In this document: positions 1 to 64,000 of the stretch, in pieces | Layout of the letters: each line of letters opens with the position of its first letter | How positions within the stretch are numbered: the first letter of the stretch is position 1 | Assembly (NCBI GenBank): GCA_013115125.1 | Contig: JABANN010000017.1 | Coordinates: forward strand, 1 to 64,000 | Source: Perkinsus olseni | Lineage: Eukaryota | Length of the DNA stretch: 64,000 bases | Direction: 5' to 3' | Program-made: the position numbers and the translations under genes | Notes under the pieces: model-generated | What the model was told of the DNA's origin: nothing | The model's database searches: none | Seen by the model: the letters and a program-made list of their open reading frames with translations, nothing else

Positions 1-70
<70 letters not shown>

Positions 71-71
71 G
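1..71. repeat. (TGT)n microsatellite, truncated by the window start, ending 16 nt before the MmpL ATG
   Basis: Perfect tgt repeats from position 1 to 71. Confidence 0.97.
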
Positions 72-87
72 CTTCTGCAACTGTCAA

Positions 88-2643
88 ATGAGTGGAATCT
101 GCGGGAATCCCATCAAGCAGCACGCGGTGTTTGTCGGGAAGTATCTTGAAATTCTCCACCTATTAAGATACTTTCTCATACCCTTCTGGCTCACCCTATT
201 CGGTCTGGGTGTTGTGGGCGTCATCCACATGTTTGACTACATGACCAGCGCCCTCGATGCCCCGGCGGGGTCGCCAGCGTACAAAGCCACACAAAGGACT
301 TTCGACCTCTTCCCGCAGCATCAGTTTGGTTCACCAGAGGTTCTCCTTGTATCGCTCGACCAAGGGCATCCAGGGGACCTCTTCGACGATGGTCTGTTGG
401 ACAATCTCACAGAGACGGTGCGCACCTCCTTCCCCACCGGTACGAAGGTTGAGATAAAAGACTTCTTAGAGGCTCAACAGTCAGGCGAGCCAACGAGTCT
501 GTATCTTTCCCCTTATAATAGGACAACGCTCTTTACCGTCGCCTTCGGGGCTGGTCTGACTAAGGTTGGCGGCCTTGAAAGGGCCACCGCTAATGCCGTG
601 ACTGCGAAGTACGGCGATCGTGGTTTGTTTGTGGGTTGGGCGGGCATACTGGCTTTGGGCGACGAGTCTTCAAAGGTGACTGAGCGAGAGTTGGGTATAA
701 CACACGCGGTCGTACTGCCTCTCGCCTTCCTTCTGTTGGCTTTCTCTCTGCGGTCGTGGCGTCTCCTTCTGTTACCATTGACATGCTTACTTTTTTCAAT
801 AGCGATTTGTGGATCCTGTCTTTATATCCTATCGTTGTTCATGCCTGTGAACACCGGGGCACCGGTGATGATGTTCTTTCTGCTCATGGCCCTGTGTATC
901 GACTACTCATTGATACTCTTAACAAGGTTCAGAGAGGAGATCGTCGGAGTGCATCACAGGTCGCCCTATGAAGCCTGCAAGGAAATGCTGCAACACAGCG
1001 GCCATGTTGTCTTCAGCTCTGGAAGCATCCTGTTCGTGTGCTTTGTCTGGCTTATGATAATCCCCATTGGCCTCTTCAGGAGCATCGGCCTAGCCCTCAT
1101 GATCTCCGCTCTCTGCGCAGTATCAGTCAATCTCACGCTTGGCCCTACCTTGATGATCACCTTTCTGAAGTTCTTCGGCTCGTTCGGTAACAACAACTGC
1201 TGTTGCTGCTGGTCCTGGTGCTCCTGTCGTCATCGTCGTCGGTCTGAACCCAGTCCCTCTCCTGAAGGCACCCCGGCCGTCCGCCCTCCTCGCTCCGCTA
1301 GGTGCAGTCGTTGGTCCGGTCATCGCTTCTGGTACAGATGGGGTGGCTTCGTCACAACCCGTTGGGCTGCTGTCGCCTCTATCATTCTGCTATGCGTTAT
1401 AGTCGCGGTTTTCGGATGGGCTTGTTCTTTCCTCGCGATTACCTCCAATGTCTCCACGGCCAGTCCAAGAGACTCCTCTGTTGGCGAGACTGCAGCACGG
1501 ATGTCAGCAGCCTTGACGCCCGGCATGAGCGGCCCGTTCAACTTGGTCTTCGAAGCCACCGGTGGTGACGTCTTCTCAGAAGAATACTGGACGGCTGGGT
1601 TGAACCTGTGTAGGAAGATTGACCAAAAGTTGATGCAGCAGCACCCTAGGGGATCGCTACTTAGCTCGACGTATGTGAAAGTGCCCGGGCAAGCGGCGGT
1701 TGAGATCGACTTTAACCTCGCCAAATTCCTGACCTCCCCTCTATGTACTGATGCTCGCTGCAAGCAGTACCAAGACGGTCTGAAGAAGAGTATGAGCCCC
1801 GACGGTAATGCCCTCAAGGCCACCCTCATAGCTGACGATAGCCCAACCTCTCTGAAGGCCTCTGAGTTCACGCAGGACCTCCGCGACGTCATCACCACTG
1901 CAGTCCATGACAGCAGTGGCACACTATTGGTCTGGCTCACCGGTGTCTCTGTATCATCACATGATTCCATGGCGGCCGTCGTACGAAGCCTACCGGAGTT
2001 CGTAGCCGCCACCGCTGCGGTTTGCCTAGTCTTCGTAGGTGTGGTTTATAGATCGGTACTCATTGCCCTGAGGGGAGTCCTCACCATCGCCGTCACTCTC
2101 GTATTCTCCTTCGGCTTCGCTGCGGGAGTCTACATACGTGGTTGGCTTGACTTCCTCAACTGGGCGGCGGTATCTTCTGAATCGACGTCCGATGGTCTCT
2201 CCTGGATAGCTCTGCCCTTGGCCTTCTCTGTCGTCCTCGGACTGAGCCTTGACTATGACATCTTCCTTCTGGGCCGCATCGTCGAGGAGCACGATCGTGG
2301 TGTGGCCGACAGGGCCTCTGTCCGCATCGGAGTGTGGAAGGCCGGCAAAGTCGTTGTGTTAGCGGGCGCCGTCATGACCATCACGTTCTGTGGACTACTT
2401 TTTTCATCAACGCCCATGGTTAACCAGACTGGTTTCATACTGGTCACAGCTATCGTTCTGGATGCCTTCATCATGCAGGGTATAGTTACCCCCTCGCTTG
2501 TATCATTACTAGGCAAGGCCAACTGGTGGCCACGAGGTCATCCCCCTATCATTTACAACACCCCGGAAGAAGTCCCCGGCTACCATGACGACCTACTCCG
2601 CCCTCCCTCTTCGGAGAGGCTCAAGACGCCCCCATCGCTATAG
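88..2643 (+). CDS. MmpL/RND-superfamily membrane transporter, intronless, 851 aa
   Basis: Two-fold repeat of 1 TM + large loop + 5 TM. The MmpL motifs CIDYSLILLTRFREE and GLSLDYDIFLLGRIVEEHDRG contain the paired DY residues, and the C-terminus has LLGKANWWP. Confidence 0.9.
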   Translation: MSGICGNPIKQHAVFVGKYLEILHLLRYFLIPFWLTLFGLGVVGVIHMFDYMTSALDAPAGSPAYKATQRTFDLFPQHQFGSPEVLLVSLDQGHPGDLFDDGLLDNLTETVRTSFPTGTKVEIKDFLEAQQSGEPTSLYLSPYNRTTLFTVAFGAGLTKVGGLERATANAVTAKYGDRGLFVGWAGILALGDESSKVTERELGITHAVVLPLAFLLLAFSLRSWRLLLLPLTCLLFSIAICGSCLYILSLFMPVNTGAPVMMFFLLMALCIDYSLILLTRFREEIVGVHHRSPYEACKEMLQHSGHVVFSSGSILFVCFVWLMIIPIGLFRSIGLALMISALCAVSVNLTLGPTLMITFLKFFGSFGNNNCCCCWSWCSCRHRRRSEPSPSPEGTPAVRPPRSARCSRWSGHRFWYRWGGFVTTRWAAVASIILLCVIVAVFGWACSFLAITSNVSTASPRDSSVGETAARMSAALTPGMSGPFNLVFEATGGDVFSEEYWTAGLNLCRKIDQKLMQQHPRGSLLSSTYVKVPGQAAVEIDFNLAKFLTSPLCTDARCKQYQDGLKKSMSPDGNALKATLIADDSPTSLKASEFTQDLRDVITTAVHDSSGTLLVWLTGVSVSSHDSMAAVVRSLPEFVAATAAVCLVFVGVVYRSVLIALRGVLTIAVTLVFSFGFAAGVYIRGWLDFLNWAAVSSESTSDGLSWIALPLAFSVVLGLSLDYDIFLLGRIVEEHDRGVADRASVRIGVWKAGKVVVLAGAVMTITFCGLLFSSTPMVNQTGFILVTAIVLDAFIMQGIVTPSLVSLLGKANWWPRGHPPIIYNTPEEVPGYHDDLLRPPSSERLKTPPSL

Positions 2644-2908
2644 AGTACTTGTTGCTTTTATGCTTTACCGCCGCAGAATTGATTTTATGTCTTCGATCAG
2701 CATTTCACCCCCCCTTGTCTTCCATCGCCTTGCGTTCGTGACACTGGTTCGACTACGGAGTCACCCTCTCTTTCCTACTCTCCGTCCATTCTCAGTATTT
2801 CCCTGCTTGCCGGCGGCGAGGAACAGTTGTTGGGCGTGTCTGACATAATATCGCATTCCTAAAGAGCCGACTATTATCAAGTGACAAGAAGCGTTCCCTA
2901 TACTCGTT

Positions 2909-5564
2909 ATGTACCCTCAAGGGGATCCCCTTAGCCCCTCTCTTGTTGATGGTCCCCAAGTGGGACGCATCTACACCAACGGCGAGAGGAGCGACGCTGG
3001 TGGCTTGGACGAGAAGAGGGTTGTTAGCCCGAGTTCCTGGCGAGATGGCGTGGGCACTCTTGAGTTGAAGAATACGTTTATCTCTCTCCGCCTCCTGGAC
3101 CCGGTGAAGGGAGTCGTCGACGCTGATTCCGAGGAGGAAGGGAGCCCGCCGGACTTTACTGTGGATGATGATGATGACGATGCTGAATGTTTGCCTGAGT
3201 CGACCTGCCTGCTCCGGATGTCGTCCCGAGTACACAAGTCGCTGCAAGGCAAGGTGGCGTACCGACGGGAGCGGAGCTGCCCTGCGGCCATGAAGGCCGG
3301 GGTCTGTGAACTTGTCCAACACCAGGGCTCCACCGATCCTGAGTTTGATGGTGAGAAAGACCAGGCGCATGGTCGATATTAGCTGCTTGATACGGCAATT
3401 AAGAAGTCCCTCTCAGATCTCGAAGAGGGTCACAGAACGCTGGTCTGTGAAGGAGCGGTCGACGATGCAGCTGAGAGGAAACACGACTACCAACTTACTA
3501 AGCGAAGAAGATCACCAAGGAAAGGACGTGAGACGTTTGAGGAACCCACACCGTTGACCTAGCATCTACTGTCCCAATGGGAGCTGCTACGGATGTCTTT
3601 ACGGCGAACATCAACTTGAGTGAAATTGCCCCCACAGTCGAGCACTTGTTCAACTCCGCGATGTGCCCTTGTGAAACTGATCTCTCTAGTGAAGCAAATG
3701 GTAATTCGGGCCGAATTATTCGGCGAAATGTGGTACTCGAGTTCGCGGTTGGTATGGACACTCTGTCACTGCTAGCGCGTCCTCAACCTAACAAAGGTGC
3801 CCACCACTTTCTTGTTGCTCAGGGGGATCCTCCTTCAAGACCGACAATAGAAGCACAGCTCCAACGCTGATGTATACTCCGGGCCGGAGACAGGGCAACT
3901 TCAACCACGACTACAGCAACCGCCGTTCGTCCCGTGGCCTCGTCCTGGGCGCCGCCCGCCCGGCCAATGGGCTCTCCAGTAACTGCAACAAAATTTCCAA
4001 CGGCAACGAATCCTCAGCGGCCGGTATGTGCGTTGGAAGCTACTAGATTAGCTGCCGTGATAGCCCCATCCGTGCTCAGATACACGCTCCACCGTCATGC
4101 TCCGTAACATCCCATACTCCATGGGACAGTCGAGGGTTCTGGACGCCCTCTTCACACTGGGATTTCAGTAACGCCTCGGCTGCTTCGCTGGGGAGTCTGT
4201 CCTCTCCGGTTCAGGTCCAAGATCGACTTTTTCTATGCCCCTCTGGATTTTTCCTCGGGCAACAACCTCGGGTACGCCTTCGTCAATCTACGGAGGCCGG
4301 AGTATGTTGATGAGTTTTACAATAGACTCAACGGTAAGACGGCCAGGACTGTGGGTTGGTGATAACCACCAAGACCACCACTGCTGGAGATGATGATTGT
4401 GATGTCCCTCAGACGTGTGTCTGTCTCAACTGGGTGATGCGTGGAATGTCAAGAGGTTGCAGGTGTGTTGGGCACGCGTGCAAGGTGAGTCTGCCAAGGT
4501 GTGACTATCACGCCGGACCAGCAGCTCTATCGTAGGCTTCGAAGCGAATGTGGAACACTACCACAACTCCCCTGTCATTGACATGCCGGAGGGCTATCGC
4601 CCGATAGTCATCAACGATGACGGCAGCCGGGCCACGTTCCATCACCGTCATCACCAGCAAGACTATCCGAGCAACACGACGTACATTCATCGTGATCGGA
4701 GCTGCGATGAGACTTTGAAGGACACTTTCTCTCCCGTGACTCCAGAGACGAGCGCGGTAACCCCAGTCCGAGCTTGCGAAGCCTCCTGCAGCGGCGACCT
4801 GCAGCTGCAGCAGCAGCAGCAGCAGTATCTCACGTATCCCTGGCCCTCAACTAACATACGCATGAGCGCCACAGACAGACGACGGTATTACAGCCGAGCT
4901 GGCAGGTGAGTGGTTGTAGAAGTTGTGTCATGTGGCAGTCGCCAGCATGCCTTCGCTCCGTCGATTCACCTGTCACTCTCGTCTCATGTCCGATCAGACT
5001 GTGTTGTGATCGGTCTCCTCGGGCTTTCCTCCTTAGGAGACCAGACCCACTAGACGCTGTCGGCCCTGATGGGGGACTTCTGACCACCCCTGAGTTCATT
5101 CCGGCTTCAATGCGGAACGGCCGCGCACATCGCCATCACCACCACCACCGTAGGCCCACTCAAGGGAAGGACATACCACACTTCCCGCAGATCGAAATGG
5201 GAATCGTCGACGGGCCTACACGACTGACCTCAGTGCTGTTGGCTTCGAGTCAAGCGTGATGCATTTGCCTGGGGATCTCGGGTAGTGGTGGGAGTGCACG
5301 TTCCGAGCTGACGATCGACCTGTGCTCGTCAGGCCCCCTCCTTCCGAGATCACCATGTGCGTTGAGAATGAATCGACTACCCCAACTCAGAGTGGCGCAG
5401 TTGCCCCTACCATTCCTCGGCAACGTACACTCTCCTCCTCGTCAACTTCAGTGACTTTACTTAAGAAGTCTGTTGACTACCCTGACAGCACACGGGACGC
5501 TGAGGGCGGCGGCGGCAGCATCGGTCATGGCACCTTGGGAGCGGCCTTCTCTCCTGGGTCCTGA
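2909..5564 (+). CDS. Mei2-like RNA-binding protein (RRM_2/RRM3 type), multi-exon; termini uncertain
   Basis: Spliced exons at ~4080-4620 read STVMLRNIPYSMGQ..LGFQ / SKIDFFYAPLDFSSGNNLGYAFVNL / VCWARVQG / FEANVEHYHNSPVIDMPEGYRP, the Mei2 C-terminal RRM signature. Confidence 0.8.
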
Positions 5565-6034
5565 TGATCATGCCATCTATCCAGGCGGCCGCAAACATTG
5601 TCCTGGCTCAGCGCTGCTTCTCGGGAAGCTGTTGTTGTTACGTAGTTTATATTAACTCGAATAACCTTAGATAGATCAGTTATGAACATTTTTATCTTTG
5701 CTGCTGCTCTCGAGGGGACCTCTCCCATTAGGGAGGCCTAGTCACCACCTTGCCTTAACAAAGTGAACAGCAGAATCACTTGGTATTTTGCTGCTTGCCG
5801 TACTCCCCTTCGTGTATTACAACGATGATCATCGTGAATTACGTTGATCTGACTATCCGTTCATCTCATTTCTGTCATCTGCCTCATTAGTCTTTTCATG
5901 CTAGTAGTAGAGTCACAAGTTGTAAAGCAGGATCCGCTGAAGGCACAATTTTTTCTGGCAGCCGTCTGGGTTGGACTCTGTGGCCTGTTGAGTTGCGTAG
6001 TACAGAGGGGACTTAGCGGCCATCAGACTTAACG

Positions 6035-7204
6035 ATGGCTTCGTCTGCCTCATCGCATCAGAGCACAGAAGACGACGTAGCAGCCCTCGACGCCTGGGAG
6101 AGGGCTTTGAAGAGTGCTACGTCAGAGGCGCTAGCAACAACAGTAGTGAATGAATCAGCTGGTATCCACCGCTTTTTGTGGATAGTAGGTACATCGGAAT
6201 CAGGTCGAAGCCTTGCAGGGTGAGAATGTAAGTTGACGGCCGCAGCCTTTGGTGGTGTCTGCACGTTCTCTTCAGCTCAGTTTACGTCAGTACTTGGAGA
6301 CCGTTCAAAGGGAGGCGGATCAGCTGAGGGACTCAGGTGTGATCGCTTTGGCGCTGTGGTGGAATGCTCCTTCTAGTTACGGACTTGAAGGAAGAGATCG
6401 ATGCCATGCGGCAAGTGTTAGCCACCAAAGACAAGGTGGGCTGTCGAAGGAGACCACTGAGAAGTGGATAGGTTTTCCTCAGATTCACGTCGATCGGGTC
6501 GATAATTTGTTACAAGAAGTCTCGGCGCTTCGGGGCGATAACGAGCGGATGGCCCTCCTGTCCGCCGACGCTGAGACAGTGAAGGTGGAAAATGATCAGC
6601 TGAAGCGACGCAACACTGAACTCGAGCAAGAGATGAACAGATTGCGGAGTAATAGCAGCAGCAGCAGCTGCTGCTGCTGTGGATTGATGCCACATCGCCC
6701 GTCACAGGCTCCAACACGGCGCTCTCATCGCAATTGATGCAAGTCATGAGTGGAGATTCCGAAGGAAGTTTTGGTGGCCGGCCGATCCACGAAGAAGACG
6801 AAGAGGAGCTCTCGTTGGCTGAGGCCTCGGATGACCCGAAAGTACCACGGACGGCCGAGCACAGTTTTGGAGAATATTTTCAGGTTATTCTGGAAATTTT
6901 GAATCGTCAGCGTGCCAGAGCTCAAACTCGAGAAACTGAGCTTGTCGAGCAAATAGAGCGACTAACAGAGAGAATTGGCAAACTATCAACTGAGTCATCA
7001 TCGGCATTAGGAAGGGAGCTGCCCCCGCCGTCCACGGCAAGCCAGGTAACCTTCTCGATACCTTGGCCGAGGCAGCGAGGGTTTCGGTTTCAGGACGAGC
7101 GTGCTGCGGCTGCTACGAGTATCGGGTCCCAGCTGAAAAATCGTGTGCAAAATATAAGCGCGCAGTCGGGCATCGCCGACTTGGCTGGACGATTTTTTGG
7201 TTAA
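6035..7204 (+). CDS. Hypothetical coiled-coil protein, multi-exon
   Basis: Consecutive ORF pieces with heptad-like segments (VDNLLQEVSALRGDNER..ELEQEMNRLR; ETELVEQIERLTERI) separated by GT-AG introns. Confidence 0.6.
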
Positions 7205-7271
7205 CTGTGAGTGGCGTTGGGTTATTCAAGTGAGGACTTTCAACGCAACGCTTGATGAAGTACAACTACTA

Positions 7272-8251
7272 TCATAACATGTGCAGAACTGATCTGGCGA
7301 AGATGTGGTAGTCCACCGTCCCTGATGGCAAAGCCGATCATACTCGGGAAATAACAGAGATGATAACCTCACCGGTGGCCGTTGCATCGGCCTGTCGAAT
7401 CATCCCGTCCGCCTCTTCTTCGGTCAACGCGTCGCCCATCGACGTCATCACGTTGATGAGCTCAGCTGCGTCTATCTTCCCACAACCCTCTCTGTCGAAG
7501 ATCTTGAAGGCTTCAATAACCTCTTGCTCTGTTATGACACTCCTTCTCAATAAGGATACGAGCCTGATACCACAGACCCCTTACAGCTGCTTAATCGACG
7601 GGTGTCCACCTTATAAAGTCCTGGAAATTCAATAGCCCTTTGCCCGAGGGGTCAGCCTGATTGAGTGCCTAGGGAAGGATCGTAATCGACATGAAAATAG
7701 ATTTCGTTGATACATCAGTAAACTCGTCGTCACTGCTCGACCCACCCGCCCTGACGACAGAAATCAGCACAATTCTTGCAAGCTCGCCGCTCACCGGTTG
7801 AATGCAACCCGAGCCTCTATTGAAGTTATCACGCCGTCGCCAACGACATTGACGGTTTGGAATTCCCGGGCGAGTTCAGCGATATCCTGCGGGGACCGAC
7901 TCCAATGGGGCCACCAATCGTAACTTGAAGGAAATTTTTGCGGCCTTACTTTCTCACAAATGCCATGAGCTTCCTGAAGGGAGAAGTCGTAGCCGAGCTC
8001 GGAGACTGTCGGGAACTTGACCTGCTCACTCTGATACGATATTGGACGTTTTCCGTATCCCCTACCCCGAGACCCTCCAGCTCGATAATCGTTCTCTCGG
8101 CTTCTGTCAGCTCCTCTGTCTCTTCTGGTTGAGTGTCTTTGAGTGATTTATCTGCGTCTTCGCCCGCAGAGGTTCGATCCCCGGTCTCTTCCTGTTCAAC
8201 CATCGGGTCGACGGACTGTCGATTTTTCGCTTCGCCCGAGGCCTCAGACAT
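7272..8251 (-). CDS. Calmodulin-like EF-hand protein with an acidic N-terminal extension
   Basis: EQEVIEAFKIFDREGCGKIDAAELINVMTSMGDALTEEEADGMIRQAD..TVDYHIFARSVLHML*; stop codon at 7272-7274. Confidence 0.85.
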
Positions 8252-9064
8252 TACGATGGCAACGCTTCCTCCGAGTAATCCTCATTTTGAACTCAACGCC
8301 GAGGGGAATTCAGTATAATGGTTGATGGTGCTGCTGTTATTATTATTATTACCAACTATTCTGCAAGAATGATGAGAGGCTAGTAGGCGTCGATGATAAT
8401 AATGATGATGACAAGTGCTTCCTCCGACCACTGCTTCACGAAGATGATCGAAACAACGACGATCCGCAACCAAGAACATCATCATCACAATCACCGAAGT
8501 AGTAGTAGCTGATCTTACCGTGACCATGGATCGAGTGCAAAATCTTTTATACAAGTAGAAAACAGGAGAAGAGAGACAATGCACGTCCAGCGTCTCGCAG
8601 CACGCTAAGAGCCTGGACTTCGTCACGCGCCACAAAATTACCAACACCGTCGACAAACGCTTGCAAGGTAACTTATGCCTCCACAACGATTCTCCGCTCA
8701 CTACGAAGCCGGTATAATTATGATGGTGATAATACAACGACGGCAGCCACAAAAGCGCGCGCCCAAACGATCGATTACATGATCAGTGGATGAGACCAGC
8801 ACAGCCCGACGACGAGGATTATGACGACGACATGATAATAAAAGGTACAGATGACTGCTAGAGAGTAAGGAAGAGCAAGATTGTCGGAGGGCGGCGGCTC
8901 ACCAGAATAGTCTACGAGTTAATGATGATGATGATGATGGTCATGCTGCGATAATTGTCTACTGGACATCACATGGCTCGACCGCCCATTACAGCATAAT
9001 CATCGCCATCGTGGACTCGACACCATTGCAAGAGTCCTCCGACACACGCCTCGACGACTTGCCC

Positions 9065-11324
<2,260 letters not shown>

Positions 11325-11708
11325 TTTTACTACAACCACTGCTGCGAAAGGAAAAGAACAACAACCAAACCGGCGGTAATTACAGTCAAGGATGGACGGT
11401 GCATCATTGAAAGTTCATGTCTAACGTCGTCAGCCCTGTCCTCCTAGCTCGCGCTATGCGTGTGTATCTTAGGCCCCAGCATGAATAACTTCTGGTGAGT
11501 TCAAACATTAGTCTCCAGCTTGACCTATTTTGCATCTTACCAGAACCAACCTAAGATATTTCCGATACTTCCCCATCACGTGAAACGCAACTCATTATAA
11601 TATGCAGCCTGGTCATCATCATACAGCCTCAGTCGTCGTCATCCACAGTGGTGCTAATACGATCAACAACAAGTGAATGGTGGGAGCATCAGCATCATCA
11701 TACACCGA

Positions 11709-12274
11709 TTAGTGCTGCTTGCGGATCTTGTTGATGGAGGCACGCATAGCCTGACCGATGCGCTTCTTGGCAACCATAACCTTGAAACGCTCGAAGTCGG
11801 TAAGACTGAAAAAAGAAAGAGAACAATGCTGCTCCGGTTGGCGCGTGCATTTATGAAATGCCAGCGCGACCTAAAGATACTTACGCGAGCTTGTTCTTGC
11901 GGGCGACACGCCTGCGAGCGAATCTAGTGGCGTTGAACTTGGCAAGGACATCACCCTCCTTAAGACCCTTGGCTACGGTGGGGCCGTGAGCACCACGGAA
12001 AGTGTTGGGGACGACGAAATCGGAGAGAGCCAACCAGCGGAGAGGGATCTGCTGGCGACCGACACCTGATACCACACCATTCCCAATTCACATTCAGCAA
12101 TCACCATCCATCCTGAGTTCCCCTGCTATTATTACCGGTGACGTTCTTAGGTCCGTCAACGACGACCCTTCGGTGGTCGATGACGTCCACGATGGTGCAT
12201 TGCTTGCCCTCATCGGGACCGTAGGTGACGGTGCAGAAGCGGCCAGGCTCCACGAAACGGTTGTAAGACGGCAT
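11709..12274 (-). CDS. RPL14: 60S ribosomal protein L14 (eL14)
   Basis: [42 protein letters not shown] / [14 protein letters not shown] / [16 protein letters not shown]. Confidence 0.95.
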
Positions 12275-12515
12275 CGCTGCAGTTGATGACTTCTCCGTAA
12301 AGGAAGACCAAGACAGGGGGAAAAGCTATAGCGAAATCGATCACGCGCAAAAGGAAAGACTTTTGTCCATCTTGCAATCTTGCAATTTCCTAACGCTCTT
12401 GACACGTTCAAGGTATCTTACGGTTGCTGTGAATATGCTTCCCACCCGACTTGGCAATGGGTTCGAAATAATAGCCACGCAGCAGGTAGCATTCTACGGT
12501 CAGAGATTGTCAACT

Positions 12516-13066
12516 ATGCCCACTTTCTCGGGGGTTGAGGCTGTGGACTTGGTGTTGGCTGATGATGAGGACGACAATCTCGACGTGGCTGAGATGAGCC
12601 TAACTTGTCATGGTTTTGACGAGGATCGGATCAGTCGAGTGAACTGCGGAGAAGATGCCATCGATAACGTCGTAGCAGTCCTACCATAAATCGACCTACT
12701 CGCGATTCTGTTCTCTCAGTTGGAGCTGCAGGAGAGTGACGATGTAGACGACCCGGTAATCGTCCTCCTAGATCTCAACATGCCCCCAAAGATGGGCGGC
12801 GCTGAGGCTGCCGAGAGGATCCGAACGATGATGGGCAACGAGGAACTAGCTCGGTATTCCCATGCAGAAGGTCGTGGGTTCGAATCCCGCTTGCTCCCCT
12901 CAGGAACGTCATGTTGGTCTGCTGTTCCGCCGGCCGAGTGGAGGACCTCAAATCCCAAAGCTGGGCCCACAACTTCGATCATTTCTGCACCAAGCCCTTC
13001 ACGCCCCAAACCGCCGAAGAGCTCGCTACAGCCATCGAGCAATGGTGCGAGGAACAAGATGAGTAA
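12516..13066 (+). CDS. Stand-alone response-regulator receiver (CheY-like) protein, 3 exons
   Basis: Spliced product: VLADDEDDNLDVAEMSL..NCGEDAI / VIVLLDLNMPPKMGGAEAAERIR / NVMLVCCSAG..FDHFCTKPF..EEQDE*. It retains the acidic pair, the phospho-acceptor Asp (DxxMP), the Ser switch residue and the KPF motif. Confidence 0.85.
12854..12903 (+). pseudogene. 50-nt intron made almost entirely of a tRNA 3' half
   Basis: gta-ttCCCat-gcaga-aggtc-gtggg-TTCGAAT-cccgc-ttgctcc-cctcag: anticodon loop, stem, variable loop, T-arm and acceptor strand in correct spacing. Removing it restores the receiver-domain frame. Confidence 0.75.
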
Positions 13067-13296
13067 CGATGGTGTTGTTCATCATTTGCATGCCTTCTAT
13101 ACCATAACTCCGTGAAATCACGTCATCAACCCTCTCTTGCGTTTATCATACCCAAGCCTTCCTGGCTCAATAACGATTCTAGTGGACGCATGTTACTGGC
13201 TTGTTCGAGGAGGGTCCGCGGCCACTACGGAACGCAACTGCTCTCGGTCATTGAAATAATTAATCATTTAAAGATTATTAAATACCAATAACATCA

Positions 13297-15658
13297 TCAT
13301 TTCCTCCCTTTCTTATGGCGCTTCTGTTGGTTATGTCGACGTCTGGCGTTCTTAGATTCCCCTCCACCCCCCGAGCTGGCAGTGGTCGATGGCGGCGACA
13401 CTTTCTCCGCCGGAATGCCGATCGAAGAGCTGCTGCTGCTGTTCTTCCTCTCCGGCTGTGCTTTTCTCCTCGGAGAAGTCGACTTGGACCTTCCCATCTC
13501 CTTGCCTACAGTGTCGAGGGCGTCTTCTATAAGATCGTCATCCTGAGACAAGAAATACAGAAAAAAATTACTGACTAAAAAAGTCACAGAAATTCTAGAA
13601 GGAGAACACCGCCTTTCCAGTGATATCAAGAAGAGATCCGTTTTTGAATCGTCCTTACCAAGTCGAAGATATCCGCGGCATCCTCCTTGATGATCGCTTC
13701 GAACCGCTTCAGCCAATCCTTGTGGTCTTCCGTGACATGACGATGGATGCCATTCTCATTGTAGGTCTTCCCTGCAGATCCAGTGGGGCCTGGCAGGAAC
13801 AGTGAAGAAGACTAGGCGGCTCATTGACTAGTGGCTTCAGAGCAGACAGCGGAATTCACGTGTGAGGTCTAGTCCAGTTCATAACGACAAGAACATCGAC
13901 ACGCAAACGCCCTCTTTTTTTGAGTGCATCATCACATCACTGAGAAGAAGTATAGGTTATTCGTCTTCACTACCTCCTCCGCAACAGCGACACACCCCAC
14001 ACTTGAATTTCATCGCTCCGCCTGAAAACAGAAAAATGTTGTGGAACCGCGGCGAGCATGTGTTGCTACCTCTAGTGGTACGATTCGTAACAGGATGGGC
14101 AAAGTGATCTAGGAAGAGAGCTTCCAATAGAGGACCATCATCTTCATCTTCATCCTCGTCCTCATCGTCTTCAACAGTTTCCCAATCTTCATCATCATCG
14201 TCGTCGTCATCGTAACGTCCACGACGATGCAGACCACCCTAACATTACAACAGGTCAATATTCCAGTTTATAAAGTCCATTCTGTAATGATCATAGAAAG
14301 CAGAATCGATTGGCAGGAGCCCCTCATTGGTACCAGGCCTGCCATCTGAGCGGGCGAGAAAGGTCAGGGCCATACAATAGCGACCGCCAGAAAAAAAAGC
14401 CTCCCCTGGGGATGTGATGATGCCTCCACACGACCACGGCGATGGTATTACTCTGAGCAGCTCATCCAGCACCATAGCGGATATGAACTCTTCGGCAGCA
14501 TCCCTTCCTCGGCGAGAACGATGGGCGCCGAAACCACCAAGGAGCTCCTGAATACGACCGAGTCTTGCGAACTCGCAGTGCTCATCATACGATGTAGTAA
14601 GGCAAGCACCAAAAGCGTCAGCAGTAGGACGAGCAGCGGTTGGAAGAAGATACAGAAAATTGTGATTATTCGTAGCGTGTGAGGTTACCACGACTCGGCA
14701 TTAATCTTGAGTATCATCACAACGCCCCGAAGGCACGGATGAAGACCAAAGGCAACCCGACCGTTTTCCTACATCTAGGAAGATGACTTCGTCGTCCTCG
14801 TCGTCGTCATCATCATCTTCGGAGTCCACTTCGTAAAATTGCGGACCACCGAACATTCCACCACCACCACCACCACCAGCGAAGAACATCTACACGACAA
14901 AGATCGACTTCGAGAATGAATCATGAAAGATACTACCCCCGGCCCCATGAAGCCACCGCTCATGGCCGCAGCGAAAAGATTCTGAAGAAGACAAGTCACG
15001 TAGCAACATCACCATCCTTGACTACCATGAAATCGCTCATATTCTGATGCTCGAAAGCCTCCTCCCCTTCTATAGTGCCTTCAAGGTCATATCTACCAAC
15101 ATGAAATTGTCCAATGATCCGCCACTAAAGACAGAGGGCGATGAAGATGGTCGTCTCGTTTACACTACGGACTTGGCAACGAATAAGTGAAGCATGAAAG
15201 CAAGAAATTGGTATGCCATCAGCATCACCTTCTCCTCTTTTGAGAATCTCCGAGGATCTCATAGGCCTTTCCAATTTGCTGGAACCTCTCGGTCGCCTCC
15301 TCGATGATGTCCTGATTCTTGTCCGGATGCCATCTCTGAAGGAAGATGCATGACCCATCACTGATGCTGCTGCCATGGACACTCACCAAAGCCTGCTGCC
15401 GATAGGCTTTCTTAATTTCCACCTCCGACGCAGAACGAGTCAACCCCAAAGCACTGTATCTGAAAGAAGAAGAGCAAATCAAATCGTGAAAGACAAGAAA
15501 GGATATGACGAGCCAATCGCGTTGGCAAGAGCCCGAGAAGCATCACTCCCGAGACGCTGTTCGGAGAGCGACAAAACCCGGAGGGTAGAATATTACAGGC
15601 ATCGAGGGTCTCCCGGTGATGGTGGTGGGGCGTTCGTTGTACCACAGCCGACAGGCAT
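13297..15658 (-). CDS. DnaJ/Hsp40 J-domain protein, multi-exon
   Basis: [62 protein letters not shown] motif present, followed by G/F-rich and acidic segments. Confidence 0.9.
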
Positions 15659-15829
15659 TGGCTCAGCAACAAGGCGGGAGGAGGAGGAATACGACGCCTA
15701 GTCTACAAGGTATGCGCGGCGAGTCCCTAGCGACCACACAAAAAGACGGACGGCGGCCCGAACGTTACATGAACACAACGCTGGAGGTGATGATGATGCG
15801 TTATCGCTTATGATGTTAGCATAGCGTCA

Positions 15830-17533
15830 TTAATTATTCCCAACAGTCACGAGCCTCGCATACTGCAGCCAGCACTTGGACGGCACTCCCTCTCTGTCGC
15901 CCTTATACAGATGCCGGCGGACCAGCCTACACACAACGCGGGACTCCAATGGGGTGGCCCGACAAGGCAGGGTACCGATCCACGGTGATGTTGCGGAGGT
16001 GGAGGAAGTAGGCACCCAGGTCCTCGAGGTCGTCGGAGGAGATCTTGCTGAGGTCCGTCTCTTCCCTTAGGAGAAGTAGGGTACCTTCACCAGGTGGCAT
16101 CAGAACGGCCAACCCCCCGGTCTGTCATGCTACGCTTCCAGTCATTGATAGACTCGCCACCTTTATCGGCATCAATAGAAGCATCTTTGAGGATCCACAA
16201 CAGCTTGTCCTTCGACAGCTTACCCGAGTCGGAGGTGCCACTGCCGTCTGAAGCAGTGGGAGGAAATGAGAACGCACACCAGCAACGGCGATAACTAACA
16301 ACGAGCAACGAAAAGTGTGGTATTAGGGAATACGATCGGAAGACTCTTGAAGGTTGCAAGGAGCTCTCCTTCCTTAAAGACGAGGACCTTCGGAGAATCG
16401 ACATTCATATCTTCGTTCCTCTGACTTGACATAGCTCACACCCACTACTCCAATCACCGCCATACACTATGAGCTGCTAAGCAGGGCAATATGTACCATT
16501 GCCTTCGACCCTGATGATGCTGCTGACACGGGCACGCTGACCAGCCAGTCATTCAAACTCATACGAGGCGTTAACTGTACAGGCAGCCGAAGTGGCCAGC
16601 ACCTGCCATGTCTTTGGCATCGCCCTCGGTGTCGTGATTCTGCATAGCGTCCAGGGTGAGGCAGAGGCATCGATGAATCCAGATCATGAGGTAGGTCATT
16701 ACTCGGTCGCAATTGTCCATCGTGCGGAATCCTGCAAGACAGGAACGGGGCGTCCGAAGAGCTCATCAGAGGCCCACCGGAGCTCACTGTCTCGCAAGTG
16801 GGATCCCCCATCCCCTCCACGGTACGTTCCCAGTGCCAGAATGTCAAGGCGGAAAGCCTTCAAGGCCTCGTCAACAATATCTAGGTAACCTGAGTTCACC
16901 CAGAGTAACCTCAAGATACCCGTCACGCGCCCCGACGAACAACTATATGAACCCGCGTCCAGCAGGTTCCACCACGAGCGAGGATAGGGCTCCTCTTCAC
17001 CACTACGGGCAACGACGGTCGTCACCACGACCACGATGGAAGTACGAGCACCGTCGCGGCCTGTCCCAGCTACCGGGCTCCTGCTGCTTCCAGTCCCCCT
17101 CAACACTGGGCACGCTAGAGTTCCTCGTATTCGACTTGACTGGTAGAATCGGGACGCTACGCGAAGAAGTATGAGAAGTGAGTCGGACGGTCAACACGAC
17201 CCACCCGCACACATAACGACATCTCACTTTCAGTGAGCTGAGCCACTCAGCTTGATGGCTGTGATACAGCATGAGAGAAGGGAGCCTCAGAGCCTGTTGG
17301 GAGCACAAGAGTGCATCACCCGGCTCCCATAGTGAGTCTGCTTCCCACCCACTGTCAGCCCTACACTTCAACGCAAGGCGTTGTAAGTCTTGAATGGGCG
17401 AACAGAACACCCACGGCCAGACGCGACTTGCATGCGGGTCCAAAACTGAGGCCCTACGGCCCATGACTCCGCGACACCCTGCGTGCGTTGCCCTAGCAAA
17501 CAGGGTCCAGTATTCACCTTCAACCTTCGTCAT
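15830..17533 (-). CDS. Hypothetical protein(s), multi-exon
   Basis: Series of protein-like ORF fragments flanked by GT/AG sites (e.g. YLDIVDEALKAFRLDILALGTY, EDLGAYFLHLRNITVDRYP); no family recognised. Confidence 0.4.
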
Positions 17534-17790
17534 GCCTGACGAGATAGGACAACCACTGGCGAGATGCCGACGTGGTCTCTCACGGACAGCGATGCTCTAG
17601 GCACTCATGCAAAGTGCAAGCACAAGAGAGAATTCGCGCGCTGTAACTTTCCAGCACGAGGCACGCATTTTCCGCGGAGATTATGGTGATGGTAGGCGGC
17701 GGCATTGAGAATCCCTCGAGGCTCAGCCAACCTCACTGACGCCTCCAGGACTAAGCACGGGCGTACAGGATAATAAAGTTACGGTTATTA

Positions 17791-19258
17791 ATGCGCGTAT
17801 CGAGCATCAACATCGCCCTCGCCGTTACACTTCAGCAAGCCACAGGAGCCAGCCTACCTAAGAAGGTAAGTCGCCCTACAGGCGCAGGTCACCTCATAAT
17901 TTCCACTCCTCGCCATCCCACCTACTTCTGTGTTTCCAGGCTAGATTATCACCAAACTCTGGTGCTGTGCGGCAAAAAAGCTGTACCCTCACGACAGATG
18001 ACTTCCAGGGAGAACAGGAGCTCATGGGCATATATTCCAGCAGGCGAAACGCCAGCTACTGGCCAGTAAGTGATGTCTAGCCCAACACTGAGGGTATTCC
18101 TAAGTTGATGGTGACGTAAAGAAGGTCGCCCCTCGTTTCGGACCACGCCTCGAGTGCTTTTCATTTTCTGTAGCACTGGGCATCAGTCACTGCCAAATAC
18201 GACGAGGAAAGCGACAGCTACTTCGTCGATCACGTATCAGTTGAAGCAACGTGAGTGGGGATGTGTCGCTAATCATGGGCCCCATGAGATTGAGGACGAT
18301 TTTCCGCCCGCCGGCTTACTGACCGAAGATGGACCCCATTTTCAGGGTGATCCTGCTCCCCCAGCTCCACCTATGCCACGGAATCTTCCACTTTTTGAGT
18401 CCCGGAGAGGTACCGTTCGAAAAAGCGGCAAAATACACGCTGGAGAGTGATTCTGACTGCGAGGAGAGTATCATCAATGGTGCGAAACATATGCTCTTCA
18501 AGATGGTGCAAAACCCTCTGTCCGAACCTCAAGACTGCGTGGCCTGCTACCAAAATCTGTACGCTAAGATGACTAGGAGCCCTAGAATCTTATCGCCGCT
18601 CATTATCTTTCACTTTATCTGGAGACATGACACGAACTCATCTATGCCAACTGAATGGGCTTTTAGGGACTACCCACATTTATGGAATGAGGTGAGCATA
18701 GCAGGGGCATTGAACAATACAAGGAGCGCTAAGCCACCTCCACAGGAAACCCTCGAAGTGCAGCTAGGCATGACCTGGAGCGGAGTGCGCAATCATGCAT
18801 TCTTATCGGAGGTCGTCGTGTCGTATTCCTCGAGAATGCTCTGTCCGTAAGTGCGCTTCGCTAGCAGCGTTGATGCCTGGAGCCACTTTTCTGTCAGGTT
18901 CCTGCTCTCTGAAGAAGGCCTGAGCCTTCTGCGGTCCGCATGGCGAGAAGTGAGTCTTTCAGGTCTAGAGAGGATGCAGAAGAATGCATCAGCCATGATG
19001 GTTGACATTGCCAGAGAGCTTCTGAACAATCATGCCGTGAGAGGCAGAGCTGAGATACCCGGGTGGAACCTCATCACCGACGAGTACGATTCAGTAAACG
19101 TAACGGTCCCTTTTGCTGAGATGCTGATCACCGCCGTCGCCCTCGGCTGGGACCAGGAGCTGCAGCCTTTTCGTCCTAGACGGTCGGTGCGCGATTACAT
19201 GAATCGGGTACTACTGCAGCGTCCGCTGCCCCCTGCGAATACAGCCGGGGCAGCTTGA
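17791..19258 (+). CDS. Hypothetical secreted protein, multi-exon
   Basis: Signal-peptide-like N-terminus MRVSSINIALAVTLQQATGA, followed by a GT donor and long coding-like exons at 18329-18850 and 18851-19258. Confidence 0.55.
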
Positions 19259-20314
19259 GAAGAAAACCAGGTTCAATTCCGTCAGATGGTACTCGTAGTG
19301 ATGTTAAACAACCTGTCTTGTGTTGCAGTGGAACTCTTGGTCGAGTGTCTCACAGATGTCTACCAGATGACGTGCTAAGTGAGACCGTGGGAACTGGCGT
19401 AGCTGACGCTCAGACTGAGCGGCTCAGTTCCGTCCGAGTTGTCATTCACAGCCTGTGATAAACATCTTTGACTCAACAGCACGCTACAGACCCTGTGGGC
19501 GCCTGAGTCTAGTTGCGGGAGGAGACTCCTCCATGCCATGCAAATTAGGAGAATTGCTCGCAGTTGCACGTTTTGGCATGGTCTTCGAGGTCCGGTTGAT
19601 GGGTCTCTTCACTGTGTAGAGATTGTCCCTATACTGCACAATAATTGTCTCCGATTTTAAAATTATGCTGTGTCGTTTATAGCGTGACGCTAGAGCGCAT
19701 TACTCAGATGTTATTGTTCTTTAAGCTCGTGTAAAGCCTACGGCCTTTACTCATAACGAGTGTCTTGGGTTTGGTTCAATTTACTACACTGTCGTCAAGG
19801 ACGACTCGTCATTACGATGGTAGAGGCAGGAACACAGAGCACACCCACCCCCAAATCCCTGGCCACTCGAGTTAGCCCAGTACGTGTCCGCCGCCGAGCC
19901 TCTGTCGTGTTGTAAAAACGGCGCAGTGCAGGTTAGATGGGGATACAGCCTCTAGTGCTCTGAACTTTCTCTCAAAGACTTGGAATCGTGCAAGTGCCTA
20001 AAACTTCGCAATTTCGCCAGTAGGCGGTGCCGAGGCTATCAAGCCAGGGTTGGGAGCATGCCAACGACGGCGAAGATTCGGTTTTTCGATTCGGTTGGTC
20101 GAGAGACTTCTCAGACACTGTAGTATCAGGGTGACTGCGAAATATCTAGAGGAAAGCCATGAATGCTTCGTAGACCACACGTCTCTCGAAGCTACTTGGA
20201 GATGTCGCGTCCATCACAGTTGGGAACGTCATGATAAGTCACCGTTACATTTGGCTGTCTGACGGAACTTGATAGGCTCACTGCCCATGGTGTCTGTGGC
20301 GTGTGTGAGTTTAG

Positions 20315-20363
20315 AGTCCAACTTAGCCGTACCGTCGGCCCGACGGTATGGCTAAGTTGGACT
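20315..20363. repeat. 24-bp-arm inverted repeat with a 1-nt spacer (one G/T mismatch)
   Basis: agtccaacttagccgtaccgtcgg-c-ccgacggtatggctaagttggact. Confidence 0.9.
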
Positions 20364-21579
20364 AGCACCACCGACGTACCTTTCTGACGGGGATTAGTTA
20401 AGCCTGTCAAAATTGCTCTGTTCATCCAAAGCCAAAGAACGTTGCTCTCAGGGCGAGGCCACTGCCCGTGGAGAGATCCATGTTCTCGAAGAAAACGGAG
20501 AGCTACTCTTCGACAAAACGGAGAACTATACCCGGGAATGGACATGTCGACTGTGAAGTGAGCCACCGTTGAGGTCGGGTGATCGTTGATAACGTTGCCA
20601 ACGGCAATACATACGGTAGAGGAGCGAGCTTATATACAGTTAATAAAGGATCTCGTGGAGACAGTTTTTTTGCAAGCAACTCTCGAGCTGCCATGATGTT
20701 CAAGGGTCATTTAGATACCTTCCTCTGTAAAAACCGATTCCAATGGCGCCTCAGAAATAGTCGTGTGGCCCTAGGAACGCAGTTTCCTACGGCGCTAAGA
20801 CCGTACCGTAGGTCTCCTGTCACCACAAGGGTCTTGTCAACACCATTTCGACTTTCGGCACTCAGTGATCTCCACCCCCCTTCGGCAACAGTTACACACA
20901 GTAATACCCAACCAGGTTCAACCGCCACCAACGAGGAAGACGGAACTTCCAGCCAAGCCGACTGCATGGACGCGCTGAGCGCGTCGCAATCGTCGAGGAT
21001 GCAAGAGCGATGTTTTCGAAATACCCCCCACCCACCTGACCCTACTGCATCTCTTCAGCCTCTCCTCCCACCCAGCAAGGAGAAAACTAGTTCGGGCATC
21101 TCATCATGGGACTCCCATGATGGGAGCGAAGGGCGCGGATTGAACTACCGGATGCAGCCCTCGAGGAACGCACGCCCGGTGGGCTGCTTCAAGCGCCGAA
21201 CCATTCCCCTTCCGAAAACTTCACCGCCTAACTATCACGCAACGCTTCACGGCATGATGGACACTACGACTGATGCAAGCATGTGCACAGCGCTGTCCTC
21301 TCTCCACAGGAAGTGCATCGTAGCTGTGATAAGTCAATAACGGCTGGCGCGGGAAGGCCTCTATGAAGCTGATGATGATGCTGGTGCTCATGGCTGCTAC
21401 CACGGGAATCGTGACCGGAGGGTAACGAAGGCGGTCGGAAAGTCGAAATATTCGAAAGAAACTGAGAAGGGAAAATACCGAGCCGCAATCTACCTCTCCA
21501 CTTCCTAGATGAAGCGCCCTTCAGTTCGATATCGCCCAACGTAGCGCAGCAAAGAATTTAATCACAAAATTTGATAACA

Positions 21580-24085
21580 TCAGCGCCAATCCGTCGGCAA
21601 GAAGAAGGAGCGCGACGGGGTCGTGGAGGTATAGAGAGCGACGTCACTTACATTAAGCATACCAGGGAGGTTGCCGAAGGGCGGTGGTAGTTCTGGCGGC
21701 TGTAAAGTCTGCGTGTAAGAGTCGGCGATCTCGTTGGGCACGTAAACGCTTTTGGCCTGCTTCTCTTCTTCACTGCTACTGCTGCTAGAGGGGGAAGATT
21801 CCGAGGACGACTCCGAAACAGTATCATCCGATTCCTGGTCCTCCGATGAACCATCCTTCGAGCTGTTGTTGCTGCTGCCATCGCTACTGGAAGCGGAGGA
21901 ACTGAAAAATGCAATACGAGTGACGCCCAACTGAGTACGTCAGCCCACTCTAAAGAAGCTAACTCCGATCCGGACTGCTCGTCGTCCTCCCTAATGTTAT
22001 CAGTACCGTCATCACCGACTTTATTTCCACCGGAGCCTCCAGGCACGGACTTAGCCTTGGAAGACTTCTTCCTGACAGATGACGAGGATATCACCAATAC
22101 TACTGCTGATGATGCTAATCATCAAGAATAGTACTACGCTTACTACTGTAAGCACACACTACTATTATCACCACCATTACTATCACTCCCACAGTGGGAG
22201 AGGTGTTCATAGCAGTGGAGTAATAGTAATACTGTAGTAATAGTATTACTCGCAGCGGATAGTAGTGGTAATCCCACTGTCNNNNNNNNNNNNNNNNNNN
22301 NNNNNNNNNNNNNNNNNNNNNNNNNNNNNNNNNNNNNNNNNNNNNNNNNNNNNNNNNNNNNNNNNNNNNNNNNNNNNNNNNTGGAGTAATAGTAATACTG
22401 TAGTAATAGTATTACTCGCAGCGGATAGTAGTGGTAATCCCACTGTCTACCACTAACACTACTGATACCCGACCCCCCTCACTACTTCAAAGGATATAAA
22501 CATTTCTATGAGTATCACTGGTTACAACGGACACTGTTCAAAGCACTGCTAGCATTCTCCTCCCATGATGACGGTCCCTTCTACTTTTTCTTTTTCGCTC
22601 TTTCTTTCTTCTTCTTGGCTCTCTCCTTCTCCTTCCTTCTGCGGTTTTCCTTCCGTTTTTCCTCTTTCTCCTCCCTCAACGCCCCGAACCTCCGTTTCCG
22701 ACCAGGGTCAATCGCCGGATGTCGGTGCCTGGGTCGCGGCTTCAACTGCAGAGGGAGGTATCCGAGAGCTTCCTCTGGGCAGGTTGGGACGGCGGGGACC
22801 ACCCGCACATCTGAGAAATAATAGTCCACCCCTGAGTACGACACTGGTCCTGAGACTTTTAAGCGAGAACATTAATGTGGGCTCCTTCGGCGACCACCAC
22901 GCCATCCACCAGTGACCAAACGATGCTCGCTGGTCGGTGGATGCCGATACAGCAGTCTGCAATGACGAATAAAATGCAACATGCAAAAATGAGGCCACTA
23001 GACCGCCACGCCGACTTGAGGCCGGGGTACTTTGAAGTACTGAGCCAGCAGAGTGCCTCGAGTCCTAGCTGCTCGCGATTTTCGGTCCCTACTTCAGACT
23101 CCACAAAGAAAGGTCCTTTGTCAATGGACGAATATCCCGACTTAGTGATCTTCGGACCTTTCGCGTACCATGCGGCATAACAGTCTCAATTGATGATCCG
23201 TCTCTTCGTTACAGATTGCATGCTGCGGAACCGCGGGAAATCTTTCAACTGGCGGCGGAGTGTAATGGCCGTATATCTGCTGCGCTGTGATACTCCGGCG
23301 AAGTTTAAGGCCCAGTTATCCTCCACAGTGAGCGGTATACCCCACAGATCAGCTCTCAAAATTACACTAACAACACGCGGCAGCCGACAGCAGTCGGATC
23401 ACACCCTCTTGCCCAGTTGACCCAACGACCGGGGATATACGATTCGTTGAATTTAAAACTGATTCTTGAAGCGCCCAGCCGAAGTGACTAACGGCATGCC
23501 GGGACTGGCTGTACGGAGGCACATTCCAAGTCCTGTTTCCCACTAGTACTACAACACTCATACTAAGCACAGCGAGGAAGGGTCGAGCGACCGTAGACCC
23601 CCTGCAGTACAAGCAGCCGTTTCGTCTCCTGAGCTGAGGTCTCCGTCGTCACGGGGTCGACTCGGGAGCATCCTGAAGCCGTTCTGCAATGGCTCTATCC
23701 TTTCACGTCTCATTGGAGGCATATCTAAGGTCGACCCGTGCACTTCGCATAATAGGTGACCCTGTAGTACCATAAAGATTCCCGTACATTTGTTTTCTTA
23801 TCATCCTGTCCTCCTTCCTCAGCTGTTCAGCTGTGGCTGGCTCCTGACTGTCCAGGAAGAGGTCAACCTCAGGCAGGCTGGGCTTGGGAGGCTTCCGTGG
23901 TGCCGCTACAACGTTGGCAATCGGCAGCCCCTTGCCGCCACGCCACGGAGGCCCCCTAAGAAGCAAGCTTCGACCTAAGATACGCCACTCGCGTACCCCT
24001 TCTTAGCTAGAGGTACACCGCCGCCCTTTCCCTTGCCGACCCCCTTCCCTCCTTTACCCCCGCGTCCTTTACCAACAGCATTCAT
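21580..24085 (-). CDS. Hypothetical protein with a G/K-rich N-terminus and K/E- and S-rich low-complexity regions; spans an assembly gap
   Basis: MNAVGKGRGGKGGKGVGKGKGG.. splices to LLRGPPWRGGKG..; later segments are EEKEEKRKENRRRKEKERAKKKK and SSSASSSDGSS..PTDWR*. Confidence 0.45.
22282..22381. other. 100-N assembly gap flanked by an identical 66-nt duplication
   Basis: 22216-22281 is identical to 22382-22447. Confidence 0.95.
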
Positions 24086-24330
24086 GTTGATAACCTGTGA
24101 TCTTATCATACGCAATTCAAATCTCGCTACGCCATGCTGATCGATATCACTCGCTTATCAAATCTTGCGTTGTATATATTCTTATCATCCACGATCGGGA
24201 GCCCTTACCGCCGTGTGGCTTGATAGGACCTCTTCAGCGTCTGCGTGTGGTGGGGAGCCTTCTTAGCATAACCTAGGAGTCGCGTTATCGTTAATACCTC
24301 TACTCAGCAGTTGGCAGTCTTGATCTGAGT

Positions 24331-27300
24331 ATGAGTACAGCTGGTGGAGCGTATCAAGATGGGACTGGACCTCGAGAAGGGGGGCATGCAGGCATCACCA
24401 TCGCTTTGCCAGCCCATCATCCTCTTTACCCGGGGGACTTAGCCGACATGTCGCCGTTACGACACTCCCTCTCCCGGCCTGAGAGAAGACAATCGGTACT
24501 AAGGCAAGGCGGGAAGGGTCACTTAGTGTTGGTATTCAGTCTATTAACGTGCTGGGCTTCGACCTGTATGATGCTGTTGAGGTCGAACAGAAGGGTTGGA
24601 GGGGCGCCAAGGAGTGGGTGCCCGGCACGATCGTGCAGGTGAATGCTCATAACAACACCTTCGACGTAAAGGTAATAAGGATATCTTTCCTCCCGCACGG
24701 CGAAGAATCTCGAGACAGGTCTTGAAACCGAATCAAGAGGGAGAGGTGTTGGAGAACGTGAGCCCAGTGAGGATGAGGCGCATTGCGGAGTCAAGGCACC
24801 CTCACCAGCAGAAGGGCCGCGATAGCCCTCAGTGTAATCCCACCACCACCGGCGCTCAGTCGGGCGATGGCGCGTCTTCAGTGGGTCCCGTCCCGGGAGA
24901 TTCTCCAACTCACGGTGGACAAGACTTTTTGAAACAACGTCATTTGGGAGCCGCGGACGCCTGTGAGATCATGGACGAGTTCAACTTCCAGATGCAGGCC
25001 AGTCTGTTCACTTCGAAGGTAGCCTTACAGTGAGGGCCTCACGTCGTATCATGCTAGTCGGGTAAGGTACTCAAGCAGCTTGATTCGGTCCCGGAGTCGG
25101 ACTTGATGGCGGTGTCTCCCTGTGTGAAGTCTCTGGCACATGTGAGAGGTAGTGAAGGGGGGCGTATCGTGAGTAGAGGGGGTGCTCTGGTGGTGGAAGA
25201 ATACTCGATCTGGGCTGCTCGATCGTCTCTGGTCGGTTCACGAATCCTTGAGTGGTTAACTCCTCTTTGAGGGTGTCCTGTACGTGCATGGGTGCTGTAT
25301 GTTGCAGAGAGGACGAGGAGTCGAGTGGAGAGCGGCGAGGGCCCCTTGCTGGACCGCTTCTTCTTCCAATGTGACACGGACGCGGCAGCCGGCCAGGCTT
25401 CCACTTTCCCTACTAGTGCGCAAGTGAGTTATTAAATGGCGTTGCTGAGGATCGAACCGGGGACCTGTTGTAGGTCATGAAGATGCTGGAGAGCATCACC
25501 GACTTCCACGCCAATTGTCCCTTCACGAACTCGGGTGGAGTGGCGGACGTCGCGATGGGCACCAACTGTATCGTAGCTGATCGTCACTGTGAGGAGGTAA
25601 ACTGAGCTATCGCGTCGCGCGCCAAAAAACTCGCTATAGCCTGACCGAATGGAGTCTGGTGTCTTGCTCCTCAGATTTGCAGTCCTGAGGCGATGGTACG
25701 GCTTCTGGATAAAATGTATGAGCTGCTCGAAATGGAGGCGCCGGTGAGCTCGCAGGCTGTCATAGTGACGATCCAGGTTCGAATCCGGGCTGGTGTCTTT
25801 TAGACCGCCCTTATATCGGTGACGGTACCAGCGGACGGTCGGTTGGTAGTGGTAGGAGACACTCATGGTCAGCTGGAAGATGTCTTGTGGATGCTGTTCA
25901 AGCATGGTGTACCCAACAGAAATAACGTGTAGTAAATATAGGATGTCGGAACTAGGGATCGAACCTGCGCGGGTCATAGATACCTTTTCAACGGCGACAT
26001 TGCTGATCGGGGAGGCCACGCTTTGGAGATCTTCACCTTGCTCTTCCTCTTCAAGCTACTATGTCCACAGAGTGTAGGCTTCTTGTCGTAATCCAAAGGT
26101 CCCTGGTTCGATCCCCACGCCCGGCAGGTATACATTCTCCGTGGCAATCACGAGGACGATTACTGTAACTTGAACTACGGCTTCCTTGCTGAACTCAGAC
26201 ATAAATTCGGTCAAGTTGAAGGTGGTCGGATGCATAAGGACTTCCTCAGGGTACACCACTCTCGGGCACTATCTTAGCTCGTACCACACCTTGCCCGCAT
26301 CAGGTCTTTTACAGCCTGCCCCTGTCATGCGTGATCGATTCCTGGGATGGATACTATCGCTGCCAACAAACGCATATGTTGGTCCAGCTCAAAGTTGGAT
26401 CATCCCCAGTAGCGGTGACGGACGTTCCCGGGCAGCATAGGAGAGTGGTAATGAGGGGGCGTACCGCGTAGCCTACCTGCTCTCCCCTCACTGCGCACCC
26501 GTCTCTTCCCGCAGCTGTGTCAGTGAGCACTTCATCATTCGATACCGATAATATGCTTTGGCGCTCGCCGCTGTACTCCCAATGGGAATTATCCTTATTT
26601 GGCTTCATGTTACAGCGGTCGATGGCACGGGAGGTGTACTCTACAGGTGCCCGTAGTGCTTCGTGAATGTTCGGGCGAGGACACCTCAGACAGCAGCTCG
26701 AGCGATGACGACGCGGATCTGAGCGCAGAGAATGGTTGGTATCAGGGAGGGGTGTCCGAAGAGAGGCTAGTGTTCGATAAGCGTGTTGGTGTCCGAGGCC
26801 TGAATGAAAATGGCGATACTGAGGTACAGTGGGGCGGTACTCTTCCGAGTGCATCCAAGCACTTCTGCTGCTGCTGATGCTGATGGTGGTGGTCAGATCA
26901 AGTGGTCTTCGGGAGACATCTGGACCTACGTATCGCCTCGCCTCATCGTGCTTCATGGTGGTCTGCCGATGCACCCGGGCTCGGGCTCGCCGATAAGCAC
27001 TCAAAGACCCACCGGAGCTTTTGCTTCCTTATTCTCGTAAGAGCAGTGTGTATAGCCAGTGTCGTCGAGCCTGTGAGTTTCCTCGAGAAAGGTCGTTGGT
27101 TCGATTCCCTCGCCGACCATTTTCCATTTTAGGGGCTCCTCGGCGATGGGGTCACAAGCCGGCGGCAGCAGCAGCAGCCAGGATGACGATGGGAGGAGGT
27201 GTGTCCTTCTCAAGTACTTCCATCAGCTCCCGAATCGCATGAGGATACCGAGCTCACCGCAAGGAGTGTTCGAACAGTGGATGTATCAGATCCTCTGGAG

Positions 27301-30300
27301 CGATCCAAGGTCATAATGAGAGGGGTGGTGGGCGTTACCCTTATCTATTCTTATTCGCCTCGTGAAGGGTCCGAAACTCGACAAAGCGCGATGTTTGCTG
27401 CAAATTTGTTGGTCGGAATGGACTCGGTAGTTGTTGCTGCGGTGCTCACCATTTTGAGGGCTGGTTGTGATGAGGATGAAGGGTCTCTCGTTCGCAGGGA
27501 AGTTGGTGACACGAAGGGAAGAGGTACTCCGTTCTACCCCGATGACACCGAGCTGTTCTGCGACCGGAACAACATCCACACCGTCATCCGGTAGTACCAG
27601 AGGGTCGCTGTCTGCTCCTAATCCTTGGTTGTAGGAGTCATCAGCTGCCGGCCATGCAAAGAGGATTCTCCTTCCATCACAAGCATAAGCTCATCACCAT
27701 ATTCTCGGCGAGTAACTATTGTGGAACCTCTCAGAACTATGGAGGTAGTACTGGGATCACGCGTCTCCTTCTTGAGGGGCACGTGTGTGGACAGTGGATA
27801 CTGCCGAACTGGGCTAAACGGTGTGACTGAGAAGAAAGTTCGTGACGTAAAACATGCAATAGTTGGGCCACTATGCCACTGAGCGCGAGAACGGTGGTCG
27901 AGGTATCGAAGCAATGACGAAGTGGTGGGTGCTGCCTGGGGCATCAGTTGTAGTAGCAGCTCCGGCTGCTCTCACCGCTTGGCCTAGTGGTCTCCTCTCT
28001 GCATCTTACATTCTTCCCGTTATAGCCTGTATATCGAATGGTTGTTGGCCTTGCCAGCGGTCTCACCATTGCAATTTTCTTCTCTCCATTGGTCCCCTCG
28101 TCTACACGTCTTTCTTGAACATAACCTGTGTCCTCCCCGTGGAATCGCTGGGACTATGTTCTTTAGTATCGGTATCGCTGATATACCAACAATCTTATTA
28201 CTCTCAGTGATTCTTGACCCAGAACAGTCGTAGTGCTTCAATGAGGCTTGTGAGAGAATCTCACCGTGTCCTGATCACTCGACATTTTGATCAGCTATTG
28301 TGATGGAGAAGTCTGCTTGGCATCGCCCAGCTAGCCGACCCCGTAGTTTCCCGTTTTAGGTCTTCTCATCTTCACCACGGAACTCTTCCCCGAGATACAG
28401 TATTCTCGTAACCTGTTCGAGCATTGGAGCCCTCCTCTCTCCGTCATACAAGATGTTTACTCCAAGGTCAGTCGCGGCAGCACCGTTCGAGCGCTCTCAA
28501 TTTCCATTTCTTGGTCAGCACAAGAATGCCAGTCAAGACGTACGACAGTACATCGCCAGAGAGACAGAATCGGCGCGGATGCCGACTGACATGAACAGCA
28601 GCACAAAGTGGCTGCATATCGAGGAGAAGGTCTCGGAGTACGCCATGTCACTGATTGTGCAAAACAAGAGACATCTGTGGACTAACTTGTGGACGCGGGA
28701 TGAGGATAAAACTATGAGGGTGGATCTTGCCGATTGGGAAGATGTGATAATGGCGGGGTGTGGTATCGAAGGGCCATTTTGTGATTCGATCGCATCAGGC
28801 CTGCGCCCAAGTAGTGGGGCATCAGTTCCCTTGGAGGACCCTATTCGTGCAGCTGGATATTGAAGAGGAGGATGATGGCACTGTGGACTACCTGGACTTC
28901 CTCAATAGGTTCAGAGCTAGTCTTCGGGACGAGAGTGGTAATAGGTGGGGGGCCTCTGCCGGGTCAAGGGGGCTGTCCAGCTAGACGCTTTTCCACTGAA
29001 GAAACAGCATCACCAGGATTGGCCGCCTGCTCGATTTCGTACCACTCCTCGCTGTAGGTCCCTTCGATTCCTGGCTGGCATCAGTCGTTCTTGGATTCTT
29101 TATGGATATTCTCAATGCTGATATGGCAATACAACAAGACCTGCTCACTGGGTAAGAGGAAATCTTGCTATCTTACGATTTCTCAACGCGGACTATGAAT
29201 GGTGAGTCCATCCAGGCTTCATCATCTCAGGGAACCCGGCGAGAACCTTATAAACTACGAGCAGTTCGAACGGTCACTCCGCGACAACTGTCCAGACTTG
29301 ACAATCACGCATGTACGGATTTCATCGCTCCGCTAGGGAAATAGTTCATGTTTCACTCTTTTCAGATCCAACTTGTCTGGCAAGCCCTCATTGAGTGTTC
29401 CACCCCTGAGCGCCGTCGTGCTGGCCTGGTGGACGCTCGCCAGTTCGTGTGTGCTTGCGGCGAGTTCTATCGAGCCCGATGGGTAGTAGGAAATGGGTAT
29501 TATTTTTTGCATCGCTCCGTCGTCTCAGGATCTACACGAGCCCGTCTTTTCGACTGCACAGACCTTACCGTCGGCCAATGAGGAGGAGATGCTTGAGAAG
29601 ATTATGGACTTCCTCCCGAGACTGCGGGATTCCATCGAACAGAAATATGATAATGACACTCAGGTTGGCAATGGGGGAGTGTGCATATCATCAGACCTCT
29701 TGAATTTGGCGGTGGTCCGTATCTTTCTCTTCTGTATAGATCTCGGGCGAGGTCGGTTGGACCGAGTTGGTTGCACTCCTAAGAGTCTTCGTTTCCAAAC
29801 TACTGTCTCCAGTTTTTAGATGGAATTGCATTTTTCCGTCGTCTGAGAGTTTGCGATTTCTTGGCTGTTTCAGCGATTCTTCGAAGAAAAAATAGAAGAT
29901 CCCGCAAAGAAGAAGATTCCCGGCGCGGTCTCTAATGAAGGTCAGTCTATCATCCATCAGCGCACCACCACCACCGTCATTCATTTCCACAGACTTCGTC
30001 AACGCGTTGACCGCCGAGCTTCCCTCTTTGGGTATCACCGAGCTACCATCGCGCAACTTCCTCGAGCTTACCGCTCGCATGATGGAATCTAGCAGCGCCA
30101 CCAGCAACGGCCATCCGGCCGGCCGAGGAGCTCGCCTGGTCAGCTCAACCAACAGCGGCTACGTATCTTTGTTCCGCTTCATGGCTACACTGCACGTCGA
30201 TGGTACGGAGGCTGGCCGGGTGATGGCTCAGAAGATCATGGAACATAGCTGCGCGGCAACCTACTTCCACCGGAATGCGTTCAAGTGCGCATGTGCGCGG

Positions 30301-31241
30301 CTGGATCCGCAAAACTGTGGAGAGATTTCGAAGAGGAATTTCCGGAAGGCATTCACGGCTCTTAACCAGGCCTTGGATCCTGAATGGCGACTGACAAAGT
30401 GGGGAGGGGACAGGGTGAAGCGTGGGTCGACGGGATTATCGTCAGGTTGCAAATCGACGCTGCGTTGGACCATTTCGACTGGACTGTGGATGCAGATGAA
30501 GAGTTCACTGATGGTGGGTGATGGCAGCTCATTTCGTTGTACCTGGTGGATTTGCTCAGCATCATCGTCCGATCAAGACATGAAGTCCGTGGATGAGGAG
30601 CCACCAGCTGGGCAGGCCAGGCGTCCCACGCTGGGGGCCCTATCAGCTTCCAACACCAACAGTGCTTTGGAAATGCTCAGGGGTGAGCTAAGATGCTCTC
30701 TATCGCGTTCTCTTGTAGAATTGGAGAAGGGACGGGTGTTCACCTACGCTGGTGATTCTCCCCTTCCTTAAGAAGGTGTCTTGAATTGAGATGTTCGCGA
30801 AGAGTGGTATAGAGAATATACTCAGTGAGAGAGGATACCACACTAAAATATAGACTTATACGTGATACCACACCAATGGTTAGTATGAGCATGCAAGTGA
30901 CGGAACTAAATAGGACTAAGTGGATTCAAATATAATATTATATTCTTTCTGTCAGAGCGTTCGCGGACCCGTTCCTCGGCCCGCCTGATGCTGCCACCGG
31001 GCGCGAGTACGTCCGCTCCGATGGTGTTGGACCAACCACAACCGGAGCAATTGGATCAAAAGATGTGGATAAACTACGATCAATTCTTGAGGTCATTCGA
31101 GATAGCTGATTGGAGGAAGAACAGCAGGTGGGCGAAAAGCCCACGATTACATGCATCGCTCCGCTCATTTTTTGTGACATTTTTCTCAGAGCTGGCTCCT
31201 TCGGTTGGCATCTGCTGCGAAACAGCATGTTGAGATTTTAG
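24331..31241 (+). CDS. PPEF: PPP-family Ser/Thr phosphatase with C-terminal EF-hands (PPEF/RdgC-like), many exons; termini approximate
   Basis: [61 protein letters not shown]-hand-like segments [19 protein letters not shown] and [14 protein letters not shown]. Confidence 0.88.
25424..25473 (-). pseudogene. PPEF intron containing an antisense tRNA 3'-end fragment
   Basis: Reverse complement reads aggtc-cccgg-TTCGATC-ctcag-caacgcc-a-ttt; the T-stem is partly mismatched. Confidence 0.65.
25600..25616 (-). pseudogene. tRNA 5'-end/A-box-like fragment, antisense, in PPEF intron 25597-25674
   Basis: Reverse complement reads gacgcga-TAGCTCAGTT: a 7-nt acceptor strand followed by the canonical D-arm start. 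Confidence 0.45.
25744..25803 (+). pseudogene. 60-nt PPEF intron collinear with a tRNA from the D-loop to the 3' end (Asp-like GTC loop)
   Basis: G|GTGAG-ctc-gcagg-ctGTCat-agtga-cgat-ccagg-TTCGAAT-ccggg-ctggtgt-c-tttt-ag. Confidence 0.7.
25929..25979 (-). pseudogene. PPEF intron containing an antisense Ser/Leu-like tRNA 3' fragment
   Basis: Reverse complement reads cccgc-gcagg-TTCGATC-cctag-ttccgac-a. Confidence 0.65.
26074..26127 (+). pseudogene. 54-nt PPEF intron containing a Phe-like tRNA 3' half that ends at the acceptor AG
   Basis: atccaa-aggtc-cctgg-TTCGATC-cccac-gcccggc-a-g|. Confidence 0.75.
27080..27123 (+). pseudogene. tRNA 3' fragment in PPEF intron 27037-27132
   Basis: gaa-aggtc-gttgg-TTCGATT-ccctc-gccgacc-a-tttt. 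Confidence 0.65.
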
Positions 31242-31692
31242 ACGACACTTCTGTGATAAAATTGTGTCTCACTCCCCCTCGTCATCATCATCACCGTCGT
31301 GGTTGTTGTGACGATGGTACCTTATCGGTCCATCGGCAGCAGCAGCCTCGTCTGTGGTTCCATTTCATCGAATCGCTTATGTTTCGCACACCCTCTAGTG
31401 GCCGCGTTAGTTGCCTTTAAATCCTCACATGCTTAGCATGCTTCTATACCGAAAATGGTCTATCTTCTGATTCGCTGATATGTCTATCATTGACAAATGG
31501 CGCTTTCCTCCTGTACACCTTCTTCAAGACATTAGTTTGCTCCGGAGTAACATTGATGTGCTAAGGGACACTAGGATAACCAAACGTCAGAAGAGGATGG
31601 TAACAACAACACCTTTTCAAGAGCATACTTCTCCTTATTTCTCAATGTTGTCTATATTATTATGGTACCTGTCATTACCCAACTCATCATCA

Positions 31693-34372
31693 TTAAAACC
31701 GCCGCATCCCCCACCAGGCAAGGAATTCCTTCATCCCAACCTCCCCTTGCGGGTCCTTCTCGACGGACAGCCAGAATTGCTCTAGCCTTGCCTTTGGAAG
31801 AAGGGCCGGTCGGGAGCTATCCATACCTGAGGACACCACCGTCTGCCCGCCACACTTCCGAGTTGTCGCACCCATGAGCTCCATGACCAGCGTCTGAAAC
31901 TCGTCACGATCGATTTTTCCAGATCCGTCGGCGTCGAGCCGGTTGAACTTCCTACAAAATCGCCAGCAGCGGCGCCGTTATGTTGCTGCTGCTGGCCTTA
32001 CTTTTGTATTGCCTCAGCGTCCGGTATCGGCACGCTCAGGGCTCGGGCCATTTGCCGGAGCTCTCGCTCGGGAGTTCGTAGGAGGGCTCTCTGAGTTATG
32101 CATGAGTCGACATTATGATACGCACAACAGTATCCGCTATTCTCCCAACTGCCAGACCGACCTCGGAGAAGTAGTCCTCGAGCTCCTCTGGCCTAGGTGG
32201 TCGGAAAATCTCTGATTGCATCCTTCGGGGTATGAGGGTCTGCCGCCCTGATCATGATGATGGCCGTGCTAACTAACAGCCTTTCTCGTCACACCCACCG
32301 CCAATCTGCTCTATCAGTTCCCGCCGGGCCGTGTCCTTCGCTTCGCTCTTTCGCCGTAGCTCCTCGCGCCTAGCGTCGGCCTCTGTTACACTGGACAGCT
32401 CATTACGCATCCTAGGAAAAGTAAGCGTCACGCGCCACGAAACTCACCACCACTGTGGGAGCTCTCACATCTGCATTCGCCTTCTCTGGGAGGCGAAGTC
32501 GCTGACGGCTTGCTCGATCCGTCGACCCTGAGCGACAGTCTTGGATACTCAAGCGTTTGAAATCAGCTGGCGCAACCCACAACGGCAGCGATGGCCTCGA
32601 TCTCCTCCCTCTGTAGCCGAGCCAGCGCTGCTGTGTCGTGCAGGTCCCTCGGCAGATGGGCTGCCAATGTCTCGAGCGAATGAACTCCTTGTCGGAAGGC
32701 AAATTTAACCCAACTGAGGTACAGGTCACCAAGGTCAGATACAGAGCGGAAGATACTTCTTCCGTTCGTCCAGCTTCGCAGCCGCTTTGACGTTATTCAT
32801 GAGCCTGATGAACTCCTGCTCCGGACTCTGGGCTGTCCACTGTGGATGGTGGAATGGTCGGACACCCTTCTCCTCTGCCACAGGCGGAATGATGGTGATG
32901 GCGATGCTGCTGTTGGTTGCCTACCTGATCGTTGCCTCTCCTCGATGATAGCAGCCACTCTGTTGCAGTAGTGCTTCCATTGGCCCTCCTGTGGCATCTC
33001 TTGCCATCGTACTCGAGGAGTACACCTACGCCAGCGGGCATGGCCGAAGGATCATTCCCTGGACATGTTCTACTTGCGGCCGACCAACTCGTTGATGTCG
33101 ATGTCGCCGCTGACATTATCATCGAACAACTTGAACACTTGCCGGATGGTCAAGCCGCCCGACACCTATTGGAGCGATCGCTGCTCAGCAGTGCATCGGT
33201 GGTGGTGGCACGTACCAAATGCCAAGGAATTCTCAGTCGATTAAGGCCATCCTCGAACTCATGCAAGGACAGGTCCCCATTAGCGTTCAAGTCCATACGC
33301 CTGTAGGCCTTCTCCACGGACCCGCAGGTGAGGACAAGGGCTTCCCTGCGCAGTAAAGGCTCGCGGCTTGCGAGACGCTGATCGTTATCACCTGAGAGCG
33401 GCCCTTGGAGGCATCGCCTTTAAGTGCTCAATACTGATCAGCTGTCCAGTAGTGGTGAGGACCTGGTGGAGGACAGGGAGGGGTGTCGTGTCGTTTTCTA
33501 CTACACTCACCTGCCACTCAGCCCCGTACTCTCCTCCCGCTTGAGATGCCCCCGAGAGTGATGGCCTCCGACTATGCCCGCCTGAGAACTGCACGTCGAG
33601 CCGCTGCTCGCCAGTAGGAATGTCACCTTTCCCGTGTATGGGAGGACGCAAAGCGGCGCCCTGTTCTTCGTCATGCCACGGTAGCCCTCGGGCATCCTCC
33701 GCAAGGTCTTTCGATGAGGTTGACGTCCTTGCCGAAGGACGCTTCCCCTCATCGCCTTGCCCAAGGCTCAGCCTTTCTTGCGACGCCCCTTTCTCGCTTA
33801 GTATACTCTTGGGTACGCATTCCTTCGTCCCCACAGTGGTCTGCGGAAGCGGCATTCAAGCTGCATCACGGTCGCTCTGCTCACCCGAGACCCCCTCTTT
33901 CGCCCCTCGGCAACGTGTACATCGACAACCTTCGCGCAGACCGCGGCCGCAACCAAGCAGGCTATCTGCAGCAGTGAGATGAGGCCCGTCGTAGACCCCA
34001 TCGGCCTACCTTCCTGCACTCAGCAGGGTCGATACGTCCGTCTGTGAAGTCCCTGGATACCGTAGCGCTTGGTGCGGATTGATCAGCTTCCTTGGTACGA
34101 GGGTCGAATACTTCGGGCAGGCCCTTCTTTTCTGGAACTCGATCAGGGATCTGAAAGAAGTCGAGGCGTCACCTAGGTGCTGTTCTACGTGCGCCGCAAT
34201 GATATCAGCTCCACCCAGAATTTTGGGTTGAGGCTATGACTTCACGAGCGTGAGAGAATAATGATACACCATCGTACAGCTTTTCCCCTACCATCTGTCC
34301 CGCCTGTGTTGTTTCAGGAGATGGCTCCCCTCGTGCGCTCTGTTGTAGCCTCTCTAGTCTGAGGTGTGCCAT
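31693..34372 (-). CDS. EF-hand calcium-binding protein, multi-exon; start uncertain
   Basis: GSVEKAYRRMDLNANGDLSLHEFEDGL; FNRLDADGSGKIDRDEFQTLVMELMG; VEKDPQGEVGMKEFLAWW. Confidence 0.7.
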
Positions 34373-35343
34373 ACCACTCCGTCCGCGCATCCTATTTCGT
34401 CACCTTGCCCGCGTCGTGTTGTATTCCTTCACCATTAGCCCTATACTTCGTGCTTGCCGCTTCAGCTCAGCCTCGACCCTCCGCAGATCCCTCTGCAGCT
34501 GCCAAGTACATCCGTGGAGACCACACCAAGCGTGGCAGCCTTCTACATTTTTCCGGCGTTGTGCCCCCTTTTGGCGTCGGATAGCCGGTAGATGATCTCC
34601 AATCCGGTAGATGCTCTCCAGTGAGTGCTTGGGTGTCGTTGAGAAGGAGCCCTTGGTGGTCGTGGTGGCCTGCAGTACACCATGCCAGCCTCTGTTGCCG
34701 TCGGTGTCCCTACTGTAGCAGCCATCGTCGAGACTGTCCGATGCATCGTTGCTGTGTGTATTGGCGGCAGGTGTATGCTGTCAGTCTGCTGTCTTGGGCT
34801 ACAAATGTCCGCCTCTGATGGTGATGTCTTTTCGTATCTGTCGCTGATCCACTCACAAGAAGCTCCTTGGGTGGTACGATACCCGTCTGTTGTCAGCAAT
34901 GTGGCGAGGCTTCTCGTTCGTCGCTGGCGTTTCCTCCAAGGCCCTCCTCCTCCTCTTCCAGTGTGAGTGGCAGCAAGGGATGCTACGGCTATAGCTAGTG
35001 ATGACATGACATTTCAGTTTTACAAGTAACAGCACAGTCAACTGGAAGGAGGACCAGTACCCTCACCGGTGTTGAGTTAAAAGTCGTTCTTCAGTCTATT
35101 GCCGTGGCACCAGTACTTGAGACATACTCTTGCTTCATGATGATGATCATCAACCTTGGAAATCTGGGCGCGCGCGATTTAGACTGCGCAGTTCTGCCAA
35201 GAGCACTTGTTGCGTTGCTTTCGATTGGCCTTGCTGGGCCTCCCGTGAATGAGTGAAGAGAGGGGCCATGAGGTTAGGTAAGGCACAGATCGTATTCCCT
35301 GTCAAGTAGCAAGTTTCTGATAATTCCCCCAACGGCATCATTA

Positions 35344-36492
35344 ATGGCCCAACCGGTGACCGACGAGGCTAGTAATAACGAAAGAGACCGCCGAAGGCCC
35401 ACTCGAGTAGTCCACCCGTCGGTTCAGTCCTGGCCCAGTTGGCTGCCATAAGGGAGCAGGAGTGTGCTTCCTTACCCTTGGTGTCATCACCGTCACCCAT
35501 ACAAAGCTTCACTGAGCAGCTGGAGAGCAGCAAGGGTAGGGCGTGGTCCGTTGAGGGTGGCAAGGACGTCCTCTCAGCTCCCGATACGTTCATTGTGAAA
35601 TTGAAGTCTCTGCCGAAGGAGACCCGGATAAGACGGATACGACCGGACGGCAACTGCTTCTACCGAGCGTACGCCTTTGGGATACTGCAGGTGAGTGCAC
35701 ATCATCGTTGCCCGCTGGCTTTGTGCAGTAGTGGAGCGGGAAGCCCTACCCACTCACGCGTGTCGTATCAGGCCCTCAGAGACCACGGCAGAGAGCCGCT
35801 GCCTAACAGCACTACTGTGCTGCAGGCCTGGTTCCGAACGTTAGTGTCCACTGAGGCGTTGGAGTGCTGCGAGAAGGCCGGTTACCCGAGGTGCTTCCCA
35901 CGCAGTAGTACCGCTTCGAACGGGCTTCGGCAGGTTTACAGTGGAGGACCTCATGGAAGCATTCCTCGAGGAAATTGACAAGCTCGAAGGCTCCGATGCA
36001 GCAGTGGAAATCGATAGCGAGAACGATGCGTACATAGTCAGTTTCCTTCGGTGAGAGTTCCCGAGGCGCCTTCTAGGAGGAAAGTGGTGCTTTGTCAGGT
36101 GCCTGTCCAGCTCAGTAATGAAGCTCCATTGTGACGAGTATGCGCCCTTCCTCGGTCCCGAGTACAACACCATCGACCAGTACTGTGCAACCGAGGTGGA
36201 CCCTATGTATCGGGAAGCCGATCAGCTACCTATTGTATCACTGTCAAGGTGCGACCTAAGATACCCGCCCCTCCCGTCACTGCCCTCCCCTCACAGGTTC
36301 CTCCAGTTCCCCGTGGAAATCGTGTACATTGATCAGTCGCCCGAAACCATCCCAGGTGCATCACCATGGTGACCATCCCCCCTCAGTATTCCCTCTGCTT
36401 CAGCTAGACATACCTTCCCCTCTCTCAACCCCCTCCACCTCCCAACCGTCCGGCTGCTCTACCGCCCCGGCCATTATGACCTTCTTGTGTGA
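35344..36492 (+). CDS. OTUB1: Otubain-family deubiquitinase (peptidase C65)
   Basis: MAQPVTDEA/ILAQLAAIREQE; catalytic RRIRPDGNCFYRA; YCATEVDPMYREADQLPIVSL; LLYRPGHYDLLV*. Confidence 0.92.
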
Positions 36493-36598
36493 ACCAGTGT
36501 CATTTCAATTTGGCATAATCAACTTCTCGCGTTGTCAATCTTGACCGACTCGGAAGTAACAGTCCTGCTCGCCGAAGATTCCATTCACCCCATCGCCC

Positions 36599-37634
36599 AT
36601 GCAACAGTCGGGAGATTCTCAGGAGGACGAAGAGCGGCCCTATCAGGTCAGTCCCCTGGTTCTGTCAACCACAATCAACGACTCAAAAGATTTGGAGAAT
36701 GGCCGCTCTCAGACGTCCCTGCCTGCCTGGCCCCTGAACGAGGGTTCCCTTGTAAAGAGCCGGTATGACCAGCCAGTGGGAGGCGCCAGCTCGAGCGAAC
36801 GGCTGCAACGCCGACAGGAGCTGTGTGCTCGGGCGCGAGATGAAACGATCAGGATAATGAGCTACCGCCAGATACAGCGAGAGGCGGTACGCCGATAGCG
36901 GCCGCTACTGGGTTTATTTCATCCCGCGGTGTAGGTAAGGGAGGAGATGATAAGAAACAAGACGCTGGATGAGACGGAGAATGTCCAGGCCACGTAAGTT
37001 GCCATTTGAATGGGAATTGGAAACTAGAAAGACGGAGTTGTACAGTTACGAAAGAAACAACCGGTGGGGAGCAAAATTGAAGAAGTCGCCGTTCACGGAG
37101 GACTTGGTAGCTCAGCTGGAGCAGGCGCAGCGTCTGGCCGAGGAAAGGGAGATGGTAGGCAAACCTTAGGGAAGTGCGCGTGAGTTTCAAGTCCAACCCG
37201 ACAATCGGCTCAGCCACGGGAGTAATAGCTTATTAGTAATAGGGATGATGAGTTTTCAGGAAGAGAAGCGGGAAGCTCGGGAGCGCTACGTCAGACATCG
37301 CGATGCACGGAATTTGATTTTCAAAAGGGCAGTGGCCGACGGCGACAGATTGGAGATGCTGAGACGGTCGGCGATGGAGGGAAGATTATTGACGGCGATG
37401 ACGGTCGTTGATCAGGGAGAAGCGAGTGCTCTTGGAGAACGAGCGAAGGCTTGCTGCGATGTGTGACGTGGAGAAGACGAACGCCAAGGCCCTGCGGATA
37501 CACGAAGAACGGCAGCAGAAGGTAGGCTACTGATGATGATGGGTGGAGCTCAGTGTGGCTGTTGGTAGGAGATTGAAAGACAACAGCGGCTGTTGCAGAA
37601 GAAGATATCAGCAGTGATGGGTGGCAAGCGTTGA
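36599..37634 (+). CDS. Hypothetical charged coiled-coil protein
   Basis: Exons rich in E/R/K (RWGAKLKKSPFTEDLVAQLEQAQRLAEERE; IFKRAVADGDRLEMLR) separated by short GT-AG introns. Confidence 0.55.
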
Positions 37635-37807
37635 CGCTATCAATTTATCAGCTCCTCGTTGTTGACTTTAATATGTTGCGTCTTTAGTCAATCATATTGA
37701 GGTCTTCATAGTCTTAACAAAACACGACCCATATAACATCAAAAACACTCACATAACAAAGTGCTGTTTACTTATTATTGGAGGGACCGTGGAGGTGGTA
37801 ATGAAAT

Positions 37808-39172
37808 TCAATCACTGCTACTGCCACTGCTGCTACTGTCGTAACCTCCTCTCTTGTGCTTTTTGTCTTTTTTATCTTTCTTATGCTTCTTATCCTTCTT
37901 GTCTTTTTTATCCTTCTTTTTCTTCTTCTTGTCATCTTCATGGTACTGCGGCAACACACGATAATAAATCAGAACAAAAGAGAACCTCCTCTCACCATAG
38001 GAATGACGCCCTGCTGATGGCCATACATCTGCTGGGCACCGTAGGCCCCCACGGCCGTTGCTGCCACCATCGGCACTGCACCCGTTGGCGTGTAACCCTG
38101 CTGGGCCTGATACCCGTAAGGAGCGGGCGGCTGCTGCTGTTGGTACGGCGGAGGAGCGGTCGCCTGAGAACGTAACGCACTCGATCGTGGCCAGACGATT
38201 CCCGTTGCCGTACCCCATAGGCTGCAGCCCCTCCGTATGGTGCTGATGGTGCTCCAGAGGAGATAACAGTAGCTGCTACCTGTGATGAGACATGTGGGAA
38301 TCAGGAGCTCCTAGAGCAGCACGATGTCTCACCGGCTGTTGCTGTTGCATGCCTGGCATCATCATCGCCGGAGGAGGAGGGCCACCACCCATGACGGTTG
38401 CTGTCACTACCGGAGGGCCACCACTCTGACGAGAAGGAAAATCAACTAACGACCCTTGGGAGGATGGACGGCGCACCATCATCGGAGCTGCTGTCTCGGG
38501 CAGCATGGTGATGGCCACCGATAGAGACCCCGCGGGTTTGTCTTTACTCCGGTACCTGCACTACTCCATCAAGCGGTGGCCAAGGCGTCCTCGTTCCCGT
38601 TCCCCGTGTGAAATCGGAAGGAAGGACACATCCAAGCACGATAGACGAATAAGGGTTCCCCTCTCCGAATACTCACAGTGCAAGATCGCCAGACCATCGG
38701 CCAGCGGAGGCGACGGCTGCCATACTGACTGTAGCGGACCCCACCTGAAGGGCGGCACCATGAGAATCTCACAAACCCTCCCCCCTTCGCTGACAGTCGC
38801 GAATAACGAACTAACCAGCCCTTACAAAATCATCATCTTTGATGCTTTCCTTGTCCATCACTTTAAACGTCATCTCAGGCTCCATACCGTACTGCAGTAT
38901 AGTCGTCTCGTTCCACGTGGGGTTCGACCCGACGTCCTTCTGAACCTGCAGTGCGGAGACTCACTCAGAAGCGGCCTAACGACCGGTAAGACCTTAGTTT
39001 TGAACTTCTTGCCTTTCCCAAGCTGGACCACACAGTACCTGTATCGACAACGTTACGAATTAGTCGCTCAGCGAGCCCACGCCTACGGATCCATCTTGCC
39101 GAAGAACTCCGTATCGTGAAGGTTCCGAGCGTAGCGCACCTCCACTCTAACCGCGTTGTACTGATATGACAT
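37808..39172 (-). CDS. C2-domain protein, paralog 1, with a P/Q/G-rich tail and a KKDKK repeat
   Basis: VRVEVRYARNLHDTEFFGKMDP/YCVVQLGKGKKFKTK/VQKDVGSNPTWNE..FKVMDKESIKDDDF/VGSATV. Confidence 0.88.
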
Positions 39173-39481
39173 CAAAATTACAAACAAACTTCGCGAAAAG
39201 TGACCTTGCTCTGAGAGCCACATTCCTCAGCTTGCTCAGCAGGTCCTATCCAACACGGCTATCCCCCACAGAGAGGTTCATCGGAGCCAGTCCGACTAAG
39301 CCGTACTGCCGGCGTTGGACTTTAACTCACACACAAAAAGTTGGTACGAACACGACTACCCGGAGAAAATTGACGCACGCTGCCGGCCACGCTAGCACAC
39401 AACCGAGGGAAGGCTGACGAACGCAAGACTCCTGTGGAGACACAATGGACAGTAAACATTAGCTTTTTTTAGCTCTGATGG

Positions 39482-40922
39482 TCAATAGTGGGGATACGCT
39501 CCGACACTCGAGTGCTGTCCAGGTTGGACATACACCGCGGGCTGACCATCAGGACCAGGCGGCGACTGACACGACACACCGTTTGGCAATATGTGAAGAA
39601 CACAAACACCCACCTGATAGTTGCTTGTTACAAAATTAGCACTGCTGTACCCAGGGGCGCCAGGAGGGGCTGATGGTGGCCCAGCACTGAACGGCGGACT
39701 GTAGTACTGTTGCTGCTGTCCGCCCGACTGCACCTGCACGAGGGGTTGACCATCCGGACCAGGTGGGGCCTGAGGCACACACAAACTATAGCGTGGTACG
39801 ATGCGATAGTACTGGGCGGACCTGATAGTTGCTGGTGGCGAAGTTGCCGCTGTTGTACCCTACAGACGGCTGCGGAGGGGGGACCGATGCGCCACCGATG
39901 ACTCTGCCTTGAATCTGATAGAGAGAGTTCTACCGTTCACCACACTGCCGTGCACGATCTCACCATAGGCCCTCGGCCAGCATTACTCCCCGGTGGAGCC
40001 GTACTTATGACAGTAGCATTCACTACAGCCGGCGCCCCGCCTCCCCCTCCTTGAGTATACGCAGTTGCTGCCGTTGCCGCTGTTGCTGGCATTGCAGTTG
40101 CTACTACGGGCTGAGCATTCTGAGGAGAGGCACTTCAATCCCACGTTGTTACCCAACAGGGCACTCACCCCATACGAACTCGTATTGGTCACGACCGTGG
40201 CCATGATTGGCTGGGACGGCTGCTGCTGTTGATGATGAGACGCTACGGGTACTGCAGTCGCATGGGCGACTACTGTCGGCGTGGGCGTAGCAGTTTTGCT
40301 GCTAGGAGTACTCGCCATCCTGATCGCTACGTTTAACGTGCCGGCCTTATTCGCCCCGTCTCGATACCTATGCATAGCCGACAATGAGCACTACCGGAGA
40401 GTAGATGTATTACAGCACGAGATCTCCTTCCCAATGTCCATGCTTGGCGATGGAGGCCATGCTCACCCGCGCTGACCCTACCTGCAAAAGATACCTATCT
40501 CATACCAATCGGTTATCGTACGCTCGAGAGGCCAGAGGAGGGTTCCATCGCAATGACTTACAAAATCGTCGGAGCTAAAGGTATCTTTGTCCCACACTTC
40601 AAAAGAGATCTCAGGCTCATCATCATACTTGAACTCCACCGACTCGTAGAATGTCGGGTTTCTTCCAACGTCTTTTTTAACCTACCGGAAAATCATTCAT
40701 CCCATCCCGGAATCGAACCTGGGACGTCAGGTTGTCAAACCTACATCAGTCTTATATTTTTTCCCGCGACCAAGTCGGACTTTGACGTATCTGACAACGG
40801 TATTGGTAATGCTACCATCAGCGAATGGTATCTTACGGATCCATCTTGCCGAACATCTCCGTATCATACAAGTCCCGAGCGTATTTGATCTCGACCTTCA
40901 CTTTCCTCTTTCCCTCGGACAT
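39482..40922 (-). CDS. C2-domain protein, paralog 2, with an A/Q/P-rich tail
   Basis: VKVEIKYARDLYDTEMFGKMDP/YVKVRLGRGKKYKTD/VKKDVGRNPTFYE..FEVWDKDTFSSDDF; same intron positions as paralog 1. Confidence 0.88.
40682..40744 (-). pseudogene. 63-nt intron of C2 paralog 2 containing a tRNA 3' half
   Basis: gtaggt-ttGACaa-cctga-cgtc-ccagg-TTCGATT-ccggg-atgggat-g..tag. Confidence 0.7.
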
Positions 40923-41107
40923 TAAACTCAATAAAAATAAGACGACCGACCAACTGACGAGGAAAGCTACTCCGCAAGCAGCCATTCGCTATCACCCGCC
41001 GTAATGGGAACACAAGAGCAACCAGCTCAGAGTGAAACTGAGCATAAACAGGAGTTACAGACGAACAGTATCAGAATGATGAACAACAATCACTAAAGAG
41101 TGCATGA

Positions 41108-44100
41108 TCACTCGACTTCTACGATCTTGGGCGTCGGCGTCAGCTTGTTTTTATCTACGAACTTCTCTAAAACATTCATATACCTGAGGGGACGAAAGCC
41201 ACTCATCCAAATCGAACCCCACTCCGGCGTTCACCGTGGATCCAATCAAACCATACTTCATGTATGATACATGGTAGTTTCCAACGCGAACACACGCCGA
41301 CAAATATCCCCGAGCGAGAAACTTTCATCATTCAGCCCCGCAAAAAGGACAAAATTCGACCTAGCATGTCCAACGATTGTACCTTTGTCCTCCCTTCTGC
41401 CAAGTGTCGTTATGCGTGGCAGTACCGAAGCTCTCAAAGGTGCACTCCACTCCATTGTCATTACAGATGTCGTGCAACTTCGCCATATGCGACGGAGGGA
41501 CCTAAGAAAGCGAGGCACACTCGAGCCACTTCACAGGCTTGATTCCTCCGAGCGTGATGTTCGCTCCCTTACGATTTCATCCTCGGCCGCCGATAAGAGT
41601 AAAACCGGTGTCCTGAGATAGATACTGTATTTATGTATTTAAAATACACTCGATGATGAACTCCAATATACTGGTGTGACGACGATCAAATCCCCATCGG
41701 GGATAGATATAGATTTCACGGTATCGCAACACAACAAAGAAGTAAGACTTCGCCTTGATTACAAGAATGCCGTCGAAGATACAGTCTGTACTCTACAGGT
41801 GGCACGGCGCACGTTCCAACGGTATAGCCCCCTGCCCTAGTGTAGATAGATCCCCCTGCAGACTGCGTACGTCGCCAACATGTAGGCCAAAAAAGAAGTG
41901 TCTGTTACAGACAGTCTGTAGAATACTTTCAGGAGCCCAACAAAAGGAGCCCTCAACTCTGAATAACCAAGTACCGAACTGAGCAATCCCATATCCTGCC
42001 TTGTCGTGCTAGCGCCGCGGACTGCGGACCCCAGTCGGCGATCGATGTACGTTAGCTGCCGGTGATCAAGAGGATCCACCTATTGAACACTTCCAAGTAG
42101 TTGCTCGCCGGGAAAGCCTTGAAGATCGCTAGCTCGGTGTCGTCCAAGACAGCTCCGCCATTACAGGCAGTCCCCCCCTGCGTGGCTGGCATATTCCTCG
42201 TTACGATCGTTCGATGCAACCTTCTAGCTCATAGGGCCGAGGTATGCCCCTGGTTCAACCGTTGAACTTCACCACGCAGCAATTAAATTTAGGTTGCGCC
42301 GGTTTCGCATCCCAGCTCAAAATTGTTCGGCGAGTGGCTACTGTACACTCCGAATGTTGCAGCTAGGACCAATCTCTCATGAACGCGGGATTATTCCGCC
42401 GGGATAGCGCTTGAAATCCGCACTGTCTTCAGGCCAGACTGGCCTGGCCAGTGCCTTGGAGGCTCCAAAGAGAACGATCGGGGCTCCAAGTTGGAGCCCC
42501 GATCGTTTTCTCCGGGGGAGTCCCTAACAACCAGGCCCTGGCCGATACGAGCCGACCAATGTATCCCGCTTAGGTCTAGAAAATCTATTCAAACTACCGC
42601 CACCCATGCAGCATCGGGCGATGGCTGATAATCTAGCTATGCATCACTCACGATGTCCCGTCAGCGCATATACTTCCTCACCAAGAGCTTCATTGAAGCG
42701 GTCGAGAGCTACCGACAGGCACCCAGCCATGAGAGTCTCATGATGAGACGCACTGCAATGGGCTAGCTAGGAAGTAAGCGGTGCAAGCGCCTCAACCCGA
42801 TCAGAAATTAGACCGCCCAGGAACGTTTCAGTCTAATCCGCACCCGTTCGCCTACCTCTTTCCTAGTTTCTCAACATACTTATAGGTCTCCCACTTGAGC
42901 CTCAGGAACGGTTTCTTTATCCACTCGAATCGCAGGAAGGGGAATAATGAGTTCACCATTAGTGATATAGAAAGGAATGTATTCTCCAGTATGAGACCTA
43001 GAAGAAGGAGACATCGGGTTCGGCAGTACGATGACGATGCTCACCCCTGGGTGGATGGCCCTCAGCTACTAGCTTCGCAGAGTACTCTGCCGCCACAGCA
43101 CCGCCTGACATCCAAACGCTCCGATTCTTGCCACAAGAATGGCAACACGAAATTCCAGTGAATGGAAGAGGACACGGATGCAAACCTTCGGCAAAAGGGA
43201 AAGCCATCATTCAGAAAGCCTTACCGAGTGATCGACCGAAGAAAAAGATATTCTCCGGATCGACCAAATCCTGGTTGCTCTGTATCCACTCGAACAGCGC
43301 GTCCAAGTCTTGCATTATACCTGTAGAAAATCGTCGCAGCCCTCGGCCGCGGTACCGTAGGTCTCACCATCTTCACTGGGCTTGCCAGTGCTGTCACCAT
43401 AGCCTCGGTAGTCAAACGCGAGGACATTAACTTTTAGAAACTGACATGAGTACACTTCCCGCAAACACGAAGGTAACGCCAGTAGTGTTTAATGGTGCCC
43501 GTCATGATAATGAAGCCTTTATTATTGCTGCACTAATATCGCGGAAGCGCTATAGTAGCCCCTTCTTTACGAAGAGCCAGGACCCTTTTCTATGAACATT
43601 CTCCCAGATCCCAAGCCGGCGGATACTGTTTCGGACTTCCCCGTACTACCGACGCCATCTGGCGGTAGTTGGGCATCCTCAATCCCATATTCCCAGCATT
43701 AGCGTGACAAAATACAACTGTTGGCGCCGTTGACGAGTCACTCACGCCACTAGCCTGGGAAGAAAAGACAATGAGACAGCGAAGAGCACAACGGAATGGA
43801 TGTACATGGATGAACCAAGCATGAATGGTCTGACCATCGGCAGTAGCCACTCTAACATCCTCAAACTTCATTCCAAGCTCAGCCGGCGACCGCATACCTA
43901 CAGAGACCAAAGATAAGCGAAAGACACGTCGTCGGCAGCTCACCAGGGGGATTTGAAGTAACAGTGGTGAATCCCTGAACCTCGGGCATCTGAGGAGGAA
44001 GAGAGGTCACTAAGGAACGAATTGAGGAGAGGAAAACTCGGCGTTGCACTTCCCAGAATTTTACATAAAGCATCTTCTCTTGGGACGCCACCAGTATCCC

Positions 44101-44297
44101 CAACAAGGCCGCAACAACGCCGAGACATATTAGTAATACTTTAGTCCTGAGAAGAGAATAAGCATCAGGATCACCGTGACTGTATAGAAAGGCGAATCGA
44201 TGAGAGGCCCGGGATAGGGCGTACATCCCCACTACTACCAGCTCATTGACAGTAGGAGCACGCCCAGTACCCCACCAATGATGACAAACCCATTCAT
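41108..44297 (-). CDS. ABHD13: ABHD13/BEM46-like alpha/beta hydrolase, with a 1243-nt intron at 41613-42855
   Basis: QEKMLY, VVFCHANAGNMGLR, AFDYRGYGDSTGKPSEDG, FFGRSLG/GAVA, LILENTFLSI, LLLSAAEDEI/VPPSHM, ATHNDTW; the Ser-Asp-His triad is present. Confidence 0.92.
42473..42507. repeat. Perfect 17-bp inverted repeat with a 1-nt spacer inside the long ABHD13 intron
   Basis: aacgatcggggctccaa-g-ttggagccccgatcgtt. Confidence 0.95.
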
Positions 44298-44480
44298 AAT
44301 GAGCAGTGAATAAAACTGGCAACGAGAATAGGGCCAAGATGCTGCTTTGTCGAAGATTTTGCTAGGAGCGCCGACGGCGTTGAGGAAATGCAAGAATAGA
44401 TAAGTTAGCAAGACTGTTGAATTTCGGACAGTGCAGGAGATGGTGGTTGCAAGAGGGTCGTTATTATAGTTCTTTATATA

Positions 44481-46397
44481 ATGTATAGAAGCCTTCCTGT
44501 CTGCAACAAGATCTGCGCACGGAAGGTTGATGAGAGGAATAAGGAAATACACAAACAGAAGTTGAAAGAAATGCGGTACTATGGTTGGACCTAAGATGCA
44601 ACAACTCGTCGAGGATCTTTCGATTTGGTGTCGAGCTGCCTTCAACGGTTGAGGGCAACTCGGCACCAAATCGAACCAGGTTGAAGTTCAACCTAAGATT
44701 ATCCGGTGCTCGGGCGATCCAGGGTTCTCTGGGTCTCTGAGCTAGATCTCGATATCAACTCATGCTTCTGAGAGTATTATTGTCACAGGTCAACCGTGGA
44801 TACTCGGGAGCCCCAGGTGTGCCACTTGGAGCATATGCGAATTAACGCAAAGCGTGAGCAGCTTCTTGAAGAGAGGTACTGAGAAGAATCCTCGACCTTT
44901 CTGCTTCTTTCTATCTTCAACCTCAGATACTGCGAAATCGATAGAGAGAATCGCATCTTGCTACAGGTAACGTTGATACCTAATTTTCACGATCTCTCGA
45001 CTTTTCTGCCTTCAGAAAATGTCGGACATAATGCGTCAACCCTCGGCCACCCTGCAGTCAGCTCAGCCCACAGGAGGAGTAAGGTTCGAAGCAAAGCCCG
45101 CACTGTGGCATTGTCCCCTTAGATGAACCAGCCTGGACCAGTTAGCCTGAATAAGACCCTCAGGAAGCGAGAACTTATGAGAATAACGAGGGTAGTGAAG
45201 GCAAGCCGGAGCGAGGCGTATCTTGGGTGTCTCAGGAGAACCAGGGGATTCTAAGACGAATACAGAATGCTCAGCCACAGTATAGTCATGTGAAGTGGGA
45301 GCAGAGCTACCGGCAGAACCGATATTATCTGAGGAACTGTTGTGACCTCCCGTTTGTACTGGAGAGTCCACGCAAGGTTCCAGAGGGAGACACTACCATG
45401 CTTGAGAGAGGCGACTTGAGCGTCTCGAGGAGCCCTGAAGGCAGTGCCGTGCCGACCGCTGTGGATGGGCAGGCTGCTGATAGAAACGACCTTAGATATG
45501 TACTGAAGGAAGGGCAGAAGCTCGGCACAGGGTAGGTATTATTCGATGAGTAGGGGAAGATTTGGTATGGCTAGATACTATCTCGTGGAGATGGCAACTG
45601 ATGGTCGGACTCTGACTATATCTGCTTACGATGGAGAGTCCCAGAAGACTTTGGAGCTGATCATAAACGAGAAGAATCATCGCAAGCTGTAGGCTATGGC
45701 CCCTCAGTTGAACTGATTTATGTAGCCTAGGTACCGGGAGGTAGCTGGGGACTATGCCAAATTAGCAGCGCGATTGAGCATAGAGGGAGACAGGCTCGTT
45801 CTCCTGCCACACGAGCCCATGCAGATGCCACCCGAACTGATGGAAAATGTAATTCCTACTCTTACCGAAGCCTCAGTGGGAGGGTTGACTCAGGCGACGG
45901 ATGCGCAGCCAGTGCCACCGAGGGCTCCTCCACAGGACGTGCCGGATACTCCGAGCGAATCTCTCACTGCCGAGGAAATGGTAGGCCGCCTACCGTAGGC
46001 GTGAACGTCAATCGTGCAGAAATACAGTTGTGAAGCGTTACTAAACAAATGTGCTTCCCCGAACAAGTTTTTGTTCGCGAATTCAGGACTCCGGAATTGC
46101 ATGGTCTATCGTTACCGGTGTGTAGTCGCCGATAGACCATCCCACAGGTACGACCATCCGTCAGCTCTCCTGCCCACCACCCAGATGCTGCGAGTGTGGA
46201 TTCGGGCGGTGGAGTTCCCCCGATAGAAATAGCTGGTAAGAACCATTGGTAATTACATACGGCAATTCAGTGTTTCTCTAGGACACGTGGAGGTGGCAGT
46301 GAGCATACCAAGCTCATCAGCAGCTGGTAGAGCCCCAAGAGTCTATGTGAGAGGGCTCACGCCGAGCACTCCTAGTGTACACTCTGGTTACAACTAG
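44481..46397 (+). CDS. CFAP97/Hemingway (KIAA1430)-domain flagellar-associated protein
   Basis: EIHKQKLKEMR..NAKREQLLEER/YCEIDRENRILLQ/KMSDIM..SLNKTLRKRELMRITR/ENQGILRRIQNAQPQYSHVKWEQSY. Confidence 0.8.
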
Positions 46398-46618
46398 GCA
46401 TGGAAGTGCTCATCAATGATACGAAGTTGTCGCTCATCAATTGATAGAAGTTGAGTTCAAATCAGTCAGGGCCTGCCGGGCTGGCCGTGCCTTATTCGCA
46501 CAGAAGCATGGCACCATTTAATGCTTGCCTTCTGCTATACTCAACATCTTAATAATGGGAAGAAACGAGGGAATAGTAGTGGGGAGTAGCAAGTATAATG
46601 ATCACGTTTACAGTTACA

Positions 46619-48160
46619 TTACGTAGAGGAAGGGGGGCCCAACAGTCTAGAGGGAACGTTGACGGTCGTGAACTCCTCAGGCTCGTCAATGACGACTAGC
46701 TCTTCCTCACCTTCGCGACTTGTAGGACGTTTTGCGAAGTAACTGAAGACTTGTTAAATGACCGCGCGCCACGAAAATACGCCGGGTTATTACGAAATGA
46801 AGGGCTCTGCAGGGCTGGGAACATTATAGCCATAGGGAGGCATAATTAAATCAACAAAGGCACAAGGCTCCGCGGTTAAGTTGATGAAGCTGTGTATCTA
46901 ACAAGAGGAATACCAACCCGCATCTCCGTACTCGTTGAGAGTCGGAGTAGTGTGAATTCCGGATTTTATAGTGAAGAGTCCTTCGAAAGCTTCGAGATTT
47001 TTATGACGGATGTTCCGCAGGCGTCGAGATGTGAGGACGAGTGGGTCTGCATCGGTACCCCATTCCTGAGGTGTTTCACTAGCCCTAACATTATTCGCCA
47101 TCGTGCTTAGCCATCTGATCCCATGCTCAGGAAAGGCGATTCCTCCCATATGGGTGGCTTTGAGGCCGTTTTTTGCAAGCGAGTGAGCGGAGGACCTCCT
47201 CTCAGCCACTAGGCCCGACTTCAACGACGGTATCGCATGTGGCCACTGGCTGCCATGCGCTGTTAGAAGCGGCAGAGGCAACACTGGCTCAGCACGTCAT
47301 TGTTCGACCGCTCTTCTCGCATCACTTGTGGCACAACGGCCTCATTTCTGCATGTTGCCTTCAGCCCGTACTGATTCATTATTACATTAGCATATGTAGG
47401 ATTGAGGAACATCGTAGTGCCTTGTTTATGATCTCCATTCAACTCTCTCACAGGTGATGCCTTGAAGACCTGTTCAACGCCATCACCAATAAAATGAGGA
47501 TCAGCTTCATCGAAAGAGGCACTCACCTCCCCAACCACTGCTTGGTATGGCGTCATAGGGTTCAACACATCAGCCGTTAATGTACCCGATACTACACGAC
47601 TGACTACGTTCTGATGGGGGTGATCTGATGGCGAAGAAGGACGTACTAAGAGGCAATACTGTACCCTGCTACTGACCATGATAAGGGAGAGTTGCCTTGG
47701 GCATGAGCATGAATGCACAGAGACAAAAGTCTGGTATATCCACAATCGATTGGTAAAATATATCCCCATCGCGAGCCCACTTCGGGATATCTGAAACGAA
47801 GTTGAAGTAAGGGCGAGTCGACCTGCTGACCCTAAATCTTCTCAATCTCACAACCACTTGCTTTTCCTCAACGCCCCGCACAGACCTGTACTACCTTCAT
47901 CAACATCAATTCGGAAATCTTCCGCCGTCATCGTCTCCATAGCGGCGTATATCTCCTTAAACGCGGTCTCCTTTTCATCAAGCTTACTAAGATCGCCTCG
48001 ACGACGATGCAGCACACCTAGACCGCAATAAAACTCGGCGTCTCACTCCCAAGAGTCACTCACCTATCAGATTACGCAACTTCTCCGGGCTCTCAGCCAG
48101 CCAGCTGAGATTGAAGGGCTGTCTATGTGGATGATGCGCTCGCCCTAAACCCGTTACCAT
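46619..48160 (-). CDS. ADO: Cysteamine dioxygenase/plant cysteine oxidase (PCO_ADO) family cupin
   Basis: LCAFMLMPKATLPYH/DHPHQNVVSRVVSGTL; PTYAN/IHSFINLTAEPCAFVDLIMPPY..SYF; three His ligands and the D-x-x-x-PPY motif are present. Confidence 0.82.
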
Positions 48161-48413
48161 CGAAAGAAATTTATTCATGCAAACTACAGCGCGACTCCGA
48201 GCTGCCCCACTGTGCACAAGACGACTGACTTGAGTGAAATGCTTAGATGATTAGTGAGGTAATTATCACAGATATCATCATCGCCATCATCGCCAGAGGC
48301 CACACCACTATGCTCATAGTAAATGTTATGAAACCGTAAGATATGTATATCGTCCAAAAGTACAAAATGCAGCAGCCTTCGATCATAATTATCATCAACA
48401 TTTTCTGGCACCT

Positions 48414-50697
<2,284 letters not shown>

Positions 50698-51366
50698 CGA
50701 CGTCTGTACGCTGGTCGAGGGACAAGTGGATATTGAAAACAAGACTGTCAGCGGCACTTCAGACGGCTGTACATCAGAGGAGAGCTCCTATTCTAACCGC
50801 TCGTTCGATGAGCTTATTCGAAGACCCAAGATCGATTCTGGAATCGGTGTCCTGTGAATACTTTTCACACGTAAAATGCGGCGGGAATTTTGGTTTATGG
50901 AACACCGCCAAATCAGACAGATCTTGCAATCTTCTCGCGTCTCGTGTTTCCTTAACGCAATCCATCCATCCTTCATTAAGGCCTCATTGAAGGTAACAAT
51001 GACCTCTCAGTTTTCATGGATCATCTGTAGTGCAGCTCGTGTGAGAAAGCGGTTCAGCAGCACCCTGTCGATGGTCGCGTTTCATATGAGCTCGAATTTC
51101 CCTGAAAGTTTCTTTTAAAACTAATTACGTTTGCTACGTGCAGTTTGTCCTCCTCTGAAGGTTGTTGCTAAATCACAGCTAGCACCTGATGTTTGCACAT
51201 CAGCCGGGCTGATGTGGTGGGCTGATGCAGCCCACCAGCTTACAGCGGCAGTACCTCACGGAAGTTAGGTGGGGTGAAGTGCGTTCTCTCGGTATGAGTT
51301 AACTGCACAAAAAATCAGTAACGAAATCAAGCTTACATTCTTCATTCTCCACAGTTTTTTGACTAG

Positions 51367-51828
51367 ATGATAATGATGATGAGCAGCAGCGCCCTCCTGT
51401 CAGTCCTGCTTAGTACCATCTACCTCTCTACTCTGCTCGCAGGGTGTAGTTCGAACGACAAGACAAGTAACACTACTACTACCGCACCAACCACTACTCC
51501 TGCGCCCACTTCTACCACTGCACAGAGCTTCTGTGGCAGCCTTCAGAGTCCAGTGCCTTCTACTGTGAAAGTAACGCTAGACGCTAACGGCGATATGTCC
51601 TTCCACGTGCCCGTCATGGGAGACCCTGTGGCCGACCTCAAGTACGAGTACGACGACTCTGGCAGAGACTTTCGGATAACCAATGTGAACACAAGCTCCA
51701 GTTTGAGCGACTTTAATTTCAAGTTCGCTCTTCCCAATCCTTCTGTTAAAGTTCAATCAACAAGAGGTGAGGAGTCGATGAACTTCACCCTTGGCTGGTT
51801 CCCTACTGCTGCCTTGTCCCGTTGTTGA
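51367..51828 (+). CDS. Intronless secreted/surface protein with a lipobox-like signal and a Thr/Pro-rich linker
   Basis: Hydrophobic leader ending LLAGC-SSNDK, then TTTTAPTTTPAPTSTT and a small beta-rich domain with 2 Cys. Confidence 0.7.
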   Translation: MIMMMSSSALLSVLLSTIYLSTLLAGCSSNDKTSNTTTTAPTTTPAPTSTTAQSFCGSLQSPVPSTVKVTLDANGDMSFHVPVMGDPVADLKYEYDDSGRDFRITNVNTSSSLSDFNFKFALPNPSVKVQSTRGEESMNFTLGWFPTAALSRC

Positions 51829-52888
51829 TCTGTTGCCGTACATATGCCACTTAGTTTTTGTTTGGAATATTGACTAGAACAACCTCACAGCTTCTACCCA
51901 CCGCCTTGTGTTATACAGTCTGTAAAGTGTGCGTCCAACGCAGGGAGTTGGCGATATTTTCGGCAATGGGTGAAGCGATTGCTTGGAGGGCACGAAGTGA
52001 CAGCAAAGTGCTAGGAGGTGCAAACGAGGAAGTAGCAGCTGCCGCACCCGCGGTATTTATGCGGAGTCTGATCTCGAGCGAGCTGATGATTGTGGGATAA
52101 GTTTGAGACGTATGATGATGATACGGGTGTGGGAACTGTTGTACCGCATTGTACTCGTCCCGGGCGAGTCGTCCATAGGCCGCTCATCCGCGATTATTTT
52201 TTCTTGTTTATCTAGTAGCGTGGGTGCAGTTCGATCGGTGGAAAGAGCCAAGTAGGCCCGATGCGAACTGCCCTGTGGTAGTGCGGTTACTCTTTGCCCA
52301 AGGGGGAAATTGTCGCGTTGAGACAATAGGGTGGCCCACCCTACTCCCACCCTAGGTGGGAAGAGCAGCAGCACGAGACGGTTTGCAGCTAAGACGGTCC
52401 GCTTCGAACTAGCGACGTCGCTGACAAGGCCAATGTCCTTGAACCGGAATTGTCCTCACCGACTGCATGGCGTGACATCTCCTTCGGGATACTATGTTCG
52501 GATTCCGGTCGTGTCGCTCAGAGTGCCGGATCACGGTTAAATCCTTTGGATTGAACTTCAATCATTGAAGCTTAGTTTCACAGAATCATCGCCCTACTAG
52601 CAGCGGAGCCAGATAACCCCAGCCGCGTGACTGAGGGTAGCCACATCGCCATGGAGAATACGTAAATGTACAGCACGTAGATGAGGTTCTCGAAGTCGAT
52701 ACTGACGGTAGCTATTCACAAGAGGGCTCCGTTATTGATGTGATGCACACGCAGACGCGATACTCCAACAGAACACTATTCCTCAGAATCGAAACCACAA
52801 TTACTTCTCGAGTGTGTTGTTTAGGCGGATCCACTAGTCGCAGACAGCAGCGTAGGGACCTGACCAATCGCCAAATCCTCGAACTCTA

Positions 52889-54237
52889 TCAGCCGACATG
52901 TACTACCGTTGGAGCTGGCAGCCTATCGATGATGGTCGCAACCTCGGCGGTGGAGAGGCTGAAGAAAAATTGGTATCGGGCCGACACATGGGGAATGTAT
53001 TACGTGTTGAAGGTGGTATCTTTCGCAATGCCAACCTCCACGTTAATCTCAGTGATCTTCTCCTCCATGACTTGGCGCAGCACAACCAGCGCTAAGTCCT
53101 CGGCCTACCACACGTTCGTCTACCACCTCCGGCGTGCTGTGGTATTACCTCCTTCAAAGTCATGCTGTCCTTGAACTGCTCCAGAAGGAGACTAGTAGCT
53201 CCCTCAGCAGCGGATCCGATGGCAGCAGCACGGTATCTTAGGTTGAAGCTGGCGTCTAGCGAAATGACAGCAGCGAGCACTACTTCGTATAGGAGCCACT
53301 AGGGTCAGCCATGAAGAGTTGAGGACCGTTATCAGCATCGACTCCCGCCACCAACAGGGCAACGCCGAAGGGTCGGGACATCGTCTAGCACATACACAAC
53401 ATCGCTGATGAGGCGAGCCTCAGTACGGCGATCAAAACAGCGGCACCGGTAACAGTGACACGGAAAGAACCATCCTGAATAACAAGTTCCGTGGTAATAA
53501 TACCTTCTTCTTCTTGTCACCCTTCTTCTTCTTGTCGTCAGACCTTGAGAAGTCCAAAGCCATATCGGAGATGCTGTGCACCTACAGACGACGGAGGTCG
53601 GACACCATAGTCGCCTCGCTAATATTACAATACTCTCAACCTGCATGGGCTCATTGTAAGTGAAGTCATGATTGAGAGCCTCAACACGAGCATGGTCGAC
53701 GAGGGTCCTCGCATCGGCCGTTAAGCCGGACATAGCACATCCAGCATGAGGGGCAATCTAAAAATAGCAAGTCGAAGGTACAGTCCCTCATACCACTCCC
53801 GCCACAACTCCCAGAAGATTCATACAACCCCCCAGAATGGAATAGTCCATTAATCTATAGTGAGCTAGGGTCGTTGAGGCGGCATAGTGGCTATAGCGAA
53901 GGAGCGCCCTTCCCTACCTGCATGATCTTCTCAATACTACTGGGTTCGATGAGGGGACCTGTGTAACAATACCACCACAGCACCAACAATAGCAGTCGTA
54001 GCTTACTTCCGATTCTCTTCTCTACAGCCAGTACTACTCCCTCCTTCGTAGTGATACCAATGGCCGTGGAACCGAGCTGAGTTCAGAATGAAGACGATGG
54101 AGGGGACAGCAGTCTAGCGGTACTGCCACCAATACTACCTTGACAGCCTCTATTGCGTATTCAACCTGGAAGAGACGGCCCTCTGGTGAGAAGGTGTTCA
54201 CGCCACGATCGTACTCACTCTTACCACCAAATGACAT
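52889..54237 (-). CDS. PSMA5: 20S proteasome subunit alpha type 5
   Basis: [85 protein letters not shown]. Confidence 0.96.
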
Positions 54238-54650
54238 AGACGAGTGAGAAGAACAAGGAGATTTAAGAAAACTAATTTAACTCAGCTTGTGCCACCGGGA
54301 CTTCCACTGTAATTTCGTGGCGCGCGACTGTAGAAGCCACCAATGACGGCCGATGCCGATACCCCTCCGGAGCTCAACACTTAACGCAAGCCAGTATTAG
54401 TAGTTTTTGGAATGAGCAGATACGTGGCAGTCTCGGCGGGAGGGGCGTTGAGGGGTACGGAGAGATGCCAACAGTAGCAAGAAGAGGAGAATAATGCAAA
54501 GATGATCATCATCAGTCCAGCAACAACTACCACTCAGTGACGACGATGGTTCCATTATTAATCTCAATATGCGTGCACATGTCAGCCGCTACTACTAGCG
54601 GCATCAGCAGTAACCTCAACGACTATTGGCTGCTCTTAGGGTCTTATCAT

Positions 54651-55500
54651 TTACAAGTCATCGTCATCATCATCGATGGCCTGGTCCTGGGCAGCCTGCA
54701 ATTCCTTCTCGTGTTGAGCCACGAGCTCAGGGTTGATCTGGAACTCGGGAGCCTTGGCGAACTCACCCTGAAGGAAATTGGAAACACTGACCCTCCGCAC
54801 TGCGTAGCACTCGGAATTACCTGGAAAACAAGCTGGGGCTGATTAGTGAGGCGGCGAGCCAGCCAGAGGAAGGGCTTCTCGAAGTTGTAGTTAGATCTGG
54901 CCGATAGATCGTAGTACTGCAGGTTACGCTTACGATGGAACTGGATGTTACGGGCCTTGACCTGTGGAAGGGAGGAAATGACGAAAGTGAAAGCGAAAGT
55001 GACTGTGAACTTGCCTGACGATCCTTAACATCGACCTTGTTACCAACAAGAACGATGGGGATGTTCTCGCAGACACGGACGATATCGCGATGCCAGTTGG
55101 GGACGTTCTTGTAGGTGATACGAGAGGTCACATCAAACATGATGATGGCGCACTGGCCCTGAAGGAGAGGGGGCAAAAATAACAGCAGCAGGATGGGAGG
55201 GGTGGTAGTAAGTACCTGGATGTAGTAGCCATCACGGAGGCCACCGAACTTCTCCTGACCAGCGGTATCCCACACATTGAAGATAATCTCACCGCAGTTG
55301 GTCATGAACTTCAAGGGATGGACCTTAGCACGCATGCACATGAAATGGCCTCCAACTTGACCTCAAGATACTACCTCAACACCCAGAGTAGGGATGTACT
55401 TCTTCTCGAATTCACCAGTCAAATGCCTCTTAACGAGGGTGGTCTTTCCAACACCGCCATCGCCGACCAAAAGAAGCTTGAACTCAGGAGTGCCGGACAT
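54651..55500 (-). CDS. RAN: Ran GTPase
   Basis: [52 protein letters not shown]; acidic tail IDDDDDDL*. Confidence 0.98.
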
Positions 55501-55807
55501 TGAGTATATAGGTTACAATCTTAACAAACAACAGGGATAATAACAATAGTTATCATGCATAATCGTCGTGATCCACTAGGAAGGAAGCGTAACCGTTAAC
55601 GTTTATGAGCGATAATCCGGCTCATAGCCAATCGGGCGTGCGCTAACATCATTGTGATGAAAATACACCAACGATTATGCGCCAAACTCGACAAATGAGA
55701 CAAACTTAGTGACGTTGGAGAACATAGAAACAGAAGGCATCATCATCAACAGGCCGTACAGGAATGTTATTGTTATAATCCAAGACTCGGTGCCTCAAAA
55801 TGAGCCA

Positions 55808-58186
<2,379 letters not shown>

Positions 58187-58417
58187 TGCCTGTTGAAGAG
58201 AATCCACAGCTAGAGGTGTCAGAAAGATGTTCCAACCCATCAACCCAACAACTTCCGTCAAGGCTGTAATGTTACCGTCGAATCGAGAGGCGTCTGCTTC
58301 GCACTGAACAGTGCGGAGTTCCGCAGCACCTCAGCCGCCGTTTTTACGGCAAGTAGGTGAAGGGTGTCTGCACAGGCAACTTATACGCCCGACTGAAGGG
58401 CTGACGTGGCGGCGGAC

Positions 58418-58973
58418 TCAAAGAGCCTTCAAAGCACCAAGCAGCCAAGAATGGGCATCAGACGCGAAGCCAAGGGCACCTGAGCGGCAGAGGAGGACGC
58501 TGGTCACGGAGTAGCATGCCTGTCGATAACGCCGTGAGAATACTACAGACCTACAAGGGCTGCCGAAAGTGGACCTCCCCGTTATTACACTGGGTGTATC
58601 CTAGCCGCAGTATCAGGTCGCAATGGAATGCTATCAGCAAAGCGATACCCACTCGCTTGGCGAGAGCACGGTACTGAGGAAGAAGACGGTGATACGCAAG
58701 AAGATGGTGATACGCAAGAAGGCGATCCCTATGAGTCCACGACAAAAACAACAGCATGTAAAACAACCACAGTTGGGTAGCTCGTTAGGTCGTCATTACC
58801 AAAGACTCCTCCGCGACCGCCGCCGCCGCCGCTGCCGGCTTGGCCTCGTCTTCCGTCCCTTCTGCCTGCGATGTTGAGGACCCTACAAGGTTAAACTTGT
58901 TCATAGTGAACCAGGTGATGCCTGCTGCACCCAGGGCCGCCACAAATAGACAGAAGGCTCGGAATGGACACAT
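58418..58973 (-). CDS. Small membrane protein with an MCP(F/L)R N-terminus; 3' end uncertain
   Basis: MCPFRAFCLFVAALGAAGITWFTM..; second TM RVGIALLIAFHCDL, joined in phase 0 across an intron. Confidence 0.6.
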
Positions 58974-58983
58974 TATACAACAA

Positions 58984-59040
58984 AATACACCTACCAGGGA
59001 TCGAACCCAGGACCTCTAACTCAACGCCAACAGTCTCACC
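58984..59040 (-). pseudogene. tRNA-like fragment forming a putative 49-nt 5'-UTR intron (59039-58991)
   Basis: G|GTGAG-act-gttgg-cgttgag-ttag-aggtc-ctggg-TTCGATC-cctgg-tag|gtgt-a-tttt. Confidence 0.65.
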
Positions 59041-59077
59041 AAAACTGTCGCTAATGAAGTCAGGAGGAACCAAGTCG

Positions 59078-61218
59078 CTACGAAGGTGCCCGACTACACG
59101 CGCTGCTATCCCCTACTCCACTGTACTGATTGAATTCCCCATGTATAACGCTAGCTAGCAGACGCCCATGCCGAACAGCCCACTCGTTATCCTCAGGCGG
59201 GTCCTCGCACGGCGATGGCTGTGGACACAGGACGTACCGTTGCAGCGATGCTAGTATCTGATATGGCAGCACTAGTCGGAAACACACCCCAAGTGGCTGA
59301 AGCCTGTCGTCGGCGCCGCACTGGACGGGCGGTCACTAGGGAAAGGCAAACTCTTCCCTACGGGTGTTCAGATCAGAATGCTCTTCTCCCGTGAGCGCAA
59401 CACGACAGTTCCTCTGCCCGGGTTCCTCTGCTTCCTTACCGCTTGCATATCACTGGCAGTACTGGCGGTCAAAGGGTGCTGTATTCTTAACATCAGAGCA
59501 TAGCACCACACACACCACTGGACGAAGGTTAGATCGGATCCTCGACCCTCAGGGGCACTACGACAGCCCTTATGACGAGAGCCTCTCGATACCTGACACC
59601 CTCCACTACGGTTCTGATGAACCCAGCAGCTTGCACCGAGAGCAACGAGCACTGTGTTCAGCCCTATAAACCCCTTAGAAATGGGCAAAGGGAACGAACC
59701 AAGGCGAGGACTCCCGCTGCATCCTGCGGTTAACAATCACTAAGGACAGACACCCTATCAAGTGCGTGCTGAACTCCATGATACCATAAGGTCAGGGCAT
59801 GGTCGCAGCGATAATTTTCAGTCACTGGAATGGGTGTTTCGCTGCCTGTGTTCGCATCGAACTGCCCCCTCACCCGAGCTGTCTTCGCGATCCCCTTGGC
59901 GACCGTCTCCAATGCCACAACCGCAGCCGCAGAGTCTATCTCCGCAACAACGTCTTCAGTAGGGGGACCCATCTCGGCAAAACACGCGCTACTCCAGACC
60001 GTCGGGGAAGAGGTACTCGTGCCAGGAGCCCTGAATATCACCTGGACGCAGCGGTACCCCGGCCAGGTTAAAAAAATCTCGCGCGCCACGAAACTATTTT
60101 CCTTGCCTCTTCCTGCTCGTCCATAGATGCCGCCAGTCTCTCTCTGAGGTTCCTAAACTCTGTCAGCCAGACCTCGACCTCCTCGGAATCTCGGACGCCA
60201 CTTCGATACTCCGAGTGGACTATCGGGGTCTCAATAAACGTGAAGGAGGCGAACGATGATATCGAACCGGAGCCTGGCAGGAGCCGTCGTCCGATATTAT
60301 CATAGCTTATCATCAACACGTAGAAAGACAAAGCGTTGACCAGCCGAATAATAGACTCCGCAGTGGACTGTAAAGGGGGTTCCACTACTCAGCCAATTTC
60401 GATTCGGGATTTCTCGTTTACTAGTGACAGCTGACGCGATGGCGGAGCAGACTAGAGGGAACTAGTACACAGTCTTGGAACACGTCCCCATGTGGCTCGA
60501 AAAATCGGTATCAAACACTCCCTGGTATACGAGAACTTCAACATCGAGGTTGAATGAGAAGTAGCGGGACACCCTATAGTTCCACGAGACTCAACCCGAG
60601 CTGCCGGAAGCGGTATACAATTCCCCCACATAACCTTCATCGTCATCATCATCCTCCCTCTCCGACAGCACCACCGAGGTAGCCTGCGGCCCCGAAGACC
60701 GCTGGTGTATGACTCGCTTCAGGTAGTCATTAGCATCCACTGGCATATCCTCGAAACAGGACTTCTCGCCTTGGCGTGGCTGATAGGGACCTCCAGTCAC
60801 CTGCACGATGGAGAAGAAGACCTATCTTCGGGCCGAGAGGCATTGGTGACACGATCGGCAGTGTCACCAGGCCCTTGTCGCCGTACATACTCCGGATACT
60901 ATTCGGTAGCTACAAGTGCCAGAGGCCTCCCTCACCCTACAGGGAGTGCTCTGCGTCCTACGGACTCCACCCGGTCCTCCCCCGCTTCCTGCCGTCTCCC
61001 CCGATGTCGCCGTGTCCGCTGGGAGGGCGGTGCCATTGAAGGACGCTAGCCTGGAAAGGCCTGTGGACCGTAACCAACACTCACTCTCTTAACATCCGCC
61101 CTGTAGTCTACAGCGTTAGTTTAGAGGGGTAACCGACTCCCAGAAGTGCTCAACGCTCCGACACTGTAAGAGTGGCAACGAATGGCCTCCTGTTCGAACA
61201 CAGACCGTCGCTTGCCAT
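59078..61218 (-). CDS. Gemin2/SIP1-like SMN-complex protein; start uncertain
   Basis: MPVDANDYLKRVIHQ; WLTEFRNLRERL; GPPTEDVVAEID; RLLASVIHGEFNQ. The order and spacing resemble Gemin2 motifs. Confidence 0.6.
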
Positions 61219-61298
61219 GAAACGAGGGTAACAAGTACAATCGTGACGCTAGGTCGAATAATAATAGTAGTGAGTAATGATGAGGATGAATAGGATGG

Positions 61299-63131
61299 TC
61301 ACGCCGGCATCCCTGAGAGGCCTCCGGGTATCTTCACGACGAACCCCGTGGGCAGGAGGCGATTCAGATGTGGCCGCAGCGTCAAGTAACTTTGTCGTAT
61401 CATGTTCACACTACACTGTGATACAGCCGACAACTGAAAAGAAGAAGGAAAGTAACGACAACAAAGATACACCCCTGATGGCAGCCCTACCGAGTCCAGC
61501 GATGGCTTCTTCTGGACGTTCATGGCATAGGCGACAGCCAGGAGTGCCCCAGCAGCAACGGCCGAGGGATTTCGAGACCCAATCAAGCCATACCGGCCTA
61601 AGAACAGCTAGAGGTGTCAGAAAGAAGAGGCCCACACTAGCAGCCCTCACCAGCTTGCATGGCAACATGATCAGCTGCCTTCTCACATTCCGGTATACCC
61701 AGTCTGTTGCAGTAGCGTGGCATGAAGGTATCCCCGGCCACGGCCCCCGCCGCCCCGACCTTGGCTCCCGACACCGGGCCTCCACCAGCAGCCGTACGGG
61801 CCTCCTGCACCGATGCCTTCTGGAGCATCTTCTCCAAACGCCAGAAGTTCTTAGCCACTTCTTTATCCTGTCAACAACAACGGGGAGCCACTACGAACAA
61901 ATATATACCAGTTAAGAATGCGAAGGATGCCCGGCCCTGCTGATACACAAACCGCGCAGGGCAGGAAAAATTCGCGCGCTTTTTCAACGGCCTCTCGACA
62001 GGGTAATTCGGGACGACCGAGTCGGAGGAACTCTCTATACTTGGCGCTGATGATCAAGCCCCAGGAGCAACGTCTATGGCAACGCATGGCCACGACCATC
62101 ATTAAAAATCACAAAGAGTATCCACAATCGCAGCAGTTAGAGTCAAGAACCCCATACTTAGCATGGGGTTGTTGAATACGCTCGATCACTATGTTTTACT
62201 CAACAGTAGGCAACAGACTACTACCTTCACAGTAGGTTGGGCTGCTAGTATCTCCTTAATGCTCCTCCCTGCCCCTTCCTGTCTACACGCCATGTACGTC
62301 ACCGCCAACAACCAGGGGTAGTTCGTCTTTCCCTTCAGCAACCCGTTGTCGTCCATCTGTTTTAGTATCTATGGACGGGACGAGTTACTCGGGAAAAAAC
62401 TTCGCTCCGCCGCCACCTGGCAGCATCTAGTGTAGATATTGTCCGGCAAAGCCAGTGCGTCCATGATGTCCCTGAGTATCTTATGGCCCTTATTGAGTGT
62501 ACGATCAACATTATCGCTGTTAACAGCTATCATGTGCGTGCGTGCTAATCTGCTATTACCAAAACCTGAGCAAAGATATGCTTCGTCGGGAACAGGAGAT
62601 CCATCAACATTAAACTGAATGACTCATTCCTAGAAGTCACCAACCCACACTTATCCATCTCCCGTAAACTCCTGTAATATCACTAAGCAATAGTTTAGTC
62701 AGCCAGGCCTACTTCTGTCAGAGAAGAGAAAGCCCTATCGACAACCCAGTGTGCTATCCACAGACAAACCCACTCTAGACCTCCAGATGAAAGGGCAGCG
62801 AGACAAGCCCACGCAGAACGACAATGTTATTACCGACGCTCGTTCCAAGCCCTCCAGAGTGCAGCATATTATTAGTCGTCCCGCCCACACGATTCCTGTC
62901 CGGTCCACTGCTGTCCGAGAACGTCCGCCATTCTTGCGAATCATCGATACACGACATCTCCAATATCAAACCACAATTACGGCAGATAACCGACCCTGAA
63001 GATGCGACGCAGCCTTCAACCTCAGATACCATAACCCCAGTATGACCTTGTGCATAGTCCACTACAATCTGAGTCTTCCCCTTGCACTCGGGGCACTCCA
63101 TAATATCCCGGGCTTGGACGTTGGCTGGCAT
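61299..63131 (-). CDS. TFIIB: General transcription factor TFIIB
   Basis: Zn ribbon CPECK..VDYAQG/SVICRNCGLILE; B-reader IDDSQEWRTFS..RVG; cyclin repeats FMPRYCNRLG, SRNPSAVAAG and MIRQSY. Confidence 0.94.
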
Positions 63132-63405
63132 CACCGAATGGCAAGTAGGAGGAGGAAGGAAACCAAGAAACTACCAACCATCGCGTGACAGAAGCCTCCC
63201 GAAGACAGCGTTCTTTCTCGAACCCCAACGCCCTGGTATTCCATTATCAGCTCAGCCGAAAGGTCTTCCTGTACTTTACTCAACAACAGCTGGCATTCCC
63301 GCAAGCATCAGAAACACATCACTCTGAAACCATGTGATTTTTACGATTGAATATACTGCTACTACCGCGGAAGACAGACAAAGTCATTGATAGATCTCAG
63401 AAGCC

Positions 63406-64000
63406 ATGCATCATCTTCATCAAAGACGGCGGGAGGGGCGGCAGAGGGGCGGAGGAAGGAGAGGAGGAAGGTCGCGGAGCTGGGGGCGGCGGCGGACGAG
63501 GCAGGGGAGACGCGGGCTCATTCATACCAACTTTCTCCTCACTCGTGGTACCTGTACCAAAGCCTGCGCCTGCGGCCCTTCACTACACTGTCGCACCCTC
63601 ATCACTCTCTGCCTTCGCCTCTCGCTTCTTCTTCCTCTGCTCCCGCTTCAGCTTCCTCCGTATCGTTAACGGCGACTCCTCCGCAGGCTCACACACCTAC
63701 CACACTTTCCCTAACTCCAACCGACTAACCCCTATTGCAGTAACTCTAACACGCTACGAACAAGGCGAAGACCGGCAGTCAGCGAAAGTCGCCTATCACC
63801 TCATCAAGCGTGGCTCCATCCAACAGCATCGTCCGTGCCCTTACAAACTCGCCATGGAGGACCTGCCGAACGTACTCAACCCCTCTTCCCCGCCGCTATA
63901 TGTTACCTCCCACACTGCCTTGCTCATCGGGTTCACATCCTTCTTACTGATAGGGCATCTCATCACTAACACCGGCTCTTGTTGCGGCTGGGGCTCCTCT
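63406..64000 (+). CDS. Possible 5' part of a gene running off the window end
   Basis: R/G-rich ORF at 63406 and an open hydrophobic stretch near the end; no family recognised. Confidence 0.25.

Follow-up and report, generated by a model that had tools for sequence, protein, structure and literature searches.

The origin of new spliceosomal introns is an old open question, and the best-documented route is the insertion of introner transposons. Introners, or introner-like elements, are found in Micromonas, Aureococcus, Zymoseptoria and dinoflagellates. Introns have also been created by filler DNA at double-strand breaks, as in Daphnia, and others are derived from organelle DNA. In yeasts, ETC sites are TFIIIC sites that consist of a B-box only; they are mostly intergenic and are conserved for binding. 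The available part of one report describes invasive intronic elements in Amoebophrya, which is related to Perkinsus (PMC7789003). According to the available part of another, Dada DNA transposons target the tRNA genes of Perkinsus marinus and split them at TAGCTC in the A-box, leaving 3' parts, and that species carries over 500 copies that belong to only five tRNA types (PMC3706591). No description of tRNA-derived introns was found in published full text.

Eight introns in the window, that is, the whole 64-kb stretch of DNA that was analysed, hint that tRNA-derived DNA repeatedly became introns in the clam parasite Perkinsus olseni. Like introners, they appear to be short inserted DNA that was spliced out from the outset and that lies in unrelated genes; in introners, however, the whole intron repeats, usually with target-site duplications and often with inverted repeats, whereas the introns described here have only a core of about 30 nt in common. 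Apparent tRNA ancestry, the exact B-box, degraded cloverleaf pairing and the presence of many copies are shared with tRNA-derived SINEs and intronic tRNA pseudogenes. SINEs have an A-box, a body unrelated to tRNA, a tail, target-site duplications and much larger host introns, in contrast to the present elements, which are without an A-box, end like a tRNA gene and fill a 50-nt intron. Identification as a tRNA-derived SINE was rejected, the A-box being at chance level and no flanking duplications being seen by eye. An isolated exact B-box (seven are intronic here) and the absence of a working tRNA gene are also features of ETC sites, but the B-box here is accompanied by a variable loop, an acceptor-strand position and a T-run, which argues for ancestry in a tRNA gene. 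Filler-DNA introns are similar in that they have no target-site duplication, occur in either orientation and are tolerated because they are spliced; they differ in that the source here would be tRNA-like genes specifically and the events would be recurrent. The Dada transposons come from the same genus, and the available part of that report documents its huge tRNA gene families, but they are there described as elements of 4.7-11 kb that insert into tRNA genes and not into protein-coding genes (PMC3706591).

All eight segments were shown to be genuinely spliced U2-type spliceosomal introns with GT..AG ends (8/8), since an RNA junction (one intron), spliced-contig arithmetic together with the gene model (five) and annotated proteins (two) span their junctions. 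This result agreed with the first-pass annotation, in which the segment at 58991-59039 had been putative, and the host genes proved to be four and unrelated, as had been stated: they encode a REC-domain protein, an EF-hand PPP phosphatase, a C2-domain protein and a SIP1/Gemin2-domain protein. The annotated P. olseni protein P0001, the phosphatase, maps letter for letter onto 24331-30768, for which 27 GT..AG introns are needed; five of these are tRNA-like (25424-25473, 25744-25803, 25929-25979, 26074-26127 and 27037-27132). An RNA-type contig (X9, record 17) of 3513 nt runs across 24312-30398, exactly the length that is left when the 25 introns within are taken out of 6087 nt of genomic sequence, and an exon of a second RNA contig (X16, record 10) begins at 27133, with a 142-nt gap that corresponds to the removal of 27037-27132 and 26824-26896. 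For intron 40682-40744, the junction 40679->40743 (CT..AC, cut +2) was present in RNA runs X7 and X16 and had a depth of 0 in DNA run X1; the comparison of runs with the window rests on the 15 of 71 junctions and 20 of 46 loose ends that were listed. The exons that flank intron 12854-12903 are joined in P. olseni protein P0005 (100% identical), and those that flank 58991-59039 are joined in P. olseni proteins P0002 and P0003 (97-98% identical).

Exact matches to the B-box GGTTCGANNCC numbered eight in the 64-kb window, seven of them within the tRNA-like introns, in agreement with the earlier count by eye; the expectation was 0.61 (mean of 100 dinucleotide shuffles, sd 0.71, largest 3). The matches were located at 8171, 12877, 25776, 26105 and 27098 on the plus strand and at 25955, 40709 and 58997 on the minus strand. 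The remaining tRNA-like intron, 25424-25473, has a B-box with one mismatch. The match at 8171 sits in a coding exon and was rejected as a tRNA-like element, being a chance match. One-mismatch B-boxes were not in excess (15 non-exact matches compared to about 14.4 expected). There was no exact B-box in any of the other 28 introns confirmed in the two mapped genes and, by B-box scan and covariance model, no tRNA-like element in the intergenic DNA of the window. By eye, a near-match to the B-box was seen in intron 41184-41382 and TCGA words were visible in several other introns.

It had been left to be checked whether the likeness to tRNA extends past the 11-nt B-box; it does, and it exceeds chance. 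The sequence AGGTCNNNGGTTC occurred five times in the window compared to an expected 0.11. A tRNA covariance model, R1, which was trained on 100 phage tRNAs without the search pattern, gave 18 matches at E<=10 on the 64 kb, and tRNA-like introns made up five of the best six. The signal was nevertheless weak (9.7-17.5 bits, with E<0.1 in one element only and mainly 22 nt covered), and elements 25929 and 26074 had no R1 match at E<=10. The matches covered mostly model positions 45-66; the signal is confined to the variable loop and T arm and is specific to the 3' half. As claimed in the first-pass annotation, AGGTC occupies the variable-loop position in five of the eight elements, and six elements are sense and two (25424 and 25929) antisense. 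The 5-nt stems that it described were borne out by position and not by pairing: 13 of 24 outer T-stem pairs were formed, compared to nine expected by chance, and two of the eight elements were fully paired, the reference being 423 real tRNAs with 97.7% pairing.

The 5' half of a tRNA was largely absent. There was no A-box enrichment in the window (TAGCTCAG, four compared to 2.4 expected; TRGCNNAGTGG, two compared to 1.1), and faint 5' tRNA parts were seen only in 25738-25797 and 27063-27119. A 5' partner of the acceptor strand at a plausible distance was found only for 25744 (7/7 pairs, three of them G-U) and 25424 (6/7), and no consistent acceptor-pairing pattern was observed across the elements. 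Two candidate 5' parts in upstream exons were rejected: upstream of 12854 the A-box look-alike was coincidental, as the CheY alignment has no inserted codons, and upstream of 26074 the exon encodes the conserved stretch that precedes an RGNHE motif, a stretch that we take to be conserved in PPP phosphatases. ARAGORN detected no tRNA genes in the window, nor did the whole of it yield a tRNA match when scanned against Rfam by E-value; the best targeted score was 15.8 bits, compared to a gathering score of 29 bits. The elements were rejected as functional tRNA genes, given that there was no complete cloverleaf and the T stems were mostly broken. Relaxed ARAGORN searches were discarded as mostly noise (six matches at 85%, two at the sites; 38 at 80%, four at the sites).

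At the 3' side, TTT immediately follows the discriminator position in four of the eight elements. Two T-runs adjoin 3' splice sites and may represent polypyrimidine tracts; the TTT of one antisense copy is not such a tract, because of its orientation. The supposed acceptor end and T-run of 58991-59039 lie in the coding exon downstream, which is conserved in P. chesapeaki, and so are not tRNA-derived.

The element in the REC (response-regulator receiver) gene, on the plus strand, is a 50-nt GT..AG intron at 12854-12903 with its sense core at 12869-12898 and an anticodon-loop-like heptamer (CCC anticodon) at 12857-12863. It was the top match of R1 (12869-12890, 17.5 bits, E 0.014), and its T stem is fully paired. 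Five further elements lie on the plus strand in the phosphatase gene. Intron 6 (25424-25473, 50 nt) has an antisense core at 25437-25466, an AGGTC variable loop and TTT immediately past the discriminator position. Intron 8 (25744-25803, 60 nt) has a sense core at 25768-25797 followed immediately past the discriminator position by TTTT; alone among the elements it gives an alignment, though a weak one, to an entire but shortened tRNA, spanning 25738-25797 and model positions 1-71 (15.8 bits and E 7.4 with Rfam tRNA; 10.3 bits with R1). Intron 9 (25929-25979, 51 nt; antisense core 25944-25973) has an exact B-box and is the weakest member, since it lacks AGGTC, forms one of three outer stem pairs and is absent among the R1 matches. 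Both an exact B-box and AGGTC are present in intron 10 (26074-26127, 54 nt; sense core 26097-26126). Intron 14 (27037-27132) is 96 nt long; two T-runs come after its sense core (27090-27119), and R1 matches it at 27063-27119 (11 bits, E 0.85). The other two elements are on the minus strand. The 63-nt intron of the C2-domain gene (40682-40744; sense core 40698-40727; R1 9.7 bits) has, 5' of the core, a hairpin of 5 bp where the anticodon arm would lie, and a defective T arm identical to that of 25744-25803. In the 49-nt intron of the SIP1/Gemin2-domain gene (58991-59039), the sense core starts from 59015 and is cut after the T arm by the 3' splice site, so that the nominal core ends in 5 nt of exon (58986-58990); the R1 match covers 58994-59015 (10.3 bits) and the T stem is fully paired.

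The first-pass annotation had held that the elements resemble different isoacceptors and so are not one family, a conclusion that comparison of the introns did not support. The seven most similar of 666 intron pairs were all pairs of tRNA-like introns, and two pairs, 25744/40682 and 26074/27037, were 76-85% alike over about 30 nt. In the first pair the T arms are identical and contain an A-G mismatch; the second has a T-C mismatch in common and is about 85% alike over 27 nt. Furthermore, the 30-nt unit 26097-26126, the edges of which are exactly tRNA positions 44 and 73, recurs at other loci: contigs from DNA run X1 match only from 26097 or only to 26126, the other genomic copies diverge on both sides, and one continues into a T-rich stretch. 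Because these copies diverge on both sides and the introns are unlike in their 5' parts, the whole intron is probably not the repeat unit. The exact 30-mer had no match in JGI metagenome contigs, and self-comparison of the window gave no links among the eight introns. Judged by the common stem defects in the two pairs and the recurring 30-nt core, the likely source was a pool of pseudogenes or repeats that resemble tRNAs, and not eight different working tRNAs.

The shortest of 36 confirmed introns is 44 nt, the core alone is 30 nt, and seven of the eight tRNA-like introns are 49-63 nt long. Since these seven are too short to contain an old intron plus an insert, their sizes favour the proposal that the element arrived as the intron rather than within an older one, and an origin by insertion, that is, intron gain, is the favoured inference. 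Inspection of the junctions by eye revealed no direct repeats beyond 2-4 nt that would mark target-site duplications, and no terminal inverted repeats were seen.

On balance, we see an even chance that these ordinary GT..AG introns consist mostly of a copied tRNA-like 3' part and were born by insertion into coding exons. The copied part would comprise the variable loop, the T arm with its B-box, about eight more bases and often a T-run, and it would have been inserted, in either orientation, as short DNA pieces or as cDNA of pre-tRNA 3' fragments. The pieces would have come from tRNA genes and tRNA-like pseudogenes, of which Perkinsus has a very large stock. They would persist by being spliced out, and no function would be needed. 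Splicing of the inserts is plausible, given that introns here typically measure 44-55 nt and have weak signals (GTR...YAG). None of the elements was in intergenic DNA, where some would be expected under passive capture, although this window is gene-dense. The broader proposition, that tRNA-like gene fragments are a recurrent raw material for new spliceosomal introns in Perkinsus, is put forward tentatively and with less confidence. In that reading, a piece that extends from approximately the anticodon arm as far as the Pol III terminator would land in an exon and be spliced at once, since the local spliceosome would require little beyond GT, AG and about 50 nt. The density of such introns was eight in 64 kb, and six of approximately 71 RNA junctions in 19.6 kb.

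The derived defects common to the two pairs (A-G in 25744/40682, T-C in 26074/27037), the near-identical copies of the 26074 core elsewhere in the genome and the exact B-boxes, as in Pol III-driven SINEs, would also be expected of an active mobile family, in which a tRNA-derived, SINE- or introner-like element brings or creates splice sites and the eight introns are diverged subfamily members. This reading is rather unlikely, given that the likeness ends at the core of about 30 nt with different intron 5' parts, that A-box, target-site duplications and terminal inverted repeats are missing, and that self-comparison linked none of the eight. Turnover of old introns, in which breaks were repaired by tRNA-like filler together with deletions and selection held the length at about 50 nt, would require that nearly all of the original sequence was lost in seven of the eight introns, and the same filler would be predicted in intergenic DNA, where there is none. 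Targeting in proportion to length would also favour long introns, yet of the six tRNA-like introns in the two genes that were mapped in full, five belong to the class of 65 nt or less, which holds 35% of intron bases (P = 0.022). That introns tolerate indels, that the lengths of 49-63 nt are at or slightly over the local optimum, that the 6:2 orientation is indistinguishable from random and that the 96-nt intron 27037-27132 has other sequence around its element are all compatible with turnover, which we nonetheless regard as unlikely.

It is still less probable that selection keeps the B-boxes as intronic TFIIIC (extra-TFIIIC-like) sites for chromatin or local transcription, with tRNA as the origin only. 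Seven exact B-boxes beside degraded T stems, a one-mismatch class that is not in excess and the clustering of five elements in 1.7 kb of a single gene would be consistent with such a function. However, outside introns there is no B-box excess, ascertainment by exact B-box biases the comparison, and modest divergence also explains the missing one-mismatch class: the bound of about 11% or less per site is near the per-lineage divergence of the related pairs. Given this ascertainment and modest divergence, the argument for selection from the missing one-mismatch class was dropped; nothing in the data clearly points to such selection. Chance, or a splicing motif that resembles the B-box, would account for the exonic match at 8171 and for the TCGA words seen by eye in other introns; it is effectively refuted by the B-box count (0/100 shuffles reached eight), the count of AGGTCNNNGGTTC and the comparison of intron pairs. 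The occurrence of the motif in both orientations and the other confirmed introns, which have one near-match and no exact B-box, also speak against it, and it leaves the flanking AGGTC and the recurring 30-nt unit unexplained.

If birth by insertion is correct, there would be a second route of intron birth, from tRNA-gene-derived DNA, and intron birth would be tied to the unusual tRNA-gene amplification in Perkinsus. It would also be directly comparable across Perkinsus strains and species, for which several genomes and polyploid haplotypes exist. If the window is typical, several percent of all introns, and thousands genome-wide, would be of tRNA-like origin; if there is no genome-wide intronic excess, the finding would amount to pseudogene debris in a tRNA-gene-rich genome. 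Should the B-boxes bind TFIIIC, the result would be an unusual, systematic placement of Pol III factors inside Pol II genes.

No Dada sequence was seen in the window; TAGCTC adjoins the 5' ends of 12854 and 25744, and a connection to Dada is no more than a lead. When metagenome contigs were searched with the protein as guide, three loci were obtained (L118-L120), all too distant for dating the introns. One of them, L118, is an intronless homologue with only 39% identity across residues 147-1195; its contig is 25.7 kb long and has a GC content of 45%.

All eight tRNA-like segments of the window (12854-12903, 25424-25473, 25744-25803, 25929-25979, 26074-26127, 27037-27132, 40682-40744 and 58991-59039) are introns. 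The first-pass annotation had claimed that they are spliced out, and a gene model, spliced contigs, an RNA junction and annotated proteins agreed on this for 8/8. The window has a GC content of about 52% and a single 100-N gap at 22282-22381. P0001 (1257 residues; NCBI name, EF-hand protein phosphatase, Perkinsus olseni), the match returned for an exon query, mapped letter for letter onto 24331-30768 (+) as 28 exons and 27 GT..AG introns, five of which (introns 6, 8, 9, 10 and 14) are tRNA-like. An RNA-type contig (X9 record 17) spanned 24312-30398 in 3513 nt, exactly what is left of 6087 genomic nt once the 25 introns within the span (2574 nt together) are taken out. In X16, registered as a metatranscriptomic RNA-Seq library, the contig of record 10 contained a 142-nt gap that fits loss of 26824-26896 and 27037-27132. 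The junction of 40682-40744 was found in the X7 and X16 runs and not in the DNA run X1. Intron 12854-12903 was spanned by P. olseni protein P0005 (100% identical to the window) and intron 58991-59039 by P. olseni proteins P0002 and P0003 (97-98% identical). By these proteins the window, which is eukaryotic, belongs to P. olseni or to an organism that cannot be told from it. Also as claimed, the hosts are four genes, encoding REC-domain, phosphatase, C2-domain and SIP1/Gemin2-domain proteins, and six of the eight elements are sense and two antisense. Splice signals in the phosphatase gene (24331-30768) are minimal, with 5' sites of GTA, GTG, GTC or GTT and little consensus beyond; 17 of its 27 introns measure 44-55 nt.

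Exact matches to the B-box GGTTCGANNCC numbered 8 in the 64-kb window versus 0.61 expected, and 7 of these lay inside tRNA-like introns, bearing out the earlier count; the maximum among 100 shuffles was 3. Intron 25424-25473 carries a B-box with one mismatch. The exact B-box at 8171, which runs antisense through a long coding frame in an EF-hand gene, lacks AGGTC, forms 0/3 outer stem pairs and is a chance match, background predicting one such. Non-exact, one-mismatch-class B-boxes were at expectation (15 versus approximately 14.4). The missing excess of one-mismatch copies, considered as a sign of selection on the B-box, was set aside as evidence, since ascertainment and a per-site divergence of at most about 11% explain it equally well. 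No need was seen for a function of the tRNA-like introns.

Similarity beyond the B-box was upheld in part. AGGTC occupies exactly the 5-nt variable-loop position in 5/8 elements, and the combined AGGTC-plus-B-box pattern AGGTCNNNGGTTC occurred five times in the window (0.11 expected). R1, a tRNA covariance model built from 100 phage-encoded tRNAs chosen for being without that pattern, gave 18 matches at E≤10 in the window with filters off. The tRNA-like introns took ranks 1-4 and 6, through matches at 12869-12890 (17.5 bits, E 0.014) in intron 12854-12903, 27063-27119 (11.0 bits) in 27037-27132, 58994-59015 (10.3 bits) in 58991-59039, 25738-25796 (10.3 bits) at 25744-25803 and 40706-40725 (9.7 bits) in 40682-40744. 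The exonic B-box at 8171 was absent among the R1 matches at E≤10, so that the B-box by itself does not suffice for a score. TTT immediately follows the discriminator position in 4/8 elements, one of them antisense. Other X1 contigs matched the phosphatase locus solely from 26097 on, or solely up to 26126, and then diverged; in our numbering these are exactly tRNA positions 44 and 73, and one such contig runs on into a T-rich stretch. From these loose ends we infer that further copies of a unit with a tRNA-gene-like end exist in the genome.

Against this, R1 scores were low, with matched model positions mainly at 45-66, and introns 25929-25979 and 26074-26127 had no R1 match at E≤10. Only 13/24 outer T-stem pairs are formed in the elements, compared to 97.7% in 423 real tRNAs; A-box motifs in the window were at chance level, and neither ARAGORN nor Rfam called a tRNA there. 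What had been taken for the acceptor end and T-run of 58991-59039 falls in coding exon conserved in P. chesapeaki. The tRNA-like signal is therefore confined to the 3' part and either decayed or defective; the elements are not tRNA genes. In phosphatase intron 7 (25597-25674), position 25602 of the minus strand carries TAGCTCAG, an exact A-box word in antisense, with an acceptor-like heptamer and a T6 run before it; this intron may hold a tRNA 5' part, the sole one seen. The 199-nt intron 41184-41382 in the C2-gene region contains a degenerate B-box-like word GGTTCGATTTG with no stem pairing, which may be an older, decayed copy.

Self-comparison of the window revealed no long identity between any of the eight elements. 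The 7 most similar of 666 intron pairs were nevertheless all pairs of tRNA-like introns, scoring 13-18, whereas the 1998 shuffled pairs of the null reached 13.5 at most. The elements at 25744 and 40682 have identical T arms, A-G mismatch included, and those at 26074 and 27037 have a common T-C mismatch and are approximately 85% alike across 27 nt. These shared T-stem defects argue for common sources that were themselves defective, probably tRNA-like pseudogenes or repeats, and speak against the elements having been captured eight times independently from working tRNA genes. According to PMC3706591, P. marinus has >500 copies of five tRNA types, along with Dada transposons, which break up tRNA genes at TAGCTC. 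By eye, two intron pairs, 29313-29365 with 29483-29528 and 27037-27132 with 28467-28518, have 10-nt words in common; one such word is CATCGCTCCG, the other a T-rich tail TTTCCATTT before the 3' splice site. Neither pair was outstanding in the pairwise intron test.

Intron sizes were compared in 36 confirmed introns (3324 nt in total; 27 from the phosphatase gene and 9 from the C2-gene region), which range upwards from 44 nt; 23 of them measure ≤65 nt. An old intron that had received the 30-nt core (variable loop, T arm and about eight further bases) should therefore measure at least about 74 nt; 7/8 tRNA-like introns are just 49-63 nt, although the core alone takes up 30. In the phosphatase and C2 genes, 5/6 tRNA-like introns fall in the ≤65-nt class, to which no more than 35% of intron bases belong (P = 0.022). 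The sizes speak for an inserted piece that itself makes up the intron, whichever way round it lies. Turnover instead of gain, with old intron sequence being replaced, is a possible, less favoured reading. No target-site duplication was seen at the tRNA-like introns. Metagenome homologues of the phosphatase are intronless and only 39% identical; one of them, Ga0214917_10001968 (locus 2446-5511; contig of 25.7 kb, 45% GC), covers the whole EF-hand phosphatase over approximately 1050 residues.

The observation of tRNA-like introns was confirmed, and its interpretation, that tRNA-derived DNA becomes introns, was partly supported. Confidence in the insertion history is moderate, because we infer that history. 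The case is best filed under intron creation by inserted repetitive DNA, of which it is a new variant. Searchable full text, outside which lie Repbase, subscription journals and supplements, yielded no account of introns derived from tRNA, whether for Perkinsus or for any other organism. PMC9550989 announces a paper, in preparation, on the nuclear genomes of four Perkinsus taxa.

Several other features of the window were recorded. An unbroken 880-residue frame at 1-2640 (+) matches MMPL (RND transporter) strongly (E 2e-69) and is intronless, where neighbouring genes have one intron per 150-250 nt; bacterial origin of the gene, or recent retrocopying, may account for this. A perfect 66-nt direct repeat (22216-22281 and 22382-22447) on both sides of the 100-N gap has the appearance of an artefact made by the assembly at a scaffold join. 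Upstream of the region of the SIP1-domain gene, a tandem array with a 32-nt unit (8.4 copies, 93% matches) occupies 57420-57688. Near-perfect long hairpins (palindromes of 35-57 nt) occur at 42464-42516, 20315-20363 and 44619-44675, the first being a weak, sub-threshold look-alike of a microRNA family in Rfam.

Follow-up and report, generated by a model that had tools for sequence, protein, structure and literature searches.

Ultra-short introns composed largely of tRNA-gene fragments in a PPEF-like phosphatase gene of Perkinsus olseni

A PPEF-like serine/threonine phosphatase gene of Perkinsus olseni, a parasite of clams, carries short tRNA-like pieces in five consecutive introns and again in a sixth intron downstream (Table 1). 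These six introns had been described in an earlier note on this DNA, and all of them are present where it placed them: each runs from GT to AG, and their removal restores an open frame through the catalytic motifs, with the deposited protein P0121 identical to the spliced product across all six junctions. Also in agreement with that description, introns 5, 7, 8, 9 and 13 contain pieces in mixed orientation that comprise the variable loop, the T arm with its B box, the 3' strand of the acceptor stem and often an oligo-T, and intron 6 is the weakest case, its piece, which resembles a tRNA 5' end, not being significant alone. The location of the pieces, their splicing, their derivation from tRNA genes and their lack of tRNA function are established; the pieces are not tRNA genes. 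That they arrived by insertion, and when they did so, is what we infer. Our best reading, which we put at about 0.5, is that repeat units derived from tRNA genes were inserted and are now spliced out, an origin comparable to that of introners.

Table 1. The phosphatase gene, its introns with tRNA-like pieces and the pieces found elsewhere in the window (the whole 64-kb stretch of DNA that was analysed)
Feature	Position	Length (nt)	Strand	Description	Score (bits)
PPEF-like serine/threonine phosphatase gene	24331..30769		+	PPP catalytic domain with inserts, EF-hand-like C-terminal part	
Intron 5	25424-25473	50	+	antisense tRNA 3' part, 25431-25467	22.4
Intron 6	25597-25674	78	+	antisense 17-nt piece, 25601-25617, resembling tRNA 5' end	
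Intron 7	25744-25803	60	+	sense tRNA-like unit	20.9
Intron 8	25929-25979	51	+	antisense tRNA 3' part, 25938-25974; exact B box	21.0
Intron 9	26074-26127	54	+	sense tRNA 3' part, 26095-26127	21.9
Intron 13	27037-27132	96	+	sense tRNA 3' part, 27087-27124, then TTTTCCATTTTAG	22.2
Predicted intron, receiver-domain gene	12854-12903	50	+	sense tRNA 3' part, 12867-12901	21.2
Intron, C2-domain gene	40682-40744	63	-	sense tRNA 3' part, 40695-40729	22.4
tRNA 3' part	58982-59017		-	paired T stem and oligo-T	23.0
Ninth B-box piece, weakest member	8164-8198		+	between PP1-like and calmodulin-like genes	18.0

The phosphatase gene has at least 28 introns, all of the GT-AG type, and once the six introns and 22 others are removed it reads as one open frame of 1285 amino acids. 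The catalytic motifs of PPP phosphatases are GDxHG, GDxxDRG and GNHE, and the spliced frame contains GDTHGQ, GDIADRG and RGNHE. Overall, the spliced protein is 96% identical to P0121, which was deposited as 'protein phosphatase, EF-hand calcium binding domain [Perkinsus olseni]'. A Metallophos domain is assigned to P0121 by precomputed annotation and is found in the homologue L001 with an E-value of 4e-20; on single phosphatase exons Pfam returns a weak catalytic match (E 0.076) and, on one exon, a weak EF-hand_6 match (E 0.093). Many homologues have EF-hand Pfam domains, the closest homologue group lists Metallophos only, and in the ESM Atlas one C-terminal exon matches nothing but generic EF-hand-like clusters. 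The 3' end of the gene is uncertain, as further exons near 31045-31232 are suggested by a tblastn comparison with L001. A homologue of the same architecture is one uninterrupted ORF of 1121 aa, and in the alignment with it the P. olseni exons abut at introns 5-9 (intron 13 falls within some 29 aa that are absent from homologues); the homologous DNA L001 is intronless throughout. The organism of L001 is intron-poor, so the intronless homologue may have lost its introns, and this comparison would leave gain versus loss unpolarised.

The piece in intron 5 consists of AGGTC, the T arm, the acceptor 3' strand, an A and then TTT; it fills 37 of the 50 nt, and its B box (25448) has one mismatch. In intron 8, CCCGC replaces the AGGTC loop, as it does in the piece at 8171. 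Intron 7 is aligned end to end by the Rfam tRNA model (25738-25797), with the anticodon arm nearly deleted; the alignment scores 15.8 bits (E 2.9 over 704 nt), where the gathering score is 29. The 5' acceptor strand of this unit falls in the exon, and the 3' splice site, TTTTAG, is built from its oligo-T. The 3' splice AG of intron 9 is made of the discriminator A and the next G. About 30 nt of this intron (26097-26126) recur elsewhere in the genome at a level of 95% or above: the DNA run X1 has other contigs which match the window only from 26097 or only to 26126 and then diverge; the 30-mer has no exact match in metagenome contigs. The piece in intron 6 resembles an acceptor strand and the start of a D arm, without a B box. 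Its word TAGCTCAGT has one exact match in the window, and allowing up to one mismatch gives 22 where 14.6 are expected, the observed count being reached by 5 of 100 shuffles.

Splicing of introns 5-9 is supported by the deposited protein and by an RNA depth ratio that corresponds to exons only. Between the bins 25068-25734 and 25735-26401, X8 gives a ratio of 0.846 and X7 one of 0.847, and the exon model predicts 380/449 = 0.846. The same bins give 0.713 in X15, off the exon model, as the junction of two contigs that differ in depth falls there. Five phosphatase introns downstream of the six are RNA joints; 15 of 70 such joints are listed, and none of the six introns is among those listed. Over intron 13, the coordinates of the X15 contig record are contiguous.

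The exact B box GGTTCGAWYCC has eight occurrences in the window where 0.17 are expected, eight being a number that none of 100 shuffles reaches, and half of these lie in the phosphatase introns of Table 1. No B box was found in 80 homologous loci of other organisms (423 kb). Five of the nine pieces carry an exact AGGTC variable loop, and an oligo-T (TTT) begins exactly at tRNA position 74 in four of nine. It is this loop and this terminator geometry beside the B box which show that the pieces are of tRNA-gene origin and more than bare motifs. What the pieces have in common is limited to the universal tRNA core, which indicates several source types. A profile search of the window returned nine matches, all of them scoring 18-23 bits, with the range from 8 to 18 bits empty; in simulation, copies diverged by 5-15% mostly score between 8 and 18 bits. 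The outer three pairs of the T stem are formed in 13 of 27 cases overall and in 5 of 15 in the phosphatase pieces, versus 37.5% by chance, and full T-stem pairing is confined to the pieces at 12877 and 58997. With T-stem pairing at chance level, direct copying from working tRNA genes is excluded and degenerate sources must be assumed.

ARAGORN finds no tRNA gene in the 64 kb, and Rfam reports no family at gathering score in the window; when the whole window was searched at E-values up to 10 there was no tRNA match, the only T-arm match (12873-12890) being filed under tmRNA. The A-box consensus occurs twice in the window versus 1.0 expected, neither occurrence adjoins a B box, and the 615-nt intron that holds both exact A boxes contains no tRNA by Rfam. 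Two weak nhmmer matches, at 29060 and 26335, were rejected as chance: both are coding and encode a D-S-W motif. We also dropped the word TCGTACCAC, present in three introns, as not significant in an all-against-all intron comparison; by our own estimate, 9-mers common to introns occur at about chance level.

Four or five pieces lie outside the phosphatase gene, two or three of those in introns. Among all nine pieces, seven are in curated or predicted introns, an eighth probably is, and one is ambiguous. The piece in the receiver-domain gene has a fully paired T stem and a T arm that is matched by Rfam as well; its intron is predicted by frame logic, and Response_reg has a weak match (E 0.013) in the exon upstream. 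The intron of the C2-domain gene is an RNA joint in X7, X8 and X15, and this joint is absent from the DNA run X1. Its piece (40709) and intron 7 have 16 of 17 T-arm bases in common, including the same non-canonical A-G mismatch. The piece at 58982-59017 probably lies inside an intron of a minus-strand gene whose boundaries are unsettled; around this piece (58997) a rough gene finder predicts a minus-strand intron at 58991-59097. For the weakest piece, at 8164-8198, the gene finder returns an intron in one setting and an exon in two.

The earlier note considered the clustering difficult to reconcile with random insertion and proposed a local hotspot or a selected array, for example of TFIIIC sites. 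Within the window the run is indeed unusual: the probability of four or more B-box introns in five consecutive ones is 0.0014-0.0038, and that of five or more among the 28 introns of the phosphatase gene is 0.0035-0.02. An intron census counts 7-9 B-box introns among 97-169 estimated introns in the window; it comes from the rough gene finder, which finds 25-30 of the 38 curated introns and is correct in about 80-85% of its predictions in curated genes, as tested on its own training genes. The genome of P. marinus is on the order of 87 Mb according to PMC7789003, and at the window rate a genome of 87 Mb would hold roughly 2-5 such runs by chance. By the reasoning of the note itself, the proposal would lose its ground if B-box introns were frequent throughout the genome; this is half the case, as about 5-7% of the window introns bear a tRNA piece, including 12854-12903, 40682-40744 and probably the one at 58997. 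At a rate of about 5% of introns, a few runs per genome would arise by chance, and neither a hotspot nor a selected TFIIIC array would follow from the run. In our best reading, and at its even odds, the run of five is a local insertion excess, due to regional bias or to chance, and no designed array. Ultra-short introns made of tRNA-gene fragments are better supported than a gene-specific array.

How might such introns have arisen? The source would be tRNA-gene-like repeat units of several tRNA types and in either orientation, and the fragments would mostly represent the 3' third, i.e. the variable loop, the T arm with an intact B box, the acceptor 3' strand, the discriminator and the Pol III oligo-T. 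Such units would land in coding sequence, where the insert itself would turn into an ultra-short GT-AG spliceosomal intron. In sense copies, the T-rich terminator could provide the polypyrimidine tract and a nearby AG the 3' splice site; where a copy is antisense, the complement of the tRNA 3' end follows the 5' splice site at a distance of 13-15 nt. In six of the seven introns measured, the piece takes up 33-38 nt of an intron of 50-63 nt and leaves 13-28 nt over (in the seventh, intron 13, 58 of the 96 nt are left over). This remainder is below both the shortest RNA-confirmed intron in the window (46 nt) and the minimum intron reported for P. marinus (39 nt; PMC3101222), and therefore, in those six, an intron lacking the piece could not have been functional beforehand. 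The copies of intron 9 elsewhere and the T-stem mismatch common to intron 7 and the 40709 piece point to degenerate multicopy sources. The pieces may also be chimeric, the two sides of the T arm coming from different tRNAs. The genus Perkinsus is described as having tRNA gene families of very large size, along with Dada transposons that target tRNA genes, with 349 tRNA-Leu-CTT and 116 tRNA-Gly-GGA genes given for P. marinus (PMC3706591). Speaking against insertion, among 39 introns we found no target-site duplication or fixed termini beyond the AG/GT context, with junction repeats of 0-6 nt, and no family of near-identical full-length copies is seen within the window. On balance, very short introns filled for the most part by pieces of tRNA genes suggest that an inserted fragment of such a gene can become an intron.

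Alternatively, the introns could be old and their filling new, ancestral introns having been mostly replaced by tRNA-gene fragments with no intron gained, either by insertion followed by deletion to a preferred length or by gene conversion from many tRNA genes. We consider this unlikely, though not negligible. Two events would be needed per intron, five times running, a non-tRNA remainder of 13-28 nt is little to show for an older intron, and conversion requires a prior homology that an unrelated intron does not have; against this, 50-63 nt is the general length mode of the gene set, as expected if selection holds length, target-site duplications were not found, and the large tRNA gene families described in PMC3706591 are possible conversion donors. 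A second alternative, which we regard as less likely still, takes up the selected array: a TFIIIC-like factor would retain the B boxes, and the run would act on chromatin or on the passage of Pol II. Both orientations are represented, the B box is exact in eight of nine pieces with the flanking T-stem pairs at chance level, decayed cores are absent from the window scan, and the run is improbable within the window (P 0.0014-0.0038). However, the exactness of the B box is partly ascertainment, since the exact motif was searched, and features that such a factor could do without are retained as well, namely AGGTC (5/9) and the oligo-T at position 74 (4/9). Unrelated genes carry single pieces, and at about 5% of introns chance would be expected to yield a few runs per genome. 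Moreover, the intron 9 piece recurs elsewhere with its broken stem included, so its form was inherited from the source and not shaped locally. Intact cores and the absence of decayed ones fit selection on the B box and a recent burst from degenerate tRNA-like sources equally well. As unlikely as the selected array would be a combination of both ideas, in which insertion-born introns seeded by tRNA fragments form a genome-wide class, their B boxes are selected as intragenic TFIIIC-like landing sites and their runs are functional arrays.

The same pieces could also be working small-RNA genes, giving rise to tRNA-like or tRNA-half RNAs that are made by Pol III or cut from the excised intron. The oligo-T at the tRNA terminator position in four of nine pieces and the end-to-end Rfam alignment of intron 7 would be in line with this, but the lack of any ARAGORN prediction in 64 kb, a best Rfam tRNA score of 15.8 against the 29 required, an A box that is neither enriched (2 versus 1.0) nor paired with a B box, the broken T stems and the missing 5' half of most pieces make it very improbable. 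Least credible of all, and rejected for the five B-box introns, is a chance resemblance, i.e. ordinary introns with accidental GGTTCGA-like words. B boxes with one mismatch are no more frequent than by chance, at about four independent sites versus roughly five estimated by scaling the exact-match expectation, and the 25597 piece is not significant by itself; yet eight exact B boxes versus 0.17 (0/100 shuffles), the co-occurrence of variable loop and terminator geometry with the B box and the lack of any B box in 423 kb of control loci leave this explanation almost no room.

Introners are transposon-derived spliceosomal introns, found in Micromonas, Aureococcus, dinoflagellates and Amoebophrya. 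As in introners, the Perkinsus insert is essentially the whole intron, is spliced, and occurs in unrelated genes and in both orientations; furthermore, Perkinsus is an alveolate relative of lineages with invasive intronic elements (PMC7789003). Unlike introners, the Perkinsus pieces show no near-identical family, terminal repeats or target-site duplication in the window, and the inserts are 35-60 nt fragments of genes for several tRNA types. A 2024 review (PMC11282704) speaks of tRNA in general senses only and mentions neither SINEs nor Perkinsus, and the main text of a 2025 survey (PMC12130899), whose supplements may list species, mentions no tRNA, SINE, Perkinsus or alveolate. With tRNA-derived SINEs and pseudogenes, the pieces have in common the tRNA core, an intact B box, degenerate cloverleaf pairing, multiple sources and dispersal in the genome; they differ in representing mostly the 3' third, without a spaced A box, a LINE-like or A-rich tail or flanking duplications. 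In contrast to copies of processed, CCA-ended RNA, they are directly followed by the Pol III oligo-T, as in a copy of a gene. ETC sites, which are bound by TFIIIC without Pol III, likewise are isolated consensus B boxes without a full tRNA gene, are sometimes clustered, and have been proposed to act as boundaries (PMC3395662), whereas the Perkinsus B boxes lie in short introns of Pol II genes. The retention of tRNA features other than the B box points to recent tRNA-gene ancestry rather than a dedicated ETC site. Finally, the Dada transposons of P. marinus belong to the same genus and show that its tRNA genes are many and are broken by transposons; on insertion into a tRNA gene they duplicate TAGCTC in the A box, and they differ from the pieces in being elements of 4.7-11 kb (PMC3706591). 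A link with Dada, for instance through broken tRNA-gene ends being captured elsewhere, is speculation. Our literature search, to which supplements were out of reach, found no published description of tRNA-fragment introns.

The origin of new spliceosomal introns is a long-standing question, and the large-scale source known so far is families of transposons, the introners. In this 64-kb sample, taken from a genome noted for tRNA gene copies in the hundreds, fragments of tRNA genes with their Pol III terminator make up whole introns that are barely longer than the fragment, at about one intron in 20. If this holds genome-wide, a source of introns derived from Pol III genes would be added, in which the T-run of the terminator would be reused as polypyrimidine tract. 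Perkinsus offers a tractable system in this respect, as its three sequenced species and polyploid haplotypes could date the gains, and the intact B boxes within Pol II genes pose a testable question about the interplay between Pol III factors and the Pol II genes that carry them.

On sequence grounds, nine short pieces in the window descend from tRNA genes. The 11-base B-box consensus occurs exactly eight times against 0.17 expected, a count that none of 100 shuffles gets to, and a ninth site, at 25448, carries one mismatch. A profile trained on these nine recovers exactly the same set at 18-23 bits (next match 7 bits, E 0.6), and the exact B box is absent from 80 control loci totalling 423 kb, which hold phosphatase homologues of other organisms. 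A Pol III terminator stands just past a tRNA gene, where the T run next to the discriminator begins. With the pieces aligned in tRNA register, the variable-loop word AGGTC is exact in five of nine, and in four of nine a T run starts exactly one base past the discriminator; these features are independent of the search motif and therefore argue for descent from tRNA genes. The pieces have only the universal tRNA core in common, which points to different tRNA types as their origin, as the earlier note had proposed; the mixed orientation that it saw within the phosphatase gene was likewise borne out.

Positions of the tRNA-like pieces and of the introns that hold them
Feature	Coordinates	Orientation	Remarks
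Five pieces in phosphatase introns 5, 7, 8, 9 and 13	25424-25473, 25744-25803, 25929-25979, 26074-26127, 27037-27132	two antisense, three sense	
Piece in C2-domain gene (40709)	63-nt intron 40682-40744	sense	intron RNA-confirmed
Piece in receiver-domain gene (12877)	predicted 50-nt intron 12854-12903	sense	frame continuity; Pfam support weak
Piece at 58997	58997	minus strand	probably intronic
Piece at 8171	8171		intron placement uncertain
Predicted intron	19208-19285		ends in a one-mismatch B box; shares its T-arm 5' side with intron 7 and with the 40709 piece, the match stopping where the 3' splice site cuts it off; may be a truncated tenth member

None of this amounts to working tRNA genes. 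ARAGORN found no tRNA in the window, and no Rfam family reached its gathering score there. Run on 704 bases, the tRNA model aligned solely to intron 7, at 15.8 bits against a gathering score of 29 and with the anticodon arm nearly deleted. Of the outer three T-stem pairs, 13 of 27 are formed across all pieces and 5 of 15 within the phosphatase gene, versus 37.5% by chance, and the A-box consensus shows no enrichment in the window (2 against 1.0 expected). By their sequence, the pieces are fragments, in most cases a tRNA gene's 3' third with the trailer attached. Sense copies end at the 3' splice site or shortly ahead of it: in intron 7, TTTTAG is terminator plus AG, and the splice AG of intron 9 is the discriminator A and the following G. 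Where the copy is antisense, 13-15 nt separate the 5' splice site from the start of the sequence complementary to the tRNA 3' end. The earlier note had placed a tRNA-like piece in each named intron, which held for introns 5, 7, 8, 9 and 13. The case for a tRNA-derived piece in intron 6 (25597-25674) is weak: it has a 17-base word resembling a tRNA 5' end and no B box, and its 9-base core has one exact match in the window, with near matches not clearly enriched (22 versus 14.6 expected; 5 of 100 shuffles reach 22). The two exact A-box consensus sites of the window, 27868-27878 (-) and 27980-27990 (+), fall within one and the same 615-nt intron of the phosphatase gene, in which Rfam detects no tRNA and which one contig of RNA run X7 (27720-28387) reads unspliced.

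The window is nuclear DNA of Perkinsus olseni, a mollusc parasite, an alveolate and kin of the dinoflagellates; this assignment comes from the open frame at 1-2640, which matches a deposited protein of the species in full. Besides the 64-kb window itself, our evidence comes from one set of contigs of public runs and from public collections of proteins and metagenomes. Removal of 28 GT-AG introns from the plus strand, starting at ATG 24331, leaves a single 1285-aa open frame, in which adjacent exons join to give each of GDTHGQ, GDIADRG and RGNHE, in agreement with the earlier note. The deposited P. olseni protein P0121 (1257 aa) is 96% identical to the rebuilt protein overall, with three sites of difference, and every residue is the same at all six junctions (introns 5-9 and 13). 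RNA contigs over 22400-42399 gave 70 joints; among the 15 listed, five correspond to introns further downstream in this gene and the other ten to introns in two minus-strand genes, and none of these 15 is present in the DNA run. Introns 5-9 and 13 are absent among those 15, and support was taken from exon-only coverage instead. The exon model has 380 covered bases in bin 25068-25734 and 449 in 25735-26401, predicting a ratio of 0.846; RNA runs X8 (0.846) and X7 (0.847) fit, and X15 (0.713) is off because two contigs differing in depth meet there. Over intron 13, the record coordinates of an X15 contig run contiguous across the gap. The intron coordinates first proposed are therefore correct. 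Introns 6-9 (78, 60, 51 and 54 nt) are all multiples of three, so exons 25474-26250 share one frame, and tblastn with an intronless homologue gives one alignment running through them; each of these introns contains an in-frame stop. Among tRNA-type introns 6 of 8 have such lengths, compared with 6 of 31 among the others; tested post hoc, the difference has a Fisher P of 0.006. The same homologue aligns further 3' (region 30770-31232) at 31045-31128 and 31173-31232, and both P0121 and the rebuilt model probably stop the gene too early. In the region 26960-27200, intron 13 sits inside a Ser/Gly-rich stretch of ~29 residues missing from all aligned homologues; the coding sequence flanking the insert may be new itself. 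An assembly gap of 100 N (22282-22381) lies a short way upstream of the gene.

How did these introns arise? Either a tRNA-gene-derived unit would have arrived by insertion, the fragment itself being the intron, or an older intron was present first and a tRNA fragment took over its content. In introns 50-63 nt long the piece accounts for 33-38 nt, and the remaining 13-28 nt fall below both the shortest RNA-supported intron in the window data (46 nt) and the P. marinus minimum of 39 nt (PMC3101222); it is therefore unlikely that the short introns stem from an insertion into an older intron that already worked. The argument is not applicable to intron 13 (96 nt), since its remainder is 58 nt. Contigs of DNA run X1 from elsewhere match the window over ~26097-26126 only, that is, the intron 9 piece with its non-pairing stem, and intron 7 and the 40709 piece agree at 16 of 17 T-arm bases, including a common A-G mismatch. 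Both observations point to sources that were multicopy and already degenerate, rather than to local decay. Simulated copies with 5-15% substitutions score mostly 8-18 bits, a range in which the window holds no core, against nine above it; that gap would fit equally with copies made in a recent burst and with a core under constraint. No target-site duplications were detected at the introns. tRNA gene families of very large size and Dada transposons that target tRNA genes are described for the genus (PMC3706591) and are putative raw material for the pieces. In L001, a metagenome locus of a compact, intron-poor environmental eukaryote, the whole homologous protein is one 1121-aa ORF, and against it the exons of olseni abut flush at introns 5-9; an intronless state of the gene thus exists, and it leaves gain versus loss unpolarised. 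The L001 contig (1-11066, 45.5% GC, apparently intron-free) has the phosphatase homologue next to an XPG-like nuclease and a Utp21-like gene, all in immediate succession, and may come from an uncultured relative; public metagenomes hold ~20 similar proteins, with 44-50% identity to the olseni phosphatase.

The earlier note read the run of introns as a local hotspot or a selected array. Our rough census, from curated introns and a self-trained gene finder (25-30 of 38 curated introns recovered; precision ~80-85% on the genes it was trained on), puts the number of introns in the window at 97-169, 7-9 of them (about 5-7%) with a piece. The probability of at least five pieces among the 28 phosphatase introns is 0.0035-0.02, and that of at least four within some five consecutive introns 0.0014-0.0038. 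The run is thus notable for one window. Scaled to the ~87 Mb given for P. marinus (PMC7789003) and assuming uniform density, roughly 2-5 such runs would arise by chance, so that clustering alone does not establish a hotspot or selected array: the rarity within the window stood, the hotspot or array is a candidate explanation, and at that density piece-bearing introns would be common enough for chance runs genome-wide. As for the idea that the B boxes form a putative TFIIIC array, B boxes intact next to broken T stems and the absent decay tail fit it; simple copying is the better fit for the retention of variable loop and terminator, for the occurrence of single copies in unrelated genes and for the recurring intron 9 piece.

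Two other loci deserve mention. The intronless MMPL/RND-type transporter gene at 1-2643, whose frame is 100% identical to a deposited P. olseni protein (76% to P. marinus, 64% to P. chesapeaki), has its nearest named relatives outside Perkinsus in Entamoeba marina and actinobacterial MMPL proteins, and may be an old gene transfer. A near-perfect 53-nt hairpin (42464-42516) resembles a microRNA weakly, scoring 24.6 bits where the gathering score is 76.

Introners are mobile elements that create an intron by their insertion, and they are the nearest concept, since here too the insert is the intron. Of their hallmarks (near-identical copy families, termini or duplications, presence/absence among relatives), the window yields no termini or duplications, and its pieces are alike only in the tRNA core. 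Some features are also common to tRNA-derived SINEs and extra-TFIIIC sites. In the literature covered, we found no description of introns whose body is a tRNA-gene fragment, whether in Perkinsus or in other organisms; a term search of the main texts of a 2024 review (PMC11282704) and a 2025 survey (PMC12130899), whose supplementary lists could hold relevant species tables, turned up neither tRNA-derived introners nor SINEs nor Perkinsus. The better-supported and also broader reading is that tRNA-gene-derived units would make up a noticeable minority of the ultra-short introns in the P. olseni genome, with insertion as the simplest route.

What the first reader, a model, noticed from the sequence alone, without database searches (positions are those of the whole stretch)
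25743..26127. tRNA structural elements coincide with the splice sites themselves
Seen in sequence: at 25743 and at 59040 (minus strand) the donor G|GTGAG lies roughly at the distance from the T-loop where a tRNA D-loop GGTGAG would be. At 26127 the tRNA 3' end CGGCA plus one G forms the CAG acceptor. At 25803 and 27132 the T-run after the discriminator serves as the polypyrimidine tract. Established: D-loops contain GG, commonly GGT, and Pol III genes end in oligo-T. From memory, 26089-26126 closely matches eukaryotic tRNA-Phe (ATCTAAAGGTCCCTGGTTCGATCCC..CGGCA). Inference: tRNA genes come pre-equipped with a donor, a pyrimidine tract and an acceptor about 50-60 nt apart, close to the typical intron length here, so fragments could be immediately spliceable. 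The T-runs would point to a genomic or pre-tRNA source rather than mature CCA-ended tRNA.
Basis: partly seen in the sequence, partly recalled or inferred. Interest (0 to 1): 0.8.

Follow-up and report, generated by a model that had tools for sequence, protein, structure and literature searches.

The report
tRNA-gene fossils inside short Perkinsus introns
Several very short introns of a Perkinsus (oyster/clam parasite) phosphatase gene and of neighbouring genes consist largely of the rear part of tRNA genes, and in some of them tRNA features double as splicing signals, which hints at an undescribed source of intron sequence.

Summary
The window is Perkinsus nuclear DNA. The tRNA T-loop/B-box 11-mer GGTTCGAWYCC occurs 8 times against 0.17 expected. 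There is no intact tRNA gene. Seven of the 8, plus two degenerate copies, lie in short GT-AG introns of four protein genes; six lie in one PPEF-type phosphatase gene. Two corrections apply. The intron ending at 27132 starts at 27037, outside the tRNA-like part. The intron starting at 59039 ends inside the tRNA-like 3' strand, so its T-run is coding.

- Among 7 sense copies, donors fall at tRNA coordinates 20, 20, 21, 27, 29, 6 and -9.
- Acceptors fall at 68 to 89.
- A T-run starts exactly after the discriminator in 4 of 10 copies (P about 1e-4).
- Two intronic copies are antisense, and one antisense copy is coding exon.
- tRNA 5' (A-box) motifs are not enriched.
- Intron positions are shared with P. 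marinus and with a paralogue that lacks the tRNA-like sequence, so positions predate content.

One puzzle remains. The B-box core is perfect in 8 copies with no excess of 1-2-mismatch copies, yet 14 of 27 outer T-stem pairs are broken.

Best reading: ordinary spliceosomal introns filled by tRNA-gene-derived repeats. I found nothing like it in print.

The parts
25744..25803 (+). PPEF intron 8 (60 nt, GTGAGC..TTTTAG). Carries a sense tRNA-like 3' part: T arm at 25773-25789, 3' strand CTGGTGT, discriminator C, then TTTT and AG.
   Evidence: Exact protein mapping; T-loop motif; weak global tRNA alignment at 25738-25797, 15.8 bits, E 7.4; splice-site coordinates.
26074..26127 (+). PPEF intron 10 (54 nt, GTAGGC..GGCAG). 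Sense tRNA-like 3' part. The AG is the discriminator A plus the next G. The T stem is only 2 of 5 paired.
   Evidence: DNA contigs of run X1 have loose ends at 26097 and 26112, which shows other genomic copies.
25929..25979 (+). PPEF intron 9 (51 nt, phase 2). Holds an antisense tRNA-like 3' part with an exact T-loop motif on the minus strand at 25955-25965.
25424..25473 (+). PPEF intron 6 (50 nt, GTGAGT..). Holds an antisense tRNA-like 3' part. The T-loop motif has 1 mismatch; TTT follows the discriminator.
   Evidence: (26.7 bits).
25597..25674 (+). PPEF intron 7 (78 nt). A decayed sense copy of the intron 8 type. It shares the 10-mer CTGGTGTCTT and CTCGC with intron 8.
   Evidence: A related piece lies in intron 17.
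27037..27132 (+). PPEF intron 14 (96 nt, GTAAGA..TTTTAG). Sense tRNA-like 3' part at about 27087-27123. The donor lies 63 nt before the T loop, outside the tRNA-like part. The intron sits in a Perkinsus-specific insertion of the protein.
   Evidence: The spacing of RNA contig X19 record 13 fits its exact removal.
27745..28359 (+). PPEF intron 17 (615 nt). Holds decayed pieces: an antisense copy of the intron 14 type around 27890-27925 (24 of 33 identical) and a sense piece like intron 7 around 28015-28040.
   Evidence: scores 24 and 23 against a null maximum of 22.
12854..12903 (+). Intron (50 nt, GTATTC..CCTCAG) of a receiver-domain gene. Sense tRNA-like 3' part with a perfect T arm (5 of 5 pairs).
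   Evidence: Reading frame restored across it; weak Response_reg match for the upstream exon, E 0.013.
40682..40744 (-). Intron (63 nt, phase 0, GTAGGT..CGGTAG) of C2-domain gene B. Sense tRNA-like part. It shares the same A-G mismatch in the T stem with intron 8.
   Evidence: The next exon matches Pfam C2, E 9.9e-6. The paralogue intron at the same site has no tRNA likeness.
58991..59039 (-). Intron (49 nt, GTGAGA..GGTAG) of a Gemin2/SIP1-like gene. Sense tRNA-like part with a perfect T arm. The tRNA-like 3' strand and T-run (58990 to about 58978) are coding exon.
8160..8195 (-). Antisense T-arm-like copy (exact motif at 8171-8181 on the + strand). It lies inside the annotated first coding exon of a calmodulin-like gene, where it codes for ..ETGDRTSAG..
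   Evidence: X1 DNA contigs have a loose end at 8163.

Best explanation
These are ordinary U2-type GT-AG introns of Perkinsus protein genes. Their interior is a fossil of the rear part of a tRNA gene: variable loop, T arm (B box), 3' acceptor strand, discriminator and the oligo-T terminator of RNA polymerase III. None is a working tRNA.

The copies belong to a dispersed, heterogeneous set of tRNA-derived repeats present elsewhere in the genome. They sit in introns in either orientation. Because introns here are only about 50 nt long, one copy fills nearly the whole intron.

Where the copy is in sense, tRNA-gene features are used by the spliceosome:
- the terminator T-run serves as polypyrimidine tract (25803, 27132);
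- the discriminator A plus a G serves as the AG (26127);
- in one subfamily (25744 and 59039) a GGTGAG at the D-loop distance serves as the donor.

Shown: tRNA origin of the 3' part, intron location, splice sites, both orientations, and absence of tRNA function.

Inferred: the copies came from tRNA genes or primary transcripts, and they entered or overwrote intron sequence at positions that already held introns, rather than founding all these introns. The coincidence with splice signals would then be partly inherited (the T-run, GGTGAG) and partly the result of which copies are tolerated in 50-nt introns.
For: - tRNA origin. The motif is 8 against 0.17 expected, and 10 hits against 0.13 in the weight-matrix scan. 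AGGTC precedes the T stem in 5 of 9 clear copies (listing). TTT sits exactly at coordinates 74-76 in 4 of 10 copies and TTTT in 3 of 10 (P 3e-5 to 3e-4).
- Not tRNA genes. ARAGORN finds 0 and Rfam finds 0 at gathering score. The best tRNA-model hit is 15.8 bits against a cut-off of 29.
- Intron status. Exact mapping of P0003; homologues P0007 and P0008; a C2 Pfam hit; RNA contigs with GT-AG joints.
- Dispersed copies. X1 DNA contigs break at 8163, 26097 and 26112. Intron pairs sharing 10-mers number 32 against 10.9 expected, 11 of them through the T loop. The best pairs are 24 of 28 and 23 of 27 identical.
- No structural role. The mean folding z-score of the 9 tRNA-like introns is +0.73 against +0.40 for 16 others (P 0.29).
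- Positions older than content. The junctions of introns 8-11 are the same in P. marinus proteins, and the read-through of P. marinus intron 10 is 57 nt of unrelated sequence. The C2 paralogue has an intron at the same site without the element.
Against: - If copies had recently been added to existing 45-50-nt introns, these introns should be longer than the rest. They are not (median 54 against 53). A simple insertion model therefore fails; replacement or creation is needed.
- In the GGTGAG subfamily, the similarity between the two copies starts at the donor itself. That is what creation by insertion predicts.
- The core 11-mer is perfect in 8 copies. Independent 1-mismatch copies number 4 against about 3.7 expected, and 2-mismatch copies show no excess. 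Yet 14 of 27 outer T-stem pairs are broken. Neutral decay of true tRNA copies does not give this pattern.
- Five consecutive introns of one gene carry copies (P 0.002), which random landing does not explain.
- Only one 64-kb window was available, and no tRNA genes of this organism were available for comparison.
Confidence: 0.55

Rival explanations
1. Fragments of tRNA genes (D loop to terminator) inserted into exons and were spliceable at once, so they founded these introns. This would make them an introner-like element derived from an RNA polymerase III gene.
For: - The copy fills the whole intron, and lengths are typical.
- Donors lie at coordinates 20, 20 and 21 in 3 of 7 sense copies.
- Similarity between the two GGTGAG copies begins at the donor and ends at the T-run.
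- Removing introns 6-11 restores a protein colinear with an intronless relative, the 1121-aa ORF in L001.
- The T-run starts exactly after the discriminator.
Against: - The junctions of introns 8-11 are the same in P. marinus, while intron sequence there is unrelated.
- The C2 paralogue has an intron at the identical site without the element.
- Two intronic copies are antisense.
- The donor of intron 14 is outside the element.
- The acceptor of the 59039 intron is inside the element.
- There are no near-identical copies; the best is 86% over 28 nt.
- No flanking duplications were noticed, but this was not tested formally.
Confidence: 0.2
2. The conserved part is a working B box. The introns would carry binding sites for the polymerase III factor TFIIIC (like 'extra TFIIIC' sites of yeasts), or small polymerase III units, kept by selection. 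The rest of the tRNA likeness would then be decaying.
For: - The 11-mer that equals the B box is perfect in 8 copies, with no excess of 1-2-mismatch variants. The flanking stem positions are broken in 14 of 27 pairs.
- Copies cluster in one gene (P 0.002).
- Copies occur in both orientations.
Against: - The copies were found by searching for the perfect motif, so part of the contrast is ascertainment.
- There is no A-box enrichment.
- The read-through of P. marinus intron 10 holds no sense B box and at best a 2-mismatch antisense one (my own reading).
- Imperfect stems could already have been present in repeat-type source copies.
- No binding or expression data are available.
Confidence: 0.15
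3. Remnants of complete tRNA genes that once nested in introns, then died and were trimmed by deletion to the preferred intron length.
For: - P. marinus is reported to hold unusually many tRNA genes: more than 500 copies of five types (PMC3706591, passages read).
- The long intron 17 holds several pieces.
Against: - No full-length pseudo-tRNA was found. 5' motifs are not enriched.
- There are about 10 fragments and 0 intact genes in 64 kb.
- Perfect cores next to heavily trimmed flanks are hard to reconcile with slow decay.
Confidence: 0.08
4. Chance or convergent resemblance, for example a splicing motif that happens to look like a T loop.
For: One strong weight-matrix hit (38928, 18.4 bits) is plain coding sequence of a C2 domain. 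Look-alikes therefore do occur.
Against: - The motif is 8 against 0.17 expected, with 0 of 100 shuffles reaching 8.
- The variable loop, 7-nt strand, discriminator and T-run sit in tRNA register.
- The T loop does not fit a branch-site consensus (my reading).
Confidence: 0.02

Closest known systems
Introners and introner-like elements (intron-generating transposable elements of algae, fungi, dinoflagellates and Amoebophrya)
   Same: Repeated sequences that make up whole short introns in unrelated genes. The element's ends lie at or near the splice sites. Several can occur in one gene.
   Different: - Copies here are not near-identical; the best is 86% over 28 nt.
- No terminal repeats or target duplications were seen.
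- The source is a tRNA gene, not a transposon.
- Intron positions appear older than the content.
- The main texts of two large surveys (PMC9860276 and PMC12130899, term searches) contain no occurrence of tRNA, SINE or Perkins. Their supplements could not be seen.
tRNA-derived SINEs and their use as splice signals (exonisation of Alu or MIR, where a T-run becomes a polypyrimidine tract; recalled, not read here)
   Same: A sequence derived from a polymerase III gene with a B box. A run of T from the element serves as polypyrimidine tract next to a fortuitous AG, and cryptic GT donors lie inside the element.
   Different: - Only the 3' part of the tRNA is present. There is no A-box enrichment, no body or tail, and the T-run is the terminator rather than an antisense poly(A).
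- The outcome is an intron, not a new exon, except that parts of two copies (8171 and 58990-58978) are coding.
Filler DNA captured at chromosome breaks that becomes an intron (for example introns of mitochondrial-DNA origin; recalled, not read here)
   Same: Foreign or ectopic genomic fragments end up as intron sequence. Both orientations occur, and the sources are heterogeneous.
   Different: The source here is recurrent and specific (tRNA gene 3' ends with terminator), with about 10 copies in 64 kb. That is far more systematic than sporadic capture.
Extra TFIIIC (B-box only) sites
   Same: An isolated, perfectly kept B-box 11-mer without a functional tRNA around it.
   Different: The known sites are intergenic and were defined by factor binding. 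Here the location is intronic or exonic, the adjoining tRNA 3' strand and terminator are present, and binding is untested.

Membership tests
Functional tRNA gene | Cloverleaf scoring above the detection threshold of tRNA finders or the Rfam tRNA model | tested here: not met
   ARAGORN finds 0 genes. Rfam finds 0 at gathering score. The best hit is 15.8 bits against a cut-off of 29 for 25738-25797. There is no hit for 58930-59110.
Functional tRNA gene | Paired T stem and acceptor stem, and an anticodon arm | tested here: not met
   14 of 27 outer T-stem pairs are broken. No paired anticodon stems appear in register. The apparent acceptor pairing of intron 8 uses the conserved Ala-Pro codons of the exon.
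U2-type spliceosomal intron | GT..AG ends whose removal restores the conserved reading frame | tested here: met
   All 27 PPEF introns run GT..AG under exact protein mapping. Junctions are colinear with four homologues. 15 of 15 listed RNA joints are GT..AG.
U2-type spliceosomal intron | Spliced form seen in RNA | tested here: inconclusive
   RNA contig spacing fits removal of introns 13 and 14. The joints for introns 6-10, 12854, 40744 and 59039 were not displayed or not covered.
Introner / introner-like element | Many near-identical copies forming introns in unrelated genes | tested here: not met
   Within the window, similarity is limited to 27-33 nt at 73-86%, and the repeat finder gives no family. 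The genome-wide state is unknown because no genome was held.
Introner / introner-like element | Element ends coincide with intron ends; presence or absence of the intron among relatives | tested here: inconclusive
   Ends coincide in introns 8 and 10, but not in intron 14 or the 59039 intron. The positions are present in P. marinus and in a paralogue. All introns are absent in the distant relative L001.
tRNA-derived SINE | Internal A box and B box at tRNA spacing | tested here: not met
   The B box is strongly enriched. A-box patterns are at background level.
tRNA-derived SINE | tRNA-unrelated body, a tail, and target-site duplications | not tested
   The copies are confined to 50-96-nt introns. 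No formal search for duplications was made.
Extra TFIIIC (B-box) site | Match to the B-box consensus | tested here: met
   8 exact matches to GGTTCGAWYCC.
Extra TFIIIC (B-box) site | Occupancy by TFIIIC without polymerase III | not testable with these tools
   No binding data are available.

The most novel reading that the evidence does not exclude
Perkinsus carries a mobile or copy-generating source derived from tRNA genes. It would be transcribed by polymerase III and keep a perfect B box while the tRNA structure is lost. This source repeatedly writes itself into genes as ready-made 50-60-nt introns, or overwrites existing ones. Its donor comes from the D-loop GGT and its polypyrimidine tract and AG come from the terminator and 3' end. 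That would be a new, polymerase-III-based kind of intron-generating element and a driver of fast intron sequence turnover.
Probability: 0.25. Interest if true: 0.8.

Novelty: new variant of a known kind. Interest (0 to 1): 0.6.

Why it matters
Where new intron sequence comes from is a long-standing question. Known intron-generating elements are mostly DNA transposons. Here about 9 short introns in 64 kb, including 6 of 27 in one gene, are made of tRNA-gene rear parts. tRNA-gene features serve as splicing signals in some of them. I found no description of this in six literature searches or in the main text of two genome-wide introner surveys.

If the pattern holds genome-wide, it would give:
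- a concrete, datable source of intron sequence in an alveolate parasite;
- a natural test of how little is needed for a 50-nt intron to be spliced;
- possibly a new class of polymerase-III-derived intron element, or intronic B-box sites.

If it does not hold genome-wide, it remains a local curiosity of one gene cluster.

Tried and rejected
A genome-wide plot of splice sites in tRNA coordinates was therefore impossible.
- ARAGORN with lowered thresholds is useless here. At 80% it gives 38 calls, mostly noise, though four overlap the elements; at 70% it gives 236.
- The Rfam tRNA model gives one weak global hit and none for the 59039 intron.
- The apparent 7-bp acceptor stem formed by exon bases 25738-25744 is rejected. 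Those bases are the conserved Ala-Pro codons found in all five homologues.
- A-box-like strings in the exons before 12854 and 59039, and an antisense one at the start of intron 7, are judged chance, because the motifs are not enriched.
- The weight-matrix hit at 38928 is C2-domain coding sequence. Hits at 45090, 50454 and 52408 are borderline and were left unclassified.
- RNA folding shows no extra stability.
- A home-made coding-potential segmentation, meant to estimate intron and intergenic fractions, recovered only 74% of known exon bases and called 34% of intron bases coding. It was dropped. The claim that copies avoid intergenic DNA is therefore not quantified.
- Regular spacing of introns (145-185 nt start to start) was considered as nucleosome phasing and dropped. 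The exons between are only 69-125 nt.
- Reading the P. marinus intron 10 from its read-through translation for a B box was inconclusive.
- Read laying displayed only 15 of 59 joints and 24 of 152 loose ends. Absence of a row there means nothing.
- The metagenome scan gave one distant, intronless relative and no close Perkinsus DNA.
- tRNA-Phe or tRNA-Asp identity of single copies rests on recall only and is not claimed.
Full report
**What the window is.** The window is eukaryotic nuclear DNA with many short introns. RNA contigs of three runs laid on 8100-28099 show joints that all read GT..AG; 15 of 59 joints were displayed, and all 15 are canonical. A 41-aa exon translation finds a Perkinsus olseni protein at 100% identity and a P. 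marinus protein at 98%, so the organism is a Perkinsus. No whole genome is held. The window has no tRNA gene by ARAGORN and no Rfam family at gathering score.

**The motif.** The tRNA T-loop/B-box 11-mer GGTTCGAWYCC occurs 8 times against 0.17 expected, and 0 of 100 shuffles reach 8. The sites are 8171+, 12877+, 25776+, 25955-, 26105+, 27098+, 40709- and 58997-. A weight matrix of coordinates 44-65 gives 10 hits at 16 bits or more against 0.13 expected. It adds an antisense copy in 25424-25473. One of its hits (38928) turned out to be coding sequence of a C2 domain.

Read in tRNA register, the copies show a variable loop (AGGTC in 5 of 9), the T arm, a 7-nt strand, a discriminator, and often a T-run. 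TTT begins exactly at coordinate 74 in 4 of 10 copies and TTTT in 3 of 10. Against the TTT and TTTT frequencies of PPEF introns, P is about 4e-5 and 3e-5. Against the T-rich last 20 nt of introns, P is about 3e-4 and 1e-4.

**Gene models.**
- PPEF phosphatase. The P. olseni protein P0003 (1257 aa, a phosphatase with EF hands) maps letter for letter to 24331-30768 as 28 exons and 27 introns. tRNA-like sequence lies in introns 6 (antisense), 7 (decayed, sense), 8 (sense), 9 (antisense), 10 (sense) and 14 (sense). Decayed pieces lie in the 615-nt intron 17.
- Receiver-domain gene. The intron is 12854-12903 on the plus strand.
- C2-domain gene. The intron is 40744-40682 on the minus strand. The next exon matches Pfam C2 at E 9.9e-6.
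- Gemin2/SIP1-like gene. The intron is 59039-58991 on the minus strand, by two P. olseni homologues of 93% and 80% identity.
- Calmodulin-like gene. The copy at 8171 is antisense and lies in the annotated first coding exon.

So 7 of the 8 exact motifs lie in introns and 1 lies in a coding exon.

All are right (see the observation check). There are two corrections.
- Intron 14 begins at 27037 (GTAAGA), not at the GTGAGT of 27074, because a TAA follows in frame. The spacing of RNA contig X19 record 13 (142 record positions between the displayed pieces, equal to 2 + 140 nt) fits exact removal of introns 13 and 14.
- By the homologues' model, the intron that starts at 59039 ends at 58991. That is inside the tRNA-like 3' strand, so its T-run is coding.

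With the first T of the T loop as coordinate 54 and no gaps:

| Intron (sense copies) | Donor G | Acceptor G |
|---|---|---|
| Intron 8 | 20 | 79 |
| 59039 intron | 20 | 68 |
| Intron 10 | 21 | 74 |
| C2 intron | 27 | 89 |
| Receiver-gene intron | 29 | 78 |
| Intron 7 | 6 | 83 |
| Intron 14 | -9 | 86 |

The two antisense introns span coordinates 37/38 to 86/88.

Three donors cluster at 20-21. Two of them share GGTGAG followed in register by GAGC or GAGA, and their 3' strands are alike: 26 of 50 positions outside the core are identical, the highest of all pairs. They are one subfamily, so they count once. GTGAG donors occur in 3 of 9 tRNA-like introns against 0 of 21 others (P 0.02). One of the three is in an antisense copy, where the D loop cannot be the source. 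A-box/D-arm patterns are at background level (23 against 18.5, and 23 against 22.9). Only the rear part of the tRNA is represented.

**Not a simple repeat family, not structural.** The repeat finder gives no family for these copies. Local alignments among them cover 27-33 nt at 73-86% identity. Introns as a set share more 10-mers than shuffled ones do (32 pairs against 10.9, sd 3.1), and 11 of those pairs go through the T loop. DNA contigs of the probable source run break at 8163, 26097 and 26112, so further copies with other flanks exist in the genome. Predicted folding is no more stable than for shuffled sequence, and does not differ from other introns.

**Age and origin.** The intron positions look older than the tRNA-like content.
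- The P. marinus protein P0002 has the same junctions for introns 8-10. A gene call that reads through introns (P0001) shows a P. marinus intron 10 of 57 nt with unrelated sequence, and an unrelated intron 11.
- The two C2-domain paralogues in the window have introns at the same sites. Only copy B carries the element, and the paralogue's 47-nt intron shows no likeness.
- A distant relative from a metagenome (L001) encodes the whole protein in one 1121-aa ORF without introns. It is colinear across sites 6-11 and 17. Intron 14 lies in a Perkinsus-specific insertion.

Against simple insertion into old introns, the tRNA-like introns are no longer than the others (median 54 against 53). Either content was overwritten in one step, or some of these introns were founded by the element.

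**An unexplained feature.** The core 11-mer is perfect in 8 copies. Independent 1-mismatch copies number 4 against about 3.7 expected, and 2-mismatch copies show no excess. Yet 14 of 27 outer T-stem pairs are broken. If true tRNA copies had decayed neutrally to that degree, perfect cores should be a small minority. By my own arithmetic on those counts, about 5% would stay perfect, with several times more 1- and 2-mismatch copies. Two readings remain open. Either the B box is kept by selection (in place, or in repeat-type source copies that need it for polymerase III transcription), or the copies are young and their sources already had imperfect stems. In addition, five consecutive introns of one gene carry copies (P 0.002).

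**Literature.** Searches for introner with tRNA, for intron gain with tRNA-derived, for Perkinsus with introns and tRNA, for Perkinsus with introner, for P. olseni genome with introns, and for six phrasings of "tRNA-like or tRNA-derived introns" gave no paper describing spliceosomal introns made of tRNA-gene parts (listings and abstracts seen).
- In PMC3706591 (passages read), P. marinus is said to hold more than 500 copies of five tRNA types and transposons that target tRNA genes.
- In PMC3101222 (passages read), most P. marinus introns are under 100 bp.
- The main texts of two introner surveys (PMC9860276 and PMC12130899, term search only) hold no occurrence of tRNA, SINE or Perkins. Their supplements, which list species and families, could not be seen and may bear on this.

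**Verdict.** The most likely account is ordinary introns filled or overwritten by tRNA-gene-derived repeats (0.55). The rivals are introner-like founding (0.2), working B-box sites (0.15), trimmed nested tRNA genes (0.08) and chance (0.02).

Noticed in passing
window 29329-29639 (-): Weak match to nuclear RNase P RNA (16.3 bits, cut-off 28, E 1). It lies antisense over exons 22-24 of the phosphatase gene and is probably spurious.
   Followed up: no
window 44619-44675, 20315-20363, 42469-42511: Three near-perfect hairpins: arms of 28, 24 and 21 nt, 89-96% complementary, with a 1-nt loop. The first is flanked on both sides by CCTAAGAT, a motif also found in a 4-copy direct-repeat family at 23964, 36245, 44911 and 63010. 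This may be another small repeat class.
   Followed up: partly
window 38700-39200 (-) and 40450-40950 (-): Two diverged paralogous C2-domain genes 1.7 kb apart with the same intron positions. Exons are about 65-85% alike, and the first shared intron is still about 50% alike.
   Followed up: yes
window 22216-22281 and 22382-22447, N run 22282-22381: A 100-N gap is flanked by two identical 66-nt copies. This looks like an assembly join across a repeat rather than biology. X1 depth is raised in that bin.
   Followed up: no
window 57353-57736: A tandem array with a 32-nt start-to-start period; the repeat finder lists 9 overlapping 128-nt copies. It lies downstream in the Gemin2-like gene region.
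   Followed up: no
window 29313-29365 and 29483-29528: Phosphatase introns 22 and 23 share the 10-mer CATCGCTCCG. This may be another small intron-borne repeat.
   Followed up: no
window 7949-8281 (-): One public annotation (P0010) fuses a PP1 phosphatase to the calmodulin-like protein that P0009 annotates alone. The gene model here is uncertain.
   Followed up: partly
window 11435-12768: Very high RNA contig depth: up to about 110,000 in X7, against tens to hundreds elsewhere. This is a very abundant transcript. It was not identified.
   Followed up: no

Follow-up and report, generated by a model that had tools for sequence, protein, structure and literature searches.

The ABHD13/bem46-like gene and its long intron

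The stretch of Perkinsus olseni DNA analysed here (the window, 64 kb in length) carries an ABHD13/bem46-like alpha/beta-hydrolase gene on its minus strand, in which an intron of more than a kilobase (Table 1) separates the codons for ...YVEKLGK from those for TPVLLLSAAEDEIV. In tblastn searches the homologues P0007 and P0009 align in order on both sides of the gap, residues up to 243 and 248, respectively, aligning to 42864 and the following residues to 41617, and P0001 is collinear across it too. The minus-strand ends (GTAGGC...CAG) conform to the GT...AG rule and the flanking exons encode contiguous residues of the homologues, as expected of a spliceosomal intron, so that the name of ABHD13 intron used in the initial annotation is borne out. 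The intron is carried unspliced in an RNA contig at a depth of 14.4, against ~140 on the exon side, and no spliced RNA joint for 41613–42855 was seen among the joints listed. In two Perkinsus species, the orthologues as annotated probably end too early, at this intron. The many ORFs inside the intron gave no match in a Pfam scan and were rejected as coding on that basis.

Read depth over 41312–43967 is 83.5, the same as that of the lone spanning contig, which indicates a single-copy intron, and a repeat search found no further copies within the window. The initial annotation would have discounted the palindromes described below had the intron been one copy of a known repeat; it is not.

Palindromes centred on one base and the 22-nt zig-zag

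Eleven inverted repeats between 41613 and 42855 have arms of 6 nt or longer separated by a single base. In nine of them the arms reach 7 nt or more (at 41634, 41899, 41906, 42253, 42430 with an 8-nt arm, 42438, 42473 with a 17-nt arm, 42728 and 42735) and in the other two, at 42456 and 42687, they are 6 nt long; repeats with arms of at least 7 nt and a spacer of either 0 or 2 are absent from this interval. The initial annotation had counted eight repeats with arms of at least 7 bp and two 6-bp cases, at 41900 and 42456. The excess that it reported is real, but the count is nine; the case at 42456 stands, whereas that at 41900 belongs to a 7-nt arm beginning at 41899, and the one at 42687 had been overlooked. 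Its chance expectation of about 0.08 per 1243 nt agrees with ours (1243 × 4^-7 = 0.076; 0.09 in simulations), and comparison of the arm sequences supports its statement that they are mutually unrelated.

The excess is not confined to the intron. Across the window, we find 34 repeats with a spacer of one base and an arm of at least 7 nt, where 3.60 and 4.33 are expected from Markov models of order 1 and order 3, respectively (40 simulations each, largest value 8), and 4.79 from a block-wise model (SD 2.05, largest value 10, 100 simulations). The census thus confirms, window-wide, the excess at a spacer of one base that had been put forward for the intron (34 versus 4.79). There is none at spacer 0 (6 versus 3.70) or spacer 2 (1 versus 3.05), and among spacers 0–3 only a spacer of one is over-represented; 7-nt arms are also in excess at spacer 4 (11 versus 2.76), which the excision model proposed below leaves unaccounted for. 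Arm length peaks at exactly 7 nt (23 of the 34), and the long palindromes with 17- and 24-nt arms are likewise centred on one base.

The majority of the one-base-spacer repeats share a fixed form of 22 nt, X[1-7] + revcomp(X) + X[2-8], where X is an 8-mer, giving two overlapping 7-1-7 palindromes that we call a zig-zag. The overlapping A-x-A'-y-A chains pointed out in the initial annotation are genuine and have a single geometry. With a unit length of 8, there are 8 perfect zig-zags in the window (0.00 expected, 30 simulations), and there are none at unit lengths of 7 or 9–12. Allowing up to two mismatches gives 14 (0.25 expected) and up to three gives 24 (3.30 expected), in both cases with shadow matches removed; the unit is 8 nt in 8/8 perfect sites and in 14/14 sites with up to two mismatches. 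The palindrome arms end at the edge of this 8-bp unit, the target-site duplication (TSD) of the model below: of the 16 palindromes that make up the perfect zig-zags, 3 have arms running past 7 nt, where ~4 are expected to do so by chance.

Palindromes that stand apart from the zig-zags are less informative. Outside zig-zags, long palindromes and simple-sequence repeats there are ~7 simple 7-1-7 palindromes, not clearly more than the chance expectation of 4.8, and these therefore lend no support. A second, direct TSD copy lies near such a 'single' palindrome in perfect form in just 1 of 14 (37581, 23 nt upstream), and three of the 'single' palindromes (41259, 42253 and 20969) resolve as decayed zig-zags. 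At 45980, the first zig-zag copy appears to be placed so that the putative 5' splice site would be preserved.

Table 1 The intron, zig-zags and related palindromes in the window (X, 8-nt unit)
Feature	Position	Strand	Remarks
Intron of ABHD13/bem46-like alpha/beta-hydrolase gene	41613..42855	-	1243 nt; GTAGGC...CAG ends
Perfect zig-zag, X = AATTCGGC	3703..3724
Perfect zig-zag, X = CGCTCAGT	19407..19428		First of 19.4–23.1 kb cluster
Decayed zig-zags, 2 mismatches each	19791, 20970, 23107		19.4–23.1 kb cluster
24-1-24 palindrome	20315..20363		One G/T mismatch; read as long hairpin-derived tract
Perfect zig-zag, X = CATGGGAG	21105..21126		19.4–23.1 kb cluster
Zig-zag, 1 mismatch	41252..41273		~70–90 nt past the stop codon of the gene, in 3' UTR or intergenic DNA
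Direct 8-mer pair TGTATTTA TGTATTTA, then AAATACA	41626..41648		7-1-7 palindrome at 41634; composite, partly explained
Perfect 22-nt zig-zag, X = TGTCTGTA	41899..41920		In intron
Decayed zig-zag	42253..42274		2 mismatches, both in third copy
Decayed zig-zag	42385..42406		Scores 2 mismatches; one middle-copy substitution suffices
Perfect 22-nt zig-zag, X = AGGCCAGT	42431..42452		Within 46–49-nt stretch missing in strain X7
6-1-6 palindrome TTGGAG-G-CTCCAA	42456..42468		Inside-out form of the 17-1-17 centre 15 nt downstream
17-1-17 palindrome	42473..42507		Read as long hairpin-derived tract joined without 8-bp duplication
Perfect 22-nt zig-zag, X = CATGAGAC	42728..42749		In intron
Perfect zig-zag, X = GGTAGGCG	45980..46001		Apparently starts at putative 5' splice site ..ATG/GTAGGC
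Complex chain of overlapping inverted/direct copies, CTGATGT / GGGCTGATG / CAGCCCACCA	51186..51237		Interpreted as recurrent events at a single spot
Decayed zig-zag, 3 mismatches	52154..52175		Strain X7 has single 8-mer CTCGGCCG
Complex chain TAGGGTGG-C-CCACCCTA, then direct repeat CCCACCCTA twice	52327..52358		Missing in strain X7
Perfect zig-zag, X = GATTGAAG	52549..52570

Strain differences, location and age

The window contains a 100-N gap and repeat-flanked joins, which might raise the suspicion of a sequencing or assembly artefact. We regard this as barely credible. Contigs assembled independently from six runs in two studies contain all of the sampled words of 41200–46100 (these runs may be source material), a single contig spans 36000–55900 with 0 differences from the window, and 41585–42884 is matched, again with 0 differences, by an RNA-like contig of 1300 nt from a third study (X10 record 8). 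We conclude that the deposited assembly did not introduce the palindromes. A search of metagenome contigs for orthologous loci with P0001 as the query gave 63 pattern matches, of which 0 were confirmed.

Among the indels listed for the diverged strain X7, the comparison covers two palindrome clusters and gives one polymorphic site in full. At the 42431 zig-zag, the X7 joint runs from 42425 to 42475 with the letters GCT between, a stretch of 46–49 nt being absent. At the 52154 site, it runs from 52157 to 52364 with the letters GCCGTAGGCCGCTC between, 52158–52363 being skipped, and the sequence ...CTCG GCCG TAGGCCGCTC of X7 corresponds to CTCGTCC CGGGCGAG TCGTCCA TAGGCCGCTC in the window, so that a 22-mer stands opposite a single 8-mer. 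The two centre bases of this zig-zag are C and G, complementary to the X7 8-mer at its last and first base, respectively. Reading the two alleles side by side, we take the single 8-mer of X7 to be the empty site.

The sites, which we refer to as scars in line with the origin proposed below, avoid coding DNA; the longest ORF covering them has a median of 262.5 nt compared with 354 nt for the window (Mann–Whitney p = 0.007, 22 sites). Most of the 18 one-base-spacer palindromes in 36000–55900 lie in RNA-poor bins, in the intron or at its edges, and intergenic DNA holds scars of the same kind at a density comparable to that of the intron. They cluster at 19.4–23.1 kb and 41.25–42.75 kb, a distribution that fits local re-insertion or merely reflects the largest neutral targets. 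By hand count, the scars have on average decayed by ~12 substitutions in 330 nt. This is of the same order as the difference between strains over the intron, 46 positions in ~800 nt, and the scars are therefore young.

These observations bear on whether the palindromes are functional, either as protein-binding sites or as RNA or DNA hairpins that regulate splicing or replication. Their concentration in an intron and near gene ends, and the presence of the intron in RNA contigs, would suit such a role, but the arms are unrelated in sequence, the sites vary between strains, they decay at about the neutral rate and the spacer of 1 nt is too short for a hairpin loop, since a loop of 1 nt is unable to close a hairpin. 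We consider a function highly improbable.

The 15 inferred 8-mers have a mirror-symmetric base bias. The symmetrised base counts, out of 30, are T14 C9 G6 A1 at position 3, with the mirror image at position 6 (chi-square ~11.9, 3 df, before correction for the 4 positions tested). Because the bias inside the 8-mer is palindromic, it points to a dimeric enzyme that chooses its sites. The target consensus of hAT transposons is nTnnnnAn (Ac-type) or nnnTAnnn (Buster-type), and the 8-mers follow neither, with T at position 2 in 3/15 and A at position 7 in 4/15, albeit in a small sample.

Proposed origin of the scars

We think it probable that the palindromes are the donor-site scars of a cut-and-paste transposon with an 8-bp TSD that left by hAT-type chemistry. 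To judge by the anatomy of the scars, the element would have been inserted between two copies of the 8-mer X. Excision would seal each flank into a hairpin whose tip is displaced by one base: the base of the flank that adjoins the element would depart with it, and its complement would be left alone at the tip. If host nucleases then nicked the hairpins at least 8 nt from the tip, each flank would end in a 3' tail that repeats its own sequence as the reverse complement; the two tails would be complementary over exactly the 8-nt TSD and could anneal, and after flap trimming and gap filling the product would be X[1-7] + revcomp(X) + X[2-8], with 22 nt replacing 8. Tails joined elsewhere would give a single long odd palindrome, such as 17-1-17 or 24-1-24, and repeat visits to one spot would build up complex chains. 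Scars would last only in introns, UTRs and intergenic DNA, where an insertion of +14 nt does no harm, and the long intron would for this reason count not as a special site but as a neutral target of large size.

The initial annotation had suggested that the same process lengthened the intron ~25-fold. This claim is unsupported because the recognisable scars amount to just 181 of the 1243 nt, within which we estimate that ~110 nt are inserted letters; moreover, other long introns exist (488 nt), and scar density is comparable in intergenic DNA. Older scars, too decayed to be counted, may have made a larger contribution to intron length. Among the processes that it had offered, hairpin opening and transposon excision are both retained, in combination, whereas free-running fold-back synthesis is disfavoured because the unit is always 8 nt.

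The hairpin model of hAT excision goes back to Coen et al. 1986 (cited in PMC5873905). The hAT footprints described in PMC5873905 are inverted duplications of the flanking TSD centred on a base complementary to the one that borders the element; their arms reach 20 nt in yeast, the joints use microhomology, and those in Candida albicans comprise 28 types among 128 events, with arms of up to 3 nt. The scars resemble the footprints described for maize Ac/Ds, snapdragon Tam3 and Hermes in their one-base-centred TSD inversions, the 8-bp TSD and the microhomology at the joint. The TSD in the window is that read from the scar and not from the flanks of an element, and at 52154, the only site where an empty allele can be read, the centre is the complement of the flank base that would have lain next to the element. 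Unlike the described hAT series, which are heterogeneous and mostly short, one product dominates here, a 22-nt form with inversion and annealing of the entire TSD. Classical short hAT footprints (6-mer direct repeats of period 8) are not enriched in the window (12 versus 13.5 expected), and the outcome of repair would therefore need to be unusually uniform. The target bias also departs from nTnnnnAn.

A resident element was sought as 14-nt terminal inverted repeats bordered by 8-bp direct repeats, and the window gave 2 low-complexity matches only. No transposase was found in a Pfam scan of 300 of the 313 ORFs of at least 75 aa (all but the last 13, at 61716–64000), and all that the repeat search returned was a gene-family duplicate, the repeat flanking the gap and repeats of tandem or simple type. 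With neither transposon nor transposase in the window, we infer the agent from what it left behind.

This lack of a transposon favours repair or replication errors independent of transposons, namely double template switching, fold-back or snap-back synthesis, or templated insertion of the polymerase-theta type. In a template switch, the nascent 3' end moves to the complementary strand and back and so leaves local copies in forward-reverse-forward order, which is the order seen in the zig-zag. The chains at 51186–51237 and 52327–52358 and the inside-out pair 42456/42473 resemble a templated patchwork, as does the over-representation of 7-nt arms at spacer 4. Template switching or quasi-palindrome correction can also create or perfect a local inverted repeat in one event, and short mutations by template switching have reportedly been treated by Loytynoja & Goldman 2017. 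However, such errors predict a spread of lengths and spacers, and a fixed unit length, a 1-nt centre and a target bias are not expected of them, whereas here the arms halt at the edge of a unit of constant length and the palindromic 8-mer bias points to a site-choosing enzyme. Snap-back on a single strand requires a loop of ~3 nt or more, and the spacer here is below that. We regard these errors as an unlikely source of the scars.

Hairpin-capped flanks that are opened off-centre, with palindromic additions as the result, are also produced by RAG, as the P nucleotides of V(D)J coding joints, and by Transib. Neither RAG nor Transib hairpins are known to be offset by one base, and the Transib TSD is 5 bp. 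Even palindromes with a spacer of 0 are expected from them, unlike in the window, where spacer 0 is not enriched.

The same chemistry, that is, an 8-bp stagger and offset flank hairpins, might belong to an agent other than hAT: a MULE, a P-like element, Zisupton, Novosib, an unknown superfamily or a domesticated transposase acting as a nuclease on the host genome. The nnTnnAnn-like target bias, which differs from the nTnnnnAn of hAT, argues for this, as does the fact that no hAT gene or element is seen in the window; TSDs of ~8 bp are common to several superfamilies (PMC3706591), and MULEs form flank hairpins too (PMC5499845). For the MULE Muta1, an 8–9-bp TSD, flank hairpins of 43+43 nt (even) and yeast excision that is >90% precise are described (PMC5499845), so that, although MULEs share the TSD of ~8 bp and the flank hairpins with the scars, the even hairpin and precise excision are a misfit for an odd-centred 22-nt scar. 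Of the families compared by their described chemistry, only hAT has footprints centred on the complement of the element-adjacent base, and an agent of another kind appears to us rather unlikely.

In Amoebophrya, a parasitic dinoflagellate whose lineage is related to Perkinsus in the tree of PMC7789003, introners are described as repeated introns with 8–20-nt inverted repeats at both ends and 3–5-nt direct repeats. They have in common with the present intron that intronic DNA is invaded and carries inverted repeats. Unlike the introners described there, the present intron is single-copy, and its palindromes are local, mutually unrelated and also intergenic. We found no published report of scars such as these, either genome-wide or in Perkinsus, in the literature searched.

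If the scars are those of excision, one tentative reading, which we put forward as possible but doubtful, is that the perkinsid genome holds a dense and young excision record (~14–30 scars in 64 kb, up to 4–6 per kb of neutral DNA), that a hAT-like element with an unusual target preference is still or was recently mobile, and that hairpin breaks are repaired almost only by annealing of long tails. Repair would then be driven by microhomology or annealing with little classical end joining, which would mean that classical end joining is weak in Perkinsus; none of the papers listed in a search on end joining mentions Perkinsus. If the excision origin itself is right, this mode of repair would matter for editing and transforming genomes in a group for which tools are poor. 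The uniform product would report on how hairpin-capped breaks are repaired, by long off-centre opening followed by annealing and not by short end-joining footprints. The 22-nt zig-zag would be a searchable signature with which the excisions of a transposon with an 8-bp TSD could be counted genome-wide without the element, and rates of excision and insertion, local hopping and target choice could be read from a single assembly. On the more tentative reading, '+14 nt' scars would rank among the main kinds of insertion and would steadily enlarge introns and intergenic DNA in the lineage. With a concrete insertional process that adds +14 nt per visit, preferentially in neutral DNA such as long introns, the question of why some introns grow would become testable in this lineage.

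Inverted repeats with a single central base

Inverted repeats with one central base (spacer 1) are in excess throughout the 64-kb window and are not confined to the long intron. Thirty-four have arms of at least 7 nt, against 3.60 and 4.33 expected from Markov simulations of order 1 and 3 (40 each, largest 8) and 4.79 (SD 2.05, largest 10) from 100 simulations preserving local composition. The commonest arm length is exactly 7 (23 of the 34). Among the remaining spacers between 0 and 16, counts are close to expectation except at 4 (11 observed against 2.76, with 7-nt arms; a CAG repeat contains two) and, weakly, 8 (8 against 3.14, two being one repeat that flanks the N gap). The spacer-4 repeats may represent another class of repair product, or else genuine stem-loops. 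Excluding the overlapping chains ("zig-zags"), the long palindromes, the CAG repeat and the gap repeat leaves about 7 palindromes of the simple 7-1-7 form (arm, spacer, arm), close to the 4.8 expected by chance, and the real signal therefore lies in the zig-zags and a few long odd palindromes.

Computation of all inverted repeats in the intron gave 11 with spacer 1 and arms of at least 6 nt, nine of these having arms of at least 7; spacers 0 and 2 gave none, and the entries at spacers 3 and 5 are the same sites one base further in. The palindrome list of the initial annotation stands but for small slips (the arm at 41899 is 7 nt rather than 6, and there is an additional 6-nt case at 42687), and its figure of about 0.08 for the uniform expectation holds.

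The palindromes are not an assembly artefact. All sampled words are present in six runs from two studies, one independently built contig covers 36000–55900 with no differences, and an RNA-like contig of a third study is identical to the window over the intron. The window contains a 100-N gap flanked by identical 66-nt stretches (period 166), so that the gap lies within tandem-repeat sequence in which AGTAATA-type units abound.

Positions of repeats, motifs and other features in the window
Feature	Position (strand)	Remarks
Hydrolase intron	41613–42855 (-)	1243 nt
Spacer-1 repeats in intron, arms ≥7 nt	41634, 41899, 41906, 42253, 42430, 42438, 42473, 42728, 42735	
Zig-zags in intron, ≤2 mismatches	41899, 42253, 42385, 42431, 42728	
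Long odd palindrome	42473	17-1-17
Long odd palindrome	20315–20363	24-1-24, one mismatch
Spacer-4 inverted repeats, 7-nt arms	18913, 32747, 33724, 45002, 46060, 54585, 55826	examples, window-wide
Flanks of N gap	22216–22281, 22382–22447	
Motif CGCGCGCCACGAAA	46763–46776 (+), 54313–54326 (-), 60080–60093 (+)	
Motif CGCGCGCCACGAAA, 1–2 mismatches	8624, 25616, 32429	
Tandem array	57353–57736	32-nt unit, ~12 copies
MMPL-family frame	1–2643 (+)	880 codons
Paralogous gene pieces	39084–39133, 40834–40883	50 nt, 86% identical

Geometry and distribution of the zig-zags

When every site was printed with its flanks, all chains of the form A-x-A'-y-A were found to share one geometry: for an 8-mer X, X[1-7] is followed by the full reverse complement of X and then by X[2-8], 22 nt in all. 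In a scan of the window at unit lengths L = 4–12 with 30 simulations, eight perfect zig-zags were present at L = 8 against 0.00 expected, and none at L = 7, 9, 10, 11 or 12; L = 6 gave one against 0.10, and L = 4 and 5 gave numbers as by chance. After removal of shadow hits, there are 14 sites with up to two mismatches (0.25 expected), 24 with up to three (3.30) and 53 with up to four (22.18), indicating a tail of decayed copies. For several of the two-mismatch sites (19791, 42385) a single substitution in the middle copy suffices. Arms exceed 7 nt in 3 of 16 zig-zag palindromes, where about 4 are expected by chance.

Zig-zags cluster at 19.4–23.1 kb and 41.25–42.75 kb. Five of the 14 sites with up to two mismatches are inside the intron, and a sixth, at 41252, is just past the stop codon of the hydrolase gene. 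Zig-zag and palindrome sites shun long ORFs (median 262.5 versus 354 nt, p = 0.007), and within 36000–55900 most fall inside the intron or in bins poor in RNA.

The inferred 8-mers (n = 15) are mutually unrelated and have a mirror-symmetric bias, position 3 being T14 C9 G6 A1 of 30 (symmetrised) and position 6 its complement, which is suggestive of a target chosen by a dimeric enzyme. The bias differs from nTnnnnAn, the target of Ac-type hAT transposons. Two copies of the 8-mer GGCTGTTG lie 23 nt apart at 37558–37595, and a 7-nt inverted copy of it (CAACAGC) stands before the second; the arrangement resembles a scar with 16 nt of filler between two target-site copies.

The hydrolase gene and its surroundings

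By homology, the minus-strand gene at the intron is an ABHD13/bem46-like alpha/beta hydrolase; its best matches are to proteins assigned to Perkinsus chesapeaki and P. marinus, with 84–95% identity over the larger exons. The longer homologues P0007 and P0009 are collinear across the intron (up to residue 243/248 at 42864, the following residues at 41617, the His-containing end at 41501–41340), the splice ends are GTAGGC...CAG, and 15 nearby RNA-supported introns are mostly of 46–57 nt, single introns reaching 104 and 488 nt. Together these features mark the stretch as a genuine intron of unusual length, as initially annotated. An RNA-like contig spans it unspliced with no differences, at about one-tenth of the exon's depth. 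Set against 42855–42986 of the minus strand, P0001 and P0002, annotated for P. chesapeaki and P. marinus (252 aa each), stop exactly at ...YVEKLGKK, the last codon before the long intron, and are without the C-terminal part in which the triad residues Asp and His lie; read-through of the 5' splice site gives AGG TAG, a stop. Their gene models are probably truncated at an equivalent long intron.

The case that the intron is one copy of a repeat does not hold: it is single-copy, with the read depth of the sole spanning contig, and repeat search found no second copy in the window. As for the proposal that palindrome formation lengthened it 25-fold, recognisable scars make up 181 of 1243 nt, with an estimated ~110 inserted letters, too few for a difference of that size. 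Given the decay tail, older scars fade from view, so that scars may make up a larger share of the length. The simplest view turns the proposal round: the intron offers a large neutral target on which scars accumulate, as they do in the intergenic regions at 44.6–46.6 kb and 51.9–52.6 kb.

Elsewhere in the window, an RNA contig of run X10 ends at 54273 with 11 unmatched letters, TGAGCCAAGAT, the reverse complement of which matches a segment of the spliced leader of perkinsids and dinoflagellates. The contig end would then record trans-splicing to the proteasome alpha-subunit gene on the minus strand, and the match supports a perkinsid origin. The motif CGCGCGCCACGAAA, with 6 occurrences at up to two mismatches against 0.28 expected, is probably a common promoter-type motif; at two of its places many genome contigs have just that short stretch in common. 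The MMPL-family (RND-type) membrane protein frame (Pfam E = 2e-69), with a run of TGC codons ahead of it at the window start, is intronless, which is unusual as its neighbours have an intron every 100–200 nt. The 50-nt pair, with similar translated segments around it, marks two neighbouring paralogous gene pieces including a C2-domain-like exon; read depth at 38656–39319 is 3–4 times the single-copy level.

Strain alleles and a putative origin by transposon excision

X7, a run from a diverged strain of the same organism, has 46 letter differences and 39 gap letters in ~800 nt over the intron. Of the three X7 joints listed with inserted letters, two coincide with palindrome clusters. Comparing the letters inserted at 52157→52364, GCCGTAGGCCGCTC, with the window gives X7 a single 8-mer, CTCGGCCG; the window has CTCGTCC CGGGCGAG TCGTCCA, and TAGGCCGCTC is next in both strains. 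On this comparison X7 is read as the empty site and the window as the scar, whose two centre bases, C and G, are the complements of the end bases of the X7 8-mer. At 42425→42475, X7 is without 46–49 nt bearing the 42431 zig-zag and a 6-1-6 palindrome.

The best explanation, which we hold to be fairly probable, is that the palindromes are scars of hAT-like excision. In PMC5873905, hAT footprints are explained by flank hairpins that are opened and then rejoined by end joining, frequently at microhomologies, and have arms of up to 20 nt in yeast. Here, the element would start between two copies of an 8-bp target-site duplication X. The left flank hairpin would read X[1-7] then the reverse complement of X, and the right its mirror image. 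With both nicked at least 8 nt from the tip, the 3' tails would be complementary over exactly the duplication, and tail annealing, flap removal and fill-in would leave X[1-7], the reverse complement of X and X[2-8], always 22 nt whatever the nick positions. Such a route, all of whose steps are read back from scar anatomy, would give the unit fixed at 8, the one central base, the arms ending at 7 and the strand symmetry. Hairpins lacking the offset of one base would leave 8-0-8 palindromes, of which the census found none in the window. A MULE transposon hairpin has been measured as 43+43 nt (PMC5499845).

Neither a transposon (8-bp direct repeats plus terminal inverted repeats, repeat search) nor, among 300 of the 313 ORFs of at least 75 aa, a transposase (Pfam) was found in the window, so that we only infer the transposon as agent; classical short footprints are not enriched there. 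Excision does not account for the spacer-4 excess, and accounts only in part for the complex chains at 51186–51237, 52327–52358 and 41626–41648; both leave room for templated, transposon-independent events behind some of the palindromes.

If excision is right, repair of the breaks is unusually uniform, and annealing-type repair would probably dominate here. In main texts other than those of the primary footprint papers on yeast and Ascobolus, we found no report of such scars genome-wide, or of any in Perkinsus. The chemistry is known; what we would rate as new is that one 22-nt product dominates, and at such density, in the genome of a perkinsid.
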